Below, in pieces: positions 1 to 64,000 of a stretch of 64,000 bases of DNA; within the stretch, counting starts at the first letter, position 1, and the number at the start of each line of letters is the position of its first letter. Source of the DNA: an uncultured Chloroflexia bacterium (GTDB taxonomy: Bacteria; Chloroflexota; Anaerolineae; Anaerolineales; Villigracilaceae); contig CAVUHJ010000002.1 of the NCBI GenBank assembly GCA_963741325.1, positions 59,373 to 123,372 on the forward strand, given 5' to 3'. The position numbers and the translations under genes are program-made. A model generated the notes under the pieces. The model saw only the letters and a list, made by a program, of their open reading frames with translations. It was not told where the DNA came from and did no database searches.

Positions 1-2
1 GT

Positions 3-955
3 TTGATGGTCCTATGGGGCAATATCCATGCCGAATTCGTGGCCGGTTTTTTGGTTTTGCTCGCTTATATGGCCGGCTGGTTCTGGGACTATTTGTTCAA
101 TCGTGAAAACCTCGATCGACAGGTGATCAAGAAACTGGCCGGTACTTTTGCGGTTTCATTGGTCGCCAGCCTGGTCAACCCGTTCGGGTGGAATACCTGG
201 AAGACCATCCTCAGCTACATGGGGAACAAATATTTAATGTCCACCATATTTGGAGACCAGGCCGCCCGATTTTTCCAGCCCGTCCTTCCTGGTTGAGCTC
301 CTGTTGATCATCGCTTCCATCCTCATATTCTCCCTTAAAAAGGGAAGCATCCGCAGCGGGCAGGCCTTTTTGATCGCGGGCTTTACGGTGCTGGCAATGA
401 CCTCCGCGCGCAACATGCATCTTTACGGAGTAGTGGCTCCCTTTGTCCTGGTGGGACCCGCGGTGGAAATCGCAGATCTGGCCTTCCTGAAGAGAGCCGC
501 CTCGGCCATGCTGCAAATCGAGAAACAACTGAAAGGGTTTGTCTGGCCCGCAGCCACCGTGCTCATAACTTTTGCTTTACTGGTTTCCGGAAAATTGGGT
601 GGGGACTACTTTATCGATCCCAAACTTTTCCCCGTGGATGCGGTCCAGTGGCTGCAGGACAATCCCGCAGTCGGGCCGCATGTTCAATAACTTCATCTGG
701 GGTGGGTATATCGTATGGCGCTTGTGGCCGGAGCAAAAGGATTTTATAGACAGCCAGTCCGATCTCACCGGGGAGGCGACAAAACTGTACCTGACCGTCG
801 ATGAGCTGGATACGGGCTGGCAGGATGTTCTTCAGCAGTATGATGTCCAATGGGTTATCATGCCGGTCAACTCCGCGCTGGGCAATGAGCTTGCCAAAGA
901 TGGATGGAGGACTTTATATAAAGATTCAACCTCCATCATCCTGCGGCAGGAATAG
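3..955 (+). CDS. C-terminal part of a polytopic membrane protein (5' end outside window); frame broken near 250 and 665
   Basis: ORFs 3-296, 250-690 and 572-955 in successive frames read as one hydrophobic protein (..MSTI/ETRPPDFSSPSFLVELLLII.., ..QWLQDNP/QSGRMFNNFIWGGYIVW..). Confidence 0.5.
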
Positions 956-1018
956 GAAGGTTTTTTTCTGCGAAATCAGCAAAATCTGCGGATAATCTTT
1001 GGATTGCTGCCATAAGAC

Positions 1019-2193
1019 ATGATCAACTACGATGTCATCATCCTTGGCGGAGGTCCTGCGGGACTCTCCACCGCCCTGCATCTGGCTCAACTCGCCCCCA
1101 GCCTCATCCCGCGCATCGTGATCCTCGAAAAGGCCCATTATCCCCGACCCAAGTTGTGCGCAGGCGGGTTGCTCGCCGACGCAGAGGTGATCCTCCAGCG
1201 CCTGGGCCTGGACGTCAGCGAAGTTCCGCACGTGGATGCCGCCTGCAGCGCATTTGGATTTCGCCGGCAAAGGGTTGAACCTTTCGCTGCCCGGCAACCA
1301 TACCCTGCGTGTTATACGCCGCGATGAGTTTGACAATTGGCTGGCGAAAAAGGCGGCGGGCCGGGGAATTGAGATCAAGGAAGGGGTAACTGTCCTGGAC
1401 GTGCAGCCGCGTGAGGACTGCGTAATAGTTGAAACAGATATGGGGACCTTCACATCCCAGGCTGTTGTGGGCGCCGACGGATCGAACGGCGTGACACGCC
1501 GCCGCATCCTGCCGGACGAAGCCGTCCACACGGCCCGTGTGCTGGAGGTGTTAACTCAGCCTTACGCCACCTCCAAAAACTCGGAGGTGAGCGGTGGAGA
1601 GAGGGGCCGGGAGGACGCAGCCTACTTCGACTTCTTTTGCGTGCCGGATGGCATCGCGGGCTATACCTGGGACTTCCCCACCCAGCTTCATGGTCAGCCC
1701 GATGCGCTGTTGGGGGGTATATGATACGAACCTCCTGGCAGGTATGCAGCGTCCGGCGTTGAAACAGCCGTTGGTCGAAGAAATGGCGCGGCACGGCTTG
1801 GACCTCAACGCTGTCGAGCTGAAAGGCTATCCGATCCGTTGGTTCAGCCCCAAAAATCGCATGTCTGTGCCGCGCGTCATCCTGGCGGGTGATGCGGTCG
1901 GAGCAGACCCGGTCTTTGGCGAAGGCATCAGCATCGCGTTGGGCTATGGCGCACTTGCCGCTCGCGAGCTCAGCGAATCGTTCAGCCGTGGAGATTTTTC
2001 CTTTTCCCGATACAAGTCTCGAGTAATGACGAGCGCCCTCGGTCACGCACTCCTCACTCGTTGGGCGATTGCACAGATCCTGTATCGCCTGCGTTGGGCC
2101 TGGTTTCAAAGATTCTTCTGGCGTGGCCTTAAACCGTTTGTGGCCTTGGTTTCCTCGATCCTCGTGATCAACTGGGCCAAAAGAATGAACTAG
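1019..2193 (+). CDS. FAD-dependent oxidoreductase, geranylgeranyl-reductase family; frame broken near 1245 and 1700
   Basis: N-terminal dinucleotide fold MINYDVIILGGGPAGLS..KLCAGGL; three overlapping ORFs continue one protein (..DGSNGVTRR.., ..ILAGDAVGADPVFGEGIS..). Confidence 0.7.
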
Positions 2194-2232
2194 AATTGTA
2201 TTTACCTCAACAAGGTTACATACGAGAGACTT

Positions 2233-2288
2233 CCGATTTTTTGGATATGGGGCGGGGTAAACACCCCGCCCCATATCCAAAAAATCGG
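2233..2288. repeat. 25-bp perfect-stem hairpin (CCGATTTTTTGGATATGGGGCGGGG / loop TAAACA / reverse complement)
   Basis: Read directly; intergenic; core TTTGGATATGGGG resembles hairpins at 15481, 22760 and 55096. Confidence 0.85.
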
Positions 2289-2348
2289 GGATTCTTCTAA
2301 TTTGACATTTTCGAGGTAGTTACGAAATCGCAATTCGGGAGTGAACTG

Positions 2349-4040
2349 TTGAAGAGAACGTGGGTAATAGCTGCCGGGATCGTTTCAGGAATTATTGTCG
2401 CGGCGTTGGCGATCTTTGCCTACCAGCTCGGGTTCGATAAAAATCCGAACTGGGGTCCGGGGCGGACCTTCGTTCTGGCAATTGGTATCTTGATCGTCGT
2501 TGGCGCCAGCTTCTTTTCGCTGATCACATCCAGGTCAGGGCGCACCTATTTCCTGGCAGGGTTGGTGGTTCTCTTCGTCCTTGCGGTCTATGGTTGGTTT
2601 ATAAGTGTTGGCTACTGGACGACCTGGCCGAAAACTACCAACTACTACGACATGCTCGCAACTTCTTTCCAACATAACCAGCTTGCGCTTCAGATCAAGC
2701 CCGATCCCATCCTGTTGGCCATGCCCGATCCTTATGATATTTATGCACGCGAAGCGCAGACCAAACTCACCTACCTTTTCGATGGGTCGTTTTACAAAGG
2801 GAAGTTCTATTTATATTGGGGGCCTGTCCCTGCGCTTTTGCTGCTGCCTTTCAAATTCGTGGTCCGGGGTGAGATCGGCGATCAATTCCTCGTCTTTGCG
2901 TTCGCCTGCGGGTTATTTATCTTTCTGTCGCTGTTGCTGCTCGAGGTCTGGAGGCGATTCTTCGAGGGCCTGCCGGCCTGGACCCTCCTGGTTGGCATTC
3001 TGCTCGCCGGGCTGATCACACCAGCCACCTGGCTCCTGAACCAGCCTCAAATCTACGAAGCCTCCATCGTAGGCGGACAGTTCTTTTTGATCGGGGGAGT
3101 TTACTTTGCTTTCGCGGCTTTGGGATCGCAAGCACCTTCGGCCTGGCGATTGGTATTGACCGGGGTTTTTCTGGCCCTCGCAGTTGGGTGCCGAAACGTC
3201 CTGGCCCTGCCGGTGATATTCATAACATTGATGACCGCTCTCGGCGTCCTTCTATATTATGGTGTATCTGCCGCACGCACACGGACGGCGGTTAGCCTGG
3301 GCTGGCTCCTGTTGCCGTTGGCCGTCGGCGCCGGGCTGCTTGGATGGTACAACTGGGCTCGTTTTGGTTCAGTCCTGGAGTCCGGGCTCCGTTTTCAGCT
3401 CAGCGGCATAAATTACCGGCAGTACTACAACGACCTCTTCTCGATCCAGTATGTCCTCCTGAACCTGCGCTACTATTTATTTATCCCGGTTAAGTTCATC
3501 CACGCTTTCCCATTTATCAAACCGATCCCAACTTATTCGTGGCCCGCCCCGTCCATACCGGTTCCGATATTCTATTACGCAAAAGAGAGAGTCACAGGAT
3601 TGGTTTACAGCGACCCCTTCCTGGTATTCGCTTTGGTCGCCATCGCAATTTCCGGTCCATGGATAAACCGCAAACTGCATAATAAGGCAGCCCCCGAAGA
3701 TAATCCGGCCCGGAAGGGCCTGCCATGGCTCTCGATCAGCCTGCTCGGGATCGCGGCCATTTCTTTCGTTACACTTATGCTCTACTATTATTGTACGATG
3801 CGGTTTGTTGAGGATTTTATTCCGGCCCTTACCCTGCTTGCCGTGCTGGGTTTTTGGCAGGGTTACAGCCTCCTGCCACACAGATGGTATTGGCAATGGA
3901 TGTATGGCTTCATCTCGTTGGGTCTTGCCGCCTTTACTATTTCAGCGGGCCTGCTGCTCGGAATTTCAAGTTATACCGAGCGTTTCCGCTACTTGAACCC
4001 CGCTTTATTCAACTCCATGGTCAAGCTCTTTGCCCGTTGA
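2349..4040 (+). CDS. Polytopic integral membrane protein (563 aa, at least 12 TM); possibly a GT-C type glycosyltransferase
   Basis: Intact ORF, hydrophobic throughout, TTG start in the ORF track; the family assignment is a guess from topology only. Confidence 0.45.
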   Translation: MKRTWVIAAGIVSGIIVAALAIFAYQLGFDKNPNWGPGRTFVLAIGILIVVGASFFSLITSRSGRTYFLAGLVVLFVLAVYGWFISVGYWTTWPKTTNYYDMLATSFQHNQLALQIKPDPILLAMPDPYDIYAREAQTKLTYLFDGSFYKGKFYLYWGPVPALLLLPFKFVVRGEIGDQFLVFAFACGLFIFLSLLLLEVWRRFFEGLPAWTLLVGILLAGLITPATWLLNQPQIYEASIVGGQFFLIGGVYFAFAALGSQAPSAWRLVLTGVFLALAVGCRNVLALPVIFITLMTALGVLLYYGVSAARTRTAVSLGWLLLPLAVGAGLLGWYNWARFGSVLESGLRFQLSGINYRQYYNDLFSIQYVLLNLRYYLFIPVKFIHAFPFIKPIPTYSWPAPSIPVPIFYYAKERVTGLVYSDPFLVFALVAIAISGPWINRKLHNKAAPEDNPARKGLPWLSISLLGIAAISFVTLMLYYYCTMRFVEDFIPALTLLAVLGFWQGYSLLPHRWYWQWMYGFISLGLAAFTISAGLLLGISSYTERFRYLNPALFNSMVKLFAR

Positions 4041-4449
4041 TAGATCACCACTTACCATCCCCCACAGTTGAGCTTTTGCTACTCACAATCAGTGCTTCAC
4101 GAAAGGGTACCCGATTTTCGTGATCTACTGACAATAGGTTTTTTCTGTCCGGAAGGAGTAATGTTTGACACGAATGGCATCGCGTACTTGATCGAGCAGC
4201 TTTTTAGGTTTCGCCTCATCATGTTGACGGTTCGGGGAATGCCGCAAGGATGTTGTTTTCTTAACGCTGCAAATTCTACATGGCGTATGCTAAAATCGAC
4301 GAATTCGTTTATCTTATTTGAATTTATCACGGCCTATTTACTCATATCATTTTAGGCGTTCAGGCGGTGGCAGTCTATAGTCCCTTAGAACGTGAAATGA
4401 CGGCTGAGCACCTAGCTAGGCGGCCAGAACATACAGAGAGGAGACCACG

Positions 4450-4794
4450 ATGAGAAACGAGCAGGAGGCACCTGAGACGAAAGGTATTACGGTGAAGCTA
4501 CTAGCAGCGCTTGACCTTGGCCTTGAAATCGAGGGCATGGCAGGGCGCCAATTTCGAATGCGAATGGTGACTATCGAACCTGGAGGGGTCTTCGGCCCAA
4601 TTCACGACCATAAAGACAGGCCGGGCATGGTCTACATACTGCAAGGAACGATCACTGACCATCGAAATGGAGTGGCTAAGGAGTATGGGCCGGGAGTGGG
4701 CTGGCCCGAGGATAAGGACACCACGCACTGGCTTGAGAATAGAGGAACGACGCCGGCGGTGGAGATCTCAGTCGATATAGTCAGGCAAGAGTAA
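4450..4794 (+). CDS. Cupin-domain protein
   Basis: 114 aa with ..VTIEPGGVFGPIHDHKDRPGMVYILQGT.. typical of a cupin metal-binding barrel. Confidence 0.6.
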   Translation: MRNEQEAPETKGITVKLLAALDLGLEIEGMAGRQFRMRMVTIEPGGVFGPIHDHKDRPGMVYILQGTITDHRNGVAKEYGPGVGWPEDKDTTHWLENRGTTPAVEISVDIVRQE

Positions 4795-5038
4795 GCTCAG
4801 GCTCGATATTTACCCCGGTCGCCGCCTGATGCTGGGGATGGCTGGGCGATGCTGGTGGTGACACCGCTGCGCGTCGCCTGAGGCTCGCTCGCCCAATCTG
4901 CGGCACTTAGGGCAGGCAGTTTTCTACACCTTTTCATTTTTCTGGCTGGACGGTCCCCGCCCCAGCACAGGTACTCCGCCAAGAGCATGCGGGGCTTACG
5001 CAAACCGTCCGGCAGACGGAGCGAAAGGAGGCAAGGCC

Positions 5039-5554
5039 GTGATCCTTCCCAAAGTTCGCGACCCCAAATTCATCACAGTTCGCCGCGGCGGCACTCTGCA
5101 AGACTCCGACCACCGGCTTCTCGCCGAGTGGGCAGCCGACTGCGCGGAGCACGTGCTGCCTCTGTTCGAGGCGGCACAGCCTGCTGACGCGCGACCGCGC
5201 CAGGCAATCGAGCTGGCACGAGCCTGGGTACGGGGCGAGATCAAGATGTCTCAAGCCCGCACGGCAGCCGGCCATGCGCAAGCCGCTGCACGGGATCTGT
5301 CCGGCGCCGCGAGGCATGCGGCGTATGCTGCCGGGCAGGCCGCGGCGGTAGCTCATGTCGCCGCACACGAGCTGGGTGCTGCGGCCTACGCGATCAAGGC
5401 CGCGCGTGCAGCTGCATCCAAAGGTGAGGCGGAGAGTGCTGGCCGGCTCGAGTGCCAGTGGCAGCGCGAACAGCTGCCGGAGGCGATTCGCGAGCTTGTT
5501 CTGGACGACCAGCGGCTCAGAAACGATATCTGCTGGTCGGTGTTCGACTGCTGA
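5039..5554 (+). CDS. Alanine-rich helical conserved hypothetical protein (family sometimes annotated as putative immunity protein)
   Basis: GTG start 8 nt after AAAGGAGG; 171 aa; lies in a local GC-rich block (about 4800-5700). Confidence 0.4.
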   Translation: MILPKVRDPKFITVRRGGTLQDSDHRLLAEWAADCAEHVLPLFEAAQPADARPRQAIELARAWVRGEIKMSQARTAAGHAQAAARDLSGAARHAAYAAGQAAAVAHVAAHELGAAAYAIKAARAAASKGEAESAGRLECQWQREQLPEAIRELVLDDQRLRNDICWSVFDC

Positions 5555-5719
5555 CAGGCCGTCAGCGCACGCCGGCACTGCCCAACACAGCGTGCAACGG
5601 ACGGCTGGAGCTCGGCGCGTTTTTCAAGCAGTTTTCCTGGCACAAAGCTGATTCCGTCACAGCGGTTTGATCCCGTCCCGCCTACCAGCGGGTAACGTAC
5701 ACCGTTATTCATATAAGAT

Positions 5720-5746
5720 AAAACGCCCTTTAACCCAGGGCGTTTT
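5720..5746. terminator. Bidirectional intrinsic terminator between convergent genes
   Basis: AAAACGCCCT-ttaaccc-AGGGCGTTTT with T/A-rich flanks, between the 5039-5554 (+) gene and recO (-). Confidence 0.6.
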
Positions 5747-5884
5747 ATCATTGCCATATCGTGATCTCGATTTTAAAATAGAAGCTGACGTATTGATCCC
5801 GAAGCGTAGCGGAGGAAGGCTGGGGTGGCGTCCCCATGAGTAGATACTGGATTTTAGCGTAGGGCAATCTTTTAATTGGCCCTC

Positions 5885-6647
5885 TCAGGGCTTGACGCGC
5901 CTGATAAACCCGGGCGTATTCAATTCACGTTCCAGCAGATAGGTAAAATACCCCTGCATCAGGCTCTCGGCCTCCGTCTGTACCTCGGGGCTGGGGCGCG
6001 CCCGCGACGCCTCCGCATAACTTGAGCGTTGGAAGTGGCGCAGATATTTGAGCGCATCCACGGAAATGCGCGTCAGGTTGGGCAGTCCCCGTCCGCAGTT
6101 TGGACAGATGACTCCTCCCGCAGAGAACGAAAAGAACTGGTCCTCGGCCAGGATATCACGCCCGCAGTTGGCGCATTGGACAAGTTGGGGACGGAATCCC
6201 AGGTAGTCGAGCAGGCGCATCTCATAATAGCGGATGACCAGCCAGGGGTCCGACCTTGGAAGCCAGGCGCGCCAGCGTATCCGTCAACAGGCGGAATATG
6301 GGCGAGTTCTCCGTCCCATCGTCGTAGGTCAACCGGTCGAGCAATTCGATCACGTACGAGGCGTGGCCCATCAATAACAGGTCCTCGCCCAGCGGCAGAT
6401 AGGCTTCGATCGTATCGGCCTGCGTGACGAGCAGCAGGTCACGGCCTTTGGCAAGTTGCAGCTTGACGTGCGTGAAAGGTTCCAAATGTCCGGCTTTGCG
6501 CGAAGTGACCTTGCGCGCCCCTTTTACGAGCGCGCGTGTCTTGCCGAGTTGGCGTGTATACAGGCTCAGGATGCGGTCGGCTTCGCCATAATCGGTATGG
6601 CGCAAAACCACGGCCTCAACTCGAAAGGAATGCCCGCCTTCCCTCAT
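5885..6647 (-). CDS. recO: DNA repair protein RecO; frame broken near 6225
   Basis: N-terminal OB-fold part (..FRVEAVVLRHTDYGEADRIL..) and C-terminal zinc-finger part (..CANCGRD..CPNCG..) lie in adjacent frames. Confidence 0.8.
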
Positions 6648-7021
6648 TTTTGAACGTGCTTCGGAAGAAAAGCCTCGGGAAGCAATTCCCCCACAGTGAT
6701 CTCCTGCACCAGCCTGCCCTTCCCATCCGCGATCAGGACGATCGTATCCAGTCCGAACTCAGACAGCACCTGGCGGCAGGCGCCGCACGGCGAACCGCCG
6801 TTATCTGTAACGACCGCGATTACATCGAAATCGCGCTCGCCCTCTGAGACCGCTTTGAAGACCGCCACCCGTTCAGCGCAGATACCCGTTGGATAGGCCG
6901 CGTTTTCGATGTTTACGCCCGTGTAGACGCGGCCGCTCTTCGTCCGCAGCGCCGCCCCGACGGGGTAATTCGAATAAGGCGCGTAAGCCTGCCGCCGCGC
7001 CTCGTTCGCAAGCTCGATCAA
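6644..7021 (-). CDS. cdd: Cytidine deaminase
   Basis: 125 aa with ..CAERVAVFKAV.. and ..PCGACRQVL.. zinc-ligand motifs. Confidence 0.85.
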   Translation of the reverse strand: MIELANEARRQAYAPYSNYPVGAALRTKSGRVYTGVNIENAAYPTGICAERVAVFKAVSEGERDFDVIAVVTDNGGSPCGACRQVLSEFGLDTIVLIADGKGRLVQEITVGELLPEAFLPKHVQK

Positions 7022-7090
7022 TTGTTTGTAATCCTCTTTAGATTTGAACCATAAAAGGAGCCCTTCAACGCAAAGCGTTAAGTCTGCGGG

Positions 7091-8457
7091 TCAATTCTTT
7101 TTTGTTTTCCGTTCTAGTTTCTTAATGGCGCGCGCCGGCACGCCCACCACCAGGGTATCGGCGGCTACATCCTTCGTCACCACGGCTCCCGCACCGGTCT
7201 TCGCGCCGTCGCCGATCTTCAGCGGAGCCACAAGCATGGTGTCTGAGCCGATGAAAACATCCGAGCCGATCTCGGTTGGATTCTTCTTCTCGCCGTCGTA
7301 ATTGCAGGTGATCGTCCCGGCGCCGATATTCGTGTTCGCGCCGATGGTGGCATTCCCAATGATATGAAAAATGTCCCACCTTGACTCCCGGCGCCAGGTA
7401 CGAATCTTTAACCTCGCCAAAATTGCCCATGTGGACATGGTTCCCGAGATGCGCGCCTTTGCGCAGCCGGGCGAACGGGCCCATATCGATATCGTCTTCC
7501 AGCACCGCGCCCTCCATCACGGAGGCCAGCACCTTGCACCGGTTCCCGATTTTTGAATCACGGATGATCGTATTGGGTCCCAGGATATTCCCTTCCCCGA
7601 TCACGGTCTTGCCATGGATATAGGTGTTCGGCATGATGACGGTATCTTTGCCGATCGTTACGCCGGCCTCGATATAAGTGGAGGCCGGGTCTGTCATGCT
7701 GACGCCGTTCAACATGTGTGCACGGTTGATGCGCTGGCGCATGGCGGCTTCCGCCTCCGCCAGGTGCACGCGGGTATTGATGCCGATGGTCTCGATCAGG
7801 TCATCGTGTACGACGGCTTGAACGGCCAGATGGTCCTTTACTGCCAGCTCCACGACATCGGTCAGATAATACTCCCCTTTTTGCGGGTTTTTTTGAATGC
7901 GCGGCAGCGCCTCCCACAGCCACTCGGACCTGAAGCAGTACGCGCCTACATTGAGTTCGCGGATGTTAAGTTGCTCGGGCGTGGCGACGTATTCTTCAAC
8001 AATGGCTTCCACATTTCCCTGCGGCCCGCGCACGATCCGTCCAAAGCCGCGCGGATCATCTGACATGACGGTCAGCAGGCTGAAGGGTCCGGGGTTGTCC
8101 TGTTGGGTTTCGACAGAGTCGCTTATAGGTCTCGCCTTGCAGCAGGGGCATATCTGCATATAGGACGATCACATAATCCGATTTCCCTTTGAGCAGGTCC
8201 TTCGCCTGCAAGGCGGCATGCGCCGTTCCCAATTGCGGCTCCTGCACGACGCAGTCGGCGGTATCACCCACAAAAGATTTCACTTGTTCCGCGCCGTGTC
8301 CCACGATCACAACCGGCTTCTCGGTGGATACGGCCTTCACGGCTTCAAGCACATACCAGAGCATGGGTTTTCCACACAGGGGATGCAGCACCTTGGGCAG
8401 ATCCGACTTCATGCGCGTGCCCTGCCCGGCTGCAAGTAAGATGGCGGCAACTTTCAT
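7091..8457 (-). CDS. glmU: Bifunctional GlcNAc-1-P uridyltransferase / GlcN-1-P acetyltransferase; frame broken near 8110 and 7400
   Basis: [26 protein letters not shown].. N-terminus, left-handed beta-helix hexapeptide C-terminus; three ORFs in different frames join seamlessly. Confidence 0.85.
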
Positions 8458-8562
8458 GGTTGGCTCCTATAACAAAACAGGTCTGCCAGCACTTGATCTT
8501 TAGTGCTCGCGCAAGACCTGTTGAGAGAAAAATTCCCGCCTGCGCGGGTCTCCGGATCATAG

Positions 8563-8633
8563 CTGGGGCGCCTGGATTCGAACCAAGATCCACAAATTCA
8601 AAGTCTGGTGTGCTGCCCTTGCACCACGCCCCA
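8563..8633 (-). tRNA. tRNA-Gln (anticodon UUG), no encoded CCA
   Basis: Hand-folded cloverleaf: acceptor UGGGGCG/CGCCCCA with U1-A72 and G73, D stem GUGC/GCAC, loop CUUUGAA, T arm CUUGG-UUCGAAU-CCAGG; one C-U mismatch in the anticodon stem. Confidence 0.7.
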
Positions 8634-8766
8634 AAAAATGAGCGGGCAAATTGTATCACACTGAAATGACACAGTGCAAGCAGTGAGCCTTGCCATATTA
8701 AATCAGATGAAGAGATACCTGCCGCAGCCTATTACGACGCGAAGGATGCTCCTCGCACTGACCCCG

Positions 8767-9830
8767 TTATTTCTTTTGATCGGGCGTCAGGCCCAGCTTG
8801 CGTGCTTCTTCATAGAGATATGACTTCCGAATTGGTGGCTTTATTCGCATTCTGTTCTGCCGCCTGATTCCAGAATGCATCGATCTCTTCTTGTTTGATT
8901 TTCTTTTTGCCGGCCTCGTTGAGCAGGGCTTCCATTTCCGGTGCGGCCGGATGGTCTTCAGATCGCCGGTCTTTCCTTTTTTCTTGGGCGCGGGTGGAGG
9001 ACGGTATGGGCAGCTTAAGCTCCGCGGTTACCCCCATGGATCGCAGCGATTTGCCCACTTCATTTCTGACTTTGAGCATGGCCTCGACGATATCGAAGAT
9101 GTTTTCACGGCTGGCAATTCCGTTACCTGCCAGCAGCAGTGAATAAGAAGGGTCCACCGGTATCAGCAGCAGGTCATGATCGCCGCCCGGGAAAATAAAA
9201 TACTGGTTCAAGGCTTCCTGACGGTTGAACTTCGCAACCTTCAAGCCCGCGCTGAAGATGGCGGTCAGGGCGGAGACCAGGGAGACTTCCCGGCTGCTGT
9301 CATGCAGGTCTCCGGCGCGCGCCACGACCAGCCCCCGGTCACTGATAAGAAATACGGCGCTGGCCTTGGTATCCTGCCTGAAGTTGGCAAGCAGGTCCGA
9401 AACGCGGGAACGCTTCGCTTCCGTTTTTGCATCTGTTACGCTGGGGAATATGGTGCGGACGAGGCCGAGGCTGCGCTCGACCATGTCCAGGAAATCCGCC
9501 AGCGGGATGGGCTTATCGAAGATGGCAACCGCACCGGCATTGAGCATTTCATCGCGGGCTTTGCTGTCGGTCATGCCGGTGATCCAGATGACCTTGACGT
9601 CCGGATGCCTGATGCGCACCTTATGCATGAGCTCGACGCCCGTCATGCCGGGCAGCAGGTAATCGGCAACCAGCAGGTCGATGCGATGCCGGCTGACTTC
9701 CAAGCAGCGCCTCTTCGCCCGAAGGAGCCTCAATGATCTCGAGCCCCTCGTTCTTCAAAGTGTCGAGCGTTGAATGGAGCAGGCGAAGGATATCGCGCTG
9801 GTCATCAACAAGCAAGATCGTGGATGCCAT
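8767..9830 (-). CDS. Response-regulator receiver domain fused to a Roadblock/LC7 (MglB-like) domain; frame broken near 9710 and 8812
   Basis: [36 protein letters not shown] (REC), then ..[31 protein letters not shown].. ; a C-terminal ..[15 protein letters not shown] is recovered in another frame. Confidence 0.55.
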
Positions 9831-9856
9831 ATTTCTATTGGATACAGGGTCACAGT

Positions 9857-10858
9857 TCAGATTATACAGGAATTGTTCGGCAAAATGGCAGGCCGCAAAA
9901 TGACCCGGCTTTAACTCACGGAATTCGGGTTCCTGCTCCGAGCAAATTTGCTGTGCGATCGGGCAGCGCGGATGGAAACGGCAGCCGCTGGGAGGTTTCA
10001 AGGACTGGGTACGTCGCCTTTCAGGATCATGCGTTTGCGTTTCAATTTCGGGTCCGCGACCGGGATGGCCGACATGAGCGCCTGGGTGTATGGATGCAGG
10101 GGCGAGCGATACAACTCGTCACGGTCGGCCAGCTCCGCCATTTTTCCAAGATACATCACGGCCACCCGGTCGGAGATATGCTCCACGACACTCAGGTTAT
10201 GGGCGATGAACAGATAGGTCAGGCCAAATTCCTGCTGCAGGTCCTTCAGGATATTGAGCACCTGCGATTGGATCGACACATCCAGGGCTGAAACCGGCTC
10301 ATCGCATACGATGAATTTTGGCCGCAGAGCCAGAGCGCGGGCGATGCCGATGCGCTGGCGCTGACCGCCGGAAAACTCATGCGGGAAACGGCGCGCATGA
10401 TAAGTCTCAAGGCCCACCCTCTTGAGCGTTTCAAGCATGATGTCCACACGCTCTTTCGGTGCGCCGATATGATGGATATGCAGCCCTTCCATCACCGATT
10501 CGCCGATCGGCACACGTGGATCCAGGGAGGCGTACGGGTCCTGGAAGATGATCTGCATATCGCGGCGGATCGCCATCAACTCGTTGCTCTTGAGCTTGAA
10601 GATATCCTTGCCGTTGTAGATGGCGGAACCCGCCGTCGGCTCGATCAGGCGCAGCATGGTGCGGCCGACCGTGGTCTTGCCGCAGCCCGACTCACCCACC
10701 ATGCCCAGCGTCTCCCCTTTTTTAATCGTGAAACTTACATCGTCCACGGCCAGCACCTGGGCCACCACACGCTGCATGACGCCTGCCCGCACGGGAAAAT
10801 ATTTTTTTAAGTGCTCAACCTGTACCAGGTCTTCGTTTGAATTCATATTCTGAGCCAT
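9857..10858 (-). CDS. Oligopeptide/dipeptide ABC transporter ATP-binding protein (OppF/DppF type); frame broken near 10000, 3' end uncertain
   Basis: Walker [10 protein letters not shown], signature LSGGQRQR, C-terminal [12 protein letters not shown] motif continues in ORF 9621-10001. Confidence 0.8.
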
Positions 10859-10878
10859 CAGGGACTCCCGATCTAGGA

Positions 10879-11910
10879 TTAGCGTGCCTTGAGCGGCGCG
10901 CGGTGACCTTCGGCGTTCTGATACAGCCAGCAGCGGACAAGATGCTCGGGTTTGGCTTCGATCAGGTCGGGCTGGATCTCGGTGCAGATCTTCAAACCAT
11001 ATTTGACCCGCGCCGCACAGCGCGACGCAAAACGACAGCCGGCCGGCGGATCGATCAGGTTGGGGACCGAGCCGGGGATCACATCCAGCCGTTCTTTGAT
11101 CTTTCCCAGGATGGGGATCGAACCGATCAGGCCTTGTGTATATGGATGCAGCGGATGATCAAAAAGCTCGGTTGATTCAGCTTGCTCCACGATTTCCCCT
11201 GCATACATCACCGCCACACGCTCGGCAGTTTCGGCGATCACTCCCAGGTCGTGTGTAATCAGGATGACCGAGGTGCCCATCTTCTCGCGCATCTCCAGCA
11301 CCAGGTCGAGGATTTGCGCCTGGATGGTCACATCCAGGGCGGTCGTGGGTTCATCGGCGATCAACAATTCGGGGACGCAGGCCAGCGCCATGGCGATCAT
11401 CACACGCTGGGCCATGCCGCCCGAAAGTTCATGAGGGAAGGCCTGCGCCCGTCGTTCTGCATCGGGGATGCCCACCATCTTAAGCAGGTCCACGGCGCGT
11501 TTCTGGCCGGCTTCCTTGCCGAAATCCTGGTGGATGCTTAACACCTCGGCAATTTGATCTCCCACTCGGAAAACCGGGTTGAGCGCGGTCTGGGGCTGCT
11601 GGAAGATCATGGAGATGCGGTTGCCGCGCACTTTCATCATCTCGGTCTCGGACAATTTGAGCAGGTCCACGCCGTCCAGCAAAACTTCGCCTTCCAGCAC
11701 CTTGCCGGGCTTGGATACCAGCCGCATGATGGAAAGGGAAGCCACACTTTTACCGCACCCCGATTCACCCACCAACCCAAGGATCTCACCGGGATAGACG
11801 ACGAAATCCACGCCATCCACGGCATGGACCACCCCATCTTCAGTGAAGAAGTGTGTCTTGAGGTTTTTCACTTCCAGTAAGGGTTTCTTATCGGTCTTCG
11901 CCACAGCCAA
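10879..11910 (-). CDS. Oligopeptide/dipeptide ABC transporter ATP-binding protein (OppD/DppD type)
   Basis: Intact 343 aa; [18 protein letters not shown]-terminal [11 protein letters not shown]. Confidence 0.85.
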
Positions 11911-12062
11911 CTCCTCGGTTCTGGATTGGCCTGATTATACTGCCACTTGTCAGGATGCTAATCCTCTATTTTGGATTAATTTTGTATCTATTCCCGGAAA
12001 GACCGACTACGCCGAAACGACACGAATTGCAACGCTTATGCTTGCAGGTTCCCATCGAAAGG

Positions 12063-12145
12063 GAGAGCAAGGCGTATATAATAGGAACGGGGAGACCTAC
12101 GATCATATTTCTGTGGGGACAGCCCGCCTGCGCTGTGCGAACGCC
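12063..12145 (+). promoter_or_regulatory. Conserved promoter/leader module (copy 1 of 2)
   Basis: GAGAGCAAGGCGTATATAATA..GGGGAGAC-N18-GGGGACAG; about 70% identical to 18509-18588; sits upstream of the 12182 gene. Confidence 0.4.
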
Positions 12146-12181
12146 AAGCGGGACTTTTTGTACAAAGATCAGGATGTATTC

Positions 12182-12826
12182 ATGACAAACAATGATCAAG
12201 GCAATAAAGACATCAAGTCAAAAAGACCGGCATGGAGGTTTTATATCCTGTGGGTATTGGCCAACGGAATAGGACCGATCATCGGTGTGTTCGTATTCTT
12301 TTTCCTTGCGGCTTCTTTGGGATTGCTCGGCTCACGGTTACCCGGACAACAAACAAATTTAGACTCTGGCTGGAAAATGATCACTGAGTACTCCCTGGCA
12401 TCTCACTGCTTTTCGGCGGCAATCATCGGAGCCATGCAATGGCTTGTGCTCCGCAAGCACATCACGAATTCAAGGTTTTGGTTTGCCACAAGTGCGATAG
12501 CCATGGTTACTGGCATTGCCGCCAGCAGTGTGATGTCAATGTTCTTCCCATTGCATCAAATGTCAAGCCTGTTGATATCCTGGTTCCTCTTTGGCAGCGT
12601 AAGCGGTGTTTTGCAGTGGGTCATGCTGCGGAAGCAGCTGCATTACTCGGGCTTATGGATATTCGTAAATGTTATCGCAGGGGGGATCGCTGGTGTTTTC
12701 TTGCCGGATTTAGGAATTACCGGAGGAAGTATTGGCTGGGCCCTGACCGGGATATTTACCGCGGGAATACTGTTCTTATTATTCCAAAGGACGAAGAGGG
12801 GCTCCGTCTCTCAAAGCGCAGCCTAA
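12182..12826 (+). CDS. Hypothetical membrane protein (4-5 TM)
   Basis: ATG at 12182 preceded by AGGA; the upstream part of ORF 11843-12826 overlaps oppD antisense and looks non-coding. Confidence 0.45.
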   Translation: MTNNDQGNKDIKSKRPAWRFYILWVLANGIGPIIGVFVFFFLAASLGLLGSRLPGQQTNLDSGWKMITEYSLASHCFSAAIIGAMQWLVLRKHITNSRFWFATSAIAMVTGIAASSVMSMFFPLHQMSSLLISWFLFGSVSGVLQWVMLRKQLHYSGLWIFVNVIAGGIAGVFLPDLGITGGSIGWALTGIFTAGILFLLFQRTKRGSVSQSAA

Positions 12827-12942
12827 GGATTTTTCTCCGGCCAAGCCAAAGCCGGTTCTAAGGATAGAAAGGATTCTCAGCATGGAAACTTCCAGTGCAT
12901 CTGGTCAATCAACTGCTGCTCCCAAGAGGCCTGCGAGAGGTG

Positions 12943-13769
12943 ATGCGGCAGCATCCCTTGTTCTTCTTCTTTCTCATGGCGTACGCGTTCTCCTGGATCA
13001 TATTGATCCCCTTCATACTCCAGGAATGGGGCATGCTGCCCAAGGTTTTCACATTCGCCTTCGTGCTCAACCCGTTCGTGGGACCGGCCCTGGCTGCCAT
13101 TATCATGACAGGCATCACCGAAGGCAAAGCAGGCGTGCTGAGCTTGCTGCGCCGCTGCCTTACAGTGGCGCGCCGGCTGGCAGTGGTATCTGTTCATCCT
13201 GCTTGGCATTCCGGCGCTGTTCCTGCTGGGGATCAGTGTGCTGCCGGGAGCGCTGGCAAGTTTTCAAGGTCTTCCGCGTGCCTTCCTGATAGTTTATCTG
13301 GTGAACTTTGTGATCATCTTCTTTTTGGGCGGGCCGCTGGGCGAGGAGATCGGCTGGCGCGGCTTTGCGCTGCCCCGCATGCAACTACGCTATGGCCCGC
13401 TGTGGGGAACCCTGCTCTTGGGCGTCTTGTGGGTCTTCTGGCATCTGCCGCATTTCCTGACGTCGGCTCAACGAGGAGGACCGGGCACCAGCTTCGCCAC
13501 CTTCCTCACAAACTTCCCCATATTCTTTCTGATGGTTATCGCCATGGCCATCATCTTTACGTGGGTCTTCAATCACACCCGGGGGAGCCTGTTCATGGCC
13601 ATCCTGCTGCATGCCAGCATTAATACATTCAGTATCGTGGTCCCGCTCTTCGCTGCCCCCATTGTGACCAGCACCGACCTGCCTATCCTCATCGGTGTTG
13701 CAGCGGCCGCGCTTGCTGATCATCATCCTGACACGCGGTCGGCTGGGCTACCCGGCAAGCCACGAATAG
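12943..13769 (+). CDS. CPBP-family intramembrane glutamic endopeptidase (CAAX protease-like); frame broken near 13165 and 13710
   Basis: Motifs EEIGWRGF, FWHLPHF and HASIN; a natural-looking C-terminus ..LLIIILTRGRLGYPASHE* is recovered in another frame. Confidence 0.75.
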
Positions 13770-13877
13770 CCACTGAGGGCGGTTCGATGCCTACCGTCCC
13801 CTCGATCGATGTGATTTCACCGTGCACATCCTGGCGGGGACACCCGGGACTGCTGCGCGAAGTGCTGGGCCAGCGCT

Positions 13878-13917
13878 ATTTTTGGAGCTGTACAACGAAA
13901 GTGCACAGCTCCAAAAA
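13878..13917. terminator. Bidirectional terminator between convergent genes
   Basis: TTTT-TTGGAGCTGT-13 nt-ACAGCTCCAA-AAA. Confidence 0.6.
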
Positions 13918-13960
13918 CAGTTTCATCTGTTGACGGATAGGCTCCCGGTCGTTGGATCCC

Positions 13961-14353
13961 CTACTTTTCGTGTTCGTGTTTCTCGGCCGCGTCCGCCTCC
14001 GCCTTATTCTTGTGGAGCGTGCCGTCCGGATGGTTTGGGGGTGAATAGACGGTATACAGCCTTAGCTTCTTGGTCTTCGAGGTATTGATCACATTGTGGT
14101 AGGTGCCGGCCGGAATGATCACTGCGTCATTCTCACGGGCGAGGTGTTCTTCCGAATTGTTGAGAATGAACTTTGCCTTCCCCTCTTCTATGCGGAAGAA
14201 TTGATCGACCTTCTCATGCACCTCGTTACCGATCTCCTCTCCCGGCTTAAGGCACATGACCACCAACTGGCAGTATTTTCCCGTATATAGCACCTTCCGG
14301 AAATTTTTATTCTTCAACGTCTGTTTTTCGATCGGACCAAAAAAGCCTGTCAT
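13961..14353 (-). CDS. Cupin-domain protein
   Basis: Intact 130 aa; ..LKPGEEIGNEVHEKVDQFFRIEEG..IPAGTYHNV.. Confidence 0.65.
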   Translation of the reverse strand: MTGFFGPIEKQTLKNKNFRKVLYTGKYCQLVVMCLKPGEEIGNEVHEKVDQFFRIEEGKAKFILNNSEEHLARENDAVIIPAGTYHNVINTSKTKKLRLYTVYSPPNHPDGTLHKNKAEADAAEKHEHEK

Positions 14354-14729
14354 GGGCGCCTCCCGAGTGTATCAATTTGTATCTTTATCGATATAGGACC
14401 ATTATACGGCGCGCCCAATCTGTTTGCTATCCTCAAAAGCAATGAATCTTTCCGGAATGATCCGTTTTTTTGATGGCGCGTGATCTTCGCGAAGAACCTA
14501 CAGCGCCAACTTGCGCGGTTGTGCGATCACCAGGTGCTTTTACTGCTTCAAACAGGCCCGGATAGCCTCCACCTGAATAGATTTGGGAATGGGAAAGGGG
14601 GTCATCTGCCCCCCCTTAATTGGGGTCACCCGCCCCTGCATGCTCCGAGGGGAAAAGCATATACTGAAACTGTAAGAAGATAAATCAGACCTAATATTCT
14701 TAATATCAGACATCCAAAGGAGATTGAAA

Positions 14730-15323
14730 ATGGTTAACGTAGTAACAACCCGCAAGGGGGCCGTAGTCCAGGAGCCCTCCGTCGTAAGCATGTTTTTGAA
14801 CCATCCGCTCGCTGCATGGCTGTGGCTGCCCGTCCGCGTCTGGCTGGGCTGGCAGTGGCTGGTCGCCGGTTGGGAAAAGGTAACCAACCCGGCCTGGATG
14901 CAAAGTGGTGTTGCCCTGAAGGGCTTCCTGGCGGGCGCCGCCAGCGCGGTCAGTGCCAGCGGCAAGCCGGTGATCCACTACACCTGGTACAGCGACTTCC
15001 TTAAACTGCTCGTCTCCAGCGGATCGTATGTCTGGATGGGCAAGCTGGTCAGCGTCGGCGAAACCCTGGTCGGCATTGCGCTGATCCTGGGCGTGTTCAC
15101 CGGTTTTGCGGCCTTCTTCGGCGGCTTTATGAACTTCAATTATCTGATGGCCGGCGCGGTGAGTGTCAACCCCATGTTCCTGGTCCTGTCAGTCACCCTG
15201 CTCCTGGCCTGGAAGATCTCCGGCTACATCGGCCTGGATTACTTCCTGGTGCCTCGCGTCGGTGCGCTGTGGAGCGACCGGAGAGCCAACAAGGCCATGC
15301 GCGAAGGTATTGCCCAGGTCTAG
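14730..15323 (+). CDS. DoxX-family membrane protein
   Basis: AAAGGAG 7 nt before the ATG at 14730; 4 TM, DoxX/DoxD-like sequence. Confidence 0.65.
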   Translation: MVNVVTTRKGAVVQEPSVVSMFLNHPLAAWLWLPVRVWLGWQWLVAGWEKVTNPAWMQSGVALKGFLAGAASAVSASGKPVIHYTWYSDFLKLLVSSGSYVWMGKLVSVGETLVGIALILGVFTGFAAFFGGFMNFNYLMAGAVSVNPMFLVLSVTLLLAWKISGYIGLDYFLVPRVGALWSDRRANKAMREGIAQV

Positions 15324-15408
15324 GCTCGCTACACTCTCTCTCGATCACCAAAGGGACGCTGACAATCAGCGTCCCTTTTCGTATCTACTTAACATCAGTC
15401 AGCAAAAC

Positions 15409-15528
15409 GATTATGGTGTTTAGTCACAGAAACCCCTACCCCGGCTGATTCGCGATCCTCCAAAGAAGAAGAGGATATCTGAAATTTGGGATGTGAACGG
15501 GAAAGCGCCGTTCACATCCCAAATTTCA
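15409..15528. repeat. Dispersed about 110-120 bp intergenic repeat with a terminal 20-bp hairpin (copy A)
   Basis: GATTATGGTGTTTAGTCACAGAAACCCCTACCCC..GAAATTTGGGATGTGAACGG-gaaagcg-CCGTTCACATCCCAAATTTC; the inverted homologue is at 55096-55203. Confidence 0.8.
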
Positions 15529-15562
15529 GGGGATCATTATACAAGGAGAGGGCGAAAGTCTA

Positions 15563-16225
15563 TTATTCGTGTTTCATGCGCTCAGCCAGATTGTGTTTGA
15601 TGGCATAAGTCGCAAGTTCGATGCGGTTAGCCAACCCCAGCTTTTCCAGGATCGAGCTGACATAATTCCGGGCGGTCTTTTCGCTTAGGTTCAGGCTCGC
15701 CGCGATCTCTGCGTTGGTCTTGCCCTGACTGACCTCGTAGAGGACTTCAAGCTCCCGCTCGCTCAGGGCGCGGAATGCATCTTCATCGGCCTTGTGTTCG
15801 GTTTCGCGCACGCGGGCGAGCAGGCGGGTGGTTGTGGCGGCGTCCAGCACCGATCCGCCGCCTGCGGCCGCGCGGATCCCGCGCAGAACCTCCTCGTTCC
15901 CCACCTCTTTCAGGATATACCCTACGGCCCCCGCCCGGATCGCGCCGATGACCAGTTCTTCATCGGCAAAGGAGGTCAGCATGACCACTTTGGTATCCGG
16001 ATATCGGGCCGCGATCTGGCGGGCAGCTTCCAGCCCGCTGTCTCCTGGTAAGCGGATATCCATCAGCACCACCTGCGGGTGGGTGCCCTCCACCATTCGA
16101 AGCGCGGCGGCGGTCGAGTCGCCCTCCCCGACGACCTCCATATCAGCCTGATCGTCGATCAGGGTCTTCAAGCCCAGGCGCACCAGGGCATGATCGTCCA
16201 CCAGCCCAACCCGTATCTTTGTCAT
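15563..16225 (-). CDS. NarL/FixJ-family response regulator (REC + LuxR HTH)
   Basis: Intact 220 aa; ..VGLVDDHALVR..VVLMDIRLPG.. and ..LSERELEVLYEVSQGKTNAEIA.. Confidence 0.85.
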   Translation of the reverse strand: MTKIRVGLVDDHALVRLGLKTLIDDQADMEVVGEGDSTAAALRMVEGTHPQVVLMDIRLPGDSGLEAARQIAARYPDTKVVMLTSFADEELVIGAIRAGAVGYILKEVGNEEVLRGIRAAAGGGSVLDAATTTRLLARVRETEHKADEDAFRALSERELEVLYEVSQGKTNAEIAASLNLSEKTARNYVSSILEKLGLANRIELATYAIKHNLAERMKHE

Positions 16226-17628
16226 TTGCCCGCCTCCCAGGGGATGTCGAGGATAACCGAGGTGCCCTTTTCCATCGGACGGACTTGAAGCCTGCCGTGC
16301 AGCAGGGCGGCGCGGTCGCGCATGTTATGCAGCCCATGCCCTTCCACAACCTGCTGCGGGAGGCCCGCGCCATCATCCTGGATGGCAAGCATCAGGCGGC
16401 GGTCCACCTGACGAGCTTGGATGCGGATATGCCGGGCCCGGGCGTGGCGAACGCTGTTCGCCAGGGCCTCCTGGACGATGGCCAGGATATGCGCGCTCCG
16501 TTCGGGAGAATATTCCTGCGAGGAGGGCAGATCAAGATCGAGGTCGATCTTCACCAGCGAGCCGAAACGCGGATCGGCCGCCAGGTCTCTCAAGGCTTGT
16601 TCCAGAGGTACTGCGCCGGGTTTGGAAGTGTACAGCTCTCCCAGGTTCTGTCGCAGGTCAACGATCGCATCGTCCAGCACACCCACCGCGGTCGCCAGGC
16701 GGCCCTCCAGGGGAGATTCCGCCGCGGCCAAATTTTGAGCCGACCGGACCAGCAGGCCGGCCGTATATACTTTTTGGATCGCGCCATCATGCAGCTCACG
16801 ACCGATCCGTTCGCGTTCATTCGCCAGGATCTGCTGCTCTTCGATCGCCTCGATCTGGCGCGCCGTTTCCACATCGAAGATCTCCAGCGCCCGGATGGTG
16901 AATATCGCGATCACCAACCCGATCAGGGATCGGACGATGGGAGGCGTGATGATAAACACCCGGCTGAAGGTATCTGCGTTCAGCCAGTTCCCCGGAAAGA
17001 AGCTTACCGGAGGGACGAGCAGGCCGGTCGCCACGGCGTATACCGCCAGGCTGATGCCCGCCATCCGCAGGGATCGGACGATGTGCGGCACATTCATGGG
17101 CAGGATGCGTTGATAGATGTGCTTGCGCAAAGCATAAGCCGACAACAATCCGCCCGGAAGGCCAATGAAGTAGCGCGCCAGGGCATTCGTTGTGTTATGC
17201 CAAGCCTGAAAATCCTTGATACCGCTGCGCAGCGGGAAGAAAGTTACGAAAAACCAGGTTGCCAGCAAGCCCGCCGCGGTAATGTGCAGCCACTCCGGGT
17301 GCTCCAGCGGTTCGAGTAATGCAACCCCAAACTCAAAAAGGCACGCAAAGGAAATCCCCAACAGCAATAGATGAAGGTAATGCAAGGCCGTAATGAAATC
17401 AGGGCTGAGATACTCGGCCTGCAGTGGGATAAACAGATCTCCCCATTCCACAAACGCATGGACGAAACCAAAAGCAGCCAGCCAGGTGAGGCTGCGCGCC
17501 AGGTCGAGGTGCGAGGAATGGCGCGATTGCAGCGCGATCGCAAGGCCAAGCACAAAAAACGCCAGTCCATAAACGAACTGGACGATGATCGTGTTGACCG
17601 AGATCAGGTTTCGAATGAATTCGACCAC
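16222..17628 (-). CDS. Membrane sensor histidine kinase (HisKA_3 / NarX-DegS type)
   Basis: Intact 468 aa; multi-TM N-terminus, H-box ERERIGRELHDGAIQ, HATPase C-terminus; 4-nt overlap with the regulator gene. Confidence 0.8.
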   Translation of the reverse strand: MVEFIRNLISVNTIIVQFVYGLAFFVLGLAIALQSRHSSHLDLARSLTWLAAFGFVHAFVEWGDLFIPLQAEYLSPDFITALHYLHLLLLGISFACLFEFGVALLEPLEHPEWLHITAAGLLATWFFVTFFPLRSGIKDFQAWHNTTNALARYFIGLPGGLLSAYALRKHIYQRILPMNVPHIVRSLRMAGISLAVYAVATGLLVPPVSFFPGNWLNADTFSRVFIITPPIVRSLIGLVIAIFTIRALEIFDVETARQIEAIEEQQILANERERIGRELHDGAIQKVYTAGLLVRSAQNLAAAESPLEGRLATAVGVLDDAIVDLRQNLGELYTSKPGAVPLEQALRDLAADPRFGSLVKIDLDLDLPSSQEYSPERSAHILAIVQEALANSVRHARARHIRIQARQVDRRLMLAIQDDGAGLPQQVVEGHGLHNMRDRAALLHGRLQVRPMEKGTSVILDIPWEAGK

Positions 17629-17755
17629 AGACAGGGATTATAAGATAGAAATTATGGCATAGCGGACGACTGAAGTAAAAGGCTGTTGCCTGGTGGCGAT
17701 AGAAATGCTCAAGAAAAAGAATAAAATTCATCCCTATGGTGGCTTCGATAATTCA

Positions 17756-18352
17756 CTATTGGACGATCAGGGTAATCTTGAACAGCAGCGAAGGCGCCAT
17801 ACAGGGCGGGACTGAATTCCGGCAGAATGGATTCCCAACCGCGGTCAGTACGGCTTCTCCCAGACCGTCTGCTTCGTAGATCCCCTGGGCTCCGCGGATC
17901 ACCATCACATTTTTTACCCTGCTTAGCACGGCTTGATTATCAATATCTACCGTCCAGTCAAATATATCTGTACCAAGGTTGAGCAGGAAACTCTCGCCGG
18001 GATGAAGGTAGATAGTCTTACCATTATCTTCCCGAGTAATATCATTGGTTGAGGCGGCGCCTTGAGTTGACCCGTCCTCCGTAGCCGAAATGGTGGGCGG
18101 TAAGAGAATCGCCGGACAGTTGCATATCACGGGAGTACCACCGGCTATTCCTCCCTGAGCTGGCACCGGTGGAAAGACGCCGCTGGGACAGGGACATACA
18201 ACCGAGGAAGTGCCGGTCGCAGTCACTATAGAAACAGGCGTATCACTTATAACAGTAACGGCGGTGGGCGTCTGAGTACCTTGAGATATGACCTGTCCGG
18301 GCGCACAGGCAGTCAAGGTTAAGAGAAACAGTAAGATCAGTGGGGATTTCAT
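17756..18352 (-). CDS. Lipoprotein, function unknown
   Basis: MKSPLILLFLLTLTAC lipobox at internal ATG 18352; Thr/Pro-rich linker then a beta-rich domain. Confidence 0.5.
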   Translation of the reverse strand: MKSPLILLFLLTLTACAPGQVISQGTQTPTAVTVISDTPVSIVTATGTSSVVCPCPSGVFPPVPAQGGIAGGTPVICNCPAILLPPTISATEDGSTQGAASTNDITREDNGKTIYLHPGESFLLNLGTDIFDWTVDIDNQAVLSRVKNVMVIRGAQGIYEADGLGEAVLTAVGNPFCRNSVPPCMAPSLLFKITLIVQ

Positions 18353-18508
18353 CTCTTGGCTCCTTTCGAGGATATTTATAAAGACGTCTTCCTGCCGATT
18401 AGGTTCCAATTGGTGATGGCGTGTGTCTCCGACCAGCGTCCTTGTGCGACCGCCGGTCTCAACTGCCAAAGTCGGAGGCAGTTGGTCCGGCAATAACCCG
18501 TATTCTAA

Positions 18509-18588
18509 GAGAGCAAAGCGTATATAATAACCACAGGGAGACTTAAGGTCACATCTCGGCGGAGACAGAGCGGGAGGTCTGCAAAACC
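18509..18588 (+). promoter_or_regulatory. Conserved promoter/leader module (copy 2 of 2)
   Basis: GAGAGCAAAGCGTATATAATA..AGGGAGAC-N18-GGAGACAG directly upstream of the 18593 ATG. Confidence 0.4.
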
Positions 18589-18592
18589 AAAT

Positions 18593-19636
18593 ATGAAAGC
18601 CACAATACCCTCCTTGTGTAAAAAAATAATATTCCTTCTCATGACCGTCTTGCTCGCATCCTGTATTTCAATTGATTCGAGTCCGCAAGTTACCCCTCAA
18701 CCAGATTTTGTGACCGCAACGTTAGCGCCCACAAACGCGGGGTTTACACCGGCAACATCCCTCCCAGGCCCTGAAGCTACCTCTGAAACGCCTGTCGCCT
18801 CCGCACTTACAGCAGCGCCGTCTTCAGATTGCAAAGACGGCGCTGTGCTTTTGCGTGATGTGACCATCCAGGATGATACGCAGGTAAAAGCGGGCGAGAA
18901 ATTTATTAAGACATGGGAATTCCAAAACACAGGCACCTGCGCCTGGGTCAACTACACTGTGAAATTTTCAGAGGGCGATAAAATAAACGCGCCCCTCTCT
19001 GCTCCGATGCCTGCGGCTGTTCCGAATGAGAAAGTGCAAGTCTCCATGGAGTTGACCGCCCCGGCAGCCGATGGAAGGTACGCAGGTTATTTCACATTGC
19101 TCAATTCAAAGGGCGAAATCATTCCGATCGGCGCGGAAAAAACATTCTGGGTGAAATTCACTGTAGGCGCTTATGCAATTGTCCCTCCTGCCACGGGGGC
19201 CAAGCCGGCCCAACCAGGAAATGGAGGCGGCGCCAACTGCAACCACAGCCAGAATGCGGGTTATGTGAGCCAGATCCTATCCTTAATTAACGCGGCACGG
19301 GCAAACGCCGGTTTGCAAGCCTTGACCGTCGACGGAGAGATTGCGGCCTTTGCGCAATACCATGCCGAAGATATGGCTTTCAACAACTTTCTGAGCCATG
19401 ATGGTTCAGACGGGTCATTTAGCGACAGAATGATGCACTACGACACGACGCACTCCGGGGACGGAATATATGGCGAGATCCTTGCCATTGGCACACCGCA
19501 AAATGCAATGGACCAATGGCGGAGGGATGAGCATTGGAATTTTGTTCTCAGCAGCAATACCCTGGTCGGGGCCGGATATGCCTATAGTTCATGCAGTGAT
19601 TTTGGCGGATATTTTACGGTGGATTTTGGCGGGTAA
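18593..19636 (+). CDS. Lipoprotein with an NBR1-FW-like domain and a CAP/SCP (YkwD-like) domain
   Basis: LLASC lipobox; ..FIKTWEFQNTGTCAW..GRYAGYF.. ; C-terminal ..LINAARANAGLQAL..HAEDM..HDGSDGS.. Confidence 0.6.
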   Translation: MKATIPSLCKKIIFLLMTVLLASCISIDSSPQVTPQPDFVTATLAPTNAGFTPATSLPGPEATSETPVASALTAAPSSDCKDGAVLLRDVTIQDDTQVKAGEKFIKTWEFQNTGTCAWVNYTVKFSEGDKINAPLSAPMPAAVPNEKVQVSMELTAPAADGRYAGYFTLLNSKGEIIPIGAEKTFWVKFTVGAYAIVPPATGAKPAQPGNGGGANCNHSQNAGYVSQILSLINAARANAGLQALTVDGEIAAFAQYHAEDMAFNNFLSHDGSDGSFSDRMMHYDTTHSGDGIYGEILAIGTPQNAMDQWRRDEHWNFVLSSNTLVGAGYAYSSCSDFGGYFTVDFGG

Positions 19637-19663
19637 GGGGATACTCGCACAGTTTGATAAGAT

Positions 19664-20002
19664 GTGCAGATGATCGGATTATTGTACAAACTAAAAAGAA
19701 TCCCAGGGCGTTTAGTGCTCCCCTTTTGGCTTGTCGCTTCGATGCTCTTGCTAAACGCATGCGCACGCTTCGGCTCACCATCCGCAGATGATTGGATTTC
19801 TCTCGGAGCCCCACCCTCCGGAGCAGCGCGCGTTGCCGCTGTAGTCGGAAACACCATTTGGGTGGAATTGAAAGACGGCGCACTCTTCAATACAACTGTC
19901 GTGTCCAATTGTGAACCTGGAACCGCTCTGTTGGCCTTGGAGGCCCATGACAGAGGCGCCCGACGAGTCAAAGTCGGCGGTTCCGCCGCTCCGAAGTTCT
20001 GA
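19664..20002 (+). CDS. N-terminal part of a lipoprotein gene, probably continuing to the IS junction in another frame
   Basis: ..LLLNAC lipobox; an open frame (..DCSALDTHSPAVNPPGSIIE) runs to 20060, and a matching-style C-terminal frame resumes at 20945-21073. Confidence 0.35.
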   Translation: MQMIGLLYKLKRIPGRLVLPFWLVASMLLLNACARFGSPSADDWISLGAPPSGAARVAAVVGNTIWVELKDGALFNTTVVSNCEPGTALLALEAHDRGARRVKVGGSAAPKF

Positions 20003-20060
20003 TTGCAGCGCATTGGATACACACAGTCCGGCCGTCAATCCGCCCGGCAGCATCATTGAA

Positions 20061-20943
20061 TAGACCTCTTGCAAAAGTAGGCTAGCGTCAGGAAGTGAGT
20101 TCTCTGTTGTAGATCGCCGCGATCAGGTTGAAGCGTAGTGCAAAGCGTTTGCGGCGATTGCGATAGCGCTCACTCAAAATGCGGAAGATTTTCAGTCGAC
20201 GAATGATATTTTCGATCAGAATGCGCTTTTGTGACAACACTCGATTACTGGCTTTCTGTTCCTGACTCAACGGATGCAGTTTGCTTTTCTTGGCAGGTGT
20301 CCGGCTATTGGAATGTAGTTCGGCCAATCCTTGGTACCCGGCATCGGCCAATAGACAGGTCTGTTGGGAGAAGACGCAACGACTGTTCTTGAATAACTGA
20401 AAATCATGGGTGTTGCCGTTCCCAAAGTCCGTAGCCAGGATAACTTCTGTGTTCCAGTCTGCGATTAACTGTGCTTTCTGGGTATGACGCTTCTTTTTGC
20501 CGCTGTAATGCCTGCCTTGTCTTTTTTTGGACGCTCAATCGGCTGTTCGGTGACGTCGACCAACACAATTTCAATCACGGTGTCGCTCGGTGCAAGTGCT
20601 TTTTTGCCCGGTAGGTGAAATTGCTTGGACTGCATGAGCACCTCTTCCACTTTCTTGATTGTGCGACAGACGGTCGCTTCACTGACACCATAGGTCAACC
20701 CAATATGAAATTCAGTACGATATTCGCGCCAGTACATCAAGGTCATCAACAACTGATCGGCTCGACTTAATTTCGGCGGCCTCCCAAAGTCACGCAGCCC
20801 CGCTTCCACCACTTCCAGCATTTTCTCAAAGGTGCAGCGCTGGACCCCCGTGGACCTTTTGAAATCCTCTTCTTTCAGACCTTGTACGCTTTCGTATCGC
20901 ATGCGCCTATTATGGCACATCTATCACTTATGCAAGAGGTCTA
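20061..20943 (-). mobile_element. IS5-superfamily insertion sequence (883 bp)
   Basis: Terminal inverted repeats TAGACCTCTTGCAAAAGT / TAGACCTCTTGCATAAGT; TA at both junctions; encodes an HTH plus DDE transposase. Confidence 0.8.
20088..20920 (-). CDS. Transposase in two overlapping frames joined at a CCAAAAAAAG slippery run (about 20522)
   Basis: orfA ..ERPKK then the -1 frame ..KRQGRHYSGKKKRHTQKAQLIADW..LLADAGYQGL..ERYRNRRKRF; the second frame opens 2 codons before the A7G run. Confidence 0.75.
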
Positions 20944-21181
20944 ATGTGTTTACGTGACCACGCCTGCCGGCGAGACGTATTGGTACTCGTATTTCGCACT
21001 CATGTCCGATGGATCGGTAATGTTCCTCGAGGACAACCGCTTCGGCATACCATGGATATTCACCGGCCCTTAATCATCAGTTTGAACGCATCCAGCGTCT
21101 ACAACCCGCGATACTGGTCCAGATAATTAGCTTCCAATATATTGCAGTCGGAAAACGCGCTGAAAGCAGTGGTGGGGCCAG

Positions 21182-21440
21182 CCCCTCTGATTGTGATCTT
21201 GCTTCGCATCCTATTGGAGAGGGGAGTTCTGTTTCATCCCGTTTTAGTCAAATTGATCCGAGAATGGCTTTTGATGCAGAAGAGCCGCCTCGTTCGGTTT
21301 GGTTAGCTTGGCTGGCTTCGTTCGCCTCGCTACGGACGCGCCTCATGCCGAGCAAAACGCTCGGCATCTTCAACCTTGGCGAGTACGATATCGTCATCAT
21401 GCGGTCGATGGGTGGGAGGCACATACGTGTAGCGGATCGC
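21182..21440 (-). pseudogene. Remnant of the 3' end and downstream flank of a lysK-like gene (outermost copy)
   Basis: 21199-21300 aligns by eye at about 75% with 29836-29940 (GCTTCGC.TCC..TGGAGAGG.GAG..CTGTTTCATCCC..CCGAGAAT.GC..AGAGC.CGCCTCGTTC). Confidence 0.45.
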
Positions 21441-21653
21441 CCCGTTGGGGCAGCCATCTACGCATTTCTTGCAGCCCTTGCACGCCTCCGCATGATCGAC
21501 GCGCGCATGACGATGATTGAAAAAGATTATTTTCCCAAGAACGCCGTTTGGGCATGACTCCACACATTTCCAGCAGGCCTGACATTTGCTGCGGTTGAGT
21601 TCAATGTACTTCGTGGTTGTGTGACTCCGTGAGTGCGAGCGTGCGTGTCGCAT
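21330..21653 (-). CDS. Small 2x[4Fe-4S] ferredoxin-like protein; its C-terminal about 30 codons run into the lysK-like remnant
   Basis: CQACWKCVESCP and CKGCKKCVDGCP cluster motifs; start taken at MRHARSH. Confidence 0.55.
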   Translation of the reverse strand: MRHARSHSRSHTTTKYIELNRSKCQACWKCVESCPNGVLGKIIFFNHRHARVDHAEACKGCKKCVDGCPNGAIRYTYVPPTHRPHDDDIVLAKVEDAERFARHEARP

Positions 21654-21733
21654 GGCTTTGGCCGTTCCTTTCCTTCGTTGACCTGACAGTCTGCCATCGG
21701 CGCAATCGCACCTCTCGCAGAGGTCCGTAGAGG

Positions 21734-21988
21734 TCACACCTGACTCTTGATCAGGCGCGTTAATTGACTCCATATCCAGGGGAGATGCAGGTACAAATGT
21801 ACACCAAGGGTGAGGCACATTGCAACCCCCGCGATCCCGTGGATCCGATGATACATAAACTGGATATGGGTGGCATCCCGCGCAGCAGTGTGCTCCATGA
21901 TTGCGGAGAAAACAACCATCCCCAGGAGTGCAAAAAGGAGAAAGTCTATCATCAGATGTGTTCGGGGCTTCACACCCTTAATCATCAT
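21734..21988 (-). CDS. Small membrane protein (DUF4405-like, His-containing TM helices)
   Basis: MMIKGVKPRTHLMIDFLLFALLG..; ATGA overlap with the upstream TetR stop. Confidence 0.45.
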   Translation of the reverse strand: MMIKGVKPRTHLMIDFLLFALLGMVVFSAIMEHTAARDATHIQFMYHRIHGIAGVAMCLTLGVHLYLHLPWIWSQLTRLIKSQV

Positions 21989-22600
21989 CGGGCCTTCCTT
22001 TTTGATCGGGATTCGCCGGCTTCCATGAATCCGGCACAAAAGAGCTCTTTCATTGCATGGTACAACTCTGCATCTGATAATCCGAAGGACTTCAAGCGTG
22101 GGTTGTCAAAGAGGTTAATAGCCACTTCCAGGAATACGGCTTTAACTAGTGGTCGGTTCAGCCCGGGCCGCAGCCGTGCCTTGCGATCTGTGGCGGCAAA
22201 AAGATGCTCAAATAAGCCGCTCAGCGTGGCAACCCGCACCTCCTGGACCGAACTGTAAACATCGGGGTAGAGGCGCTTCAACTCATCCATTCGAGCAAAC
22301 GCGTCGTCTGCGTGGCAGGGCGCTTAAGCCCTCCCCAATTTGATTCAAGATCTTCTCCCCATCTTCATGCGGGTTATGTTTCAGGTCCGCCAGGCCTTTT
22401 TCAAACACCTGCTCTACACGGAGGAACGTTTCGCGAACCAACCCCTTTTTATCTTCGAAGTGGCGATAGACGGTGACGCGCGTCACGCCCGCACGGTAGG
22501 CAACTTCATTTAGACTGGTCTTGGCGATCCCTCTCTCCGAGAACAACGCCAGCGTAGAGAGCAGGATCTTTTCACTGGTCTGGTCTTCGGGTTTGTTCAT
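21985..22600 (-). CDS. TetR/AcrR-family transcriptional regulator; frame broken near 22300
   Basis: ..ILLSTLALFSERGIAKTSLNEVAYRAGVTRVTVYRHF.. HTH; the C-terminal ligand domain is in the next frame. Confidence 0.8.
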
Positions 22601-22606
22601 GTTACA

Positions 22607-22635
22607 ATAGTATCATATTTTGTATCATCTGTCAA
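22607..22635 (-). promoter_or_regulatory. Sigma-70-like promoter placed for a leaderless TetR mRNA
   Basis: TTGACA-17 nt-TACTAT, then 6 nt to the ATG; the spacer holds GATAC direct repeats (GATGATACAAAATATGATAC). Confidence 0.45.
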
Positions 22636-22759
22636 ATCTGGGGCGCACGAACCTACAAACCACGTATGTTGAAGGCTCTCCCCAACCTGCCTGTGGATAA
22701 AACAGAACAGGCGTGCTACAATTTACGATTAACTACTCACCCCCCGTTGCTCGATTCCC

Positions 22760-22809
22760 CGGAAAATGAATATGGGCAGGGGAGAACACCCGCCCATATT
22801 CATTTTCCG
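22760..22809. repeat. 18-bp perfect-stem hairpin
   Basis: CGGAAAATGAATATGGGC-14 nt-GCCCATATTCATTTTCCG, intergenic. Confidence 0.8.
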
Positions 22810-22931
22810 AAGGTGCAGGTGTACTCCTTGCGCGGGATCTCTTTTCCCATTCCGTGATAACGGAAGGGGAAAAGCTAAAGGTACGTGAGTAGATACATTT
22901 ACGAATTATTTTTTACCGTTAGGAGTCACCC

Positions 22932-23483
22932 ATGGACAAAACCACACGCACCCATCTCGATAACCTTTGGTCTCAAGATAGAGAACTGCAGAACAAAGCC
23001 TTTACCTATATTCTAAAAGTCACGGACAAGCCGGTGGACTGGGCTTACGAGGCCTGGGACGAGCTTCTGCAGAGGCTGAGCAGCAAAGACAACCACGACC
23101 GCGCCATTGCGGCTCAGGTTCTCTGTAACCTTGCCAAAAGCGACCCGAAGAATCGGATGTTAAAGGATTTCAAAGCCCTGCTCGTGGTAACAAAGGATGA
23201 GAGGTTCGTCACCGCGCGGCATTGTATGCAGGCGCTGTGGAAAGTCGGCGTGGCAGGGATACATCAGCGACAGACATATCTGGATGGACTGGAACATCGC
23301 TTCAACGAGTGCATCGCGGAGAAGAACTGCACGCTCATCCGCTACGACATTCTGCGGAGCTTTCGGAATGTGTTTGATGAGGTGAAGGACGAGAAAATAA
23401 GGGCGAAGGCGCTTGAATTGATTCAAACCGAGGACGATCTGAAGTATCGCAAGAAATATACAACGCTGTGGAAAATGCAATAG
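22932..23483 (+). CDS. Hypothetical helical-repeat (HEAT-like) protein
   Basis: Intact 183 aa; RBS AGGAG upstream; no motif I can name. Confidence 0.4.
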   Translation: MDKTTRTHLDNLWSQDRELQNKAFTYILKVTDKPVDWAYEAWDELLQRLSSKDNHDRAIAAQVLCNLAKSDPKNRMLKDFKALLVVTKDERFVTARHCMQALWKVGVAGIHQRQTYLDGLEHRFNECIAEKNCTLIRYDILRSFRNVFDEVKDEKIRAKALELIQTEDDLKYRKKYTTLWKMQ

Positions 23484-23500
23484 GGAATGAGAAACCCAAA

Positions 23501-24728
23501 TCATTGACCGGTACGAGCGAGTACTGCTGTTATAGGCCAAATTATTTTATACGAATCCGGAAAAACTCCACTCTCGGCTCCAGCCGATAACTGTCGAAGG
23601 CGTTCAGTTTGTTCTGGTGAACTTGGGACATCAGGAAATAGCGCATGGGTAGTTGTGCCGGCAATATATGCGTCACTGTTACCAGTAAATTCAGTATATG
23701 GTACAAAGGCAAGAAAAGCCGTAAACCCGTCTTGATCCTTTGAGCTACCAGAACTCATCATCGCCGGATCAAGGTTATTTTAATATCGACTGTGCAGGAT
23801 TCGATGTAGTAATTACTTGAGCCGTGTCAACTGCAGAAAGAAACTGGGCATATTTTGTCGAAGATTGCGTTTGACCTACCGATACTGGCATTTCTGAAGG
23901 TTGTTGGACGAATGTAAAAAAGACAGATATACCGTCATAATCGGTCAACTGATAAAAATATGGAACGGACCGAATCGGGAGTTTAGATAAGAGTATAGAT
24001 GTCTCCGTTGGCGTAAGCATATCGCCCTTGGGATATAGTGCGTTAACCGCACTAACAACCGGAATATCGGTCAGCGTCCAAAGTATCGTTGGATCCGCTC
24101 CTTGAAAAAGCGTATCTAAATAACTATCAGGTAATTCATACGGTCTCCAAGCCGTTGCGATATCAGTCTCCGTTGATTTTAAGTCCCATCGCCAGAGGAT
24201 TATCGGTCAGTTCTTCCTTCGGATCCACTTTATGTCGCCGGATGTTTTGTCTATATCCCATGCGGCAGCATGGAGCACTGGATCGGTCGATCCGTACGGA
24301 AGTACGGCCGAAACGTCTGACGAGGAGAATCTCCACTGTTCACCACTCTGCAATGTGATTTGGAATTCTCCGTTGGGAAGCAAAACCAGATTATCCGTCA
24401 GATGCTGCCCGCCCTGATCAATATAATAATTGCCCGTTGTTGCATCTTTGATAAGGCCCAACTGTATTTGTCTAAGATTAGTATTCAATTTATCAACAAT
24501 TGCCTGCATCTGCTGTCCGGATATCGGCTGTACTGCCGGCGTAGGCGTCGCCGAAGGGATTTCGGTTGGTGAGGGCGTGGGCGAGGCAGCAGCTGCAGTT
24601 TGGGTTAGCAGCTCGGAAGCTGCCTGAGCCACAGCCGTCGCTATGTTATCCACCTTCGGCGAAGCCGGCCCCGTGGCGCAGGCAGCAAGGAAGATTACGA
24701 AAGCGATCATACAATAAATAGATTTCAT
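23501..24728 (-). CDS. Lipoprotein of about 400 aa; frame broken at least 3 times; lower-GC 3' half
   Basis: MKSIYCMIAFVIFLAAC lipobox; ORFs 24207-24764, about 23775-24175 and 23501-23761 continue each other across frame shifts. Confidence 0.45.
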
Positions 24729-24889
24729 TTCGCCTCCCAATGGGTGGTCATCGGAATTATACAACCCCCGATTGGCGCGCCTCGTTCGGTCAGCGCCGCC
24801 TGGCCCGGAGCTTTGATAAATTCAACATGATTTCATTGTATACTATCGAAAGCAACTTGTTTTGATGGCCTTCCACTTGACAATGTGTT

Positions 24890-27409
24890 TTGACCTATTA
24901 TGCGATGATGTCAACAGCAAAATCGAAGCCTTCTCTCCACAATTTACCCGCACGCTTGAGCACTTTTGTGGGGCGGGACCACGAGATCGCCGAAGTCAAA
25001 AGGCAGCTCTCGACCCAACGCTTGCTGACGCTCACGGGCCCCGGTGGTGCTGGTAAGACTCGTCTGGCCTTACAGGTAGCCGCTGGATTGTTGGCAGAGT
25101 TCGAAGATGGCGTGTGGTTCGCCGAACTCGCGTCTCTTGCCGACCCCGTGTTCGTGCCGCAGGCCCTGGCCTCCATTGTGGGTGTTTCTGAACAGCCGGG
25201 GCGTGCCTTGATTGGCGCGCTCACGGATCATTTTTTACATCTCCATTCCCTGGTTCTGCTCGACAACTGCGAGCATCTCATCGGCGCATGTGCGCAGCTC
25301 GCAGACACGCTTTTGAAAGCGTGTCCCGATTTATGGATTCTAGCCACAAGTCGCGAAATATTAGATATCCCGGGCGAAGCGGTTTTTGTCGTCCCGCCTC
25401 TTTCGCTGCCAAAACCTCAGCCTCGGCGGAATCCTGCAAGCGGCCCAGACGCTGTGCCGGCCTATGACGGATCTGAAGCGGTTCGTCTCTTTGTGGAACG
25501 GGCGGCGATCGTTTCGCCCTCCTTTGAGCTCACCGCCGACAATGGCATATGGGTGGCGGAAATTTGCCATCGTTTGGATGGCATGCCGCTCGCCATCGAA
25601 TTGGCGGCCGCGCGTGTGCGGGCTCTATCGGTGCAGCAGATTGCCGGGTATCTCGATGACCGGTTCCACCTCCTCACTGGCGGGAGTCGCACTGCGCCGC
25701 CTAGGCACCAGACGTTGGCGGCCGCACTGGATTGGAGTTATGCGCTGCTCTCGGAAGTGGAACAAAAAGTTCTGCATCGCCTATCGGTTTTTGCGGGCGG
25801 CTGGATGTTGGAAGCTGCTGAAGCCGTTTGCGCGGGCGATGGGGTCGAGGCGGCTGAAGTGTTGGATGCGTTGTCGCATCTCATCGACAAATCCCTGGTC
25901 GTGGCCGACAGGCACGACGATGAGATCCGGTATCACCTTTTGGAAACCATTCGCCAGTATGGACGCGAGAAGCTCGTGCAGGCGGGTGAGGGCGATGGGA
26001 TACGAGATAAGCACCTGAGCTACTATCTCCAATGGGCCGAGAAAGCCAGGGAGTACCTTGGCCGGCCAGAGCAATTTGCCTGGATAAACCGTTTTGAGGC
26101 CGAGCACGATAATATACGAGCCGCGCTCGAATGGAGCCTGGTCAGAGGCGACGGAGCGCTTGAAGTAATGCGGCTGACCTCTGCCACCAGCGATTTCTGG
26201 CAGCTGCGCGGCTATCTCACCGAAGGGCGAATGTGGCTTTCGGCCGCGCTTGCACATAAAGGAGCGCAGCAAAGCACCCTTACTCGTGCTCAAGCTCTCT
26301 ACCATACCAGCATGCTTGCTTTCTATCAGAGCGATTACGCGGTGGTGCGGACGTTGGCTGAGCAGAGTCTGGCGATCTCGAGGGACCTGGGCGCTGCCGG
26401 TCGGTGGGGAGTCGCCAATGCTTTGGAGATGCTGGCGGAAGTTGCTACTGAAACAGGTGATTATTCCGCGGCCCCCGCGCTGTATGAGCAAGCCCTGGCC
26501 ATATTCAAAGAATTAGAGGATTGGGCTGGCGTCGCAGTTGTGCTTAAGATGCTGGGCTGGGGGGCGATGCGCACCGGCGATTATGAGCAGGCACAATCGC
26601 GATTCGAGCAAGCTCTGGTTGCCTGCCGCCAGTCCGGGGATTTGCACCAAATCATCTCGGCCCTGGCCGGTTTGGGAGAGTTGGCGATACGCCGCGGCCA
26701 GTATGACCGGGCCGGCGACTTGCTCAGAGAGAGTCTGGAGAGCAGCCGGCGTTCGGGTGAAAAATGGAGCATTGCCATTGCGCTCGGCTCACTGGGGTGG
26801 GCGGCCTTGCTTCAAGGCGATTTCAAGGAAATGAGGAGATTGCTGGGTGAAAGCCTGAATGTCCGCATGCAAACCAGCGATAGAGGCGGCATTGCCTGGT
26901 GTTTGGAAAAACTCGCGGAAGCGGATAACCTGCAATCTCGCTTTCGGCCCGCCGCGATTATTTTTGGAGCGGCCTCTGCCTTGCGCTCCTCGGTGGGGTC
27001 CGTTATGGATGCCGCGGATCGGCCGGCTTATGAGCGTACGATTTCCATAATTCGAACGAACCTCGGCGAAGAGACGTTCACGGCAGCCTGGGAGGAGGGC
27101 CGCGCGTTGACGGTGGAGGTAGCCGTTGATTATGCTTTATCCGAACCGGTACTGCCCGCTGCTCAATCAGCGCAGGCGGTGAAGGAAGAATTCGGCGGGC
27201 TGACCAGGCGTGAGCGCGAAGTGGCGGTGCTGATTGCCCAGGGCAATTCCAATCGCGAGATCGCCCGCGCCATGACCGTCGGCGTGAAGACCGTCGAAAC
27301 ATATGTGACGCGCATGCTCGGTAAACTCGGGTTTAACTCGCGCGTGCAGATAGCCACCTGGACGATTCAGAAGGGGCTCATTGAAAGGAGTCAAAATGAA
27401 CCAGGCTGA
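24890..27409 (+). CDS. Large LuxR-family regulator (P-loop STAND ATPase + TPR + C-terminal LuxR HTH)
   Basis: Intact 839 aa; FVGRDHEIAEV..LTGPGGAGKTRLA; TPR-like repeats; ..LTRREREVAVLIAQGNSNREIA.. Confidence 0.75.
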   Translation: MTYYAMMSTAKSKPSLHNLPARLSTFVGRDHEIAEVKRQLSTQRLLTLTGPGGAGKTRLALQVAAGLLAEFEDGVWFAELASLADPVFVPQALASIVGVSEQPGRALIGALTDHFLHLHSLVLLDNCEHLIGACAQLADTLLKACPDLWILATSREILDIPGEAVFVVPPLSLPKPQPRRNPASGPDAVPAYDGSEAVRLFVERAAIVSPSFELTADNGIWVAEICHRLDGMPLAIELAAARVRALSVQQIAGYLDDRFHLLTGGSRTAPPRHQTLAAALDWSYALLSEVEQKVLHRLSVFAGGWMLEAAEAVCAGDGVEAAEVLDALSHLIDKSLVVADRHDDEIRYHLLETIRQYGREKLVQAGEGDGIRDKHLSYYLQWAEKAREYLGRPEQFAWINRFEAEHDNIRAALEWSLVRGDGALEVMRLTSATSDFWQLRGYLTEGRMWLSAALAHKGAQQSTLTRAQALYHTSMLAFYQSDYAVVRTLAEQSLAISRDLGAAGRWGVANALEMLAEVATETGDYSAAPALYEQALAIFKELEDWAGVAVVLKMLGWGAMRTGDYEQAQSRFEQALVACRQSGDLHQIISALAGLGELAIRRGQYDRAGDLLRESLESSRRSGEKWSIAIALGSLGWAALLQGDFKEMRRLLGESLNVRMQTSDRGGIAWCLEKLAEADNLQSRFRPAAIIFGAASALRSSVGSVMDAADRPAYERTISIIRTNLGEETFTAAWEEGRALTVEVAVDYALSEPVLPAAQSAQAVKEEFGGLTRREREVAVLIAQGNSNREIARAMTVGVKTVETYVTRMLGKLGFNSRVQIATWTIQKGLIERSQNEPG

Positions 27410-27884
27410 ACGCAGCGCAAAGATCGAAGAGTACGGACGCGGATTCGATTTGTTTACCGCCGCACTGGCCGAGCTCCCGCGTGAGGCCTGGGAGTTCAGG
27501 CCCGCGCCTGGCGAGTGGAGCGTCCATGAAGTCATTGTACACATGGCAGATAGTGAGTCTATCGGCGCGTTGCGCGTCCGTACATTGATTGCCGAACCGG
27601 GCAGTACCCTGATGCCGTATGATGAGGCCAAATGGGCCGAGGCGCTCAACTACCTGAACCAGAACGCGGACGACGCCCTGCAAAGCTTCAGACTGACGCG
27701 GCAGACGACCTATCGCCTGCTTCAGAATTTGCCGGACCCGGTATTCACCCATTCGGTGATCCACCCCGTGTTCGATGAACCTTATACGTTCGATCAATGG
27801 CTCGGCATTTACACGGCTCATGTGCCCGAGCATGTGGGACAATTAAAGAATAACTATCGGGCATGGAAAGAACAAAAGAAGTAA
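27396..27884 (+). CDS. DinB-family (DinB_2) four-helix-bundle protein
   Basis: ..WSVHEVIVHMADSE.. and ..YTAHVPEHVGQL.. His triad pattern. Confidence 0.65.
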   Translation: MNQAERSAKIEEYGRGFDLFTAALAELPREAWEFRPAPGEWSVHEVIVHMADSESIGALRVRTLIAEPGSTLMPYDEAKWAEALNYLNQNADDALQSFRLTRQTTYRLLQNLPDPVFTHSVIHPVFDEPYTFDQWLGIYTAHVPEHVGQLKNNYRAWKEQKK

Positions 27885-27948
27885 TTCCTTCTCTTCCGCA
27901 TCCGGAAAAAACAACCAAAGCATCTCAAATAATCATTCCGAGGACAGC

Positions 27949-27978
27949 AAGCCGCGCGAAATAGGCGCGGCTTTTTTT
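27949..27978 (+). terminator. Intrinsic terminator
   Basis: AAGCCGCGC-gaaatag-GCGCGGCTT followed by TTTTTT. Confidence 0.7.
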
Positions 27979-28009
27979 GCGTGACATCGGAAACAGTGCC
28001 TCAGGAAAA

Positions 28010-28055
28010 TGTAGGGGGTATGCAACGTGCATTTGTAGTGTTTTCCCTGACGACA
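28010..28055 (+). promoter_or_regulatory. Shared upstream module, copy a
   Basis: TGTAGGGGGTATGCAACGTGCATTTGTAGTGTTTTCCCTGACGACA; the last 24 nt are identical at 28521-28544. Confidence 0.4.
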
Positions 28056-28129
28056 GGCGGCGGCTAAGGACGTAAGATGTGTCCAACATTCGGCCGGGCT
28101 TTCCGGCAAACAAAAAGGAGAAAAAACTC

Positions 28130-28342
28130 ATGTCCGCCATCCGTGCCACAATCATGTCCCTAGTATTGGTACTCGTTGTTACTGCAGCCGTCTACTTCGC
28201 CGCGGTTCCACTGCCTGCGATGGCTGCGAAGCCTGCTGCGAGCTGCCCAGTGCCAGGCGTCAGCGCTTTCTCGCTCAGCAATGAGGCTTTGTGGAATATC
28301 CTGAACGGGCGCTATCAGCGCCGCATCGACCTGCCCCGCTAA
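28130..28342 (+). CDS. Small secreted or membrane-anchored protein (70 aa)
   Basis: AAAAGGAG RBS; MSAIRATIMSLVLVLVVTAAVYFAAVPLPAMAA signal-like N-terminus. Confidence 0.4.
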   Translation: MSAIRATIMSLVLVLVVTAAVYFAAVPLPAMAAKPAASCPVPGVSAFSLSNEALWNILNGRYQRRIDLPR

Positions 28343-28422
28343 ACCAAGTTTGCAGGCCCCAAATCTGGACGTTCGTGCTTAAGAGATGCTTTCACGGTTT
28401 CTCCTCCAAAAAGCACACGTCA

Positions 28423-28458
28423 GCCCGCACCAGAGATGCTCTGGTGCGGGCCTTTTAT
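28423..28458 (+). terminator. Intrinsic terminator
   Basis: GCCCGCACCAG-agatgct-CTGGTGCGGGC then CTTTTAT. Confidence 0.6.
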
Positions 28459-28499
28459 ATCTTGTACAGCAGATGGAATGAAGAACCCCCATGGAATAT

Positions 28500-28544
28500 T
28501 GTAGGGGTGTGTGCGGGGCGATTGTAGTGTTTTCCCTGACGACA
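28500..28544 (+). promoter_or_regulatory. Shared upstream module, copy b
   Basis: TGTAGGGGTGTGTGCGGGGCGATTGTAGTGTTTTCCCTGACGACA, 115 nt upstream of the 28660 ATG. Confidence 0.4.
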
Positions 28545-28659
28545 TTTGGCCGCAGAACGCGTAAATTAGAGCTAAGTCCTTGCGGCGAAGGCAATTTCAA
28601 GCAAGCGTCACCATTGAGATGTAAGACACAGCATCTATCCCTGAAAGGAGAACTTTCAA

Positions 28660-28911
28660 ATGCCACTCTTTTTGGATATTCACCAGCATGTGCCCGGATT
28701 GACGGCTGAAGCCGTTGCCGGGGCTCATGAGAAAGACCTTCAAGCCCAGTCTAAACACGGCGTGAAATACTTGAAATACTGGTTCGATGAAAGCACCGGT
28801 AAAGTCTTTTGTCTGGCGGAGGCTCCGAGTAAAGAGGCGGCCGCAGCAGTCCATCGCGAGGCGCACGGTCTTCTCGCCGATGAGATTATCGAAGTGCAGG
28901 AAGGCGCCTAA
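28660..28911 (+). CDS. DUF4242-family small protein (SCO4226-like ferredoxin fold)
   Basis: MPLFLDIHQHVPGLTAEAVAGAHEKDL..YLKYWFDE..GKVFCL..ADEI pattern; RBS AAAGGAG. Confidence 0.55.
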   Translation: MPLFLDIHQHVPGLTAEAVAGAHEKDLQAQSKHGVKYLKYWFDESTGKVFCLAEAPSKEAAAAVHREAHGLLADEIIEVQEGA

Positions 28912-29204
28912 GATCTCGTGCCGAACTTGCCCCAGCCATCCGCCGCTGGCTGGGGCAAGCAACAAGCCGCATCACTTTTTGGGGGAGAAAAATACCAAAC
29001 CGTCCTTTATGACGTAGTTTTAACACACAGCGGAAGGGGAAAACCACCGCTTTTTCTTTTAGCGAAACGAACGCCAGGAGAAGCCTTGGCGAAAGCGTCC
29101 AAGAATAGACCTCGTCCCCGGTCGTCTTCGGCGCGCCTCGCGGCCCTCTGATTGTGACCCTGCTTGGCATCCAAAGTAAGCAGTAACTCCATAATAACGC
29201 CAAT

Positions 29205-29735
29205 CTATGACAACTCAGTTTCTATAAACTTCCTAATTCTCTCATCTGTAAGTTCAACAACAACATTTGGCACACGCTTTCTAAATAATCTTGTCAGTTC
29301 AACATAAAGCCACTCTGCATCCTCCCAAAGAGTTGGCTCATCTGCCCTATAAATGTCAATAACTTCTTTAAAAAAGCGCCAATAACTAAACAAGGTGGAT
29401 GAATAATAAACATAAACTAGTTGCTTATCCAAGATTCTTTTACGGAGAAGAAATCCTATAATTTCATAATGATCTAAGAAGAAGGTTGCATATGCGATAA
29501 ATTGGTTTTGGTCTTTCCTGTTTAATTGCCCCTCAATTTTCTTCTTGACGATTTTTGCAAACCTCAAGCGCCGATCCAGAAACTCATCGCTGCTGAATTC
29601 ACCTGAGTACTTCATCAGAGTATCAATACCTCGACCGATTGCTGCCCGTCTCGCCTCTATCCAAATCGCTATAATCGCGACAAATGCAGCAAGTACAGTC
29701 GCCCAAGCACCAATGGCGCCATAATCAATTTCCAT
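29205..29735 (-). CDS. Hypothetical N-terminally membrane-anchored protein in a low-GC (about 37%) patch
   Basis: Intact 176 aa; one TM (GAWATVLAAFVAIIAIWI) then a Lys/Phe/Tyr-rich helical domain. Confidence 0.45.
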   Translation of the reverse strand: MEIDYGAIGAWATVLAAFVAIIAIWIEARRAAIGRGIDTLMKYSGEFSSDEFLDRRLRFAKIVKKKIEGQLNRKDQNQFIAYATFFLDHYEIIGFLLRKRILDKQLVYVYYSSTLFSYWRFFKEVIDIYRADEPTLWEDAEWLYVELTRLFRKRVPNVVVELTDERIRKFIETELS

Positions 29736-29804
29736 TTTACACTCCCTATTTTATGATTTGACAATTTCATATTACACCCACCTTGCTCAAATCGTCCACC
29801 CCCT

Positions 29805-30150
29805 TCCCTCTGAGAGCGATTCTGGAAGAGATACCGCTTCGCGTCCAACTGGAGAGGCGAGCCTGTTTCATCCCATTTGAGGCGCTAATCGCAACCGAGA
29901 ATAGCGCTTAAGGCAGCAGAGCTCGCCTCGTTCTGTCAGCTTTGCTTGCTCCAACCACAAGCAACGAAATATGTTCATCGGGGCTATGGTCGAGGGCGGG
30001 ATCAACCCGGGCCGTAAACCACCGCGGGGCACTTACATACTGGTGCGACGATGTTCAAGTCGGCATTCCCGGATTTATAAACGAAGCCGGGCTTTCCACC
30101 CGCCGAGCGGGGCCAACCAGCAAATGCATAAACAGCAGCAGTATAACGGT
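29805..30150 (-). pseudogene. 5'-truncated copy of the lysK 3' end with its own stop and downstream flank (middle copy)
   Basis: Encodes ..[38 protein letters not shown].. versus authentic ..[38 protein letters not shown]..; about 80% nt identity by eye over about 150 nt. Confidence 0.65.
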
Positions 30151-30162
30151 GATAATAGTACC

Positions 30163-30191
30163 TTGACAGACATAGTACTTTGTTGTATATT
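30163..30191 (+). promoter_or_regulatory. Sigma-70-like promoter placed for a leaderless PadR mRNA
   Basis: TTGACA-17 nt-TATATT, then 6 nt to the ATG at 30198. Confidence 0.45.
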
Positions 30192-30197
30192 GTACCT

Positions 30198-30539
30198 ATG
30201 GATAAGTCAATGCCCCCCAACAAGATCTCTTCCGACCTGCTGCGTGGCCATACCGATACGATGATTTTACGGCTCTTATCTGAAGCGGATCGTTATGGCT
30301 ACGAAATCGTCAAGCTGATTGCCGAGTGCTCGGGCGGCGAGTATGAATTAAAGGAAGCCACCATGTACTCCTGCGTCCGGCGGCTTGAGGCGGACGGTGA
30401 TATCGAGTGGTACTGGGGCGATGAATCGCAGGGCGGACGGCGTAAGTATTTTCGGATTACCAAAAAAGGTAGGGCCACTTACGCCAGCAACAAAGGCAAT
30501 TGGGAGTATGCAAAGCGCGTGCTCGATAAATTATTGTAA
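30198..30539 (+). CDS. PadR-family transcriptional regulator
   Basis: ..[39 protein letters not shown].. winged helix. Confidence 0.8.
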
Positions 30540-30553
30540 GGAGATGTGATGGT

Positions 30554-31420
30554 ATGAACGAGAAATTAAACCAATATTTGAACGGCGTTTTTGCGCCTTA
30601 CGATGGAGTAAAAAGCGTCGCCGAACTAAAGGCTGACCTGCTCTCCGATTTACAGGAGCGGTTCAATGAACTCAAAGCCGAAGGCAAGGACGATGAAACC
30701 GCTTTTGAGATGACCATTGACAGCATTGGCGACATCGAACAAACGGTACAGGAGGTTGCTAACCTCTCCCGCTCGCTGGAGCGACAGTTGTTGATCAACT
30801 TCAGCGCGAGCGACTTGCCAAAGAGCGACTTCGCGGGCGTTACCGCACATAAAGGAAAATTTGAAGCCAGCGCGCTGCGCGGCTCCGACTTTTCGGGCGC
30901 GGACTTGACCGGCAGCTCGTTTAAGGCCAGCGATGTGCGCGAAGTCAATTTTGACGGTGCAAATCTGACAGACTGCAACTTTTACGCTCTTGACCTTACG
31001 GATGCGAGCTTCAACAAAACCATTCTTGTACGCACCGAATTCAGCACGTCAGATCTGACCCGGGCAAAATTCACCGATATAAAACTGATCGACGTAAAGC
31101 TGACCATGACCGACCTTAGAAAGACGATCTTTGAAAACTGCATCTTTAACGGCGTGGACTTTAAACAATGTGACCTGCGAGGGATGTACCTGGACGGACT
31201 GACCTTTATTGGCGTCAAGTTTGGCGATGCGGCGCTGAGCGAAATTACGTTTAAGGGTGCGACACTTAAAAATGTGTCCTTTACACCGCCGTTTTCTCTG
31301 ACCAAGAAATACTACAATGCCATCAAGACCATTAGGTTTGAGGGCGCGACGATGGATAAGCTGACCTACGCCTCGCTCAAAGGCCTGGGAGCCGATTTGT
31401 CAAAGGTTACCGTTATCTAA
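30554..31420 (+). CDS. Pentapeptide-repeat protein with a DUF1700-like N-terminal helical domain
   Basis: Intact 288 aa; long run of A(D/N)LxG-type pentapeptides (..FSGADLTGSSFKASDVREVNFDGANLTDCNF..). Confidence 0.7.
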   Translation: MNEKLNQYLNGVFAPYDGVKSVAELKADLLSDLQERFNELKAEGKDDETAFEMTIDSIGDIEQTVQEVANLSRSLERQLLINFSASDLPKSDFAGVTAHKGKFEASALRGSDFSGADLTGSSFKASDVREVNFDGANLTDCNFYALDLTDASFNKTILVRTEFSTSDLTRAKFTDIKLIDVKLTMTDLRKTIFENCIFNGVDFKQCDLRGMYLDGLTFIGVKFGDAALSEITFKGATLKNVSFTPPFSLTKKYYNAIKTIRFEGATMDKLTYASLKGLGADLSKVTVI

Positions 31421-31429
31421 GGATTAACA

Positions 31430-32195
31430 ATGATGCAAAACTTATCAATTCAAAGTAAAGGACTGCAAAAGTCCTACCAGCAGCTTCATGTTCTAAAGGG
31501 CGTGGATTTCGAGGTGGAAAAAGGCAGTATTTTCGCCCTGCTCGGCTCCAACGGCGCGGGCAAGACAACGATTATCAAAATCCTCTCCACGCTGCTGAAA
31601 CCGGACGGCGGGACCGCCTTCGTAAACGGATTCGAGGTTGTGTCAAAGGACGACGATGTGCGGCAGTCGATCAGCCTGACCGGGCAATTCGCCGCCGTAG
31701 ATGAGATTTTGACCGGTCGGGAAAATCTGGTCATGATTGCCAGGCTGCGGCACCTCCATGATCCGCGTCAGGTTGCCGACGATTTGCTGAAACGCTTCGG
31801 CCTGACCGATGCCGCCGACCGCAGGGTGTCCACTTATTCGGGCGGTATGCGCCGCAGGCTCGACATCGCCATGAGCCTTGTCGGGAAACCGCAGGTCATT
31901 TTCCTCGACGAGCCGACCAACGGGCTTGACCCCGAGGCGCGCATCGAGGTTTGGAAGACTGTCAAAGAGCTTGCTAATAACGGCACGACGGTATTCCTGA
32001 CCACGCAGTATTTGGACGAGGCCGAGCAGCTTGCCGATCAGAATTGCCATTCTGCATGAGGGCAGGATTATCGCCAACGGCACACTCGCGGAGCTGAAAA
32101 AACTGTTCCCGCCTGCAAAGGTGGAATATATTGAAAAACAGCCGACATTGGAGGAGATATTCCTCGCAATCATCGGCAAAAAGGAGGAAAAGTAA
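31430..32195 (+). CDS. ABC transporter ATP-binding protein (DrrA/ABC-2 type); frame broken near 32040
   Basis: GSNGAGKTT, YSGGMRRRL, IFLDEPTNGLD; the C-terminus ..RIAILHEGRIIANGTLAELKK.. is recovered in the next frame. Confidence 0.8.
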
Positions 32196-32963
32196 ATGGA
32201 AACGATAAAGAAACACTTTTTCAGCGATATGGGCGTGATGCTTGGACGTTCCATGCGCCATATTTTCCGCAGCATGGACACCATCATCACGGTCACCATC
32301 ACGCCGATCGCGATGATGCTGCTGTTCGTCTATGTGTTAGGCGGCGCAATCCAAACCGGTACGGATAACTATGTGAATTACCTGCTGCCCGGCATCCTGC
32401 TGATTGCGATTGCAAGCGGCATCGCCTATACGGCTTACCGTCTGTTTATGGATATGCAAAGCGGCATCTTCGAACGGTTCCACTCCATGCCGATTGCGCG
32501 TTCCACCGTGCTGTGGGGGCACGTGCTGACCTCGCTGGTATCCAACGCGATTTCGGTTGTCGTCATCATTCTCGTAGCGCTCATTATGGGCTTCCGCTCG
32601 TCGGCAGGGGTACTGTCATGGCTTGCCGTAGCCGGTATCCTCGCGCTGTTTACGCTGGCCCTGACATGGATCGCGGCGATTGCCGGACTGTCCGCAAAAT
32701 CGGTGGACGGTGCAGGCGCCTTTGCCTATCCGATTATCTTCCTGCCCTTTATCAGCTCGGCGTTCGTGCCGACCGCATCGATGCCGCCGGTCGTTCGCGC
32801 CTTTGCCGAAAACCAGCCGGTGACCTCGATCGTGGACGCCATCCGTGCGTTGTTGTCAAGCCAGCCGGTTGGTAATGATATATGGATTGCTCTTGCGTGG
32901 TGTGTCGGGATTATGCTCGTGGCTTATATCTTTGCGATGAGGGCGTATAAAAAGCGGGTGTAA
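32196..32963 (+). CDS. ABC-2 type transporter permease
   Basis: Intact 255 aa, 6 TM; its ATG abuts the ATPase stop (TAAATG). Confidence 0.75.
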   Translation: METIKKHFFSDMGVMLGRSMRHIFRSMDTIITVTITPIAMMLLFVYVLGGAIQTGTDNYVNYLLPGILLIAIASGIAYTAYRLFMDMQSGIFERFHSMPIARSTVLWGHVLTSLVSNAISVVVIILVALIMGFRSSAGVLSWLAVAGILALFTLALTWIAAIAGLSAKSVDGAGAFAYPIIFLPFISSAFVPTASMPPVVRAFAENQPVTSIVDAIRALLSSQPVGNDIWIALAWCVGIMLVAYIFAMRAYKKRV

Positions 32964-34137
32964 AGAAAGAACAATTTTTTCTATATTGAACATCAGTGAA
33001 GGCTGCTGCATCGGCTCTACAGGGATCACAGTAGAAACAGTGGAAACAGCAGCCGAAATGCAGTCAATTGCTCCAACATTTGAGATCGAATCATCTGGCC
33101 GAGCCAGCCTCAGCGCTTCCGCCAGCACCGCAACAGCTTTCTCGTATTCTTCCAGTGAAATATGTTCATCGGGCGTATGGTCGAGAGCGGAATCGCCGGG
33201 GCCGTAAACCACCGCGGGGCACTTCCATACCGGCGCGACCAGGTTCAAGTCGGCGGTGCCGGACTTATACACGAAGCTGGGCGTCCCACCTTCTGAGCGA
33301 ATGGCGCTGAGCAGGGCGCGCACCAGCGGCGTATTCTTCTCACAGGCCCAGGCAGGGACGGCATAGCCGCGCCGTTCTACTACTCGCACCGGCCGCGATC
33401 TCGCTCAACTTGGTATACCAATCCTCCGGCGATACATCCAGAGGCAAACGGGTGCCGATGTGCAGCTTTGCCCATTGCTCGAAGCCGTCCGCACCGGACT
33501 CGAGGCCTCGCAGCGTGGGCAGGATCTTATCAAAGGCCCGGGGTTTATTCCCATTGAATGAATCCGCGTAGGCTTTGACCGCCAGCCACAATTCAACTGC
33601 GTCCTCGCAAGCCGTCTGCTCGCCGCTGGAGGAATGGGCCTGCGCGCGCTTGACCGACAACCTGCGCCCAGGCGCTGCCTTTATACCCAAGCGAGATCCT
33701 GTCCCAGCGGTTGGGTTCACCCACGATGGCAAGGTCCGGCTTGTAGCGTGAAACCACATAACGCGCCCCATCCGAATCACGTTCTTCTTCCACCGCACCG
33801 ATCACGACCATCTGCCACCCGCCACCAAGCCGACTTGCGCGACCGCATCTACAAAACACGCCAGCGGGCCTTTGGCATCCACGGAGCCGCGACCATACAG
33901 GTTCCCCTCTTCCACGCGGACAGGGATCTCTCCCGGCACCGTGTCTATGTGCCCGAGCAATACGATCTGCCTGGGGCCCGTTCCCATCAGGCCCACTGCG
34001 TTACCGGCTTCATCCACAAATGCATCCGAGTAATGCAGCGCCTTCATGCGCTCCACCAGCCAGTCAGCCGCATCGCGCTCGCTCCCCGAAGGACTGAAGT
34101 GCTCCACGAGGCCGGTCAGCGTGGCGGCATCATTCAT
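32856..34137 (-). CDS. lysK: [LysW]-lysine hydrolase / acetyl-ornithine deacetylase family (M20); frame broken at least 3 times; the last about 45 codons look like read-through
   Basis: [67 protein letters not shown]; operon position after lysJ (8-nt overlap). Confidence 0.75.
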
Positions 34138-35318
34138 CTTTGAGGTCCGTGCTGAGCACATCGCGCAGCGTGTCCACGAGATGGTCGAGCTGTTCATAGG
34201 TAATGACCAGCGGCGGCAGGAGGCGGATCACCGTCAGACCGGCGTTCAAGGCCAGGATATGCCGCGCCTGCAGTTCTTTGATATACGGTTGAACCTTTTG
34301 TTTCAGCTCGATGCCGACCATCAATCCCAAGCCCGCGCACTTCGCGGATCAGCGGCGAGTTGATCTCGGATAATTTGTCCATGAGGTAGGCGCCTTTTTC
34401 GGCGGCCTGGCCGGGCAGGTCCTCTTCTTCGATGACTTCCAGGGCAGCCACCGCCGCGGCGCAGGAAAGCGGGTTGCCGCCGAAGGTGGACCCATGCACA
34501 CCCGGGACGAGGTTCTTGATCTTCGGGCCGATCAAGACCGCACCGATGGGCACCCCGCCCGCCAGCGACTTGGCGCAGCACAGCATGTCCGGCGTAACGC
34601 CGGTATGCTGCACCGCAAACAATTTCCCGGTGCGGCCAAACCCGCTCTGGACTTCATCCACGATCAGCAGCGCCTCATGCGCATCACAGATGCGGCGGGC
34701 CGCCTCGATATACGCTTTATCCGCCGGGTACACTCCGCCTTCGCCCTGCACCACTTCGACGATAAACGCGGCGGTCTCATCGGTAACGGCCTTCTCCAGC
34801 GCGGCGATATTGTTATACGGCACGTGGCTGAAGCCGGGGACAAGCGGCTCGAAGCCTTCACGATATTTTTTGTTATAGGTGGCCGAAAGCGAACCCAGCG
34901 TGCGACCGTGGAAGGCGCGCATGGTCGCAACGATACCGGCGCGCCCGGTGGAGATGCGCGCAAATTTGATGGCAGCTTCGATCAACTCGGTGCCGGAGTT
35001 GCAGAAGAAGACCCGGTCCAGCCCCGGCACGAGCGTCCCCATTTTTTGGACTAGCGCCGCGCGTTTATCATTGTAAAAACTCTCGAACAGGGTGACCAGC
35101 CTAGTGGCCTGTTCCGCCAGCGCGGCAGCTACCTTGGGATGCGCATGTCCCAGGTTCGCCACGCCGTGCCCGGAATTACAATCCAGGTATTCGACCCCGT
35201 CAATATCCCACAGCAAGGCTCCCTGCCCGCGCACGAAGATGATGGGCTGCTTGGTATACAGCCCCGAGGCGAAGTGCGACTCGGCCTCGATGATTTCAGT
35301 TGCCGTTAAAGTTTTCAT
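34130..35318 (-). CDS. lysJ: [LysW]-aminoadipate semialdehyde / acetylornithine aminotransferase; frame broken near 34325
   Basis: Class III PLP transaminase motifs (..[27 protein letters not shown]..). Confidence 0.8.
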
Positions 35319-36136
35319 TGGATCACTGTTCCTTTACCTGATAATGCGTTCACGATTGGGTTTTGAATGCGACCATCCGCGATGATCACCCGCTTCACTC
35401 CGCCCTTGAGAGCTTCTTCTGCGCCGAGCACCTTTTTCTTCATCCGGCCCTGCGCCGCTTCGAGCGCGGCCGGAAGCTGGCTTTGCGAAAGCTGAGGGAT
35501 CACCGTGCTCTCGTCGGGGAAATTTTTCATCAGCCCCGGCACGGCAGTGAGCAAGACCAGCGTCTCGGCCTGCAGGGCCGAAGCGATACTGGCGGCAGCC
35601 CGGTCGGCATCGATATTCAAGGCCTCGCCCTTCTGGCTGACCGCCATCGGCGCGATGACCGGCAGATAGCCGTTCTCCAGCAATATCTTGAGCAGTGCGG
35701 TGTCCACTTTCTCAACCTTGCCGGTGTAATCATCGCGTATTATTTTGCGTTTGCCGTTCTCGACGCTCTGGATGGAGTCCTTGCGCGCCGCCTGCATCAA
35801 ACGGCCGTCGAGGCCGCTCAGGCCAAAGGCGTTTACGCCCAGCATTTGCAGTTGTTCCACCAATAAGGTATTGACCTTGCCTTTAACCGCCATGGCGAAG
35901 ATCTCCAGGGTCTTGCGGTCGGTGTAGCGCGAGGTATAACCGGACGGTGACGTGATGAAGCGCGGCGGCGTGCCCAATGCTTCGCCCAGGGCGCTGGCTT
36001 CGGCCGAGCCGCCGTGCACGAACACCAGCCTGTTGCCCTGTTTGAGAAGCTCCGCGGCGTCGGCGCAGACAGCGGAGAAATCAACACCTTCCGTCCCGCC
36101 GAGTTTCACTACTGTAATGGTAGTTTGAATTGACAT
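35315..36136 (-). CDS. lysZ: [LysW]-aminoadipate kinase / acetylglutamate kinase family
   Basis: Intact 273 aa; ..VVKLGG..LVFVHGGS.. amino-acid kinase fold; ATGA overlap with lysJ. Confidence 0.8.
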   Translation of the reverse strand: MSIQTTITVVKLGGTEGVDFSAVCADAAELLKQGNRLVFVHGGSAEASALGEALGTPPRFITSPSGYTSRYTDRKTLEIFAMAVKGKVNTLLVEQLQMLGVNAFGLSGLDGRLMQAARKDSIQSVENGKRKIIRDDYTGKVEKVDTALLKILLENGYLPVIAPMAVSQKGEALNIDADRAAASIASALQAETLVLLTAVPGLMKNFPDESTVIPQLSQSQLPAALEAAQGRMKKKVLGAEEALKGGVKRVIIADGRIQNPIVNALSGKGTVIQ

Positions 36137-36281
36137 AGGTTATTCCGGATTAATACCTCGAGTTTATTGAAAAAAGATTTAACGCCGAGTCGCGAAGGCG
36201 CAAAGATTCTTTTATTTTCTAACTTGGCAACTTAGCGTCTTCACGTTAAGGCTAGATTCTTATGAACGTTCCAAGGTTCCT

Positions 36282-36384
36282 GTCATTGCGAACGTAGTGA
36301 AGCAATCTCAAATTTCCATGCAAATTTACAATAAGATTCTGGTTTGAGATTGCTTCGTCGCTAGGAAACGCTCCTCGCAATGAC
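36282..36384. repeat. GTCATTGCGA..CTCGCAATGAC palindromic repeat (copy R1) between lysY and lysZ
   Basis: Termini GTCATTGCGAAC / CCTCGCAATGAC; inner pair GAAGCAATCTCAAA / TTTGAGATTGCTTC. Confidence 0.8.
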
Positions 36385-36393
36385 GCATCACAT

Positions 36394-37428
36394 TTATATC
36401 GGGTGCAGACCCGCAAAGCCCAGGCCGGTCGTTTCGTCCAGGCCGAGCATCAGATTCATGCACTGCACCGCGGAGCCGGCCGCGCCTTTCATCAGGTTAT
36501 CGATGGCGCACAGCGCGACCACATGGCCGGTGGCCTCGTCCAGCTCGAAACCCAGGTCCGCATAGTTGCTCCCGGATAACACTTTAGGCTCCGGCACGCG
36601 GTAGATGCCGCGCTGTTCCTTGACCACGCGGACGAACGGGTTTTCATCTGCCACGGCCCGGTAGGCTTTCCACAGGTCCTTGTTCGTCACGCCGGGCTTT
36701 ACCCTGGCATGCGCGCTCGCCAAAACGCCGCGAACCAGGTCCACGGCGGTCATAGTGAGAGTGACATCCTTCAGGCCCAATTCCTGGATGACTTCCGCTG
36801 TATGACGATGACCGAAGGCCGAGAAGGTGCGGATCACGTTGGCGCGCTCTGCATGGTGCGAACCGGCATTGCCTTCCGCTCCCGATTCCGAGGAGCCGAC
36901 TTTCACTTCGATGATGACCGGCGCAGATGGGTCGATAAGCCCGGCCTTAACCAGCGGCAGCAGCGCCAGATTGCTGGCGGTCGCGTTGCAGCCTACACCG
37001 CTCACGTAACAGGCACTTGATAGATCGGCGCGGTGCAGTTCCGGCAGGCCGTACACGAATTTGCTCAACCATTCCGGTGCGGCATGCGGGGCGCCGTACC
37101 ACTGCTCGTAATCGGCCGGGCTTCGTAGGCGGAAATCGGCGGACAGGTCAACGATCTTGCCGGCCAGCGAGGCATAATTTGCAATCTGCTTCTGCGCCTG
37201 CCCATGCGGCAGGGCCAGGAACAACACATCCACCGGCTCGATCTGCCCGGGGTCGCTGAACTTGAGCTTGGTCTGCTTGCGCAGGTTCGGATGCACCTGG
37301 TAGACGTATTCGCCCAGGTGCGATTGCGAAGTGGCCTGCCTGACTTCGACCTGCGGGTGGCTGAGCAGCAGGCGGAGCAATTCGCCGCCGCCGTAGCCGG
37401 ACCCGCCTACTATGGAAACACTGACCAT
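36394..37428 (-). CDS. lysY: [LysW]-aminoadipate-6-phosphate / N-acetyl-gamma-glutamyl-phosphate reductase
   Basis: AAGGAG RBS; MVSVSIVGGSGYGGGELLRLL..; active-site region ..YVSGVGCNATA.. Confidence 0.8.
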   Translation of the reverse strand: MVSVSIVGGSGYGGGELLRLLLSHPQVEVRQATSQSHLGEYVYQVHPNLRKQTKLKFSDPGQIEPVDVLFLALPHGQAQKQIANYASLAGKIVDLSADFRLRSPADYEQWYGAPHAAPEWLSKFVYGLPELHRADLSSACYVSGVGCNATASNLALLPLVKAGLIDPSAPVIIEVKVGSSESGAEGNAGSHHAERANVIRTFSAFGHRHTAEVIQELGLKDVTLTMTAVDLVRGVLASAHARVKPGVTNKDLWKAYRAVADENPFVRVVKEQRGIYRVPEPKVLSGSNYADLGFELDEATGHVVALCAIDNLMKGAAGSAVQCMNLMLGLDETTGLGFAGLHPI

Positions 37429-37484
37429 GCTGAACTCCTTGGTCTTGCTGAGTTTAGGTAAACCGTAGCGGCGAGAGGATGCCG

Positions 37485-38560
37485 CTACGGGCAGTGATAC
37501 GGTCGCGATACCGATTCGCATGAGCTTTTCCCTTCCGTTATCACGGAGAGGACGAAAAGGAATTCCGGTATTCTTTCAGAAGCAACAGGTAATAACGTTA
37601 GATTGATCAAAGGATGTACGATTTTTGAGAATGAAAGAAATCCTTTTATTCTCCGAAATGGAGTGTTCTTTAATGAAGGACAGATATTCATTGTGCGCTG
37701 GTACTCCGCGACTTCGAGCACGTAGCTCACGATCTCGTCGGCGATATCCACGCCGCTGATGGGCTGGGCGGTATGGAACTCCATGGTGTGGTTGAGCTCG
37801 TTCACCACCAATCCCTTCTCAGGATGTTCCACCAGGTCGATAGCCAGCACGCCGCCGCCCACCGCTGCCGCAGCCTTGAGGCACAGGGCTTCGATCTCCG
37901 GCGTGAGCGGGCACAGCTCGCCTTCGCCGCCCCGGGCGGTGTTGGTGATCCAGTGCTCCGACTTGCGATAGATGGCGGTCAGCACGCGGTCGCCGACCAC
38001 GATGGCGCGGATGTCACGTCCGGGCTTGGCGATGTATTCCTGGATGTAAAACACCGAGTGCTGCACCGAGCCCGAGCATGGACTTATGCTCCAGGATGGC
38101 CTCTGCGGCATCGCGATCATTGACCTTCGCTAACAGCCTGCCCCAGGACCCGACCACCGGCTTGAGCACCACCGGGTAGCCAAAGGTTTCGATGGCCGCC
38201 AGTGCCGCCTCGGGCGTGAACGCAACCACGTTGTGAGGCTGAGGCACACCCGCCGCGGGCCAGCATGGCGGAAGTGGTGAGCTTGTCGCCGCAGATCTCG
38301 GCCACCGCCGCGGTATTCACGGTGGGCACGTCGAAGGCGTTCAGGACGCGCAGGGCGTTCAGCCCGCTGGTGAAACTGATGCTGCGCTCCAGCACGGCAT
38401 CGAACGCCCGCCACGGCTGCGGGTTATCCAGGTCGAAAGAGATCGTCCGGTCGTCGAGACGCTCGTAATCGATGCCGCGCTTTTCCAGCGCGGCAAAGAT
38501 CCATTTTTCTTCCACGCGCACGCGCGAATAGAGCACGCCGATATGCAGGCGGTTCCGCAT
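37485..38560 (-). CDS. lysX: RimK/LysX-family ATP-grasp ligase next to lysW; frame broken at least 2 times, true stop probably near 37690
   Basis: ..[60 protein letters not shown].. Confidence 0.75.
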
Positions 38561-38564
38561 GCGG

Positions 38565-38738
38565 TTACTCGCCCCAGTCCTCTTGCTCCATGGGAGCCGG
38601 TTGGACGGCAGCGGGCTGCAGGGAGACGACCTCCAGGTCCACTCCGCAATCGGGGCAGACGATGATCTCGCCCACTTCGGTGTTCTCTGCCAGGTTGATC
38701 TCGGCCGCGCATTCGATACAGGAAACGTTGTTGTTCAT
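38565..38738 (-). CDS. lysW: Amino-group carrier protein LysW (57 aa; absent from the ORF track because it is under 60 aa)
   Basis: Hand translation MNNNVSCIECAAEINLAENTEVGEIIVCPDCGVDLEVVSLQPAAVQPAPMEQEDWGE*; CxxC..CxxC zinc ribbon and C-terminal EDWGE; AAGGAGAAAAGA RBS. Confidence 0.85.
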   Translation of the reverse strand: MNNNVSCIECAAEINLAENTEVGEIIVCPDCGVDLEVVSLQPAAVQPAPMEQEDWGE

Positions 38739-38786
38739 TCTTTTCTCCTTGGTTTGATTATTTTTGAAACACTATCGTATTCATTT

Positions 38787-38918
38787 GTCATTGCGAGCCG
38801 GTTGAGTAGGCGGCGTTCTTCCGCCGTAAAGTGTGCAATCTCGCTTTATTCAGGATATCTCTTGTCTAAACAGTGGATTGCCACGCCGCCAAGAGCAAGA
38901 ACGGCGGCTCGCAATGAC
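38787..38918. repeat. GTCATTGCGAG..CTCGCAATGAC palindromic repeat (copy R2) between argH and lysW
   Basis: One arm GTCATTGCGAGCCGCCGTTCTTGCTCTTGGCGGCGTGGCAATCC is nearly identical to the first arm of R3. Confidence 0.8.
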
Positions 38919-38926
38919 CCGCAAAT

Positions 38927-40301
38927 TCATTTCTTCATTAATTCTTTTGCATTTTGGATCTGCTTTCTTACGGACTCTCGGAGCCGTGCCTCCGATGACG
39001 TTCCTGCGTTCAACGGACTTCATCGGGTCAAGGACTGCGTATACATCTGCTTCGAACGCGGGACAGATGGCCTGATACCGTTCGATGGGTAACAACTCGA
39101 GTCCCAAGCCTTCGTCCGAGGCGGCACGGACGACTTTGCCCACCAATGTATGCGCTTCGCGAAACGGGACTCCCTTGCCCACCAGGTAATCTGCCAGGTC
39201 GGTTGCCATCATGAACGAATCGATGGCGGAGCGCATACGTTCCGGGCCAAGCGTTAAGGTTTGCAGCGCGCCCGCCAGCACCGGCAGGGTGCTCCCTACT
39301 ATGTCGTAAGCCGCGAAGACCAGCGCCTTATCCTCCTGCAAGTCCTTGTCATACGTGGAGGGCAGTGCTTTCAGCACGGATAGCATCCCCACCAACTGGC
39401 CGATGAGCACACCGGCTTTGCCGCGCGTCAGCTCGAACACATCGGGATTCTTTTTCTGGGGCATCAGGCTCGACCCGGTTGAAAAGGAGTCGGAGAGCTC
39501 GAAGAAGCCGAACTCCGTGCTGGTAAACAGGATGACCTGCTCGGCCAGCTTGCTCAAATGCACGCCGATCAGCGCGGCGCAGAACAGGAACTCTGCGGCA
39601 AAGTCGCGGTCTGAAACGGCATCCAGGCTGTTGGGAGAAGGCATACTAAAATGAAGCGCCTCCGCCAACGCAGTGCGGTCAACGGGGATGGGCGTACCGG
39701 CCAGCGCACCCGACCCCAGGGGCAGCACGGAAACTCGCTTGGCTAATTCGGCAAGCCGCTCGCGGTCACGTTCGAGCGGCCAGAAGTGTGAGAGCCACCA
39801 GTGAGCCAGCAGGATGGGTTGTGCGCGTTGCAGGTGTGTATAGCCCGGCATGAGAGTCTCGCCCGCCGCTTCGGCGCAGCCGATCAGCACCGATTGCAGA
39901 TCCGCCAACTCGGTTTGGATGCCGGGCAGGGACTGCAGCATCCAAAGCCGGAAGTCAGTGGCAACCTGGTCGTTGCGGCTGCGCCCGGTATGTAATTTAC
40001 CGGCTGCCGGGCCGATCAATTCCGTGAGGCGCCGCTCGACCGCGCTATGGATGTCTTCGTCATCGGGGGCAAAAGGAAACGTCCCGTTCGAAAGCTCGTC
40101 CAAAATAGAGTGCAGGCCGCTGTTGATCTGAGCGTGCTCGTCGTCGAGCAGCACGCCCGCCTTTTGCAGGGCCTGCGCCCAGGCCAGGCTGCCTTCCACA
40201 TCCTGCACAGCCAGGCGCCAGTCCACCGGCAGCGACGAGTTCAACTGCCGGGCCGAGGGGTCCAGCTTTTCGTCGAAGCGCCCGCCCCACATCTTGCTCA
40301 T
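38927..40301 (-). CDS. argH: Argininosuccinate lyase; frame broken near 38965
   Basis: MSKMWGGRFDEKLD.., ..GSSLMPQKKNPD.. signature; natural end ..QIQNAKELMKK* is recovered one frame over, stopping 8 nt before repeat R2. Confidence 0.85.
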
Positions 40302-40311
40302 GCCTTCTCCT

Positions 40312-41586
40312 TCAGTCACGTTTGAACCGTGAGTAATCGGGTTTGGGCATGTCCATGCCGGAGACGGGCAGCCCGTTGAGAGCGCGTACCTTCATCGATA
40401 AACCGAATAAACGAATAAATCCTTCCGCGTGACTCTGGTCGTAGACATCCTCCTGGCCAAAGGTTGCAAAATCTTCGCGATATAAACTGAACGGCGACTT
40501 GCGCCCGGCGGCGATGATATTGCCTTTGTAGAGCTTGAGCCGCACGGTGCCGGTAACGGGACCCTGGGTTGAATCCACAAACGCATCGATGGCCTCGCGC
40601 AGCGGCGTGAACCACAAGCCGTTATAGGTCAGCTCGGCATATTTGACCGCCACCATCTCCTTGAAATGCATGGTCTCGCGGTCGAGGATCAACGACTTCA
40701 AGTTCGCGATGGGCATGGAACAAGATCGTTCCGCCGGGTGTCTCGTAAACACCATGAGACTTCATCCCCACCAGGCGGTTCTCCACCAGGTCGACGCGGC
40801 CGATGCCGTGCGTGCCGCCGATGGCGTTGAGCCTTTCGACGATCTTGGCGGGCGACAACTTTTCATCGTTCACCGCCACGGGGCGTGCCGCTCTCGAATT
40901 CGATCGTGACGTACTGCGGCTTCATCCGGGGCATTCTCAGGGGAAGTGCTGATCTGATACATGGATTCTTCCGGCTCGTTCCACGGGTCTTCCAACAGCC
41001 CGCCTTCATGCGAAATATGCCACAGGTTCGAATCGCGGCTGTAGATGGACTTGATGGTGGCGGTGACCGGTACGTTATGCTTGGCGGCAAAGGCGATGGC
41101 GTCTTCGCGCGAGCGTATCTCCCATTCGCGCCAGGGAGCGATGATCTTCAAGCGCGGGTCGAGCGCCATGACGGTCAGCTCGAAGCGCACCTGGTCGTTG
41201 CCTTTGCCGGTCGCGCCGTGAGCGACGGCATCCGCGCCCACCTGATGAGCCACGTCCACCAGGTGCTTGGCGATCAGCGGCCGCGCCACCGAAGTGCCCA
41301 GCAGGTATTTGTGTTCATAGATGCCCCCGGCTTTGAGCATGCGGAACAGGTAATCTGCCGCGAACTCCTCCTTGAGGTCCTTGATCACGCACTGGCTGGC
41401 CCCGCTCTTCATGGCTTTCTGCTCGAGGCCGCGCAGGTCTTCGTCGCCCTGGCCCACGTCGGCGCAAAAGCAGACGACCTCACAGGCATAATTCTCCTTG
41501 AGCCAGGGCACGATCACAGACGTATCCAATCCTCCGGAATAGGCCAGGACGATCTTCTTCACTTGCGGTTTTGGTTTGGTTTTCAT
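40312..41586 (-). CDS. argG: Argininosuccinate synthase; frame broken about 3 times (near 40920, 40870 and 40720)
   Basis: ..[13 protein letters not shown].., ..[14 protein letters not shown].., ..[14 protein letters not shown].. across four ORFs. Confidence 0.85.
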
Positions 41587-41599
41587 AACAGCTCCTTGA

Positions 41600-41637
41600 A
41601 GCAAAATAAAACAGCCCTCCGAGAAGGAGGGCTGTTT
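41600..41637 (-). terminator. Intrinsic terminator 15-20 nt upstream of the argG RBS (attenuator candidate; also the end of the upstream unit)
   Basis: AAACAGCCCTCC-ttctc-GGAGGGCTGTTT followed by TATTTTGCTT on the minus strand. Confidence 0.7.
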
Positions 41638-41675
41638 GGGTTCACCGGCAGGTGCGCTTTTGTATTGCCTGCCTA

Positions 41676-41765
41676 TTCCATCATCCGAACCAAAAAAGAT
41701 CCAACCTTCTCACGGAGAAGTGGATGCGGACGACGGGTACGCGGGCTCACAAAAAGCCTTAACAT
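41676..41765 (-). CDS. Candidate 29-codon leader peptide, Arg-rich
   Basis: [30 protein letters not shown]; 6 Arg including tandem CGT CGT; the ATG lies 10 nt after the -10 box. Confidence 0.35.
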
Positions 41766-41775
41766 ATTGGGCGGT

Positions 41776-41803
41776 ATTCTACCACCCACCGCAAATATGT
41801 CAA
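41776..41803 (-). promoter_or_regulatory. Sigma-70-like promoter of the arg leader
   Basis: TTGACA-16 nt-TAGAAT then ACCGCCCAATATG. Confidence 0.5.
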
Positions 41804-42000
41804 TGCTGTTTTGGAAAATCTTTTTTGAAATTCTAAACTGATTGGCTGCTCTTTTGGCAGCCGAATCCCGATCCGCATTTAGAGTTGGGCTGTTTATGTT
41901 TGCATAGATGATCCTGTCAGCCTCAGAGAGTCTCTTAAGTCTTTGCTGCCTTCTATTTTGAACGCGGATTTCACAGACAAATAAGGATTTTTTTTCAAGA

Positions 42001-42045
42001 TTTTCCGCGTAAATCCGTTAAATCCGTGTTATCCGTGTACAAATC
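42001..42045. repeat. CCGCGTAAATCCG-type short repeat cluster
   Basis: TTTTCCGCGTAAATCCGTTAAATCCGTGTTATCCGTGT; related strings at 45731-45770 and 55310-55355. Confidence 0.6.
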
Positions 42046-42051
42046 GCCTCA

Positions 42052-42900
42052 TCAGGCCATTACCTTTGCCTGGGCCAATACATAATCCACCATCTTCTCC
42101 GGGATGTTGACTCCGGTGGTGGTGATGCTGTTGCGGAACTCCATGGTGTGATTGATCTCATTGATGGTCAGGCCGTTCTCGGTCTCGAACAAGTCGAGCG
42201 CCAGCAGTCCGCCTCCCATGGCCTGTGCGCCGCGCTGGCACAGGTCGGCGATCTCGTCCGTGACCGGGCAGTTGGTGGCAACCCCGCCGCGGGCCGTGTT
42301 GGTGATCCAGCTTTCCGAGGAACGGTAGATGGCGCAGATGGTCTCATCGCCGATCACGAAGGCGCGGATATCGCGCCCGGGCTTGTTGATATATTCCTGG
42401 ATGTAAAAGACCTGGTGGTTGACGCCCAGCGCGGCTTTATGTTCGATGAAAGCCTGGGCTGCCGAGCGGTCGTCCACTTTGGCCAGCAGCCGCCCCCACG
42501 ACCCGATCACCGGTTTGAGCACGCAGGGGTAGCCCACCTGGTCCATGGCGGCCATGGCGGAATCCTCGTCGAAGGCCATCAGCACGCGCGGCGTCGGGAT
42601 GTTGTTCCTGACCAGGATCTGGCTGGTGACGTATTTGTCGCCGCAGCGTTCGGCGATCACGGACGGGTTGATCACGGGCACGCCCTGCGCTTCGAAGATC
42701 CGGGAGATATACAGGCCTCGCGAATAGGAGATGGACCGTTCGAAAAGCACATCAACCTCCCAGGAGGGTTTTGAGATATCGAAGTACGTCTCGCCGTCCA
42801 GGATCCGGACGATCTCCACCTTGGGGCGGCGCGCTAATTCTTCCAGCAGGAGTTTCTCCTCGGGGCGCAGGCGGGTCATAAGAAAACCAATACGGGTCAT
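42052..42900 (-). CDS. Second RimK/LysX-family ATP-grasp ligase (LysX or ArgX paralogue)
   Basis: Intact 282 aa; roughly 50% identical by eye to the lysW-adjacent copy (..[50 protein letters not shown]..). Confidence 0.75.
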   Translation of the reverse strand: MTRIGFLMTRLRPEEKLLLEELARRPKVEIVRILDGETYFDISKPSWEVDVLFERSISYSRGLYISRIFEAQGVPVINPSVIAERCGDKYVTSQILVRNNIPTPRVLMAFDEDSAMAAMDQVGYPCVLKPVIGSWGRLLAKVDDRSAAQAFIEHKAALGVNHQVFYIQEYINKPGRDIRAFVIGDETICAIYRSSESWITNTARGGVATNCPVTDEIADLCQRGAQAMGGGLLALDLFETENGLTINEINHTMEFRNSITTTGVNIPEKMVDYVLAQAKVMA

Positions 42901-42903
42901 GCG

Positions 42904-44418
<1,515 letters not shown>

Positions 44419-44419
44419 G

Positions 44420-45677
44420 TCAGGCCTCCTCGAAAGTAGGGTCGTGGGTCGGTGATCTTGCCGGTCAGCGCTGTGGCAGCCGCGGTGGCCGGGCTGGCCA
44501 GGTAGATCTCCGATAGCGGGCTGCCCATGCGTCCGATGAAGTTGCGGTTCATGGTGGTGAGGGCCCGCTCGCCGGCCGCCAGGATCCCGCCGTGACGGCC
44601 GATGCACGCGCCGCAGCCTGAGCCGGTGACCGTGCAGCCCGCATCCATCAGGATCTCGATCAGCCCGTTCTGCAGGGCCTTCTTGTAGATGCGCGCGCTG
44701 GCCGGGGTGACGATGACGCGTGTATACGGGTGGACTTTTTTCCCTTTGAGCATGTTCGCCACGATCTCCAGGTCTTCATAACGGGCATTGGTGCAGGTGC
44801 CGATATAGACCTCCTGCACCTCCAGCCCGGTCACCTCGTCCAGCGGCTTGACGTTGTCCACATCCGGGTGGCAGGAGACCTGCGGCGCAAGCTCGGAAAC
44901 ATCGAGTTCCAGCACACGCTCGTAATGCGGGTTCACCGGCAGGATCATTTCGAACGGACCTTGAGCCGGTGTCTCCTTTTCAAGGTAGTCGAGCGTGACC
45001 TGGTCGGCGGCGATCAATCCGCATTTCGCGCCGATCTCGGTGGACATGTTCGGAAAAATAATGCGCTCATGCACCGGCAGGTTATCGATGTAGTCCCCGC
45101 CGAATTCCACGGAACGATAGGTGGCGCCGTCCATGCCCAGCAGGCCGGCGATATGGATCATCACATCCTTGGCATAAACTCCCGGCTGGGTCTTGCCATG
45201 CAGTTCCACCCGCAGGGTCTCCGGCACCTTGAACCAGCATTTCCCGGTCACCCAGGCCACGCCGATCTCGGTGGAGCCCAGTCCGGTGCCAAAGGCGCCC
45301 ATGGCTCCGTAGGTATTGGAATGCGAGTCGGCGCCGATGACGATGGACCCGGGCGTGACAAAGCCTTCCTCGATCATCACCTGGTGGCATACACCCTGCT
45401 TGAACAGGTAGGGCAGTTCCTGTTCTTTTACGAATTCCATGATCTTCTTATGGTTCTCGGCTGCCAGTATATTCGGCGCCGGATAGGCATGATCGAAATG
45501 GATCACGATGCGCTCCTTATCCAGGATCGGCTTGCCGATCTCCTTAAAGGCCTTGATGGCAAGCGGGGTGGTATTGTCGTGGCTCATGATGTAATCCACG
45601 TCCACCAGCACGATCTCACCGGCATGCACGTCATGCCCGGCTTTGCGGGAAAGGATCTCTTCAATCAAAGTACCCAT
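44420..45677 (-). CDS. hacA: Homoaconitase large subunit (LeuC-like); frame broken near 44445
   Basis: AGAAGGAGAG RBS; ..IGADSHSNTYGA.., ..GTCTNARYEDL.., ..GCGACIG.. Fe-S ligand motifs. Confidence 0.8.
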
Positions 45678-45730
45678 AATCTCTCCTTCTTTCGATTTGG
45701 TCTGTCCAACTGGCAAATCTATAAACTGGA

Positions 45731-45770
45731 CACGGATCAACGCGGATAAACGCGGATTTTTCGGGAAGGC
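45731..45770. repeat. ATCCGCGT-type short repeat cluster (inverted orientation)
   Basis: Reverse complement reads AAAAATCCGCGTTTATCCGCGTTGATCCGTGTCC. Confidence 0.55.
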
Positions 45771-45939
45771 CAAAGCGAGAAAAATCCATTCCGCCTTTGC
45801 GGATGGCCTTGATGCATAGAAACCGCCAAGCACGCAGAAAAAAATTGGCCTTCATCTTTGTTTATCTCTGTTCATCTCCGGTGAATTTCCACTACCGGAG
45901 GAACACTCTCCCATAAGCCATGCGGAAGCCTCATTTCGA

Positions 45940-47325
45940 TCACTCAGCCTTCCCGTTGTATTTTTTCAGCACCATGCGTGTCTCGGTGCGTTTCACCCCG
46001 ACCACCGTGCGGATCTCTTCGATCAGGTTGTTCAAGCGCCATCACGTTCTCCACGTTCACAAAAGCGTTGATGTCATAATCGCCCGTGAGCTCGTAGACG
46101 TAGTTCACATTCTTGAACCCGCGCAGCCGGCGCACCACCGACGTGGTGTATACATGGGATTCCACTTCCAGCATCACCATGGCGCTGATATCATGCGGGA
46201 TCACATCGATCTCCCGCCCGGTCACGCGTTCGGCGATCTCGATGATGTCCGTGTCGAACAACTGCTTGCGCTCATCGCCCAGGTTTTTGATGCGCGTGAC
46301 GATCACTTCCAGTTCCGCCGGGCTGACCTCGATGCCGTATTCATCCAGCCGGGCAGCCACGGCGCTCTTGCCGGTATATTTATCGATCACGATCTTGCGC
46401 TCCCGGCCCAGGATGGCCGGGTCGAACGGCTCATAGGTACGCGGGTCCTTGAGCACCCCGTTGCTGTGGACGCCGCTTTTGTGCGTAAAGGCGTTCTGTC
46501 CGGTGATGGGTTTATTGGGAGCCATGAAGAACCCGGAGACCTTTTCGAGATAGCCCGAAATATCCATCAAAGGCTGGATGTTGTACTTCTGATCGCCCTC
46601 CAGGTTATGAAAGGCAACGATGGTTTCCGCCAGGTCGGGGATGCCCGTCCGCTCGCCGAGGCCGTTCACCGTGGTATGGATGCAGTCCGCGCCGCCGCGG
46701 ATGCCCGCCATGGCATTCGCCAGCGCCAGGCCGTAATCGTTGTGGCAGTGCAGGTCTATCTTGCAATCCGACAAGCGCTCACGCAGGGCGCACACCCGCT
46801 CGAACATGCTGTGCGGCTGCATGATCCCCAGCGTGTCTGCGAAGCTGATGCGGTCCGCCCCGGCCTCGATGGCTGCGTTGCAGACCTTCACCAGGAATTC
46901 GAAATCGGTGCGGGTGGCATCCTCCGGCGTATAACGCACCTTCAGGCCCAGGCTGCGGGCATAGGCGATGTGGTCGCAGATGATCTCGATCGCCTGTTCC
47001 TGCGTTTTATGCAGCTTGGCATCCAGGTGGATTTTCGAGGTGGCATAAAAGATGGCGACCCTGTCCGCCCCGCAGTCTTTGGCCTTATCGATGCCGGACG
47101 CGTGCGGCGATGGAATGTGCCACGATCTCCGCTTTGAGCCCCAGCCCGGCGATGCGTTGGATGGCCTTGGCCACGCTCGGCGAAACGGACGGGTCGCCCG
47201 CTTCGATCATGTCCACGCCCACACTGGTCGAGCATCCGCGCAATCTCGACCTTTTCATCGATGGTAAAGTTGACATAAGGCGTTTGTTCGCCTTCGCGCA
47301 GGGTGGTATCCAGGATTTCGACCAT
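45940..47325 (-). CDS. hcs: Homocitrate synthase with a C-terminal RAM (Lrp/AsnC ligand-binding-like) domain; frame broken about 4 times
   Basis: [16 protein letters not shown].., ..[12 protein letters not shown].., tail ..[80 protein letters not shown]. Confidence 0.8.
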
Positions 47326-47342
47326 GATACAGGCTCCTTTTC

Positions 47343-47383
47343 TTAAACAAAAAAACGCGCTCTCCGATATCGGAGAGCGCGTT
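47343..47383 (-). terminator. Intrinsic terminator 29 nt upstream of the hcs ATG (attenuator candidate)
   Basis: AACGCGCTCTCCGATATCGGAGAGCGCGTT followed by TTTTTTGTTT on the minus strand. Confidence 0.75.
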
Positions 47384-47427
47384 GGTAATAGAAAATAGAC
47401 GTGAAGCGTTAGCTTATGTCTTTCTGA

Positions 47428-47529
47428 TTAACCAGCGCAGGCCCACAGATTCCGACTATCGAAGATTCCGGACGTGGGCAGGCGCTTAGCGTTGGCCTCA
47501 AAAACAAATGCAGGATTCATCTTGCTCAT
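47428..47529 (-). CDS. Candidate 33-codon leader peptide
   Basis: MSKMNPAFVFEANAKRLPTSGIFDSRNLWACAG*; the ATG lies 10 nt after the -10 box. Confidence 0.3.
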   Translation of the reverse strand: MSKMNPAFVFEANAKRLPTSGIFDSRNLWACAG

Positions 47530-47539
47530 ATTGGGCAGG

Positions 47540-47568
47540 TTTATACTCTTATATGTGTGAATTGTCAA
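47540..47568 (-). promoter_or_regulatory. Sigma-70-like promoter of the lys leader
   Basis: TTGACA-17 nt-TATAAA then CCTGCCCAATATG. Confidence 0.55.
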
Positions 47569-47730
47569 CAAATAGCTACCTTAAATCTTTTTCTTTGGTG
47601 CCACTCTCGTAAAAAATGTAAGCTCCTGTCCACTTGACCAGGAGCAAAACTCCTCAACGGGCGGGGAAGTTCTGTATTAACTCACCTTAAGCAAAATGTA
47701 TTGCAGGTCCCAGTAATCCAGGAGAAGCGT

Positions 47731-48219
47731 CTATGGGTGGTCATAGACGTAGAAAATGTAATCTTGAGACGTTGTTTTGACTCCCAAATCGTTTAGTAAC
47801 CTGAGAAGTTGTGCGCGATGATCCGTACCATGATTGGCTACATGGAGAAGCACCTGCCACAGTATAAGATCTTTGTCTTCTCCCTCTGCGAACGGTTTTT
47901 CGAATAACATATCGTCCCGCAGTTTTGCCAGATAATCGCGCATATTTTGCTCAACGTTATCCCAGCGTGCACGAATGGTTTTCCGATCGTCAAAGTCAGC
48001 GGGGTTAGGCGATTTTGGGATTTCGACGCCTCGCAATCCGCTAAACCATGTATCATCAACGCTCATGAGATGAACAATTTGGTTTCGGACAGACCCATGA
48101 GAGTAGCCTGCATTTTGCGTGAACTGTTCCTGGGATAGTGAAGTGATATAGGTATCCCATATGTTGCGATTTTCAGTGAAGTGATAGTCGTAGAAATGGC
48201 GAAAGGCATTTGCATTCAT
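47731..48219 (-). CDS. DinB-family protein
   Basis: ..SVRNQIVHLMSVDDTW.. and ..HVANHGTDHRAQL.. His pattern; lower-GC gene. Confidence 0.65.
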   Translation of the reverse strand: MNANAFRHFYDYHFTENRNIWDTYITSLSQEQFTQNAGYSHGSVRNQIVHLMSVDDTWFSGLRGVEIPKSPNPADFDDRKTIRARWDNVEQNMRDYLAKLRDDMLFEKPFAEGEDKDLILWQVLLHVANHGTDHRAQLLRLLNDLGVKTTSQDYIFYVYDHP

Positions 48220-48488
48220 ATCGTTACTTACTCCTCTCCAGGCGGCGAAAAACATTCTAGCACAAGTGTTCGAATTAAGTCAAGTATCTATTCACAGCCT
48301 TTTGTAGAAGTATGCGAAGCAGTATCACCACCAGTAAATACGAAGTCAAAATATATGCTATTCAGGGGGTCTGCGGCATTTTTACCCCACAAAAGTCTTT
48401 ACACGATCTTCATAATCGCTTTATGCCTGCTTCAAGGGAGGAACCTATACTGATGTCATAAAACAGCAAACCCGATAGGAGATCATCC

Positions 48489-49354
48489 ATGAACAAGACT
48501 TTGAGCACGATCCTGATCGTCATCGCCATCCTCGCTTTAGCGGGCGGCATCTTTTTCTTCGGAACCATGTACGCCCGCGCCTCCGTCTTTGGCCCGGGCA
48601 TGATGGCATTTGCACCTGGCACCAGCACAGGTGTGCCAGTATATGGTACGAACAATAACAATTCTTATGGTCCAGGGACGGCTGGCGGTTATGGCATAGG
48701 GCCTGGCATGATGGGTACAGGCCGCGGCGGTTACGGCATGGGACCCGGGCATGATGAATGGCTACGGCTTGAATAACGGGACGGCTTCCAACGCCACTCC
48801 CCTTACGGTTGACCAGGCTAAGCAGGCTGCGGGGAAATATATCCAATCCCTCAACATTCAAGGATTCGAAATCGGAGAGGTCATGATCTTCGATAATAAT
48901 GCCTATGTGGTCGTGAAGGAAAGCGACACGGGTTTGGGCGCGTTCGAACTATTGGTAGACCCGGTCTCGCAGATCGCCTACCCGGAATATGGCCCCAACA
49001 TGATGTGGAACCTCAAGTATGGCGGCCTCAACCACAGTGGAATGATGTTTGGCATAGGTGCGGCTGGGCGGCATGGCATGATGGAACGGTTCGAATTACC
49101 AATCTACGACCCCGGCGGATGTCTCGCCGGATATGACCGTAACAAAAGACCAGGCCATCAAGAACGCCCAGGCTTATCTCGACCAATATCAGCCCGGAAC
49201 CATCGCCGCTAATGACCCCATGCAGTTCTACGGATATTACACCCTCGACTTCTCGAAAGTTGGCAAGGTCACCGGAATGTTAAGTGTCAATGGTTTTAGT
49301 GGACAGGTCTTCCTCCACACCTGGCATGGAACTTTTATCGAAGAATCCAAGTAA
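48489..49354 (+). CDS. Membrane-anchored Gly/Met-rich protein with two PepSY-like domains; frame broken near 48745 and 49125
   Basis: N-terminal TM, GPGMMG repeats, ..LTVDQAKQAAGKYIQSL.. and ..MTVTKDQAIKNAQAYLDQY.. modules. Confidence 0.55.
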
Positions 49355-49522
49355 CCGGTTCGCACTTGCGCTGATGATCAGACTGGTCGCGCGCGTCAGT
49401 TTCATCTGGACTGAAGTTCGCACGAAGTATACCTGCACCTTCGGTGTCCGGGGAACCGAAGGGACAGTAGTATACCTACAGTCACTATCGGACATTAACC
49501 TTAAGGCAATCGAGCAGCTCTC

Positions 49523-50206
49523 ATGGCAAAAATCCTTGTGATAGACGACGAACCCTCCATTGTAAATCTCGTAACCGCCTACCTCAAACCGGAAGGCTAC
49601 GAGGTGCACACTGCCATTGACGGGCAATCGGGTCTCAAAGCCGCGCGCGCTTTCAAGCCCGACCTGGTTATCCTGGATATCATGCTGCCCGGCATGGACG
49701 GGTTGGAGCTGCTCTCACGCTTGCGCCGCGAATCAGAAGTGTACGTGATCCTGCTCACGGCCAAAACCGAGGAGACCGATAAGATCGTGGGCCTCTCGGT
49801 GGGAGCGGACGATTACGTGACCAAACCCTTCAGCCCCCGCGAGCTGACGGCGCGCGTCAAAGCGGCGCTCCGGCGCATCCAAACCCCCGCCGCTTCAGGC
49901 TCCGGGATGAGCGTATTGTCTTTCCGCCATCTGCGGATGGATACCGGCGCGCGCAAGGTCAGCGTGGATGAGAAGCCGGTTGATCTGACCGCCGTCGAGT
50001 TCGATCTGCTGAAGGCGCTCGCGGAAAACCGTGGGCGAGTGGTAACACGCGAACAACTGCTGGAAAAAGTCTGGGGTGGGGAGTATTTCGGCGAGATGCG
50101 CGTGGTGGACGTGCACCTGGGCCACGTGCGCCAGAAGCTTGGACGTGATGATCTGATCGTCACCGTACGCGGCGTTGGCTATCGCTTCGAAGATGAACCC
50201 CTTTAG
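49523..50206 (+). CDS. OmpR/PhoB-family response regulator
   Basis: Intact 227 aa; MAKILVIDDEPSIVNL..LVILDIMLPGMDG..; winged-helix C-terminus ..VRGVGYRF. Confidence 0.85.
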   Translation: MAKILVIDDEPSIVNLVTAYLKPEGYEVHTAIDGQSGLKAARAFKPDLVILDIMLPGMDGLELLSRLRRESEVYVILLTAKTEETDKIVGLSVGADDYVTKPFSPRELTARVKAALRRIQTPAASGSGMSVLSFRHLRMDTGARKVSVDEKPVDLTAVEFDLLKALAENRGRVVTREQLLEKVWGGEYFGEMRVVDVHLGHVRQKLGRDDLIVTVRGVGYRFEDEPL

Positions 50207-50221
50207 CTATTCCGAGGAATT

Positions 50222-51401
50222 ATGACCGATTACTTCCGTCGTCACTTGGGCGCAAAGCTCTTACTCTCCTACCTGGTCGTCATCGTGGTGGGTGCTGTGG
50301 TGTTGGTCGCTGCCAGCCAGTTCATCCTGCCCGCCTCCTTCAATCGCCATATGGGCGGGATGCTGGGGAGCCCGAACGGTGGGATGATGGGCTTGGGAAG
50401 GCAGGGGTCTGGCGGGCAAGGGTTGGGCAGCGGGCAGGGCTTTGGCAGCCCCACCACAATGGCCCAGCTCTACAACGATTATCGCGCCGGCTTCAACGAG
50501 GCTCTCACCTATGGTGCACTGGCGGCTTTGGTTGTGGCCGTGGCTCTCGGATTGTTTTTCAGCCGTAGTGTGATCGCGCCCGTGGCTGCCATGTCACTTG
50601 CCACACAGCGCATTGCCGACGGGCGCTATGATGAACGCCTGCAGGTGCACGGTGAGGATGAGCTTGCCCAGCTGGCCCTGCGCTTTAATCAAATGGCCGA
50701 AAAGCTCGACCAGGTCGAAGCGATGCGCCGCCGCCTCATCGCAGACGTCAGCCACGAGCTGCGCACCCCGTTGACCGCCATCAAAGGCTCGATGGAAGGA
50801 TTGATGGACGGCGTGCTGCCCGCCGCCGATGAAACCTATCAACAGATCCACAGCGAGGCGGACCGGCTCAATCGCCTGGTGGACGACCTGCAGGAACTCA
50901 GCCGTGTGGAAGCTCGCGCTTATGAGTTGGACCTCCGCCCCGTGGAGGTTGCATCTCTCGCGCGGAGCGTAGCCAAACGCCTCACGCCTCAAGCTCAAAC
51001 AAAGCGCATCTCTCTTGACCTTGAACTGCCTCCCGACCTGCCGCGTATCCTCGCCGACGAAGACCGCCTCATGCAGGTGCTGACCAACCTGACCGGCAAT
51101 GCGCTGCAGTACACCCCCGAAGGCGGCCGCGTCGACCATTTCTGCGAAACGGATCAATGGCGAAGTTGAAATTGCAGTCCGCGATACGGGCATCGGCATT
51201 CCCTCCGAGCACCTGGCGCACATCTTCGACCGCTTCTACCGCGTGGACAAATCCCGCTCACGTCAAGCCGGCGGCGGGAGCGGCATCGGCCTGACGATTG
51301 CCCGCGCGCTGGTCGAAGCGCAGGGCGGGCGCATCCGGGCCGAGTCGGCGGGCGAAGGGCAGGGAAGCACGTTCACGTTTACGCTGCCCATCGCAAAATA
51401 A
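50222..51401 (+). CDS. Sensor histidine kinase (HAMP + HisKA + HATPase); frame broken near 51150
   Basis: H-box ..[15 protein letters not shown]..; N/G boxes ..[18 protein letters not shown].. Confidence 0.8.
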
Positions 51402-51515
51402 AGCAGTGTTTGTTAAATCACAAAACTGAGGGTTGTAAATCAAATCGGGATTTGCTAAAATGAGCCCGCCAAGGTAGGTGCTCTTCGTAAAATATTTATT
51501 TTTTGATCCCTTAAG

Positions 51516-51545
51516 GCCGTCTGTGTCATAACAGATGGCTTTTTG
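51516..51545 (+). terminator. Intrinsic terminator
   Basis: GCCGTCTGT-gtcata-ACAGATGGC (one G-U pair) then TTTTT. Confidence 0.55.
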
Positions 51546-51622
51546 GAAAATCGGGTCAATTGGTTGTTGTTAACCGCTATCTTATCAATTTCTTTCGGGA
51601 AAACCATATCAGGAGAGAGAAC

Positions 51623-54600
51623 CGTGAAGCGAAGAACCGCTCTTGCCCCATTCGTTAAACTCTTTCTTGTCATACTCTTAGCCTCCCTCGGGCTTCAAGC
51701 CGCCGCAGGGGCCGGGATGGCCGCGTCTGTTCAGCCGCAGCCCTCGCTGTCCGTGCCGCTCCAATGCTCGAACAGCATCACGGGCCAATACTGCGACATC
51801 CGCGTGGTGCTGCTGATCGATGATACCGGCAGCATGCGCTTTAACGACCCATCTTCTATGCGGGACCAGGGCGCCAAGAACCTGGTGGATATCCTCGTCG
51901 CAGGAGTATTACCAGGTCGCGCGTGGACGCGAAGACCGTTGACCCAACCGTGGTGCTGCCCGATATCAAAGTGGCGGTGCTCCATTTCAGTCACTGCATC
52001 TCCACGGATCCCCTGGACCACTGCAGCTCGGACGTGAAATACAACTCCGGCTGGCTGCCTATAACACAAAAAGACCAGCTTTACACGGCCATCGATTGGC
52101 TGAAGACCCAGCCGAATTATTATCGCGTAAGCCAATACACGCATTTCATCGAGCCCTTCCAGGCGGCGAGCGACCTGTTCAACGACCCGGCTGCCGGCTC
52201 GAGCAACAGCTGCGTCCATCGCATGATGCTCCTGTTAACCGATGGGACACCGGAGGACATCCACGGTCCGCTGGCCGAGCCTGCCCTGGGGAATGAAATG
52301 CAGCAGGTGAAAACCAGCCTGCAGGGCTTCCTGTCGCAGTCGGAAAACAGCCTGTACGTAACCGCCTTCAAGATCGTCCCCAAATACTGGCAGGCCACGC
52401 AGCCCTATTGGCAGGACATTGCCGGAGACCCGGGCACGTGTCGCTGGAAAGCTCACTGGACGGGGTGACCAGCCGCATGGAAAAGATCGTGACCTCCATC
52501 ATCGGCGCGGTGAGCAATACCATCCCTCCCGACTCGAGCGACCCGCGGCTGTATAAGGTGCGAGGTGCTGCACCATGTCAACTCGCTGCGCCTCACCTAC
52601 TATAAGCTCGACCCGACCGCCAGCCTCACGCTGACCGACCCCCAGGGGAAGGCGGTTGTCCCGGATAACACTACCGTCACGCAGAGCGGCAAGGGGACCG
52701 CCATCGAAGTCTGGACGCTGATCGATCCGCTGGCCGGCATCTACCAGGTTAAAACCTCTTCAATTGACGGGACCATCACCACCATCCCGCGCTACGCCGT
52801 GAGCGCGCAGCTTGAAGCGCCCACCGAGGCGAACCCGCTGCCCGAGTTTACGCAGGGCACAGATCCAGCTCAGCCTGCTGGACAGCCAGGGTGCGCCGGT
52901 GCTGCCGACCGACGACCCCGGCGATACATTGAATTTGGAAGCCAGGCTTACCAACGCGGGTCAAAGCCTGCCGCTGCCGCTCACCGTGAGCGGCGATCAG
53001 TACCAGGCGAGCTGGATGCCGCTGTCTACCGATGCGGTCCAGCTGCATGTAAGCCTTGAACTGAAAGACGCAAATAACAACTCACTCTGGAAATGCAGCG
53101 GTGACACAGGCAACCTGCCGGTTGACCAGGTATCGGTATTGGCCGAACCTCCGAGTGAATGCACGCCTGTCAATACAACGCTGAGCGTGCCTCTGCAAGT
53201 GGTCAATGTGCGGACAGGCCAAAGCACAGGGATCGGCTTGCCGATTCAATGGCAGGTGGCATCAGTTACTCAGCCCGGCGGAAAAGCAGTCCCTTCCTCG
53301 GTGGATGTGGTGGACGCCGCGACGGGTGTATACCAGCTGACCCTCAAGCCGGTCATACCGGAGAATATCCAATCGCATGTGACTGCCAGTGTCCTCCTAA
53401 ACGGCCAACCCTTGGCGGCGTGGTCGTACGATCAGAACATCCCGATCAGCGTCTGCACTCCGCAGCCGACGCCGCCGCCCGTGCCCGAACAGCTGCAGCG
53501 GGCAATGGGATTATCTGTTCTGGGCGCTGTTGATCCTGCTGCTGCTCCTGCTGTTGACCGGGCTGGTCCTCCGTAAAGAGGAACGCAAAGAGCAGAAGAG
53601 AAATTTACATTCATCGTTCTGGATGCTCCTGATCCTGATCCTGCTGCTGATCGGGCTGTGGCGGTTCTTGTGCTTCGATGTCTCGCTCTGGCCGCTCTTG
53701 ATCCTGCTCCTCATCCTGCTGTTGTTCGTGCTGCTGGTGCGAGTCCTCTCCGGGGATGACGATGACAGGTCACGCCGCTTGGAGCTGGATCCTCGTGATC
53801 CTGTTGGTCCTCCTGATGCTGCTCTGGCTGATATTCTTCAGCGGCTTTTGGATTTACCTTGCCATGCTGCTGCTCGTCCTGCTGATCATGCTGCTGGTGA
53901 TCTGGCTGCTCGCGCGCGCACAGGAATGAAGATGAACCCGTGCCCTTCTGGCTGTTGCTGAGACTGTTGGTCCTGCTCGTGTCGTCTGGGTTGGTCTTCT
54001 TTGGCGGTTTCCCCGGCTGGCTGGCAGTGGTCCTGGCGCTGATCTGGCTGGTGGTCCTGCTTTGGTTGTGGCTCATGTACGAGGAGAGGGATTGGAGAAC
54101 ATCCACCAACTCATGGCTTTTGATCTTCGTCTTCCTCGTGCTGGTGGTCATCTGGTTGGTCTATTTCAGCACCTATTGGCTGTACCTGACCGGGCTGCTG
54201 GTCTTCCTGCTGTTGATCGGGCTGGCTGCATGGACTCTCTATCGCTACAGCAATCCCCTGTGGGGCGTGATCGGCATCGTCGATCGGAGGAACCGCCTGC
54301 TGTGGAGCGCCTCGCTGGCTGACCCTGAAAGATCGGTGGCAGGTCGTACTATGATTGGAAGTTCAAAGAACGGATCGGCGGCGTAAAGCGTCTCCGCATC
54401 CACTCCTGGGACAGGCGCAGGCATTGGCTGGTATTGAGAGTCACATTGATCGAGGGCAAGCGCACCTTCAAGCGCAGCCTCGAGCACTGGCAGGACTGCG
54501 AGCTGGAAGACGGCTTCCGCATCATCTGGCTGGAGAAGGCTCCCCGAACCGAAACGGCCTCCGCAGCGCAAGCCTCGCAAACCGGCTCCGGGGACGGGCG

Positions 54601-55022
54601 GTAAAAAGCGTGCCCAAAGCTACGACATCGCAGAGGTCGAAGGCATCGGCCCTGCCTATGCCGCGCGGCTGAGGAAATTAGGCATCCATACGACCGACGA
54701 ACTGCTGAAGGTGGCCGATTCCCGCAAAGGCCGGCAGGTGCTTTCCGAAAAGAGCGGCTTCTCCGTCGAGCGGATCCTGGAATGGGTGAACCGCGCCGAC
54801 CTGATGCGCGTGCCTGGCGTCGGTTCGGAATACAGCGACCTGCTCGAAGCGGGCGGCGTGGATACGGTGAAAGAGCTTCGCCGTCGCAACGCTGAAAACC
54901 TCTATAACACGCTCCGCAGGGTCAACCAGAGGAAGAAGCTGGTTCGTCGCCTGCCCGACCTGGAAGAGGTACAGGCCTGGATCGCCTCCGCCAGGAAGAT
55001 GAAAACGCTCGTAACGTATTGA
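51623..55022 (+). CDS. About 1130-aa composite protein: signal/anchor, vWA domain, beta-sandwich repeats, nine Leu-rich TM helices, small cytoplasmic domain, DUF4332-like C-terminus; frame broken about 9 times (could be 2 genes)
   Basis: GTG after AGGAGAG; ..VVLLIDDTGSM.. and ..LLLTDGTPED.. (vWA MIDAS); TM array 53500-54240; ..YDIAEVEGIGPAYAARLRKLGIHTTDELL..VPGVGSEYSDLLEAGGVDTVKEL.. Confidence 0.55.
53515..54235 (+). repeat. CTG-rich quasi-repetitive coding block (tandem Leu-rich TM modules)
   Basis: Recurrent GATCCTGCTGCTGCTCCTGCTG-like strings; nine helices of type (F/S/Y)W.LLILLL.. Confidence 0.6.
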
Positions 55023-55037
55023 AATAAGACACTTACT

Positions 55038-55224
55038 AAAGATGTTTTGGGAGTTCTACGCCTTTTCAAAAACGAGCAAAGCGGGTCCTGATCTCAATTT
55101 TGGGATGTGGACGGTGCTTTCCCGTTCACATCCCAAAATTAGGAATCCTCTCCTCCCCTAAAGGGGAGGTGGGGTGGGGTCTCTGTGACTAAATACCAAA
55201 ATCCTTATCTCGAGCTAATGTTAA
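55038..55224. repeat. About 185-bp non-coding insertion flanked by TAA; core 55096-55203 is the inverted homologue of 15409-15528
   Basis: Absent from the otherwise homologous site at 58622-58631; contains hairpin AATTTTGGGATGTGGACGG..CCGTTCACATCCCAAAATT. Confidence 0.6.
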
Positions 55225-55229
55225 ATAGA

Positions 55230-55267
55230 AACAGGCTTCGGTGTGAAGAACAACCACCGAAGCCTGT
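55230..55267 (+). terminator. Hairpin terminator of the DUF4332-type gene
   Basis: AACAGGCTTCGGTG-11 nt-CACCGAAGCCTGTT then CTTATTT. Confidence 0.55.
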
Positions 55268-55309
55268 TCTTATTTCAGAAAAAAAATACTATTTCTTCGT
55301 TCTTTCTTC

Positions 55310-55355
55310 AAAAAAAATCCGCGTAAATCCGTCTCGTCCCTGTTTTTCCGCGTTC
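55310..55355. repeat. ATCCGCGTAAATCCG-type short repeat
   Basis: AAAAAAATCCGCGTAAATCCGTCTCGTCCCTGTTTTTCCGCGTTC. Confidence 0.55.
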
Positions 55356-55385
55356 TATTCTCCGCCGTTCACTGCCACCCTCACA

Positions 55386-55890
55386 TCATAATACCGGGTG
55401 TTCAACCGCTGTTTGTTCGCCGCTCTGCTCCGACTTTTTCTTTACCACATTCGTCAGGGCGCTCAGGCCGCGTGCAAGCGCGCTCAAATCATCATCGCTC
55501 AGGTTAACCAGCCAGCGCTGCCACTGTTTCTCGCGCTCGCTTGCGACGTCCTTCACCGATCTCTGCGCCCTGCTCGCTGAGAGTCACCACCGTCTGGCGT
55601 CGATCGGTCTCATGCTCCGTGCGGACCACGAGGCCGCGCGCCACCAGTTGCTGCACCAGGATACTGGCCGTGGGGTTCCCAACGCCCAGCATGCGCGCCA
55701 GCTGGCTGACGGTCATGGCCTTGTTCGCCGCCAGGATGATCACAGCCCTGGCCTGCGCAAACGTCAGTTCGAGCATCAGCCAGTGCGAGACCGCATTGAA
55801 CTGCATGATCACGAACAAATCCATATAGGCCTGCACGATCGCGCCGACGAGTTGGGGCCGGCTTTGCGCCGTATTTTTCACGGGTTTCAT
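55386..55890 (-). CDS. MarR-family transcriptional regulator; frame broken near 55570
   Basis: ..LTFAQARAVIILAANKAMTVSQLARMLGVGNPTASILVQQLVARGLVVR..; natural C-terminus recovered in the next frame; ATGA overlap with the upstream gene. Confidence 0.75.
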
Positions 55891-58458
55891 TTCGGCTCCT
55901 CCGCTTTCAGGACCAGGCCGCGCGAGCCATCCACCCTGATCCATTGTCCATCTTGCAGCTGCCGCGTGCCGTTTACCGTGCCCATCACCGCCGGTACGCC
56001 GTATTCACGGGCCACGATCGCGGCATGCGAAGCAGAGCCTCCGGTATCCACGACCACCGCCGCCGCATGCTGGAAAAGCGGCGTCCAGGCCGGGTTGGTG
56101 ACCGGGGCCACCAGCACATCCCCTTGCCGCAATTTTCCGAACTCGGAAGCATCCAGTATGATCCGCACCGGGCCGCTTGCCATGCCCGGGCTGCCCGATG
56201 AACCGCTTAAAAGCACATCCTGCTCCCTGCCCTTCCGCGGAGCGAGGGCCAGCAAGCGCGGGTCCACCATCGGCGTATCCCCCAGCGATTTGCGCTTGGC
56301 TTTGCGGCGTGAAACAAGCTCTCTGATCCGGTCAATGGTATGGGAAGGCAGCGGCCACGTGTCGCCTACCGATTTAAGCTCTTCCAGCCGCAAATGAAAT
56401 ACATCCGCTGCCGTCTCGAGCGCGCCGGCCTTTTCCAGGCGCTGACCGAGTTCGAGGGCCATGTGCCGGATGGGCGGCTGGGATAACGTCAAATAGAAAT
56501 GGGTGTCCTCGCGGATTTGAAAAAGTGCACGCGCATTGCCCAGCGACTTCAGGAACAGGTTGCGGAGGGCCTTCGTGCCCAGCATCGAATGTGCCAGTAA
56601 CTCGTCCCGTGCCCGCTGCCAGGCTCCGTTATTTTGCTCCTGCTTTGGCCCCACGCTCACCAGCACTTTCAAAATCCCGAGCACGATCTCGGGTTGATCC
56701 TTCCAGGCCGGTTCTGAAATCGTGAGCACCGTCTCGCGGTGGCCGTATCGATCCAGGAAATTATCGAGGTCCTTCAGAAAAGCCTGCCCTGCCGGTGAGC
56801 CCTTTAGGACCGATCCTAATTCGCGCACCTCATTCCGGGCAAATGCCTCTCTCAGCCCCGCGTCAAACCGGGCCTGCCTGGCCAACGCCTCCAGCGCCAG
56901 GTTGGTTTCCGTCGTCTTGGTCTGTACGCCCGAGACCAACTCGCTAAAGGCTAGCCCCGCGGCCCGCCAGCTTAAGCAGCATCCATAACAGTCCCAATCC
57001 CAGGAGCGCCTGGGGCAGATACAGCTCGCGGACCTTCATGCCGCGCGGGATCAGGCCCAGCGCCTCATGCAGCGCCTCGATATTCTGCGCCCAGGTCAGC
57101 GATCCCGGGTTCAGCCCATCGAGTTCGTTCACCCCGGTTATATACTCACGCAATAACGGGTCGGCTTCCCAGCGTGACGGGTCATAATGGCGCGTCCGCC
57201 ACAGGGCAAGCAGGGGATTGATGATCACCAGCGGCGACGGATAGAATTTGGGTGGTTGGAAGCGCACCACCACGCCCTCCTCCTCAAACAAGGCCTCGTC
57301 CGGGTTCGGCGCATCCTTGCCGATCATGGCGGTCAGCAGATTGCCGATACTGCGTTCCACTGCGCCTGTAAAAGTCGTCACGTCCAGCGGATAGGGACGC
57401 ACCGGCCACATCTCCGCCAGCATGGGGACGATCAGCCGCATCGCTCCGGTGACTTTCAGAGGCCTCGGCAAAGCAGTGATCGGCCGCGCCTGCAGGATAA
57501 AGAACTTCCCGGTTGTACGGGTTTCCTTGATCCATGCCCATTCGATATCCTGGTATTTGCGGTAAAACGTCTCGATCTTGACCCCCAACTGCGCAAGCTT
57601 TTTGATCTCTGATTTGGGTAGGGCCGCCTCGCCCACCGCTGAATGATCCGACGTGACTTGCTCGGTACCGCCCCCGGCTTTGGCGCGCACGATCACCTCC
57701 CGCCTGCCGGAAGTCTGTTCCTTGATGCGCTTTGTGCGCTTCTCGACCACGTAATGATCCGGCGTGACCGCGCCGCTCACCACGGCTTCGCCCAGCCCCG
57801 GGTTCGCGTCGATCACCACCACGTTCAGCAGGCCGCTGACCGGGTCCGCGGTGAACATCACACCGGCTGCATCGGCCGGGACCATGCGCTGCACCACCAC
57901 CGCCAGTTTAACGGACGCCTGGTCTACATTTTGGTGAGCACGGTAGAGGATTGCGCGCTCCGACCACAGCGACGCCCAACAACCGCGCACCGCTTCGAGC
58001 AGCGCGGGTTCGCCGATAACATTCAGGAAGGTTTCCTGTTGTCCGGCGAAGGCGGCTTCAGGCAGGTCTTCCGCGGTCGCACTCGAACGGACCGCGACCC
58101 CGTCACCGCCCAGCCGCTGATAAGCCTTCATGACCTCATCGGTTATCTCTGGCGGAAGCGGGACATGCTCGAATAGGTCGCGGATGTCCTGGCTGATCTT
58201 TGCCAGCGCTTCGGGCTGGTCGGGTTGGAGGGCAGCGACGAAAGCCTCCAGGCGGGAACGCAGGTCCTTGTCCTGCAAAAGCAGGTCATAAGCGGCTGTG
58301 GTAATGACAAAGCCGGCCGGTATGTCGAACCCTCCGCGTGATAACTCGCCCAGGTTCGCGCCTTTTCCACCTGCCAGCAGCAGATCGTTGTGCCCAAAAC
58401 GGGAAAGCGGCGCGACGAGAGGGCGGCGAAGGCGATCGGATAGATTTGCAAGAGACAT
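55887..58458 (-). CDS. PEP-utilising enzyme with rifampin-phosphotransferase-like architecture (PPDK_N ATP-grasp + central domain + swivel His domain); frame broken near 56940
   Basis: ..LLAGGKGANLGEL.., ..VRSSATAEDLPEAAFAGQQETFLNV.., C-terminal ..VVDTGGSASHAAIVAREYGVPAV..; about 855 aa total. Confidence 0.7.
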
Positions 58459-58569
58459 GCTTCACTCCGAAGATTTAATATGAGATGGAACGACTTGCTT
58501 ATATTGATTTATATTACCAAAATGGTTTGATTTTGTCAAACTATTTTATTATGAGAATATAAATTGATA

Positions 58570-58685
58570 GCCTCGGCAAGGAAAATGAAAACGGTCGTAA
58601 AGTATTGAAATAAGATACTTGCTTATAACGAATAGGCTTCGGCGTGAGGTTCAACCACCGAAGTCTGTTATCTTAGAAAAAACAA
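58570..58685 (+). repeat. Relic copy of the last about 18 codons, stop and terminator hairpin of the DUF4332-type gene
   Basis: GCCTCGGCAAGGAAAATGAAAACGGTCGTAAAGTATTGAAATAAGATACTTGC versus 54985-55037 (about 87% by eye), then hairpin AATAGGCTTCGGCG..CACCGAAGTCTGTT. Confidence 0.7.
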
Positions 58686-58882
58686 TTATCATGAAGATGA
58701 GTAGATGTGGTCGGGATTATAGGAATGGTGTAAAGATGGGGTTAAATAAGGGGAGGGCTAGGGGCGGGCTCCAGCGTGCATTTCATATCACACCCGATTA
58801 TTGTGATGAACATACGCCAGCTCTTATTGCTAATTATCGGCCCCTGCGCACTATGTTAGCCCGTTCATGTCAACTCGAGTTG

Positions 58883-59578
58883 CTATTTTTCGATAAAGAT
58901 TCGGTCAAACAATGGGCTGGAGATATCTGCTCCAGAATAACCATCATATATTTCATAATATAACTGAGATGAACTAATTACACCAGGAATTGTTCCAGAA
59001 AGTTTTATAACATCTCCTTCTATATCTACTTCGATTATTCCATCAGAAATTTTCTTCTCTGACGCGCCGTTTAATTCACTAACGCTAACTTGCATTCCTT
59101 GTTCGATCGGCATGGCTTTTGAAGTACCACTAGACTTAAAATGCGCTGCCCATAAACAATAATCTGCCCCGGCTAACCATCCTAGCGATGCTCCTGTATT
59201 CTTGTCATTATCAGTGTCAATGCAAATTTTCCACATATACTCAATACTACCTGTGACCACGCCGCTTTCTTTATCAAAAGTTAATTCTGTAGGCACATCT
59301 TTCAAATAGAAAATAGCAGTTACTGAATCGTTTTTCACATCTATTCTAACGTCCATAGGGTCAAATACTGGATTGCTCATGTCACCGTAAGGAGCGGGAA
59401 AAGTAGATAATGGAGCAGGTGTTCCAGTAGGAATTAAAGTTGCTGTAGAAAGAGGGGTATTTGTAGGCGCAATTGTAGAAGTGGGCAGTGTAGTTCGCGC
59501 AAGAGTGGCCGTTGCTGGAACACCACATGCAGAGAGAATCAGGACCAATGCTGCAATAGTCAGTATGTATTTATTCAT
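58883..59578 (-). CDS. Lipoprotein, function unknown, low GC (about 38%)
   Basis: MNKYILTIAALVLILSAC lipobox; Thr/Pro linker; beta-rich domain. Confidence 0.5.
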   Translation of the reverse strand: MNKYILTIAALVLILSACGVPATATLARTTLPTSTIAPTNTPLSTATLIPTGTPAPLSTFPAPYGDMSNPVFDPMDVRIDVKNDSVTAIFYLKDVPTELTFDKESGVVTGSIEYMWKICIDTDNDKNTGASLGWLAGADYCLWAAHFKSSGTSKAMPIEQGMQVSVSELNGASEKKISDGIIEVDIEGDVIKLSGTIPGVISSSQLYYEIYDGYSGADISSPLFDRIFIEK

Positions 59579-59848
59579 TCTTTTAATCTCCTTGAGGGCT
59601 AGCTGCTTTAGCAACCGTCTACTGCGCGGTTTGGTAGACCACTTTTGAACTTAATCTTACATCATAATGGTAGCTTATAGCTGTATCTCGAAAGACGCCT
59701 GGCATAAGCCTGGATTTGATCCCCGCTCTCAATCCCAGTTCAAGGAAGTCTGTTGCGAGCCGGCTCGGTCACGTGAGAGTGATCGAACCACGCAGCACCA
59801 GGGCCTTGTGATGATCCGACCTGTTCCTGGCACGGTATAATGTTTTTT

Positions 59849-60108
59849 GAGTCGAAAACAAACACACATCCCAAGGGTCATCCGGGAGGCAGAGTGGAGA
59901 GTTCTTTTCCAACCTCGGGCCCGGTTTAATTTCCGGGGCAGCCGATGATGACCCTTCCGGGATCTCAACCTACTCTGTGGCCGGGGCAACTTTCGGCTAT
60001 CTGCCTCTATGGATGGCGCTCTTTTCTTATCCATTGACAGCTGCATTGCAATTGATGTGCGCGGTTTTGGGCATGGGTAACCGGGCGGGGCCTGGCGGGC
60101 GTGATACG
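59849..60108 (+). pseudogene. 3'-truncated copy of the 5' end of the Nramp gene (about 85 codons)
   Basis: Encodes ..GPGLISGAADDDPSGISTYSVAGATFGYLPLWMALFSYPLTAALQLMCA..; about 88% nt identity by eye to 61187-61448. Confidence 0.7.
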
Positions 60109-60275
60109 ACTTCTTGCTGACGATCCTACAGAGCCGCCGCGCGAGAGTCTGTAAAGCGACCCGTTTACAACTTTAGAGAATCTGTTATGCTTGAGACGCG
60201 CCTAACTACCTCGCTGCGCAATTGCCGCGAGCATAGGGCACTGGTTCCATTATGCATGAGTATTGAGGTGGTGGG

Positions 60276-60918
60276 ATGAGATTGCCAAAGCATGTCGGCG
60301 TGATTCCAGATGGAAATCGAAGATGGGCGCAAGCCAGACGTCTGGCCAAAGGCAAAGGATACGCGAACGGGTTGGACTGGCTTTGACCTTCCTTAAGCTG
60401 GCCCAAACAGCCGGGATCAAGGAGCTGACGGTCTACGGGTTTACCATGGAGAACAACAGGAGACCACCGGTACAGAGAAAAGCGTTTACAGACGCCTGCA
60501 TTCGTGCAGTGGATCTTCTTTCCAGAGAGGATGCGGAGCTGTTGGTAGTTGGGAATACGGATTCACGCTTCTTCCCGAAAGAATTGCTTCCTTACACTTC
60601 CGAGCGAAGGACCTTCGGCGATGGAGGCATAAAGGTTAATTTTCTGGTGAACTATGGATGGGAATGGGACTTGGACAAGTTGAAAACGGCCGATCCCACG
60701 CGCACAAATATCATGGATCACGTGCAATCTTCTAGATTTCCAGGATAGATCTCATTATTCGCTGGGGAGGCAGGAGCAGGTTGAGCGGTTTTCTGCCCGT
60801 GCAGTCTATTTACGCCGACATTTATGTTGTGGATGAATTTTGGCCGGATTTCGAACCGGAGCATTTTTTCCGGGCTCTGAAGTGGTACACAAAACAGGAT
60901 ATTACGCTTGGCGGCTAG
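60276..60918 (+). CDS. cis-prenyltransferase (undecaprenyl-diphosphate synthase family), short paralogue; frame broken near 60385 and 60745
   Basis: [18 protein letters not shown].. and ..[35 protein letters not shown].. Confidence 0.7.
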
Positions 60919-61168
60919 GGCTATCGTTGAGGCACAGGGCCCTACAGAGCTATATATATTCATGTGTATTATACGAATGTCAAAAGAACCGATTTTCGCC
61001 CGATTGAGAGCTTACGAAGGCATGAGGACATACCGCGAACGTGCTCGGCTGTGTATGTTGGTATTTCGTTCTACGGAAGCTAAGGAACATGATCGTGGAT
61101 TTTGACAGGTGAGGTCAAACGGTATCATTAAAGCGTAAACGCGGCTGGCTGTAAATTTCAAATGACAT

Positions 61169-62476
61169 ATGGATAAATCAAACACCGAGTTGAAAACAAA
61201 CACGACATCCCAAGCGGCATCCGGGAGGAAGGGTTGGAGAGTTCTTTTCCAACCTCGGGCCCGGTTTAATTACCGGCGCCGCCGATGATGACCCTTCCGG
61301 GATCTCCACCTACTCCGTCGCCGGGGCAGCCTTCGGCTATCTGCCGCTGTGGATGGCGCTCTTTTCTTTTCCATTAACGGCTGCACTGCAATTGATGTGC
61401 GCACGTCTCGGCCTGGTGACCGGGCGAGGCCTGGCGGGCGTCATACGCCGTTATTATCCGCGCTGGGTGCTGTGGGGAGCTTGCTCGCTGTTGATCGTGG
61501 CGAATGTGTTCAACATCGGCGCCGACCTGGGCGGGATGGCGGCAGCCACAGCCCTGGTCACGGGGGTCAAGTCATTTTACTGGACGCCCATTTTTACGGC
61601 GGTGATCATTCTGGTGCTGATTTTCTCCTCCTACCGGCTCATCGCAAAGATCTTCAAATGGCTGACGCTCGTGCTCTTTTCTTATATTCTGACGGCTTTT
61701 CTGGCTCAACCCGATTGGGGCGCGGTCCTGCATGCCACCTTTATTCCGCAGGTTTTATGGTCCAGCGCGTTCCTTGCGGCTTTTGTCGGGATCCTCGGCA
61801 CGACCATCAGCCCCTATCTTTTCTTCTGGCAGGCCTCCCAGGAAGTCGATGAAGAGAGAGCACAGGGCAAGACGACGGTCGCCAGACGCAAAGGCGCAAC
61901 GGATGAGGAATTGCGTATTGCCCGGACCGACGTTCTGGTCGGGATGTTCTTTTCCAACCTGGTGATGTACTTCATCATCCTGACGACTGCCGCCACATTA
62001 CATGCTCACGGCAGTACCGATATCCAGACCGCACAACAAGCGGCGCTGGCTTTGCGTCCACTGGCCGGCCCGTGGGCTTATCTTCTCTTCACGATCGGCA
62101 TCATCGGTACGGGCATGCTGGCCGTTCCGGTCCTGGCAGGCTCCGCCGCCTACGCCATCACCGAAGCGGAGAAATGGCGTGGAAGCCTGGAATCCCGGCC
62201 CAATGTAGGCGAAGCGATTTTATGCCGTCGTGGCGGTTTCGATGCTCCTGGGGCTGGCTCTTGGATTTTGTCGGGTTCAACGCGGTCAGGATGCTTTTTT
62301 ATTCGGCGGTTCTCAACGGTGTTCTGGCCCCGCCCCTGATCGTCCTGGTCACGCTGCTGACGAGCAACCCCAAAGTCATGGGCAAGCGTGTCAGTCCGCC
62401 TCTCCTGCGTTATTTGGGTTGGGCCACGGCAGCCATCATGGCCATCGCAGCCATTGGAATGTTCTTAACGCTGTAA
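61169..62476 (+). CDS. mntH: Nramp-family divalent metal transporter; frame broken near 61204 and 62220
   Basis: ..GPGLITGAADDDPSGISTYSVAGAAFGY.. DPGN-type motif region; 11-12 TM. Confidence 0.7.
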
Positions 62477-62613
62477 GGAATCCGAGGGCCTCGCCGTCCC
62501 AATCTACAATCATCAATCTACAGGGTACTGCGTAATTATCTAAACCAACGCCCTGATTTTTGCCCTACAAATGATCAAAACCAGTTTAGACATTTATGCA
62601 AGAAGCAGTAAAA

Positions 62614-63306
62614 TCAAAAATCCTTCCGCCCGTTCTTTCTCAGCCACTTGTTGTACTCCTTGTAATCCGGCAGTATCTTTTCCACCTTCTTCCAAAATCG
62701 TTTCGAGTGATTATGGACGGCAGTGTGTACCAGTTCATGGATGATCACAGAGTCAACCACATCGATCGGGGTCAGGATCAAGCGCCATGAGAAGCTAAGG
62801 TTACCGGTCGGGCTGCACGAGCCCCAGCGTGTCCGGGCCGAGCTGATGCGGATCTTCCCATATTGAAAATCGTATCTTGCGGCGAACAGGGCTGCGTGCT
62901 CGCCTATGATCTGCCGGGCCTGCTTCCGATACCAATCCTGAAATGCCTGTCCGGCATTCCCCTGCGCCCCCTCTGCAAGTTTGAAATTACCATCCAGCCA
63001 CAAAGGCTTCTTCTGGCCTTTTACTATTTCGAGCGCATAGGGCTGACCCAGGTAAAGGAAGGTCTCACCCGGGATGTATTGTTTGGCCGGGGAGGTAACC
63101 ACGACACGCGCCTGCGCCTGCTTTTTCTCGATCCACAATGCGTGGCTGTCCACAAACTCACGGATCGTTTTCTCGGGAGTCCGGAGAGGCGTGCGGACGA
63201 TCAACGAACCGTCGTTCTCGACGATCAACGTCAGAGTCCTGCGTTTACTGCGAATGAGCTGGTTGATCTCAACCGGCATTTTTATATCTTCGTTTCTGCT
63301 GTACAT
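62614..63306 (-). CDS. YgjP-like (DUF45/M48-type) metal-dependent hydrolase
   Basis: Intact 230 aa; ..RTRWGSCSPTGNLSFSWRLILTPIDVVDSVIIHELVHTAVHNHSKRFW.. HExxH. Confidence 0.7.
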   Translation of the reverse strand: MYSRNEDIKMPVEINQLIRSKRRTLTLIVENDGSLIVRTPLRTPEKTIREFVDSHALWIEKKQAQARVVVTSPAKQYIPGETFLYLGQPYALEIVKGQKKPLWLDGNFKLAEGAQGNAGQAFQDWYRKQARQIIGEHAALFAARYDFQYGKIRISSARTRWGSCSPTGNLSFSWRLILTPIDVVDSVIIHELVHTAVHNHSKRFWKKVEKILPDYKEYNKWLRKNGRKDF

Positions 63307-63314
63307 TAACTGGT

Positions 63315-63416
63315 GTCATTGCGAGCCGCCGTTCTTGTTTTTGGCGGCGTGGCAATCTCAGAATGCATTCAAGTACGAGATTGCTTCGTCGGGAAGAGCA
63401 CCCTTCTCGCAATGAC
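63315..63416. repeat. GTCATTGCGAG..CTCGCAATGAC palindromic repeat (copy R3)
   Basis: GTCATTGCGAGCCGCCGTTCTTGTTTTTGGCGGCGTGGCAATC..GAGATTGCTTCGTCGGG..CTCGCAATGAC. Confidence 0.8.
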
Positions 63417-63432
63417 AACCAATGGATGCAAG

Positions 63433-64000
63433 TTATTTCCTATCCTTGTGCGCAACATCGATGGCAGCTTTCAAATGCTCCCAGGGAGTTTCGCTGGGCA
63501 CCGTGCAGTCCGCCGCCAGCATGAAGCGCTCGGGCGCCTCTGCCAGGACATCTGTTGCGGCCTTGCGGACCGCATCCAGGCTGCCGGTGGCGATCGTGCC
63601 TTTGCGTTCCAGCCCGCCCATGAAGGGCCGCCCGAACATCTGCGAGGCTTCTTTGGGGCTCATGGTCCGTTCGCCCAGCTTCAGGCTGCAGTTGACCATC
63701 TGGCCGGGATAATCCAGGAAGGGCGTCAGGTCGTCGTACCCGCCGTTGTAGTCGCAGACGTGCAGGATGTTGAACGGATCGTTCTTGATCTCGGCCCACA
63801 CCGTCAGGTCGGTGGGCTTGATGTACTTCTGGAAGATGTCGGTGCCCTTGAAACGGAAGGCTTCGCCGCCCTGGGTGGACACATAGAACCCGTCCACACC
63901 GGCGCTGCTTGCAGGCGCGCACCAGGGTCACGACGTTTTCGGTCAGGATCTCCAGTCCCTTTTTCACGGCCTCGGGATTTTCCTTCAGATGCGCGGCCAG
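63433..64000 (-). CDS. Uroporphyrinogen-decarboxylase-family protein (MtaA/CmuA-like), 5' end outside window; frame broken near 63900
   Basis: ..GVDGFYVSTQGG..HVCDYNGGYDDL..MLAADCTVPSETPWEHLKAAIDV.. Confidence 0.55.

Follow-up and report, generated by a model that had tools for sequence, protein, structure and literature searches.

What lies downstream of lysK in this uncultured Chloroflexia bacterium, and how did the DNA there come to carry pieces of sequence that recur at intervals? A sequence-only reading of the window (the whole stretch of DNA that was analysed, 64 kb in length) had proposed that three staggered copies of the lysK 3′ end delimit a single accessory tract of about 12 kb, left by elements that repeatedly entered the end of the gene and each brought a replacement 3′ end. 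The best explanation found here, to which we give about an even chance, is a gene-exchange hotspot in the DNA that follows lysK, layered by recombination anchored in the lys operon with imprecise joins on the far side (sequential displacement of the homology-facilitated illegitimate type).

lysK and the lys operon

The lysK gene ([LysW]-lysine hydrolase, M20 family) occupies 33091..34137 on the minus strand, with a Pfam Peptidase_M20 match on both pieces of its ORF, and is the last gene of a lys operon, with lysJ, lysZ and lysY upstream at 34.2–37.5 kb. The LysK family is marked by an M20 domain, a length of about 347 aa and the last place after lysW-lysX-lysY-lysZ-lysJ, and the gene fits it; the predicted protein shows 91% aa identity to P0237, named LysW-gamma-L-lysine carboxypeptidase by its source. 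The operon order is backed by synteny in L169 and L175. The assembly of the window is indel-prone, with many single-base indels in conserved genes, and compared with the intact lysK of L080 (88% nt identity) the gene carries disrupting single-base indels at about 33821, 33660 and 33382. A further one, near 33101, shifts the TGA stop codon (33093–33091) out of frame, and the ORF as sequenced continues to 32856; the tail and stop were placed by alignment with L080, L169 and L177. These tail alignments show that the functional copy retains a complete 3′ end.

The operon is collinear with those of relatives, and 80–96% identical to them, up to the lysK stop, while the DNA beyond is unrelated in each. 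It forms a one-sided homologous anchor for the acquired DNA, as expected of anchored illegitimate recombination. Identity profiles across lysZ–lysK against L169, L177 and L175 showed no clear mosaic breakpoint. Every close relative has a different sequence downstream of lysK, and several relatives carry truncated lysK copies there.

The PadR-ABC module

Nearest to lysK is a discrete 2.8-kb module (30151..32967, plus strand) encoding a PadR regulator, a pentapeptide-repeat protein, an ABC ATPase (frameshifted at 32043) and an ABC-2/DrrB-like permease (Pfam, NCBIfam). It begins some 10 nt ahead of its own −35 box and extends 4 nt past the permease stop, and a further 25–30 nt before it (30118/30128–30150) are common to L080 and L167 only. 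Copies of the module were found in L161–164 (90% nt identity), L165/166 (83%), L080 (85.5%) and L167 (92%), in a different context in each of those genomes, and the permease has more than 120 homologues at 91–96% aa identity, named Firmicutes included. These matches indicate that the module is widely transferred. It adjoins lysK or a lysK stub in L080 and L167, and it also occurs, within the same range of 83–92% nt identity, in unrelated genomes; the copies in other genomes have no lysK-like sequence alongside.

A short junction (32968..33090, delimited by flank comparison with L165 and L080) separates the end of the module from the lysK stop. Its first ~30 nt (32968–32997) are matched by the sequence that follows the module in L165, and the remainder matched nothing anywhere. 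At this position L080 carries 1.9 kb instead, with a CPBP protease, a 210-aa ORF, a promoter-like repeat and a copy of the non-coding repeat B described below.

An orphan fragment of a second lysK allele

On the other side of the module lies A′ (29962..30113, minus strand), an internal lysK fragment corresponding to about codons 281–331. By BLASTN within the 64-kb window, lysK positions 33157–33299 match 29966–30109 at 84% over 144 nt (E 3.8e-39), and this pair brackets the ABC module. A profile built from 155 LysK C-termini matched only lysK (5e-54) and A′ in the window, the A′ matches (7e-19 and 2e-3) being split over two frames by a 1-nt insertion. Relative to the window lysK and about 160 relatives, homology ends at 29962, profile position 89 of 109, so the final ~20 codons and the stop codon are absent from A′. 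The diverged lysK copy that had been placed at 29805–30150 is therefore real as A′ (84%, E 4e-39), but it is an internal fragment with neither the lysK stop nor its flank. BLASTN and the profile agree that the window holds one leftover lysK fragment besides the gene, and not three staggered copies.

A′ is about equally distant (82–86% identity) from the lysK genes of the window, L080, L169 and L156, and the same holds for every clade member. Its differences from lysK fall 3/2/13 by codon position, i.e., 13 of 18 in third positions, compared with 1/0/11 among orthologues. Since the differences are mostly in third positions, two functional alleles appear to have been brought together, rather than a local duplicate having decayed in place, and the codon pattern indicates that A′ derives from a separate functional lysK allele. 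Within a strongly conserved coding stretch, A′ and the gene have identical runs of 26 and 17 nt in common. An allelic pattern of this kind could also come about if the sequence was duplicated locally and the functional copy then underwent allelic replacement.

A non-coding repeat at both ends of the accessory tract

The sequence abutting A′ (29800..29958, minus strand; nhmmer 1.9e-41) is a copy of a ~140-nt non-coding repeat unit, consisting of B2 and a C-type end (C2a). An intact B/C unit, B3C3, lies at 21183..21322 (minus strand; nhmmer 3e-36; 76% to B2) and begins 8 nt past a ferredoxin stop codon. The B2 core (29826–29958) recurs as B3 (21192–21319), and 29836–29948 aligns with 21201–21310 at 76% over 114 nt (E 1e-14). 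The similarity between B2 and B3 is far above that of 1000 dinucleotide shuffles (z = 28.7), as is that between B2 and the L080 copy (z = 12). Against the lysK tail and flank of the window, L080, L156, L081 and L082, B2 and B3 showed no similarity (z −1.2 to +1.4), with z = −0.3 for B2 against the lysK tail and about 0 to −1 for B3C3 against lysK tails. These scores indicate that B is a separate non-coding repeat, not derived from lysK. The recurrence proposed at 21182–21300 is thus borne out (B3), but not its attribution to the stop-proximal segment and flank of lysK. Likewise, the ORF adjoining B3C3 (the ferredoxin tail), described as weakly lysK-like to ~21440, gave no LysK-profile match at E < 10, and its direct alignment with lysK was at noise level. 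The idea of a single ~12 kb tract bounded by lysK copies falls with it, as the far-end repeat is not lysK and the proximal 2.8 kb is a module known elsewhere.

A short piece noticed near 29146–29178 does recur: C2b (29144..29172, minus strand), which preserves part of the B/C unit's 3′ end, matches 21183–21211 at 90% over 29 nt (E 4e-5). It lies beyond a low-GC (0.40) insert (29173..29835, minus strand) with a DUF4760 ORF (29205–29735; Pfam 1.2e-12), which is flanked by the 11-nt direct repeats GGACGCGAAGC (29846–29836) and GGATGCCAAGC (29172–29162). Alignment of the excised version to B3C3 shows that the insert has split a B/C unit of the kind still intact at 21.2 kb.

Accessory genes and the far anchor

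Mixed accessory genes occupy the DNA between the two B/C units (21330..29143; gene calls and domain searches). They include a 4Fe-4S ferredoxin, a DUF4405 protein (weak match) and a frameshifted TetR gene, all on the minus strand, a LuxR-STAND regulator (24890–27409), DinB (27381–27884), an SCO4226-like protein (28660–28911), a 183-aa ORF, small ORFs and a lipoprotein. Domain searches agree with the gene content first named for the region (TetR, weak DUF4405, ferredoxin, LuxR-STAND, DinB, PadR-ABC), and its patchy composition was also confirmed, GC ranging from 0.40, the value of the DUF4760 ORF, to 0.61. The tract is without a recombinase and is missing from L080 and L167. Across the window, a scan of about 50 ORFs gave no recombinase domain, in line with the earlier remark that it contains no integrase.

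An IS5-family insertion sequence with a split transposase (20061..20943, minus strand; HTH_Tnp_4, DDE_Tnp_4/DDE_Tnp_1, NCBIfam transpos_IS5_4) lies 240 nt from B3C3, and does not abut the repeat as had been supposed. Its 18-nt terminal inverted repeats (94%), DDE transposase and possible 3-bp AAT target duplication (AAT on both flanks) are those of the IS5 family. Further out, a lipoprotein gene and a promoter-like 59-nt repeat (17756..18571, minus strand) are common to L080, L167 and L168 (77–80% nt) and form the far anchor of the variable region.

lysK stubs in related genomes

Four other lineages carry 5′-truncated lysK 3′ stubs on the same strand, just downstream of lysK. In L169–173, which are Illumina contigs from five separate samples, lysK is followed by an opposite-strand plsY-like gene and then the stub; in L177 the intervening gene is an opposite-strand 129-aa ORF, and in the distant relative L060 an opposite-strand 509-aa gene precedes a decayed fragment. 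L167 has a stub where L080 carries a whole lysK. The cargo is small and varied among relatives. L169 and L177 have the stub and a distal element, J, in common and differ in the lysK-proximal cargo. J is a conserved stretch of 73–90 nt next to the stub; it begins a small opposite-strand ORF and resembles the 5′ end of an older cargo gene.

In window coordinates the 5′ limits of the stubs are 33305, 33254, 33240 and 33220, a spread of up to 85 nt, and not the constant crossover core expected of integrative elements. A′ and the stubs are truncated remnants of the anchor gene with variable junctions, the pattern expected of anchored illegitimate recombination. The L177 stub is closer to the lysK of L080 (90%) and of the window (88.5%) than to its own (87%), and stub-versus-gene differences by codon position are 4/1/11 in L177 and 7/3/16 in L169. 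For A′, L177 and L169 alike, the remnant and the functional copy come from different alleles, as displacement would predict. Among the called genes within 10 kb of lysK in L080, L167, L169–173, L175, L177 and L178, no recombinase was found.

Copies of B were also found in L080 and L167, in each case beyond lysK or its stub and on the same strand, giving a family of four members in three genomes. It occurs only twice in the 64 kb and, apart from L080 and L167, in none of about 170 other loci, and all copies found sit downstream of lysK or a stub. B may belong to the ancestral lysK flank. Relative to the ABC module, it lies towards lysK in L080 and L167 and on the far side in the window.

Origin of the layered arrangement

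From what was observed (the repeats and where they end, their occurrence in relatives, and A′ as part of another allele), we infer the following order of events and recombination mechanism. Each event would import a donor lysK 3′ end together with whatever followed it in the donor, and the join to the recipient would land somewhere downstream of the crossover. A join inside the recipient lysK would leave a 5′-truncated stub, and one further out would truncate older cargo or flank instead. The youngest layer in the window would hold the lysK 3′ end as it now stands, about 120 nt, plus the PadR-ABC module, and would have been joined at codon ~281 of a previous lysK of which A′ would be the residue. 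An earlier layer, A′–B2 and the ~8 kb behind it, may have been joined just before the recipient's own flank repeat B3C3; this B3 layer presupposes that B is a former lysK flank. The DUF4760 insert with its 11-nt repeats, the loss of the A′ tail and the IS insertion would be separate small events. A point against displacement is that it needs an extra deletion of the last ~60 nt of A′.

The main rival, which we consider rather unlikely, is site-specific integration with tandem accretion, in which elements that depend on an integrase would insert at the lysK 3′ end and bring a substitute for it; the ones now present would be remnants without a recombinase, or else cis-mobilisable elements that are served in trans, and A′ and the stubs would be attR sites. 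Direct repeats derived from lysK do flank small cargo in the window, L169, L177 and L060, the functional gene keeps its complete 3′ end, the identical 26- and 17-nt runs are present, J could be an arm site, and the ssrA islands of Dehalococcoides provide a precedent in the same phylum (PMC3146451). However, 16 of 31 of those islands carry an integrase (PMC3146451), whereas neither the window nor the DNA within 10 kb of lysK in the relatives yielded one. The stub limits vary, the repeats are 14–20% diverged without a clean common core, and A′ is missing the very gene end that attR should retain. The cargo, a plsY-like gene or an efflux module, is also ordinary; the ABC module occurs elsewhere without a lysK-like neighbour, and J has the look of an older cargo gene's 5′ end. 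Because the leftovers are ragged (A′ without its tail, the partial C2b, J in L169 and L177), imprecise joins fit better than site-specific ones. Of the original proposal, then, repeated entry at the lysK 3′ end with replacement ends fits A′ and is reinforced by the stubs of four lineages, with no sign of an integrase.

Local segmental duplication of the lysK end and flank, followed by deletions and then homologous replacement of the functional lysK to give allele-like copies, appears improbable. All repeats are direct and on the same strand, and a duplication with two deletions could move B from one side of the ABC module to the other. At least four further events would be required, however, the independent stub architecture of four other lineages with unrelated cargo would be left unexplained, and so would the closer match of the L177 stub to another species' lysK.

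We hold it equally improbable that B and C are an autonomous small repeat (MITE- or REP-like, a terminator module or an integron-type site) unconnected to the history of lysK. The size of the B family, the strong terminator-like hairpin of the L080 copy (z = −4.2 and −5.1) and the C-type repeats that bracket the DUF4760 ORF would suit such a repeat. Its restricted distribution, always downstream of lysK or a stub, would not, and B copies have neither terminal inverted repeats nor a conserved fold (fold z-scores of B2 and B3: +0.7, +0.7, −2.0 and −0.5). B2 matched no Rfam family. In an alignment-based attC test, the GTT of an R′ box was found in B2 only (GTTGGAC; ATAGGAT in B3 and TTTGGAG in L080), and no integron integrase was found.

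An assembly artefact joining two co-occurring related populations is very improbable: single-base indels in conserved genes are many, as in noisy long-read metagenome assemblies, but A′ is 16% off lysK, far above strain variation, and forms just 150 nt amid unique DNA, and equivalent stubs occur in L177 and in independent short-read contigs from five samples.

Comparison with known systems

Sequential displacement with orphaned 3′ regions and a conserved anchor has been modelled for T6SS effector-immunity arrays and Rhs loci, with homology-facilitated illegitimate recombination as the proposed mechanism (PMC5361080; see also PMC3240628). The lysK locus resembles these and CDI loci in its conserved upstream anchor, the new DNA beside it and the lack of a dedicated recombinase, and in older 3′ pieces pushed downstream as truncated orphans with stepwise growth of the array. 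It differs from T6SS and Rhs loci in that the anchor is a housekeeping biosynthetic gene rather than a polymorphic toxin, no function is evident for the orphans, the cargo is unrelated to the anchor gene, and only one or two layers are visible per genome.

In Dehalococcoides, repeats of the ssrA 3′ end mark the limits of the ssrA islands, not all of which have an integration module, and accretion has been discussed for them (PMC3146451). Like the lysK locus, they are found in the same phylum as tandem islands after a single-copy essential gene, with 3′-end direct repeats. Their repeats are a constant 20 bp with one insertion point, and half of the islands have a serine integrase module, whereas those at lysK are 120–175 nt long with varied starts and 14–20% divergence, and no integrase was seen. 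Pavlovic and colleagues reportedly described ICE/CIME accretion in 2004 at protein-coding genes, the 3′ end of fda in Streptococcus thermophilus being one example. There, too, a replacement 3′ end is supplied, the displaced end becomes an orphan at the distal border and elements lacking a recombinase lie between att sites, but with a defined att core and a cognate tyrosine integrase, neither of which was found at lysK.

Integron arrays likewise have short non-coding repeats between accessory genes, and the small DUF4760 ORF is bracketed by repeat ends. An integron cassette array does not fit B/C, conserved R″/R′ boxes, an attC-type hairpin and an integron integrase (IntI) all being absent. The genes between the repeats also differ from cassettes in being multi-gene, on both strands and with their own promoters.

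Chromosomal hotspots of horizontal gene transfer flanked by core genes are said to have been described by Oliveira and colleagues in 2017. Many such hotspots have no integrases. The usual explanation of this type of hotspot is double homologous recombination in the two flanks, leaving no stubs. Like them, the lysK locus has a variable segment with conserved genes on either side, here the lys operon and the lipoprotein gene, and its content differs in each relative. Since related genomes carry similar lysK stubs, the end of the lys operon is probably a point where foreign DNA enters recurrently, which is a known kind of genome hotspot. The presence of stubs indicates that, unlike in double-homologous hotspots, one side was often joined imprecisely. 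The cargo of the variable segment includes an IS, an efflux module and, in L167 and L169, defence or TA genes (AbiE, PHP-ATPase).

The lysine operon and the quality of the sequence

The minus strand of the window carries the end of a LysW-type lysine operon, with lysY (36394–37521), lysZ (35315–36136), lysJ (about 34194–35318) and, last, lysK (33091–34137), the gene for the [LysW]-lysine hydrolase of the M20 family. The order of the lys genes is identical in two compared loci, L169 and L175. The nearest public relatives of the window are uncultured Anaerolineae/Chloroflexota MAGs, and the genome is of the Anaerolineae type.

As sequenced, lysK lies in three frames, with single-base indels at about 33821, 33660 and 33382. 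Other genes are broken in the same way, i.e., lysJ (~34280), an ABC ATPase gene (32043), a TetR gene (~22290) and the lysK fragment A′ (30003), and conserved genes that are indel-broken in the window are intact in relatives. Because the frame breaks of lysK are isolated 1-nt differences from the intact orthologue of L080, the contig is probably an indel-prone, unpolished long-read assembly, and frameshifts and 'missing stops' in the window should therefore not be taken as biology. The tail of lysK can be aligned to relatives as far as a TGA at 33093–33091, the stop position of lysK in L080 and L177 and of the second lysK 3′ end in L169. An indel near 33101 places this TGA out of frame, and the ORF as sequenced extends to 32856.

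One lysK remnant and an unrelated repeat

Within the window, 33157–33299 matched 29966–30109 (84% over 144 nt, E 4e-39), 29836–29948 matched 21201–21310 (76% over 114 nt, E 1e-14), and 29144–29172 matched 21183–21211 (90% over 29 nt, E 4e-5), the last confirming that a short piece recurs near 29146. A profile made from 155 LysK homologues, covering their final 110 residues, matched only lysK (5e-54) and the fragment at 29.9 kb, which gave matches in two frames (7e-19 and 2e-3) owing to a 1-nt insertion. The sequence-only reading had described three staggered copies of the lysK 3′ end. One remnant, A′ (29962 to about 30113), is real, but shuffle tests and the LysK profile show the other claimed copy to be an unrelated repeat occurring twice; for annotation, there is a single real lysK copy among the three claimed, and the repeat that seemed to link the tract is a separate non-coding element.

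A′ had also been credited with its own lysK stop and downstream flank. The profile match stops at position 89 of 109, at ...DEHISL, and BLASTN similarity of the region to lysK of about 160 relatives likewise ends at 29962, leaving an internal piece of lysK that is without the last ~20 codons and the stop, and is adjoined by sequence that is not lysK. The identity of A′ to lysK of the window, L080, L169 and L156 is about equal (82–86%), and it carries a W to C change at an invariant residue.

The adjoining sequence, B2 (29826–29958), is strongly similar to B3 (21192–21319; z = 28.7 against shuffles), so that the recurrence noted at 21.2 kb stands, but both are at noise level (z −1.2 to +1.4) when compared with the lysK tail and flank of the window, L080, L156, L081 and L082. 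The shuffle tests against these five tails, together with the LysK C-terminal profile, rule out B as a diverged lysK tail and flank. The coding stretch to ~21440 had appeared weakly M20/lysK-like; the ferredoxin tail that adjoins B3 (THRPHDDDIVLAKVEDAERFARHE) does resemble such a tail by eye, but gave no LysK-profile match at E < 10.

The B unit is about 140 nt long and terminates with a C motif (GGAYGCSAAGC ... ATCACAATCAGAGGG). The uninterrupted copy, B3C3 (21183–21322), starts 8 nt past the ferredoxin stop. Copy 2 is split: GGACGCGAAGC (29846–29836) is followed by a 674-nt low-GC stretch (GC 0.40 vs 0.54) carrying a DUF4760 ORF, then by GGATGCCAAGC (29172–29162) and the remaining C motif. 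The 674-nt stretch is an insertion between 11-nt imperfect direct repeats; the insert (29162–29846) is small, clean and of foreign composition, and had no match in defence-system or NCBIfam libraries.

No coding conservation was seen in the B alignment. Known RNAs were rejected (Rfam gave no match either at the gathering threshold or with E ≤ 10, and there is no conserved structure or covariation), as was an integron attC, the conserved attC boxes being absent. The sole tRNA of the window is at 8562. Further copies of B occur in the close relatives L080 (2529–2608) and L167 (4907–4953). Both are downstream of lysK and on its strand, about 100–150 nt from the permease end of the PadR-ABC module that the window also has, and B is absent from all others of about 175 loci. 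It looks like a piece of the clade's ancestral lysK-downstream intergenic region. The L080 copy shows a strong terminator-like hairpin with a T-run after it on the strand of the ABC operon (z = −4.2 and −5.1).

Variable DNA downstream of lysK

In L080, which is from contig CAWAKH010000009.1 and is the closest species-level relative (lysK 88% nt identity), lysK is followed by 1.9 kb of DNA, a PadR-ABC module, 0.9 kb and a lipoprotein gene (window 17756–18493). The 1.9 kb segment holds a CPBP protease gene, a 210-aa ORF, a promoter-like 59-nt repeat and B; a lysK stub, i.e., a 5′-truncated second lysK 3′ end, is absent from L080. The distance from the ABC module to the lipoprotein gene is 11.5 kb in the window, and in L167 this position is taken by GGDEF/TPR genes. 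The DNA past lysK is different in each close relative (L080, L081, L082, L156, L169, L175, L177 and L178), which makes the interval from the lys operon to the lipoprotein gene a variable hotspot rather than the single accessory tract of ~12 kb first proposed. Defence-system models found nothing specific among the tract proteins.

The lipoprotein gene (17742–18571) is itself an island of homology. Beyond it are GrpB, PEMT, NTP_transf_2 and an M20 paralogue in L080, L167 and L168 but a histidine kinase in the window, and the hotspot is therefore rearranged on its far side as well.

The block between lysK and A′ consists of genes for PadR, a pentapeptide-repeat protein, an ABC ATPase and an ABC-2 permease (DrrA/DrrB-like), and is an insertion not peculiar to the window. 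Homologues of its permease at 91–96% aa identity number more than 120 in Firmicutes and Chloroflexi, and include proteins of Desulfosporosinus, Paenibacillus, Ruminiclostridium, Syntrophomonadaceae and Chloroflexia. The module DNA (30151–32967) is 90% identical to that of L161–164, where it lies between PFK and SIS genes, 83% to L165/166 (in an SLH/GH18 neighbourhood), 85.5% to L080 (downstream of lysK) and 92% to L167 (downstream of a lysK stub). It is 2.8 kb long with sharp ends, starting about 10 nt 5′ of its own −35 box and ending 4–30 nt past the permease stop. No terminal repeats were detected, and no recombinase adjoins the module in any of the contexts compared. An extra 25–30 nt on the PadR side is shared by the window, L080 and L167, whose copies therefore have a local history in common. 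Nearly identical across phyla, the module may be a widespread efflux or resistance-type unit.

Second lysK 3′ ends in related loci

Five loci, L169–173 (LysK 91% identical), which are short-read contigs from five different samples, carry a full lysK, an opposite-strand plsY-like gene and then a second lysK 3′ end; the L169 stub (11884–12027) has its own TGA and a 2-nt deletion. In L177 (88%), a complete lysK is followed by an opposite-strand ORF of 129 aa and by a stub (5452–5599) extending through the stop into about 27 nt of flank. The stub of L167 (residues 297–346), a locus of ENA ERZ25039489 contig_94230, stands where L080 has an entire lysK, with an AbiEi-like gene before it and PHP/ATPase defence-like genes, B and the ABC module after it. 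In the distant L060 (60%), lysK is followed by a 509-aa opposite-strand gene and a decayed lysK fragment. None of about 160 other loci has a second lysK fragment. In window coordinates, the stubs start at 33305 (A′), 33254, 33240 and 33220.

Immediately before the stub in L169 and L177 is an element, J, of 73–90 nt (89% identical between the two, z = 33; J with stub, L169 11797–12027 and L177 5363–5599), and the gene between lysK and J differs, being plsY-like in L169 and the 129-aa ORF in L177. J opens a short opposite-strand ORF, M(S/C)VSAWQ..GMLRE.QLLGL, and has the look of an older cargo gene's 5′ end. It is not present in the window, and its similarity to B is not significant (z ≤ 2.3). 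The plsY-like cargo was considered as a common neighbour of lysK and found to be confined to the L169 lineage; the L060 cargo gene is not homologous to the neighbour in L178.

AbiEii/AbiEi toxin-antitoxin and PHP-domain/ATPase genes adjoin lysK stubs in L167 (1–5026) and L169 (12065–13461), and a perfect palindrome lies between AbiEi and the stub in L167.

Origin of the stubs and mechanism of acquisition

Differences between a stub and the functional 3′ end of the same genome fall mostly at third codon positions. The counts at positions 1/2/3 are 3/2/13 for A′ and the window lysK, 4/1/11 for L177 and 7/3/16 for L169, with 1/0/11 and 1/1/13 for orthologue controls. The L177 stub has 87% identity to lysK of its own genome, less than to the L080 (90%) or window (88.5%) gene. 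The third-position bias and the distances of A′ and the L177 stub therefore indicate that stubs come from functional alleles and are not decaying local duplicates, two alleles having been united by gene transfer or recombination. Their later decay is shown by small indels and a few changes at invariant residues. Sliding identity along lysK showed no clear mosaic breakpoint.

The favoured explanation, held with roughly even confidence, is that recombination was anchored in the conserved lys operon and joined the far end imprecisely, giving a pattern of sequential displacement. Such displacement was earlier put forward for T6SS effector-immunity arrays and Rhs loci, where it was ascribed to homology-facilitated illegitimate recombination (PMC5361080; see also PMC3240628). 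Anchored recombination would explain the absence of recombinases, the varied limits of the stubs and the ordinary, varied cargo, as well as ragged leftovers such as the tail-less A′, the partial C2b of the split repeat copy, and J. It would also explain why L169 and L177 share a distal J-stub and differ in their proximal cargo. In the window, the youngest layer would be the lysK 3′ end together with the ABC module, its join falling at codon ~281 of an earlier lysK. An older layer, comprising A′-B2 with the ~8 kb beyond, would have been joined immediately ahead of the recipient's B3C3. The DUF4760 insert, the loss of the A′ tail and the IS5-family insertion (20061–20943) would be separate events.

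The main rival, clearly less probable, is integrase-mediated integration with accretion, the present pieces being recombinase-less remnants. It has a precedent at ssrA of Dehalococcoides (PMC3146451), but there is no integrase anywhere near, a common crossover position is absent, and A′ is without the gene end that attR should keep. The earlier idea of repeated entry at the lysK 3′ end with replacement ends is rescued in part by the stubs of relatives. It is rather unlikely that the lysK 3′ end of this Anaerolineae clade is an attachment site for a family of very small, recombinase-less cassettes of 0.7–3 kb moved in trans by a putative recombinase. The PadR-ABC module, 83–92% identical between Firmicute-like and Chloroflexi genomes and with sharp ends, would be one of them; each cassette would carry one opposite-strand gene or operon, with elements such as J or B/C as putative arm sites. 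Local duplication followed by allelic replacement is slightly less credible again, and B as an independent repeat family is as doubtful as local duplication. An assembly chimera is very improbable, equivalent stubs being present in short-read contigs of five samples and in L177.

Hotspots beside core genes, replacement 3′ ends and orphaned 3′ fragments are already known. The new points are the locus, lysK of an uncultured Anaerolineae clade, its repeated occurrence across several lineages, and the layers recorded there. In this clade, the end of the lysine-biosynthesis operon is a place where foreign DNA enters recurrently, and the leftovers (stubs, truncated cargo and old flank copies) record the order of arrival, so that the history of acquisition at a hotspot can be read even where the organisms cannot be cultured. 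Hotspots without an integrase can leave scars that resemble att sites.

Other features

The 59-nt repeat has a near-consensus promoter layout (TTGACC - 17 nt - TATTAT) and occurs at 18513–18571 and 12067–12123 in the window and at 2450–2508 and 6544–6596 in L080. One copy is 5′ of the lipoprotein gene in both, and the second L080 copy is directly before B. A 21-nt inverted repeat (22760–22809; 95% complementary, 8-nt loop) between the TetR gene and a divergent 183-aa ORF may be an operator or terminator. The IS5-family element has 18-nt inverted repeats and AAT at both flanks, and its transposase is split into HTH_Tnp_4 and DDE parts, which may reflect a programmed frameshift or an assembly indel.

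What the first reader, a model, noticed from the sequence alone, without database searches (positions are those of the whole stretch)
21182..61448. Recurrent architecture: small cargo cassettes flanked by long imperfect direct repeats of host-gene termini, with no recombinase nearby
Independent loci share one layout: a partial copy of a gene end, then 1-8 kb of cargo, then the intact gene end. They are lysK 3' (two nested events), DUF4332-gene 3' and Nramp 5'. The repeats are 120-350 bp and 75-90% identical, which is far longer than transposase target duplications. The cargo looks like resistance or regulatory functions: an efflux pump, a pentapeptide protein, an RPH-like kinase and a prenyltransferase. 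No integrase, relaxase or transposase lies inside any cassette. Three explanations fit. The elements could be mobilised in trans by a site-specific recombinase. They could arise from homology-facilitated capture during transformation. Or an undescribed cassette-exchange mechanism could be at work.
Basis: inference. Interest (0 to 1): 0.8.

Follow-up and report, generated by a model that had tools for sequence, protein, structure and literature searches.

The report
Displaced gene-end fragments flanking acquired genes
Small blocks of accessory genes in this Anaerolineales genome sit between a normal gene end and a leftover piece of a second, diverged version of that end, which most likely marks ordinary homology-driven gene acquisition from relatives, not a new kind of mobile element.

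Summary
The repeats are real, with self-BLAST E-values from 1e-12 to 4e-88, but they are partly mis-described. B is an internal, near-3' lysK fragment of 144 bp at 84% identity. D is the last 43 nt of a DUF4332-domain gene plus its terminator. N is codons 1 to about 86 of Nramp (262 bp, 88%). A (114 bp, 76%) is non-coding and is not lysK.

Mismatches between partial and intact copies fall mostly at third codon positions (27 of 39). The fragments are therefore pieces of once-functional diverged alleles, not duplications decaying in place.

In sister genomes the lysK cassette and the MarR/RPH cassette are syntenic, and the D repeat is conserved. One sister has an empty Nramp site whose promoter matches the flank of N1. 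The PadR-pentapeptide-ABC cassette is 90% identical in an unrelated context that has no flanking repeats.

The cassette ORFs scanned carry no recombinase domain, and the junctions share no motif by eye.

Best reading: additive integration by host homologous recombination, either a Campbell-type single crossover or homology-facilitated illegitimate recombination. A recombinase acting in trans is not excluded. That reading draws on serial copies in one sister and a lysK fragment starting at nearly the same position in a distant relative.

This is a known kind of event in a new lineage, of moderate to low interest.

The parts
20061..20943 (-). Intact IS5-family insertion sequence with 18-bp terminal inverted repeats and two ORFs (HTH_Tnp_4, DDE_Tnp_4). 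It lies just outside repeat A2.
   Evidence: Pfam; inverted repeats
21201..21310 (.). Repeat A2: non-coding, immediately downstream of the stop codon of the Fer4 gene.
   Evidence: no Rfam family
21311..29835 (.). Cargo A: Fer4, DUF4405, TetR, a 183-aa ORF, a lipoprotein, a STAND-TPR-LuxR regulator, DinB and DUF4760. It is absent from sister locus L076.
   Evidence: Pfam; tblastn; BLAST
29836..29948 (.). Repeat A1: non-coding, 17 nt beyond the lysK fragment B2. It is not similar to the lysK end.
29966..30109 (-). B2: internal near-3' fragment of a diverged lysK allele. It has one indel and lacks the last 57 nt of the gene.
30128..32967 (+). Cassette B: PadR (30180-30539), pentapeptide protein (30554-31420), ABC ATPase (31430-32059, frameshifted) and ABC-2 permease (32196-32963). 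It is a discrete unit running from the -35 box to just past the stop codon.
   Evidence: Pfam; 85% identical to L076; 90% identical to L163-L167 in another context
33100..34197 (-). lysK ([LysW]-lysine hydrolase, M20 family), with three frameshifts. It contains repeat B1 at 33157-33299.
51543..55022 (+). Large protein gene with a C-terminal DUF4332 domain, fragmented by frameshifts. It is 1132 aa in sister L161.
54980..55037 (+). D1a: last 43 nt of the DUF4332 gene, its stop codon and 15 nt beyond.
55038..55229 (.). MITE-like insert of about 190 bp with an internal hairpin. A copy lies at 15381-15529. It is absent from D1 in L161 and L162.
55230..55284 (+). D1b: terminator hairpin of the DUF4332 gene.
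55504..58458 (-). Cargo D: MarR (55504-55944) and an RPH-like PEP-utilising kinase (55887-58458, split). It is syntenic in L161 and L162.
   Evidence: Pfam
58566..58682 (+). D2: displaced copy of the DUF4332 gene end plus terminator. It is conserved at the same place in L161 and L162.
59779..59848 (+). Promoter region upstream of N1. It is 88.6% identical to the promoter of the single-copy Nramp in L162.
59849..60108 (+). N1: codons 1 to about 86 of a diverged Nramp allele. The start codon is lost, there are indels, and the roughly 110-nt leader is missing.
60262..60920 (+). Cargo N: a UppS-like cis-prenyltransferase, full length across three frames.
   Evidence: Pfam; three-frame translation
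61190..62480 (+). Nramp transporter gene, frameshifted. It contains repeat N2, which spans 61187-61447 and so begins 3 nt upstream of the start codon.

Best explanation
Each repeat pair consists of two different alleles of the same stretch of a conserved gene: the working gene end and a leftover fragment of a second, diverged allele. I propose they arose when DNA from a related lineage entered the cell carrying its own copy of that gene end next to extra genes. The host's general homologous recombination machinery then integrated it additively.

Two routes would do this. One is a single (Campbell-type) crossover between a circularised fragment and the resident gene end. The other is one homologous crossover plus one illegitimate join, known as homology-facilitated illegitimate recombination (HFIR). 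Either route leaves cargo bracketed by an intact gene end and a displaced partial copy, and neither needs an element-encoded recombinase.

Shown:
- The copies diverged mainly under purifying selection.
- One partial copy still abuts the ancestral flank.
- The cassettes scanned lack recombinase domains.
- The same cassette occurs elsewhere without such repeats.

Inferred:
- The recombination route itself.
- The direction of transfer.
- Later small deletions: the last 57 nt of lysK after B2 and the leader before N1.
For: 1. Codon-position test. Mismatches between partial and intact copies by codon position are N 6/2/15 and B 2/2/12, with 27 synonymous against 12 non-synonymous. Third positions account for 27 of 39 mismatches (p=5e-6 against 1/3, p=0.003 against the 0.46 expected for duplication followed by decay). 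Changes private to the partial copies show the same bias (N1 4/2/11, B2 2/2/6).

2. Empty site. Sister contig L162 has a single Nramp. Its promoter matches the 70 nt upstream of N1 (88.6%), and its leader matches the region upstream of N2.

3. Chimerism in N. With L162 as reference, the first ~90 nt give 3 N1-private and 5 N2-private sites, and the remainder gives 16 and 3. A crossover inside the repeat predicts this switch.

4. No recombinase or relaxase domain was found in the cassette ORFs scanned.

5. Cassette B is 90% identical in nucleotide sequence in contigs L163-L167, where it sits between PFK and SIS genes with no flanking repeats. Contexts L168-L170 also lack them. The repeats are therefore not a property of the cassette.

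6. Precedent. Single crossover of a circular molecule carrying a truncated lacZ end produced 109-950 bp gene-end duplications in E. coli (PMC3240628). HFIR-type displacement has been proposed for orphaned 3' ends in T6SS and Rhs arrays (PMC5361080). Many HGT hotspots lack mobile-element genes and show recombination in flanking core genes (PMC5635113).
Against: - No donor arrangement was found for N. None of the 80 Nramp loci has a UppS-like gene upstream.
- B2 lacks the last 57 nt of lysK and N1 lacks the leader, so extra deletions must be assumed.
- B shows no chimerism, and lysK shows no clear identity breakpoint against L076.
- In L060, a distant relative with 59% LysK identity, a lysK 3' copy starts within 24 nt of the position where B starts. 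That hints at site preference.
- D2 is retained in three genomes whose outer flanks all differ. L162 carries a serial array: copyA, then AbiE, then copyB.
- The statistics rest on 16-39 sites.
- Natural competence, or any other DNA uptake route, is unknown for this lineage.
Confidence: 0.55

Rival explanations
1. The cassettes are remnants or satellites of site-specific integrative elements that target gene ends and carry a surrogate gene end in their attachment site. The integrase has either been lost or acts in trans, as with cis-mobilisable elements or tandem accretion. Repeated integration at the same site pushes older cargo and older gene-end copies outwards.
For: - The layout matches attL-cargo-attR with a displaced native gene end.
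- A lysK 3' copy in distant L060 starts within 24 nt of the position where B starts in the window, with different cargo.
- L162 has a serial array: DUF4332 gene, MarR/RPH, copyA, AbiEi/ii, copyB.
- D2 is conserved in three genomes while both of its sides vary.
- Arrays separated by partial target copies are described for tycheposons (10.1101/2020.12.28.424599).
Against: - No integrase domain was found in the window cassette ORFs scanned, and none is annotated or evident in the L162 or L060 cassettes.
- The four junction sets share no motif by eye.
- Three unrelated genes are targeted, at both 3' and 5' ends.
- The 5' edge of D2 differs by 15-20 nt between genomes.
- Small convergent genes downstream of lysK in L006, L008, L009 and L014 have no flanking repeats.
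- Cassette B moves without such repeats.
- The N repeat is chimeric in its interior, not joined at a fixed core at one edge.
Confidence: 0.2
2. These are ordinary local duplications of gene ends, arising from tandem or segmental duplication or replication slippage around inserted DNA. The extra copy then decayed neutrally in place.
For: The partial copies carry indels and have lost start or stop codons. Each partial copy is most similar to its own intact partner (B2-B1 84%, N1-N2 88%).
Against: - The third-position and synonymous bias of the differences, including those private to the partial copies.
- The cargo itself is not duplicated.
- N1 and N2 have different upstream regions, each matching a different relative.
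- Divergence of 12-24% would require very old junk DNA to persist.
Confidence: 0.05
3. The repeats are an assembly artefact: the contig is a chimera of related strains or species in a metagenome-assembled genome.
For: Many genes in the window are broken by frameshifts, for example three in lysK. That indicates an error-prone long-read assembly.
Against: - The D architecture is present in two other assemblies.
- lysK with cassette B recurs in L076.
- The junctions are not at homologous points where an assembler would switch paths.
- Divergence of 12-24% is far above the indel error level.
Confidence: 0.03

Closest known systems
Campbell-type single-crossover integration of a circular molecule carrying a truncated gene end (E. 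coli lacZ experiments, PMC3240628)
   Same: It produces inserted DNA bracketed by an intact gene end and a partial duplicate of 109-950 bp, and needs no element-encoded recombinase. The chimeric pattern in the N repeat fits this route.
   Different: Here the two copies are 12-24% diverged natural alleles. The source of any circular DNA is unknown, and nothing has been shown experimentally.
Homology-facilitated illegitimate recombination and displacement arrays: orphaned 3' ends in T6SS effector-immunity, Rhs and CDI loci (PMC5361080)
   Same: An incoming module carrying its own copy of a conserved gene part displaces the resident end downstream. Serial events build arrays of cargo separated by gene-end remnants, as in L162.
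   Different: The target genes here are housekeeping or transport genes, not polymorphic toxins. One case involves a 5' end. Junction microhomology could not be examined.
Integrative elements that rebuild the target gene end, cis-mobilisable elements and tycheposon arrays (PMC5704250; 10.1101/2020.12.28.424599)
   Same: Direct repeats derive from the end of a target gene. Cargo-only units lack an integrase. Tandem accretion is separated by partial target copies.
   Different: No integrase or its remnant was found, there is no tRNA target and no identical core. The repeats are long and diverged throughout.
Recombination-driven HGT hotspots without mobile-element genes (PMC5635113)
   Same: Variable accessory genes lie between conserved genes, with no integrase or transposase in the cargo and signs of recombination in flanking genes.
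   Different: That model uses double crossover and leaves no duplicated gene end. Here one breakpoint falls inside the flanking gene and leaves a visible scar.

Membership tests
Homology-driven additive integration (Campbell-type single crossover or HFIR) | The two repeat copies are distinct alleles that diverged while functional, not copies made at insertion. | tested here: met
   Third-position mismatches are 27 of 39, with 27 synonymous against 12 non-synonymous. Private changes of N1 (4/2/11) and B2 (2/2/6) show the same bias.
Homology-driven additive integration (Campbell-type single crossover or HFIR) | The partial copy remains contiguous with the ancestral flank of the gene. | tested here: met
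   For N, the 70 nt upstream of N1 match the promoter of the single-copy Nramp in L162. This could not be tested for B or D, whose outer flanks differ in all genomes.
Homology-driven additive integration (Campbell-type single crossover or HFIR) | The repeats are chimeric, with a crossover inside the homologous segment (single-crossover version). | tested here: inconclusive
   N switches from 3 N1-private and 5 N2-private sites to 16 and 3 at about nt 90. B shows no switch. Site counts are small.
Homology-driven additive integration (Campbell-type single crossover or HFIR) | Microhomology at the illegitimate junction, and an identifiable donor arrangement. | not testable with these tools
   No donor sequences are available. 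A UppS-like gene is not upstream of Nramp in any of the 80 loci. A lysK-cassette B adjacency does exist in L076.
Site-specific integrative element, cis-mobilisable element or tycheposon | A tyrosine or serine recombinase in or next to the element. | tested here: not met
   Pfam scans of the cassette ORFs found none. The only mobility gene nearby is an IS5-family transposase outside A2. No recombinase is annotated or evident in the L162 or L060 cassettes.
Site-specific integrative element, cis-mobilisable element or tycheposon | Insertion at a fixed position in the target, with a short identical core shared by both att copies. | tested here: inconclusive
   The lysK copies in the window and in L060 start within 24 nt of each other. 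The edges of D2 vary by 15-20 nt, and no common motif is seen at the junctions.
Integron gene cassettes | An IntI integrase with attI, and cassettes ending in attC imperfect palindromes. | tested here: not met
   No integrase was found. The repeats are gene-end sequences. Only D contains a hairpin, and that is the gene's terminator.
Transposon or IS target-site duplication | Short identical direct repeats of 2-14 bp flanking terminal inverted repeats. | tested here: not met
   The repeats are 114-262 bp and 76-88% identical. The cassette ends carry no terminal inverted repeats.
Tandem or segmental duplication with decay | Differences spread evenly over codon positions, and duplicated intervening sequence. 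| tested here: not met
   for codon bias. Self-BLAST shows no cargo duplication.

The most novel reading that the evidence does not exclude
In this Anaerolineales lineage, gene-end copies may act as recombination sites for an unidentified recombinase encoded elsewhere in the genome. That would build integron-like serial arrays of promoter-to-stop cassettes at the ends of housekeeping genes. The hints are the copyA-AbiE-copyB array in L162, the retention of D2 in three genomes whose flanks vary, and a lysK 3' copy starting within 24 nt of the same position in a distant relative.
Probability: 0.1. Interest if true: 0.8.

Novelty: new member of a known kind. Interest (0 to 1): 0.35.

Why it matters
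If the reading is right, these fragments are datable scars. They show how an uncultured Chloroflexota lineage gains resistance-type and regulatory genes without mobile-element machinery, by recombining with DNA from relatives at the ends of conserved genes.

Such scars could be used to map recombination-driven gene gain in metagenome-assembled genomes. The mechanism itself is already documented in other bacteria, so the value is as an example and a method, not as a new principle.

Tried and rejected
- **Exact-protein look-ups.** The DUF4332 and pentapeptide proteins returned nothing, and the 127,837-bp contig that carries the identical RPH and DUF4332 proteins could not be retrieved.
- **RNA.** Rfam at gathering threshold found only tRNA-Gln. 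Repeat A gave no Rfam match at E<=1 apart from a chance miRNA hit, and no convincing consensus fold.
- **Repeat A against lysK.** A compared with the lysK end and its downstream region, in both the window and L076, scored no better than shuffles.
- **Relics in L076.** A search for a lysK relic after PadR gave only a marginal 19-nt match.
- **Other lysK loci.** A search for lysK 3' copies in all 80 lysK loci found only L060.
- **Small convergent genes.** Repeats flanking the small convergent genes downstream of lysK in L006, L008, L009 and L014 were not found.
- **Empty site for L060.** None could be identified among the loci.
- **Mosaic breakpoints.** Sliding identity of Nramp against L081 and L082, and of lysK against L076, gave no clear breakpoint.
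- **Junction motifs.** Inspection of 60 nt on each side of all repeat edges showed no shared motif.
- **ORF-poor stretch 27890-29210.** A six-frame reading looked for a decayed recombinase. It showed only a small ORF that I recognise from memory as DUF4242-like.
- **Other repeat in the range.** The 70% repeat at 37775-38181 vs 42135-42534 was set aside as probably paralogous genes.
Full report
**What is in the sequence**

A self-BLAST of the window gives four dispersed imperfect direct repeat pairs within 21.2-61.4 kb.

- A: 21201-21310 vs 29836-29948, 76% over 114 bp.
- B: 29966-30109 vs 33157-33299, 84% over 144 bp.
- D: 54980-55037 vs 58566-58623 (86%) plus 55230-55284 vs 58631-58682 (80%).
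- N: 59849-60108 vs 61187-61447, 88% over 262 bp.

E-values run from 1e-12 to 4e-88, so none is chance.

Nramp was identified from its translation and from the Pfam annotation of its L162 orthologue.

The organism belongs to the Anaerolineales, judging from the record titles of the loci that match its LysK. Many genes are broken by frameshifts, so the assembly is indel-prone.

**Anatomy of each pair**

*B.* B1 lies inside lysK. The gene continues for another 57 nt of genuine C-terminal coding sequence beyond the repeat. B2 is therefore an internal near-3' fragment, not the terminus.

*A.* A1 starts 17 nt after B2, and A2 starts right after the stop codon of a Fer4 gene. A is non-coding. It has no significant similarity to the lysK end or to its downstream region, and it matches no Rfam family. 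"Two nested lysK events" is therefore not supported. A remains a repeat of unknown nature that may once have been lysK-downstream DNA.

*D.* The unit is the last 43 nt of the DUF4332 gene, its stop codon and its terminator hairpin. Copy 1 is split by a MITE-like insert of about 190 bp, which also occurs at 15381-15529.

*N.* The repeat starts 3 nt before the Nramp start codon and covers about 86 codons. The prenyltransferase between N1 and N2 is full length when read across three frames.

*Mobility genes.* No recombinase or relaxase domain was found in the cassette ORFs scanned. An intact IS5-family IS (20061-20943) lies 258 bp outside A2.

**The key test: are the partial copies decaying duplicates or pieces of other alleles?**

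Mismatches between each partial copy and its intact partner fall mainly on third codon positions.

| Pair | Mismatches at codon positions 1 / 2 / 3 | Synonymous | Non-synonymous |
|---|---|---|---|
| N | 6 / 2 / 15 | 16 | 7 |
| B | 2 / 2 / 12 | 11 | 5 |

Together, 27 of 39 mismatches are at third positions. That gives p=5e-6 against an even spread, and p=0.003 against the roughly 0.46 expected if one copy had decayed neutrally since a duplication.

Changes private to the partial copies, judged against the intact gene plus a sister orthologue, show the same bias: N1 4/2/11 and B2 2/2/6. Most of the divergence therefore accumulated while both sequences were parts of working genes. The fragments are remnants of diverged functional alleles. 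This argues against simple duplication and decay.

**Comparison with relatives**

*lysK locus.* A scan of species-representative genomes with LysK returned 80 Anaerolineales loci.

- The closest is L076, at 88% nucleotide identity. It carries the same four-gene cassette downstream of lysK at 85% identity. It has an extra 1.9 kb between lysK and the cassette and no lysK fragment after it.
- The window's 18.6-30.1 kb stretch, which includes B2, A1, cargo A, A2 and the IS, is absent from L076.
- None of the other lysK loci has the cassette.
- What lies downstream of lysK is highly variable, with 140 protein clusters among about 200 ORFs.

*DUF4332 and Nramp loci.* Homologues of the RPH-like protein led to two sister contigs, L161 and L162, which are 80-91% identical to the window across the aligned blocks.

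- Both have the DUF4332 gene followed by MarR and RPH, and both have a D2-like copy upstream of RPH. The D architecture therefore predates the split of three genomes.
- Their D1 lacks the MITE-like insert.
- L162 additionally has AbiEi/AbiEii between two partial copies, so it carries a serial array.
- L162 also has a single Nramp, which is an empty site for N. Its promoter matches the 70 nt upstream of N1 (88.6%), and its leader matches the region upstream of N2. N1 is therefore best read as the remnant of the ancestral resident allele, still in its original context.
- With L162 as reference, the N repeat looks chimeric. In the first ~90 nt, N1-private and N2-private sites number 3 and 5. In the remainder they number 16 and 3. 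A crossover inside the repeat would produce this. B shows no such switch.

**The cassettes themselves**

Cassette B is a discrete unit. Window 30151-32967 is 90% identical to metagenomic contigs L163-L167, where it sits between PFK and SIS genes. That is closer than its 84% identity to the cassette in the sister genome L076.

The shared sequence runs from the -35 box of the PadR promoter to a few nucleotides past the ABC-2 stop codon. It has no terminal repeats.

Neither that context nor three others (L168-L170) has flanking gene-end repeats. The ABC-2 permease is at least 91% identical in Bacillota and Chloroflexota. The cassette is therefore widely transferred, but the gene-end repeats are not part of how it moves.

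**Mechanism**

The best-supported account is additive integration by the host's homologous recombination. DNA from a related lineage brings its own allele of a conserved gene end plus new genes. It then recombines by one of two routes: a single crossover as a circle, or one homologous crossover plus one illegitimate join.

Both routes are documented.

- In E. coli, single crossover of circles carrying a truncated lacZ end gave duplications of 109-950 bp (PMC3240628).
- HFIR-type displacement has been proposed for the strings of orphaned 3' ends in T6SS, Rhs and CDI loci (PMC5361080).
- Many HGT hotspots lack mobile-element genes and show recombination in flanking core genes (PMC5635113).

Shown here are the allelic nature of the copies, the ancestral flank of N1, the absence of recombinase domains in the cassette ORFs scanned, and the independence of cassette B from the repeats. 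Inferred are the route, the donors and the secondary deletions: the missing 57 nt after B2 and the missing leader before N1.

**What argues for something more specific**

- A distant relative, L060 (59% LysK identity), has its own lysK 3' copy of 186 bp at 73% identity. It reaches the stop codon, brackets a different single gene, and starts within 24 nt of the position where B starts. For two random breakpoints in a 1-kb gene the chance of this is roughly 5%. Detection bias toward the conserved motif could also explain it.
- D2 is retained in three genomes while the sequence on both of its sides varies. L162 shows serial copies.
- Similar short pairs occur in the sister contigs: the YgjP end in L161, and two pairs in L076.
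- Dispersed direct repeats of at least 90 bp number about a dozen in 2 Mb of other Anaerolineales loci, against three in this 64-kb window. The loci were not sampled at random.

These points keep a site-specific system acting in trans (CIME-like or tycheposon-like) alive at about 0.2. A dedicated novel system stands at about 0.1.

**Verdict**

This is a new example, in an uncultured Chloroflexota lineage and at housekeeping genes, of a known kind of recombination scar. Interest is 0.35.

Noticed in passing
window 30151-32967; L163-L167, L168-L171: The PadR-pentapeptide-ABC-ABC2 operon is a sharply bounded 2.8-kb unit running from the -35 box to just past the stop codon. It is 90% identical in nucleotide sequence in an unrelated genomic context. 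Its ABC-2 permease is at least 91% identical in Bacillota and Chloroflexota among thousands of hits. The cassette alleles are mosaic: the PadR region is 93% identical to L164 but 67% to the sister L076. In L169 and L170 two DUF1048 genes take the place of the pentapeptide gene.
   Followed up: partly
window 55038-55229 and 15381-15529: A MITE-like element of about 150-190 bp with an internal hairpin, 75% identical between the two copies and in opposite orientation. It sits between the stop codon and the terminator of the DUF4332 gene in the window but not in L161 or L162, so it is a recent insertion.
   Followed up: partly
window 12063-12122 and 18509-18568; L076 2450-2508 and 6540-6596: A promoter-like repeat of about 60 bp that contains TATATAAT, upstream of different genes. 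In L076 the two copies bracket cassette B.
   Followed up: no
window 38876-38918 and 63315-63357; L161 3784-3856; several copies in L018: A repeat of about 43 bp, 95% identical and in inverted orientation, that recurs in other Anaerolineales contigs. It may be a REP-like intergenic element.
   Followed up: no
window-wide, e.g. lysK 33100-34197, Nramp 61190-62480, UppS-like 60262-60920, RPH 55887-58458: Frameshifts or in-frame breaks occur in many otherwise conserved genes, about one per few hundred bases in places. This is typical of an unpolished long-read assembly and does not indicate true pseudogenes.
   Followed up: partly
window 20061-20943: An intact 883-bp IS5-family insertion sequence with 18-bp inverted repeats and two overlapping ORFs, which may be joined by programmed frameshifting.
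   Followed up: partly
L162 8723-9744: An AbiEi/AbiEii toxin-antitoxin pair lies between two partial copies of the DUF4332 gene end in a sister genome. It is absent from the window and from L161.
   Followed up: partly
L162 3004-3110; window 61106-61189: A leader of about 110 nt lies between the -10 box and the Nramp start codon, partly conserved among relatives. Rfam finds nothing there in the window. It could be an undescribed metal-responsive leader.
   Followed up: no
window 37775-38181 and 42135-42534: A 70% identical direct repeat over 410 bp, 4.36 kb apart. It probably reflects paralogous genes, and similar pairs at similar spacing occur in several other lysK loci.
   Followed up: no
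L170 5649-5697 and 8923-8969: A 49-bp fragment of the cassette's ABC ATPase gene, 90% identical, lies 2.2 kb downstream of the cassette in another genome. It is another small gene-fragment scar.
   Followed up: no

What the first reader, a model, noticed from the sequence alone, without database searches (positions are those of the whole stretch)
32856..47325. LysW-carrier lysine cluster that also contains argG-argH and two LysX-type ligases
Thirteen co-oriented genes encode the complete alpha-aminoadipate route: hcs, hacAB, hicdh, lysW, lysX, lysY, lysZ, lysJ and lysK. argG and argH are embedded between the upper and lower halves, together with a second RimK/LysX paralogue (42052-42900). In Sulfolobus and Thermococcus a LysX paralogue (ArgX) loads glutamate onto LysW, and LysZ/Y/J/K then serve both lysine and ornithine/arginine synthesis. 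In Thermus the system is described for lysine. The gene content here suggests a bacterial bifunctional LysW pathway. No argB/C/D/J-type genes or argF are visible in this window.
Basis: partly seen in the sequence, partly recalled or inferred. Interest (0 to 1): 0.7.

Follow-up and report, generated by a model that had tools for sequence, protein, structure and literature searches.

The report
Bacterial LysW lysine–arginine cluster, two ligases
An Anaerolineae (Chloroflexota) bacterium carries one small carrier protein (LysW), one set of processing enzymes and two different loading enzymes, which most likely lets the same machinery make both lysine and the arginine precursor ornithine, an arrangement so far shown experimentally only in archaea.

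Summary
The 13 co-oriented genes are real (minus strand, 47325-~33090): hcs, hacA, hacB, hicdh, ligase A, argG, argH, lysW, ligase B, lysY, lysZ, lysJ, lysK. At least seven are broken by frameshifts. These are assembly errors: split genes occur window-wide, and relatives 94-96% identical have every gene intact.

- Ligase A (42052-42900) is the ordinary LysX. It and 120/120 orthologues carry the aminoadipate-specific motif F-I-T-N-S, and it usually follows hcs-hacAB-hicdh.
- Ligase B, next to lysW, has I-(I/M)-T-T-(A/M). F182I alone gives Thermus LysX glutamate activity.
- Across 80 Anaerolineales species genomes, argG-argH-lysW-ligB-lysYZJK is conserved. carAB or argF (OTC) are inserted inside it in some.
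- A conserved leader ORF with an arginine-rich P-R-x-R-R-P motif plus a terminator precedes argG. A K-x-K-R leader precedes hcs.

Ligase B is not an orthologue of crenarchaeal ArgX (33-34% identity), so any glutamate loading arose independently. Untested: enzyme specificity, and whether argJ/B/C/D or a second lysW set exist elsewhere. I rate it a new variant of a known kind, interest about 0.6.

The parts
47349..47568 (-). Leader of the upper (lysine) module. It has a promoter (TTGACA 47568-47563, TATAAA 47545-47540). The ATG lies 10 nt after the -10 box. The 33-codon leader ORF (47529-47428, MSKMNPAFVFEANAKRLPTS...) is followed by an intrinsic terminator (47380-47349).
   Evidence: Read from the sequence. 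The same design, with the conserved motif [EK]-A-[KN]-[AS]-K-R-x-P, occurs in most of 22 related loci. No Rfam match.
45943..47325 (-). hcs, a homocitrate synthase-type gene with a C-terminal RAM/ACT-like domain. It has two frameshifts, near 47100 and 46035.
   Evidence: tblastn to the intact 485-aa orthologue of L003 gives three frames at 94-100% identity. The orthologue scores 409 bits on TIGR02146 LysS (cut-off 413.6) and 508 bits on NF002085 (cut-off 517), both just below threshold. A LysM/RAM-like stretch covers residues 400-480.
44425..45677 (-). hacA, homoaconitase large subunit. The stop codon is lost through a 3'-end frameshift, so the ORF runs on to 44181.
   Evidence: 94% identity to the L003 orthologue over residues 1-416. 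The orthologue scores 519 bits on TIGR01343 hacA_fam.
43924..44418 (-). hacB, homoaconitase small subunit.
   Evidence: 94.5% identity over 164/164 residues. LeuD/HacB family models match.
42897..43927 (-). hicdh, homoisocitrate/isopropylmalate dehydrogenase-family gene, with 2-3 frameshifts.
   Evidence: The fragments match the homoisocitrate dehydrogenase model NF040626 (292 bits) and TIGR02088. tblastn to the L002 orthologue falls in three frames.
42052..42900 (-). Ligase A, a canonical LysX (LysW:2-aminoadipate ligase). Intact, 282 aa.
   Evidence: TIGR02144, 342 bits. 51% identical to Thermus LysX. The motif F182-I192-T203-N258-S259 is identical to Thermus LysX in this protein and in 120/120 orthologues. 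It lies directly downstream of an upper-AAA gene in 23/27 loci.
41603..41803 (-). Leader of the lower (arginine) operon. It has a promoter (TTGACA 41803-41798, TAGAAT 41781-41776). The ATG lies 10 nt after the -10 box. The 30-codon ORF (41765-41673, [17 protein letters not shown]...) is followed by an intrinsic terminator (41637-41603).
   Evidence: Read from the sequence. An ORF with an R-x-R-R core, mostly P-R-x-R-R-P, is present in nearly all of 63 loci. Promoter plus ATG spacing is conserved in 60/63. The consensus fold pairs the Arg codons CGUCGUCC with GGAUGAUG, and the terminator stem shows compensatory changes. No Rfam match.
40312..41586 (-). argG, argininosuccinate synthase. Two nearby compensating frameshifts lie around 40755-40870.
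   Evidence: tblastn covers residues 1-423. The ORFs are split. The orthologue scores 639 bits on NF001770.
38850..40319 (-). argH, argininosuccinate lyase. Homology ends near 38931.
   Evidence: 85% identity over 457/457 residues. The orthologue scores 580 bits on TIGR00838.
38565..38738 (-). lysW, the amino-group carrier protein. It is 57 aa with a Cys-rich zinc ribbon and a C-terminal EDWGE. It is the only copy in the window.
   Evidence: TIGR01206, 69 bits, cut-off 53.2. It is the only lysW tblastn hit in the window.
37700..38560 (-). Ligase B, a divergent LysX-family ligase proposed to load glutamate onto LysW (an ArgX analogue). Two +1 insertions lie near 38253 and 38072, and the 3' end is probably shifted as well.
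   Evidence: Three frames, each 93% identical to intact 289-aa orthologues. The motif is I-I-T-T-A here and I-(I/M)-T-T-(A/M) in most of 120 orthologues (111 of 120 are IMTTM, IITTA or IMTTA), never F182, N258 or S259. GSWGR is present. 54% identical to TtLysX and 34% to StArgX.
36394..37428 (-). lysY, LysW-aminoadipyl/glutamyl-phosphate reductase (ArgC homologue).
   Evidence: TIGR01850, 371 bits. 94% identity to the L003 orthologue over 344/344 residues.
35315..36136 (-). lysZ, LysW-aminoadipate/glutamate kinase (ArgB homologue). Intact.
   Evidence: NF010659, 404 bits (cut-off 223). It also exceeds the cut-off of the bifunctional model NF010662 (207 vs 194).
34133..35318 (-). lysJ, aminotransferase (ArgD homologue). 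One frameshift lies near 34330.
   Evidence: The orthologue scores 452 bits on TIGR00707 (cut-off 410).
33093..34137 (-). lysK, LysW-lysine/ornithine hydrolase (ArgE homologue). It has frameshifts near 33380 and around 33800.
   Evidence: The fragments hit NF003367. The intact orthologue scores 394 bits (cut-off 363).

Best explanation
The window comes from an Anaerolineae (Chloroflexota) bacterium, probably a long-read metagenome assembly. It encodes a branched amino-group-carrier (LysW) pathway.

Module 1 is hcs-hacA-hacB-hicdh-ligase A. It makes 2-oxoadipate, which an aminotransferase encoded elsewhere converts to 2-aminoadipate (AAA). Ligase A, a true LysX, attaches AAA to the C-terminal glutamate of LysW.

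Module 2 is argG-argH-lysW-ligase B-lysY-lysZ-lysJ-lysK. It supplies the single carrier, and ligase B attaches glutamate to the same carrier. LysZ (kinase), LysY (reductase), LysJ (aminotransferase) and LysK (hydrolase) then process either adduct. They release lysine from LysW-AAA and ornithine from LysW-Glu. Ornithine goes to arginine through OTC (encoded elsewhere in this genome, inside the operon in some relatives), ArgG and ArgH.

Each module has its own promoter, short leader ORF and terminator. The leader ORF is rich in Lys codons upstream of hcs and in Arg codons upstream of argG. This suggests separate attenuation control by lysine and by arginine supply.

Shown here: gene identities, order, conservation, motifs and leader anatomy. 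Inferred: the substrate of each ligase, sharing of LysZ/Y/J/K, and the attenuation mechanism.
For: 1. Specificity motif (T. thermophilus numbering 182/192/203/258/259). Ligase A and 120/120 orthologues have FITNS, the motif of the AAA-specific Thermus LysX. Ligase B and 120 orthologues have I-(I/M)-T-T-(A/M) in most cases and never F182, N258 or S259. In Thermus LysX, F182I alone raises glutamate ligation to the level of AAA ligation, and bulkier, more hydrophobic residues at 192/203/258/259 favour glutamate (PMC12998189).

2. Gene context in 80 Anaerolineales species genomes:
- lysW-ligB is adjacent in 79/80.
- argG-argH-lysW-ligB is found in 60/64 loci with enough upstream sequence.
- OTC lies between ligB and lysY in 7 (NF001986, 422 bits, cut-off 306).
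- carA/carB lie inside or directly upstream of the operon in 16.
- L058, L069 and L070 read carAB-argGH-lysW-ligB-argF-lysYZJK, a full glutamate-to-arginine gene set.

3. Ligase A follows an upper-AAA gene in 23/27 loci. It can sit far from lysW with no second lysW or lysZYJK beside it, as in L002, where it is followed by pur genes.

4. The order argG-argH-carrier-ligase-argC-argB-argD-argE is the same as in the genetically proven haloarchaeal ArgW arginine cluster (PMC10433800).

5. A leader ORF with an R-x-R-R core, mostly P-R-x-R-R-P, plus a terminator precedes argG in nearly all of 63 loci. A K-x-K-R leader plus terminator precedes hcs.

6. Thermus LysZ and LysY already accept LysW-Glu derivatives (about 60% and about 15-20% of native activity), so sharing the downstream enzymes is biochemically plausible.

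7. Both ligases keep the LysW-binding GSWGR motif.
Against: There are no biochemical data for any protein of this clade. Motif-to-specificity rules are imperfect: swapping the motif in Natrinema ArgX did not change its specificity.

Ligase B is overall slightly closer to Thermus LysX (54%) than ligase A is (51%), and it does not group with characterised ArgX. Databases name both ligases LysX.

I could not inventory whole genomes. A canonical ArgJ/ArgB/ArgC/ArgD route, or a second lysW-lysZYJK set, may exist elsewhere. In the related order Thermoflexales, KEGG module M00028 was scored complete in a paper's supplement.

No antiterminator structure was found for the leaders.
Confidence: 0.7

Rival explanations
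1. This is a Thermus-like lysine-only system. Ligase B, adjacent to lysW, is the working LysX, and ligase A is a redundant isozyme. argG-argH are neighbours by chance, and arginine is made by a conventional acetyl-glutamate pathway elsewhere.
For: Both ligases are annotated LysX and pass or match TIGR02144. Both are closest to Thermus LysX. Whole-genome absence of argJ/B/C/D was not tested. A related order scores complete for the canonical KEGG module M00028.
Against: The motif difference between ligase A and ligase B has been fixed and conserved over more than 100 orthologues each. argGH linkage is conserved in 60/64 species, with carAB and argF inserted inside the operon. An Arg-codon leader precedes the operon. 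FITNS ligase A, not ligase B, travels with the AAA-forming genes.
Confidence: 0.1
2. There are two separate monofunctional pathways. The lower operon is an arginine-only ArgW-type system, as in haloarchaea. Lysine uses ligase A together with a second carrier and a second lysZYJK set, or a DAP pathway, encoded elsewhere.
For: The gene order is collinear with the haloarchaeal arginine-only cluster. Genome-wide copy number of lysW and lysZYJK could not be checked.
Against: No second lysW or lysZYJK lies next to ligase A in any of about 27 loci, including L002, where the lysine module stands alone. There is only one lysW in 64 kb. An AAA-forming module with a strict LysX but no downstream enzymes would be pointless unless it uses the shared set.
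Confidence: 0.12
3. The cluster is a decaying pseudogene array, the frameshifts are real, and the pathway is non-functional in this organism.
For: At least seven of the 13 genes are interrupted in the window as given.
Against: Frameshifts occur throughout the window in unrelated genes. There are no in-frame stops or decay within fragments, which are 90-96% identical in amino acids to intact orthologues while the DNA is about 86-90% identical to L001. The two insertions examined in ligase B are single extra G bases in G/C-rich runs. L001 has frameshifts at other positions, and the short-read relatives are intact.
Confidence: 0.04
4. Ligase B loads another amino acid onto LysW for a secondary metabolite, as in the AmCP clusters of Streptomyces and other bacteria.
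For: Some of its nearest 50%-cluster relatives (P0243, P0258) sit in carrier-protein clusters with transketolase subunits and NRPS genes. The quartet with P0243 has 62% support.
Against: No transketolase, NRPS or other tailoring genes are present here. The neighbours are argG, argH, carAB and argF, and the arrangement is conserved across a whole order.
Confidence: 0.03

Closest known systems
Sulfolobus (S. acidocaldarius / S. tokodaii) LysW system with LysX plus ArgX and shared LysZ/Y/J/K (Ouchi et al. 2013, as summarised in PMC12998189)
   Same: The logic is the same: one carrier, two dedicated paralogous ATP-grasp ligases that decide between AAA (lysine) and glutamate (ornithine/arginine), and one shared set of kinase, reductase, aminotransferase and hydrolase.
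   Different: This system is bacterial. Ligase B is not an ArgX orthologue: it is 33-34% identical, its motif is I-(I/M)-T-T-(A/M) rather than I-Y-V-G-F, and it falls on the other side of the tree in 92% of bootstraps. The operon includes argG-argH, and carAB or argF in relatives. Leader ORFs with terminators precede both modules.
Thermus thermophilus / Deinococcus LysW lysine pathway
   Same: It is bacterial and has the closest sequences (LysX 51-54% identity; the best LysZ and LysK models are the Thermus-type ones). Ligase A has the identical FITNS motif. lysN is encoded outside the cluster.
   Different: Thermus has a single ligase and a separate canonical acetyl-glutamate arginine pathway. 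Here there is a second, divergent ligase, and the lower genes are embedded in an arginine operon.
Haloarchaeal ArgW-mediated arginine pathway (Natrinema gari J7-2, PMC10433800)
   Same: The gene order is the same: argG-argH-carrier-ligase-argC-argB-argD-argE(-argF). The carrier has the EDWGE end and the ligase has GSWGR.
   Different: Haloarchaea lack the AAA-forming genes and make lysine by the DAP route, so their system is arginine-only. This cluster also has hcs-hacAB-hicdh plus a strict LysX.
Thermococcus kodakarensis bifunctional LysX/ArgX (TK0278)
   Same: One LysW system yields both lysine and ornithine.
   Different: Thermococcus uses one promiscuous ligase (motif Y-I-T-N-A). This cluster has two specialised ones.
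RimK (ribosomal protein S6 glutamate ligase)
   Same: It shares the ATP-grasp fold and belongs to the same superfamily.
   Different: The RimK equivalog model is far below its cut-off (85 and 53 bits against 331). A LysW partner and the GSWGR motif are present here.

Membership tests
LysW/AmCP-mediated lysine biosynthesis (Thermus type) | Carrier protein LysW: a zinc ribbon of about 55 aa ending in EDWGE | tested here: met
   57-aa ORF at 38565-38738 ending in EDWGE. TIGR01206 scores 69 bits (cut-off 53.2).
LysW/AmCP-mediated lysine biosynthesis (Thermus type) | LysX ligase with the GSWGR LysW-binding motif and the AAA-type signature F-I-T-N-S | tested here: met
   Ligase A scores 342 bits on TIGR02144 and has GSWGR. 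FITNS is present in it and in 120/120 orthologues.
LysW/AmCP-mediated lysine biosynthesis (Thermus type) | LysZ, LysY, LysJ and LysK homologues | tested here: met
   NF010659 scores 404 bits. TIGR01850 scores 371 bits. TIGR00707 scores 452 bits (orthologue). NF003367 scores 394 bits (orthologue).
LysW/AmCP-mediated lysine biosynthesis (Thermus type) | AAA-forming enzymes: homocitrate synthase, homoaconitase, homoisocitrate dehydrogenase and the aminotransferase LysN | tested here: inconclusive
   The hcs, hacAB and hicdh families are present. The HCS models score just below their cut-offs (409 vs 413.6), and these families overlap with the Leu enzymes. A separate leu-like set is seen in L075. 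No lysN was recognised in the cluster.
Sulfolobus-type dual LysX/ArgX LysW system | Two paralogous LysW ligases in one genome | tested here: met
   Ligase A and ligase B are 52% identical to each other. Each forms its own clade with 100% bootstrap support.
Sulfolobus-type dual LysX/ArgX LysW system | One ligase is an ArgX (orthologous to crenarchaeal ArgX, motif I-Y-V-G-F) | tested here: not met
   33-34% identity to StArgX. The motif is IITTA/IMTTM. The quartet (ligA, ligB | Tk, StArgX) has 92% support. The system may work like ArgX but is not a member of that orthologous group.
Sulfolobus-type dual LysX/ArgX LysW system | A single LysW and a single LysZ/Y/J/K set shared by both branches | tested here: inconclusive
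   There is one copy in the 64-kb window, and none next to ligase A where the modules are separated. Whole genomes could not be searched.
Sulfolobus-type dual LysX/ArgX LysW system | Glutamate ligation to LysW by the second ligase; no ArgJ/ArgA-dependent route | not testable with these tools
   This needs enzyme assays and whole-genome inventories. The only test possible was a tblastn with ArgJ, which found nothing in the window or in any fetched locus.
Haloarchaeal ArgW arginine pathway | [quoted passage not shown] | tested here: met
   The order is the same here and in 60/64 related genomes. argF lies inside the operon in 7.
Haloarchaeal ArgW arginine pathway | Arginine-only system: no AAA-forming genes and no LysX | tested here: not met
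   hcs-hacAB-hicdh and a FITNS LysX lie directly upstream.
RimK ribosomal S6 modification | Passes the RimK equivalog model | tested here: not met
   NF007764 scores 84.7 bits (ligase A) and 52.7 bits (ligase B fragment) against a cut-off of 331.

The most novel reading that the evidence does not exclude
Anaerolineales bacteria make all their ornithine and arginine, as well as their lysine, on a single LysW carrier. They lack ArgJ/ArgA-type acetylation altogether. The branch point is set by a strict LysX and by an independently evolved glutamate-LysW ligase with a new specificity motif, I-(I/M)-T-T-(A/M). The two branches are controlled by a pair of near-leaderless leader-peptide attenuators, one reading Lys codons (hcs) and one reading Arg codons (argG). 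This would be the first bacterial carrier-protein arginine pathway. It would also be a living bacterial counterpart of the bifunctional ancestor proposed for lysine/arginine pathway evolution.
Probability: 0.4. Interest if true: 0.75.

Novelty: new variant of a known kind. Interest (0 to 1): 0.6.

Why it matters
LysW-dependent arginine (ornithine) synthesis has been demonstrated only in archaea: Sulfolobus, Thermococcus and haloarchaea. In bacteria (Thermus, Deinococcus) the carrier route is described for lysine only, and current evolutionary models treat it that way (PMC12998189).

This cluster would be a widespread bacterial order with Thermus-like enzymes, two ligases and a complete arginine operon built around LysW. 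Four consequences would follow:
- It would give a bacterial example of the bifunctional state.
- It would show that glutamate-loading specificity arose more than once.
- It would supply a new natural specificity motif for enzyme engineering.
- It would correct a systematic annotation error. Both ligases are currently named LysX, so KEGG-style reconstructions score the LysW ornithine module as incomplete (for example 83%).

The paired Lys-type and Arg-type leader ORFs are also a testable case of amino-acid-specific attenuation in Chloroflexota.

Tried and rejected
- Exact look-up of ligase A found nothing on record.
- An Rfam scan of 32000-48500 at E<=1 found no riboswitch, T-box or other family for either leader.
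- Cluster-member names for ten family representatives gave almost no taxonomy.
- I looked at the context of the nearest non-Anaerolineae relatives hoping for more arginine operons. P0241 sits in an ordinary lysine cluster. P0243 and P0258 sit in secondary-metabolite carrier-protein clusters.
- The NJ phylogeny could not resolve the order of ligase A, ligase B and Thermus LysX. The question of whether ligase B arose by duplication of LysX inside Chloroflexota is therefore left open.
- I searched for an antiterminator by folding the leaders with the ribosome-covered 5' part blocked. The terminator stayed in the minimum-energy structure, so the attenuation mechanism is not established.
- tblastn with ArgJ (a B. 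subtilis sequence recalled from memory and validated against PDB ArgJ chains) found nothing in the window or any fetched locus. This says nothing about the rest of the genomes.
- Literature searches found no description of a LysW arginine route or an ArgX-like ligase in Chloroflexota or other bacteria.
- I did not use structure prediction. The tool returns no coordinates, so the substrate pocket could not be inspected.
- The third homology search was left unused. A top-120 list cannot show whether ArgJ is absent from a given genome.

Full report
**Observation.**

ORF listing and family searches confirm thirteen co-oriented genes on the minus strand. In order they are:
- hcs (47325-45943)
- hacA (45677-~44425)
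- hacB (44418-43924)
- hicdh (43927-42897)
- ligase A (42900-42052)
- argG (41586-40312)
- argH (40319-38850)
- lysW (38738-38565)
- ligase B (38560-~37700)
- lysY (37428-36394)
- lysZ (36136-35315)
- lysJ (35318-~34133)
- lysK (34137-~33093)

LysW is a 57-residue zinc-ribbon protein ending in EDWGE (TIGR01206, 69 bits). Ligase A is an intact 282-residue protein that passes the LysX equivalog (342 bits against 276).

I treat these as assembly errors for five reasons:
- Unrelated genes elsewhere in the window are split in the same way, for example the PPDK/PEP synthase at 55.9-58.5 kb and an ABC ATPase at 31.4-32.2 kb.
- Every fragment keeps 90-96% amino-acid identity to intact orthologues and shows no decay.
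- The two lesions in ligase B are single extra G bases in G/C-rich runs.
- A second long-read relative (L001) has frameshifts at other positions.
- Three short-read contigs, 94-96% identical in protein (L003-L005), carry every gene intact.

The closest named relatives are Anaerolineae/Anaerolineales MAGs, including contigs from long-read soil metagenomes.

No argF, carAB or ArgJ-like sequence is in the window. A 2-aminoadipate aminotransferase (lysN) was not recognised in the cluster, so the cluster alone is not a complete route.

**Which ligase is which.**

A five-residue signature (T. thermophilus LysX positions 182, 192, 203, 258, 259) separates three enzyme types:
- AAA-specific LysX: F-I-T-N-S
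- Sulfolobus ArgX: I-Y-V-G-F
- the bifunctional Thermococcus enzyme: Y-I-T-N-A

F182I alone gives Thermus LysX glutamate activity equal to its AAA activity. Bulkier, more hydrophobic residues at the other positions push it further towards glutamate (PMC12998189).

I aligned both ligases with the PDB sequences of TtLysX (3VPD), TkLysX (5K2M) and StArgX (3VPB), obtained.
- Ligase A has FITNS, and so do 120 of 120 orthologues.
- Ligase B has I-I-T-T-A. Its 120 orthologues have IMTTM (57), IITTA (53) or close variants, and never F182, N258 or S259.
- Both keep GSWGR, the motif that recognises the EDWGE tail of LysW.

The divergent enzyme is the one beside lysW.

**Phylogeny.**

Both ligases are much closer to Thermus LysX (51% and 54%) than to S. 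tokodaii ArgX (33-34%). I built a neighbour-joining analysis of 86 family members drawn from a search of 1.84 billion representatives.
- The ligase A clade and the ligase B clade each have 100% bootstrap support.
- They are not sisters (4%).
- They fall together against TkLysX and StArgX in 92% of replicates.
- The order among ligase A, ligase B and Thermus LysX is unresolved.

Ligase B is therefore not an ArgX orthologue. If it loads glutamate, that specificity arose independently. RimK is excluded, with 85 and 53 bits against a cut-off of 331.

**Gene context.**

A scan of one genome per species returned 80 Anaerolineales loci with 10-kb flanks. I mapped them with the intact L003 proteins and with E. 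coli ArgI, CarA and CarB.
- lysW-ligB are adjacent in 79/80 loci.
- argG-argH-lysW-ligB occurs in 60 of 64 loci with enough upstream sequence.
- An ornithine carbamoyltransferase lies between ligB and lysY in seven genomes (NF001986, 422 bits against 306).
- carA/carB are found in sixteen genomes, between lysZ and lysJ (including the isolate Longilinea arvoryzae) or just upstream of argG.
- In L058, L069 and L070 the operon reads carAB-argGH-lysW-ligB-argF-lysY-lysZ-lysJ-lysK. That is every step from glutamate to arginine, provided ligase B loads glutamate.

Ligase A behaves differently.
- It directly follows an upper-AAA gene in 23 of 27 loci.
- The hcs-hacAB-hicdh-ligA block can be inverted (L010, L074, L080).
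- It can also lie elsewhere in the genome. In L002 it is followed by purine genes, with no carrier or downstream enzymes beside it.

**Regulatory evidence.**

The 445-bp gap between ligase A and argG contains the following elements:
- a promoter, TTGACA-N16-TAGAAT
- an ATG ten bases after the -10 box
- a 30-codon [20 protein letters not shown]...
- a strong intrinsic terminator just before the argG ribosome-binding site

Nearly all of 63 related loci with sequence upstream of argG carry an ORF with an R-x-R-R core, mostly P-R-x-R-R-P. In 60 of them the promoter-to-ATG geometry is kept. A consensus fold pairs the Arg codons (CGUCGUCC) with a downstream GGAUGAUG. The terminator stem shows AU/GC compensatory changes.

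The region upstream of hcs has the same design. There the leader motif is [EK]-A-[KN]-[AS]-K-R-x-P, and in this window it reads E-A-N-A-K-R-L-P.

No Rfam family matches either leader. I did not find a convincing antiterminator, so attenuation is a hypothesis. Even so, an Arg-codon leader in front of argG-argH-lysW-ligB-lysYZJK fits an arginine operon, and a Lys-codon leader in front of hcs...ligA fits a lysine module.

**Mechanism proposed.**

- Ligase A (LysX) loads 2-aminoadipate onto the gamma-carboxyl of the C-terminal Glu of LysW.
- Ligase B loads glutamate onto the same carrier.
- LysZ phosphorylates either adduct, LysY reduces it, LysJ transaminates it and LysK releases the product. The products are lysine or ornithine.
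- OTC, ArgG and ArgH then finish arginine.

Sharing of the downstream enzymes is plausible. Even the lysine-dedicated Thermus LysZ and LysY turn over LysW-Glu derivatives at about 60% and 15-20% of native activity. The window's LysZ also exceeds the cut-off of a bifunctional kinase model.

Shown here: gene identity, order, conservation, motifs and leader anatomy. Inferred: ligase substrates, shared use of LysZ/Y/J/K, and attenuation. I put 0.7 on this explanation.

**Rivals.**

- A lysine-only system with an accidental argGH neighbour (0.10). This is hard to square with the fixed motif split, the operon-internal carAB and argF, and the leader.
- Two separate monofunctional pathways, with a second carrier set elsewhere (0.12). 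This cannot be excluded without whole genomes, but no second set is ever seen next to ligase A.
- Real pseudogenes (0.04) and a secondary-metabolite role (0.03). Both are unlikely for the reasons given above.

**Comparison and novelty.**

In logic this is the Sulfolobus arrangement: LysX plus ArgX, one LysW and shared downstream enzymes. In sequence it is a Thermus-like bacterial system. In gene order it resembles the haloarchaeal arginine cluster. It fails the test of ArgX orthology, so I do not file ligase B as ArgX. It probably works like one.

I found no description of a LysW-dependent arginine route or a second specialised ligase in Chloroflexota or any other bacterium in the searchable literature. 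Databases name both ligases LysX. KEGG-style reconstructions of a related Chloroflexota genus score the LysW ornithine module as five-sixths complete.

I rate it a new variant of a known kind, with interest 0.6. It is not proven. It is conserved across a whole order and is directly testable with two ligase assays and a genome inventory.

**Limits.**

- Whole-genome presence or absence of argJ/argA/argB/argC/argD, extra lysW copies, lysN and the DAP pathway could not be examined.
- The trees are distance-based.
- The motif-to-specificity inference rests on mutagenesis in a 54%-identical enzyme, and a haloarchaeal counter-example shows that the motif is not the whole story.

Noticed in passing
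window 41603-41803 (minus strand): There is a conserved leader in front of argG. It has a promoter, an ATG about 10 nt after the -10 box (near-leaderless), and a 30-codon ORF with the motif P-R-x-R-R-P. The Arg codons pair with a downstream GGAUGAUG, and an intrinsic terminator follows. It is present in nearly all of 63 related loci and has no Rfam family. It is probably an arginine-responsive leader-peptide attenuator, but no antiterminator was identified.
   Followed up: partly
window 47349-47568 (minus strand): A matching leader lies in front of hcs. It has a promoter, a near-leaderless 33-codon ORF with the conserved motif [EK]-A-[KN]-[AS]-K-R-x-P, and then a terminator. It looks like the lysine counterpart of the argG leader. 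In this window one of the Lys codons is Asn.
   Followed up: partly
whole window, e.g. 55887-58461, 31430-32195, 9621-11934: Genes all over the window are split into overlapping same-strand ORFs in different frames, at roughly one frameshift per kb in the cluster. This is typical of an unpolished long-read assembly. Any ORF-based reading of this window needs frameshift-tolerant methods.
   Followed up: partly
L003:5396-5575, L004, L005; L001:9518-10000: The upper module varies among close relatives. L003-L005 lack hicdh and have a 59-codon ORF in its place. L001 joins the first ~160 codons of hcs directly to ligase A, so hacA, hacB and hicdh are missing there. This is either real deletions or misassembly. 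If real, another dehydrogenase or dehydratase set must substitute.
   Followed up: no
window 29966-30109 versus 33157-33299; also L003:16089-16231: A 144-bp piece of the lysK 3' region is repeated (84% identity, same orientation) about 3 kb downstream. The repeat lies beyond a pentapeptide-repeat gene and an ABC-2 transporter pair (30.5-33.0 kb). A similar lysK-3' copy lies downstream of lysK in L003. It may be the scar of an insertion or duplication.
   Followed up: partly
window 45943-46300 (C-terminal part of hcs); L003:2083-3540: The homocitrate synthase has a C-terminal RAM/ACT-like domain (Pfam AsnC_trans_reg; NCBIfam LysM-like, residues 400-480). To my knowledge such a domain mediates lysine feedback inhibition in Sulfolobus HCS. 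That would add allosteric control on top of the leader.
   Followed up: no
L011, L023, L041, L068, L071 (carAB between lysZ and lysJ); L050, L058, L069, L070 (carAB before argG); L056, L058, L059, L069, L070, L074, L077 (argF between ligB and lysY): carAB and argF have been inserted at different points inside the same operon in different Anaerolineales lineages. The arginine operon is being assembled around the LysW genes in several ways.
   Followed up: yes
L088:6605-13873 and L090:6603-13927: Two of the LysX-family representatives nearest to ligase B sit in carrier-protein clusters: aminotransferase, split transketolase, lysW-like, ligase, reductase, kinase and M20 hydrolase. L090 also has NRPS and MbtH genes. 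These resemble the AmCP secondary-metabolite pathways of Streptomyces. Their ligase motifs are N-I-T-R-T and I-M-V-A-L.
   Followed up: partly
L082 (JBLMZU010000701.1): A 6.9-kb contig with the Anaerolineales operon (ligase B 82% identical) is filed in a MAG labelled Bacteroidota. This is probably binning contamination.
   Followed up: no

Follow-up and report, generated by a model that had tools for sequence, protein, structure and literature searches.

Our comparison of the window (the whole 64-kb stretch of DNA analysed) with related genomes indicates that the leader upstream of argG very probably acts as a ribosome-mediated (leader-peptide) transcription attenuator that senses charged tRNA-Arg and controls the argG-argH genes; the downstream genes lysW, lysX2, lysY, lysZ and lysJ are probably under the same control. 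As judged from the aligned sequences, the module, its Arg codons, their reading frame and both alternative complementarities are conserved, and from these features we infer the transcript start, the translation of the ORF, the stalling and the direction of the response. All elements of the leader are located on the minus strand, in the order promoter (41803-41776), 30-codon ORF (41765-41673), terminator (41637-41609) and argG start codon (ATG at 41586). They are as follows.

41798-41803, minus strand: -35 hexamer TTGACA; TTGAC is kept at the same place in the related leaders L162, L163, L166, L168, L002, L003, L004, L005 and L012.
41776-41781, minus strand: -10 hexamer TAGAAT with a TG just upstream of it (extended -10); a -10 box is present in 12 of 13 relatives.
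41766-41775, minus strand: ACCGCCCAAT, the 10 nt separating the -10 box from the ATG, in which the transcript is predicted to start.
41673-41765, minus strand: leader ORF of 30 codons plus TAG (41675-41673), uninterrupted and in frame in each of the 14 leaders.
41730-41741, minus strand: putative regulatory codons CGT ACC CGT CGT, encoding Arg9, Thr10, Arg11 and Arg12, with the tandem CGT CGT at 41735-41730.
41715-41725, minus strand: region 1, AUCCACUUCUC, the 5' arm of hairpin P1, beginning 5 nt after the tandem Arg codons.
41699-41711, minus strand: region 2, GAGAAGGUUGGAU, which carries the family motif GGAAGGYYGG (GAAGG..G being invariant) and could contribute the 3' arm to P1 or, in the alternative fold, the 5' strand to the antiterminator.
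41691-41698, minus strand: run of U immediately downstream of P1, most relatives being U-rich at this place as well.
41678-41687, minus strand: CGGAUGAUGG, which pairs in the minimum-free-energy fold with CCGUCGUCCG (the Arg codons, 41736-41727) and so makes the 1:2 hairpin longer.
41621-41631, minus strand: region 3, CCCUCCUUCUC, comprising the distal 5' arm and the loop of the terminator, complementary to region 2 and forming with it the predicted antiterminator.
41602-41637, minus strand: intrinsic terminator with a 12-bp stem (41637-41626 with 41620-41609), loop UUCUC and a U-rich tail.
41584-41597, minus strand: argG RBS AAGGAG (41597-41592) and ATG (41586-41584).

The spacer between the lysX stop codon (42052-42054) and the argG ATG measures 465 nt, as had been stated in an earlier sequence-only reading of the window, and the promoter that this reading placed within it, TTGACA-16-TAGAAT, was found at 41803-41776. 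This promoter matches the consensus at 11 of 12 positions, has a 16-nt spacer and is the best promoter-like site in the 36-52 kb interval of the window; its TTGACA lies 249 nt downstream of the end of the lysX-type ligase gene (42054-42052). The ATG at 41765 is located exactly 10 nt past the -10 box, again as proposed. With respect to the peptide, the six Arg residues and the tandem CGT CGT described earlier are present, and the length of the ORF is corrected from 29 to 30 sense codons. Likewise, the terminator with its T-rich tail is present (AAACAGCCCTCC-TTCTC-GGAGGGCTGTTT, 41637-41609, followed by the tail), and the distance to the argG RBS, previously given as 15-20 nt, is 11 nt after the stem. 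Counted by themselves, sites resembling promoters or terminators are no more frequent in the window than chance predicts; the leader is considered more than a chance arrangement because it is conserved in relatives.

We compared 160 argG loci and eight hcs loci. Homologous leaders were found before argG in 13 cases (L001, L002, L003, L004, L005, L009, L012, L081, L082, L162, L163, L166 and L168), which come from related Chloroflexota genomes or metagenome contigs and which together with the window make up a set of 14 leaders. The closest genomes are Anaerolineales/Chloroflexota MAGs, with ArgG identities of up to 91%. In the relatives the leader ORF is initiated by ATG and spans 23-35 codons, and all 14 leaders share an in-frame ATG, i.e. 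a short conserved ORF is present in each case in the 5' leader of the biosynthetic operon. The conserved core of the peptide is R-x-R-R-[P/T/I], located at codons 8-13 across the leaders, and the remaining residues differ almost everywhere: residues 2-8, as well as those after residue 13, vary among leaders (examples from relatives are MYYPFALPRTRRPK..., MSTQSVDIRSRRTS..., MNAILLKPRARRIF... and MFATKSFPRIRRPY...). The R-x-R-R sequence (codons 9-12) is encoded by 13 of the 14 leaders, the exception being L009, which has S-R-R only; the residue that follows it is Pro in nine leaders and Thr in four. The codons placed before argG-argH are, in other words, codons for the end product of the operon. 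The earlier reading had named a lack of conservation of the ORF and its Arg codons as the observation that would speak against an attenuator; what is observed is the opposite, for the Arg codons (13 of 14) as well as for the start codon and frame (14 of 14).

The way in which the Arg codons vary is informative in itself. The first Arg codon is either CGT or CGC, and the tandem pair is CGT CGT in 12 leaders and CGA CGA in two. All changes in the Arg codons are synonymous, with the Ser codon (AGC) at the first Arg position of L009 as sole exception. In the 13-leader alignments, from which L009 is absent, the first two positions (C and G) of each of the three Arg codons never vary. With L009 added, this invariance holds for the C and G of both tandem codons and, at the first Arg codon, for the G alone. 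The distance between the ATG and the tandem Arg codons is 27, 30 or 33 nt, and the indels preceding these codons are multiples of three. In the long ORFs of the window CGT accounts for only 14% of the Arg codons and CGC for 43%, and the tandem is therefore not made up of the preferred codon.

A -10 box is positioned 7-14 nt before the ATG of the ORF in the window and in all relatives but one (13 of 14 leaders), and CCCAAT or a near variant of it is kept between the two in relatives. Because of this short distance, the mRNA of the leader ORF is probably leaderless or nearly so, leaving no room for a Shine-Dalgarno sequence. Leader L009 is the exception: its ORF starts 41 nt after the promoter and is accompanied by the Shine-Dalgarno-like sequence AAGGGA. 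Because L009 swaps the leaderless start for a Shine-Dalgarno-like one, we argue that translation of the ORF, rather than its start context, would be the conserved property. We assume here that leaderless initiation takes place in this Chloroflexota lineage.

A second conserved element is located downstream of the Arg codons. The sequence GGAAGGYYGG is nearly invariant within the family and lies 26-31 nt after the Arg pair (counted from the first tandem codon). It occurs in all three reading frames and is therefore conserved as RNA, not as peptide. Hairpin P1, of which this element forms the 3' arm, is present in 14 of 14 leaders, with energies from -6.7 to -21.2 kcal/mol in per-sequence folds and z-scores that are individually modest; per-sequence folds were used because a single P1 consensus structure failed, the register of the stem being different between subfamilies. 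With 5 nt separating the Arg pair from P1, this 1:2 hairpin could be disrupted by a ribosome positioned on the regulatory codons. The U-run that follows it is a possible pause site for RNA polymerase. The whole leader of the window folds better than shuffled sequences (z = -4.5). P1 is lengthened by a pairing of the Arg codons with GGAUGAUG that is confined to the closer subfamily; it is lost in L002, which has CGA CGA.

Features of this kind would also be expected if CGUCGU and GGAAGG were parts of a structured RNA acting in cis (a riboswitch, or an RNA bound by a protein) that directly senses arginine or a related signal, the ORF being incidental. The RNA-level conservation of GGAAGG is clear, the pairing of the Arg codons with GGAUGAUG in the closest relatives fits such an RNA, and so does the folding of the leader relative to shuffles. 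The mode of variation described above points to a coding function of the same nucleotides, however. Third positions of the Arg codons vary synonymously whereas first and second positions are invariant apart from the first Arg codon of L009, indels before the Arg pair always respect multiples of 3 nt, and the CGA CGA of L002 breaks the pairing with GGAUGAU and yet encodes Arg. In addition, the ATG is retained throughout the 14 leaders, even in L009 where it is preceded by a Shine-Dalgarno-like sequence, and unrelated leaders before argG also encode runs of Arg (see below). The leaders match no Rfam family, and a conserved multi-helix core resembling a ligand pocket is absent. Taken together, we consider an arginine-sensing RNA of this type unlikely.

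Region 2 can alternatively pair with region 3, and it is this 2:3 helix that would serve as antiterminator in the attenuator. Duplexes between the two regions have energies of -10.5 to -18.9 kcal/mol in the first ten leaders, and the helix is also formed by L162, L163, L166 and L168 in the mask test described below. RNAalifold applied to the raw MAFFT alignment returns the helix as consensus structure. In spliced alignments, 86-89% of the cells pair, compared with 49-68% when the partner strand is slid by 1-3 columns. Covariation of the antiterminator looked significant when the outlier L009 was included, but not when it was left out: a single pair then changes on both sides (columns 37/68; GC in five leaders, AU in four), and the percentage of paired cells is at least as high in 40 of 500 shuffles. 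Pairing region 2 with its cognate region 3 gives -14.5 kcal/mol, hardly better than the -13.5 kcal/mol of non-cognate combinations, a difference too small to be informative because both strands are nearly invariant. The antiterminator helix is thus supported mainly by conserved complementarity and by the slid-partner control, with weak covariation that does not by itself prove it; that it excludes the terminator is indicated by the complementarity and by RNAalifold, covariation alone being inconclusive. A folding analysis for mutually exclusive stems overlapping the Arg codons had been suggested on the basis of the window alone; such stems do exist and are retained in relatives.

The terminator itself shows clear covariation. 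It is present in 14 of 14 leaders, contains compensatory changes (CCCGCC/GGCGGG in L001, CCTTCC/GGAAGG in L081 and CCATCC/GGATGG in L166), and its covariation score was reached by none of 500 shuffles. An intrinsic terminator is placed between the ORF and the first structural gene, ending 11 nt before the RBS of argG. The sequence-only reading had considered that this hairpin might function solely in ending transcription of the upstream unit, from hcs to the lysX-type ligase gene. On this view the hairpin would be a constitutive terminator or insulator next to an ORF without regulatory role. In the window no other terminator is found between the lysX stop codon and the leader promoter, and the hairpin probably stops read-through from the lys operon, in which case the ORF would be internal to the message and lack a Shine-Dalgarno sequence. 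The strong promoter between lysX and the terminator, on the other hand, argues against this being its sole function, and the position of the terminator, 11 nt before the RBS of an essential biosynthetic gene and behind that gene's own promoter, would make sense only if termination were conditional. The module travels with argG and not with lysX: the upstream neighbour is on the opposite strand in six relatives (L001, L003, L004, L012, L081 and L082) and is an unrelated gene in three others (L002, L005 and L009), and L164, L165 and L167, in which argG does not come after lysX, have no leader of this kind behind lysX. For the family as a whole we therefore reject the view of the hairpin as merely a terminator of the upstream unit, which is very improbable, although the terminator of the window may additionally stop read-through from the lys operon.

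Next to the static folds, the switch between the two structures was simulated. The leader was folded up to the end of the terminator loop, i.e. in the state in which region 4 has not yet been made, either free or with its 5' part masked. The mask extended to 12-20 nt past the first tandem Arg codon, mimicking a ribosome stalled with the second Arg codon in its A site. In the free leader region 2 is sequestered, and between 0 and 7 nt of the 5' arm and loop of the terminator pair with upstream sequences. Upon masking, 9-15 nt of the terminator pair upstream in 11 of 14 leaders, even with the shortest (12 nt) mask, so that in these 11 the minimum-free-energy structure changes from terminator-permissive to antiterminator when the Arg codons are covered. 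The switch is less clean in L012 and, in part, in L005 and L009. In L012 the stop codon of the ORF overlaps region 2, and a ribosome terminating there would therefore prevent the antiterminator from forming. The stop codon is located 10-45 nt after the start of region 2 in every leader; an unstalled ribosome would consequently pass over region 2.

These data are consistent with the following mechanism. Transcription from a strong sigma-70-type promoter would begin no more than a few nucleotides from the start codon of the 30-codon ORF, which would be read without a Shine-Dalgarno sequence and has Arg at codons 9, 11 and 12. When Arg-tRNA is plentiful, the ribosome would reach the stop codon without stalling; region 2 (GAGAAGGUUGG) would be covered by the ribosome or return to its pairing with region 1, which adjoins and takes in the Arg codons. 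The 5' arm of the terminator would then be left available for the 12-bp stem, whose formation would end transcription 11 nt upstream of the argG RBS. When Arg-tRNA is scarce, the ribosome would stall on CGU CGU and keep region 1 single-stranded, and region 2 would pair with the 5' arm and loop of the terminator before its 3' arm has been made, resulting in read-through into argG. The number of Arg codons that would be regulatory, only three, counts against this mechanism. The Arg-codon-dependent attenuation of argGH put forward in the sequence-only reading is thus supported by conservation and by the alternative stems, from which translation of the ORF and its response to arginine are predicted.

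Stalling could in principle also be brought about by the peptide itself. Known arrest peptides need a longer conserved tunnel segment, of about ten or more residues in the fungal arginine attenuator peptide (AAP), TnaC and SpeFL, and only R-x-R-R-[P/T/I] is conserved here. The view that R-x-R-R-P is an arrest peptide, sensing free arginine in the ribosome tunnel instead of tRNA charging, fits the Pro (nine leaders) or Thr (four) after R-x-R-R and has ligand-sensing precedents in TnaC and SpeFL (PMC12360218), but only about five residues are conserved, the eight N-terminal ones vary freely and, judging from the folds, arginine-induced stalling would raise argG expression at high arginine, the wrong sign for a biosynthetic gene, which makes this the least probable of the explanations considered.

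Arginine as the amino acid sensed before argG is also indicated by a count that takes in loci outside the family. Among the 16 argG loci that have a strict terminator at most 160 nt upstream, 11 contain an ORF with at least three Arg in four codons; the next amino acid is Val, with three loci, and no other amino acid exceeds three. This terminator-conditioned count was used because the raw count of Arg-run ORFs in the 300 nt preceding each argG locus (53 on the sense and 28 on the antisense strand) is noisy, many of these upstream regions being coding. The 11 loci include seemingly non-homologous leaders, namely L011 (leader peptide MIELMPLFRRIRRRRTDS), L035 from Neomarinimicrobiota (...FSRRRSRL...) and L090 (...HNRRRRPRR...); comparable cases are L084, L085, L088 and L013. 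Five leaders outside the family were folded (L011, L035, L084, L085 and L090), and plausible antiterminators were found in them. Arg-run leaders before argG recur in unrelated lineages, namely in other Anaerolineae, in Neomarinimicrobiota and in several unassigned metagenome contigs.

The genes surrounding the leader, assigned with NCBIfam and the gene calls of relatives, are in the order lys leader, hcs, hacA, hacB, homoisocitrate dehydrogenase gene, lysX, arg leader, argG and argH, followed after argH by lysW, a second lysX-like ligase gene, lysY/argC, lysZ and lysJ. The genes argG-argH are thus enclosed by those of a LysW-type alpha-aminoadipate cluster. Before hcs, the lys leader contains a leaderless ORF that is kept in nine relatives with the core [K/N]-x-K-R-[K/L/R]-P, mostly K-S-K-R-K-P or N-A-K-R-L-P, the latter being that of the window. 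When free and stalled forms were simulated, the lys leader followed the same 1:2, 2:3 and 3:4 logic. A start context common to both leaders had been noted earlier, and the 64 kb indeed contain two exact copies of GCCCAATATG and no more (41772-41763 and 47536-47527), against about 0.1 expected; each copy lies 10 nt past a -10 box and is followed by a strong terminator. In L163, moreover, the arg and lys leaders share the identical 21-mer AATACCGCCCAATATGTTTAG. The proposal that both leaders are built on one plan is supported by the conservation of the lys leader, its fold logic and this identical stretch in L163, and such a plan might reflect either duplication or a shared constraint on leaderless starts. 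No further leader of the same plan was found in the 64-kb window beyond the arg and lys leaders; a regular-expression match at 54695(+) was dismissed as a third leader, being located in coding sequence. We tentatively suggest that the two leaders are paralogous leaderless modules (R-x-R-R-P and K-x-K-R-K-P) that would exert a two-tier, amino-acid-specific control over a bifunctional LysW-type cluster, and that Arg-run leaders may represent an overlooked and widespread alternative to ArgR, a view that we hold as possible rather than probable.

Database searches did not assign the leaders to a described family. At the gathering score no relevant Rfam match was obtained for the whole window, including the models His_leader, Trp_leader, Leu_leader, Thr_leader and Phe_leader, and nothing relevant was found at E <= 10 for both leaders. 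The best sub-threshold match was that of Phe_leader, on the terminator, with 21 bits versus a cutoff of 55 and E = 0.45. The T-box model did not match the leaders even at E <= 10. Three arg-leader and two lys-leader peptides gave no Pfam or NCBIfam family at E <= 10. In the literature searched, which covers subscription papers incompletely and in which absence is not proof, no bacterial Arg leader peptide controlling arginine biosynthesis was found, in agreement with the earlier remark that Arg attenuation would be unusual.

If the mechanism proposed here is correct, it would add arginine as specificity and Chloroflexota as phylum to leader-peptide attenuation, would couple a peptide probably translated without a Shine-Dalgarno sequence to an intrinsic terminator, and would provide a concrete regulatory annotation for a widespread uncultured Chloroflexota lineage. 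The two sister leaders may split the LysW-type cluster into a Lys-controlled and an Arg-controlled half. The 14 leaders can serve as seed for a covariance model with which the regulon could be mapped.

The usual control of arg genes in bacteria is repression by ArgR/AhrC bound to ARG boxes. The arg leader would act on the same genes in response to the same physiological signal, but as an RNA switch instead of by protein-DNA repression at the promoter; on inspection by eye, no conserved ARG-box-like palindrome was apparent around the promoter in the window, L162, L163, L166 and L168. With regard to the gene cluster, the closest analogue of the lys leader of the window would be that of Thermus thermophilus, whose lysine (alpha-aminoadipate) cluster is reported to be controlled by leader-peptide attenuation involving a short ORF with regulatory codons and a terminator (Tsubouchi et al. 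2005, J Biol Chem). Compared by description only, this system likewise belongs to an hcs/LysW-pathway cluster, and it differs from the arg leader in that it senses lysine, is located upstream of hcs and belongs to another phylum.

Textbook leader-peptide attenuation concerns Trp, His, Leu, Thr, Phe and Ile/Val and is mostly found in Proteobacteria and Actinobacteria; arginine is not known to be part of the classical set of amino acids. The arg leader resembles the enterobacterial attenuators (trpL, hisL, leuL, thrL, pheL and ilvL/ivbL) in having a short ORF with codons for the end product, a 1:2 hairpin over the regulatory codons, a 2:3 antiterminator and a 3:4 terminator before the first gene, and it has the same number of regulatory codons as trpL (three, two of them in tandem). 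It differs from them in its apparent specificity for arginine and its presence in Chloroflexota, in the position of its ORF, which starts 10 nt after the -10 box and lacks a Shine-Dalgarno sequence, and in having no sequence or covariance-model similarity to the Rfam leader families. According to Naville and Gautheret, leader peptides were in 2010 known only from Proteobacteria and Actinobacteria, to which they added a His example from Firmicutes (PMC2965389).

Sensing of arginine by two consecutive Arg codons has been described for the speF leader of Salmonella, orf34/speFL, in which ribosome pausing at these codons selects the fold of the mRNA (PMC6386406). The tandem Arg codons are thus a feature common to both leaders. 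The speF leader, though, controls ornithine decarboxylase and hence polyamine synthesis instead of arginine biosynthesis, it senses ornithine as well, via its peptide, and it makes use of Rho-dependent termination, RBS occlusion and RNase G sensitivity, whereas the arg leader has an intrinsic terminator (PMC6386406). Two mycobacterial systems have, as predicted here for the arg leader, an ORF at or very near the 5' end of the transcript that is enriched in cognate codons, the polycysteine ORF Ms5788A (bioRxiv 10.1101/834739) and the ilvB1 uORF (PMC13236596), the latter also possessing a terminator/antiterminator pair (PMC13236596). These attenuators respond to other amino acids and belong to the phylum Actinobacteria, and the Cys attenuators act on translation by sequestration of the Shine-Dalgarno sequence and not on termination (bioRxiv 10.1101/834739). 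In mechanistic terms, our model of the arg leader as an attenuator of the trp/his type, with a new amino acid, in a new phylum and with a probable leaderless start, is well supported computationally.

The leader preceding the homocitrate synthase gene hcs, on the same strand as the arg leader of argG, consists of a promoter (TTGACA-17-TATAAA), a 33-codon sORF that reads as leaderless and a terminator of 13 bp.

47345-47571, minus strand: lys leader, upstream of hcs
45944-47325: hcs

This lys leader is kept in 9 relatives with the motif [K/N]-x-K-R-[K/L/R]-P, one Arg codon is always present among the Lys codons of the sORF, and the predicted alternative-hairpin logic is common to both leaders. 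An identical 21-mer, AATACCGCCCAATATGTTTAG, occurs in the lys and the arg leader of a single related genome (L163, about 7270-7300 and about 12660-12690), where it takes in the -10 box, the start region and codons one to three of the sORF. Such a match is a hint of paralogy between the two leaders.

The argG-argH pair sits in a gene cluster whose arrangement is also found in L162 and L163, both of which carry an arg leader homologue before argG.

34194-47325, minus strand: lysine/arginine cluster of the window

In all three, argG-argH is placed between lysX and a group comprising lysW, a second lysX-like ligase gene, lysY, lysZ and lysJ. This embedding of argG-argH among lys genes suggests that lysine and arginine synthesis share the LysW carrier pathway. 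In that case the terminator of the arg leader would also act as a gate to the shared genes downstream for transcripts starting at the lys promoter, which would pose a regulatory puzzle. The homocitrate synthases of the window hcs clade (relatives P0001-P0120) have a PF01037 domain (Lrp/AsnC-type ligand-binding) at the C-terminus, which may be an allosteric lysine-sensing module.

The window argG (40300-41586, minus strand) contains three single-base insertions when compared with the L162 argG, to which it is 88% identical, and the frame is also broken in hcs, the homoisocitrate dehydrogenase gene and the second lysX-like gene.

near 40916, 40883 and 40696, minus strand: argG insertions
46942-47325, 42897-43900 and 37485-38120: further frame-break regions

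The insertions and broken frames suggest either that the assembly (long-read?) is rich in indels or that the genes are decaying. The window arg leader aligns to that of L162 without gaps.

Directly 3' of P1, the hairpin that starts 5 nt after the tandem Arg codons, is a U-run, and most relatives have a U-rich stretch there.

41691-41698, minus strand: U-run

This U-run might act as a pause site for RNA polymerase that keeps transcription in step with the leader ribosome, or as a weak first terminator. The spacer that separates the lysX stop from the arg-leader promoter contains three direct ACGGAT repeats of 9-nt period at 42013-42036 (minus strand); additional copies lie at about 41975 and 41872 on that strand, and GCGGAT copies accompany them. 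The repeats are absent from the corresponding spacer of L162 and may represent either a protein-binding array or remnant sequence.

The sole Rfam match at gathering score in the window is a tRNA gene (8563-8633, minus strand). Arg-run sORFs (RRIRRRR, RRRR, RRR) are found 150-250 nt upstream of argG in seven other loci, one of which (L035) is from a Neomarinimicrobiota genome. Clear terminators or antiterminator candidates accompany five of them (L011, L035, L084, L085 and L090); in L013 and L088 there is no more than a weak hairpin, and the spacer is long. These seven leaders are seemingly not homologous to the arg leader family.
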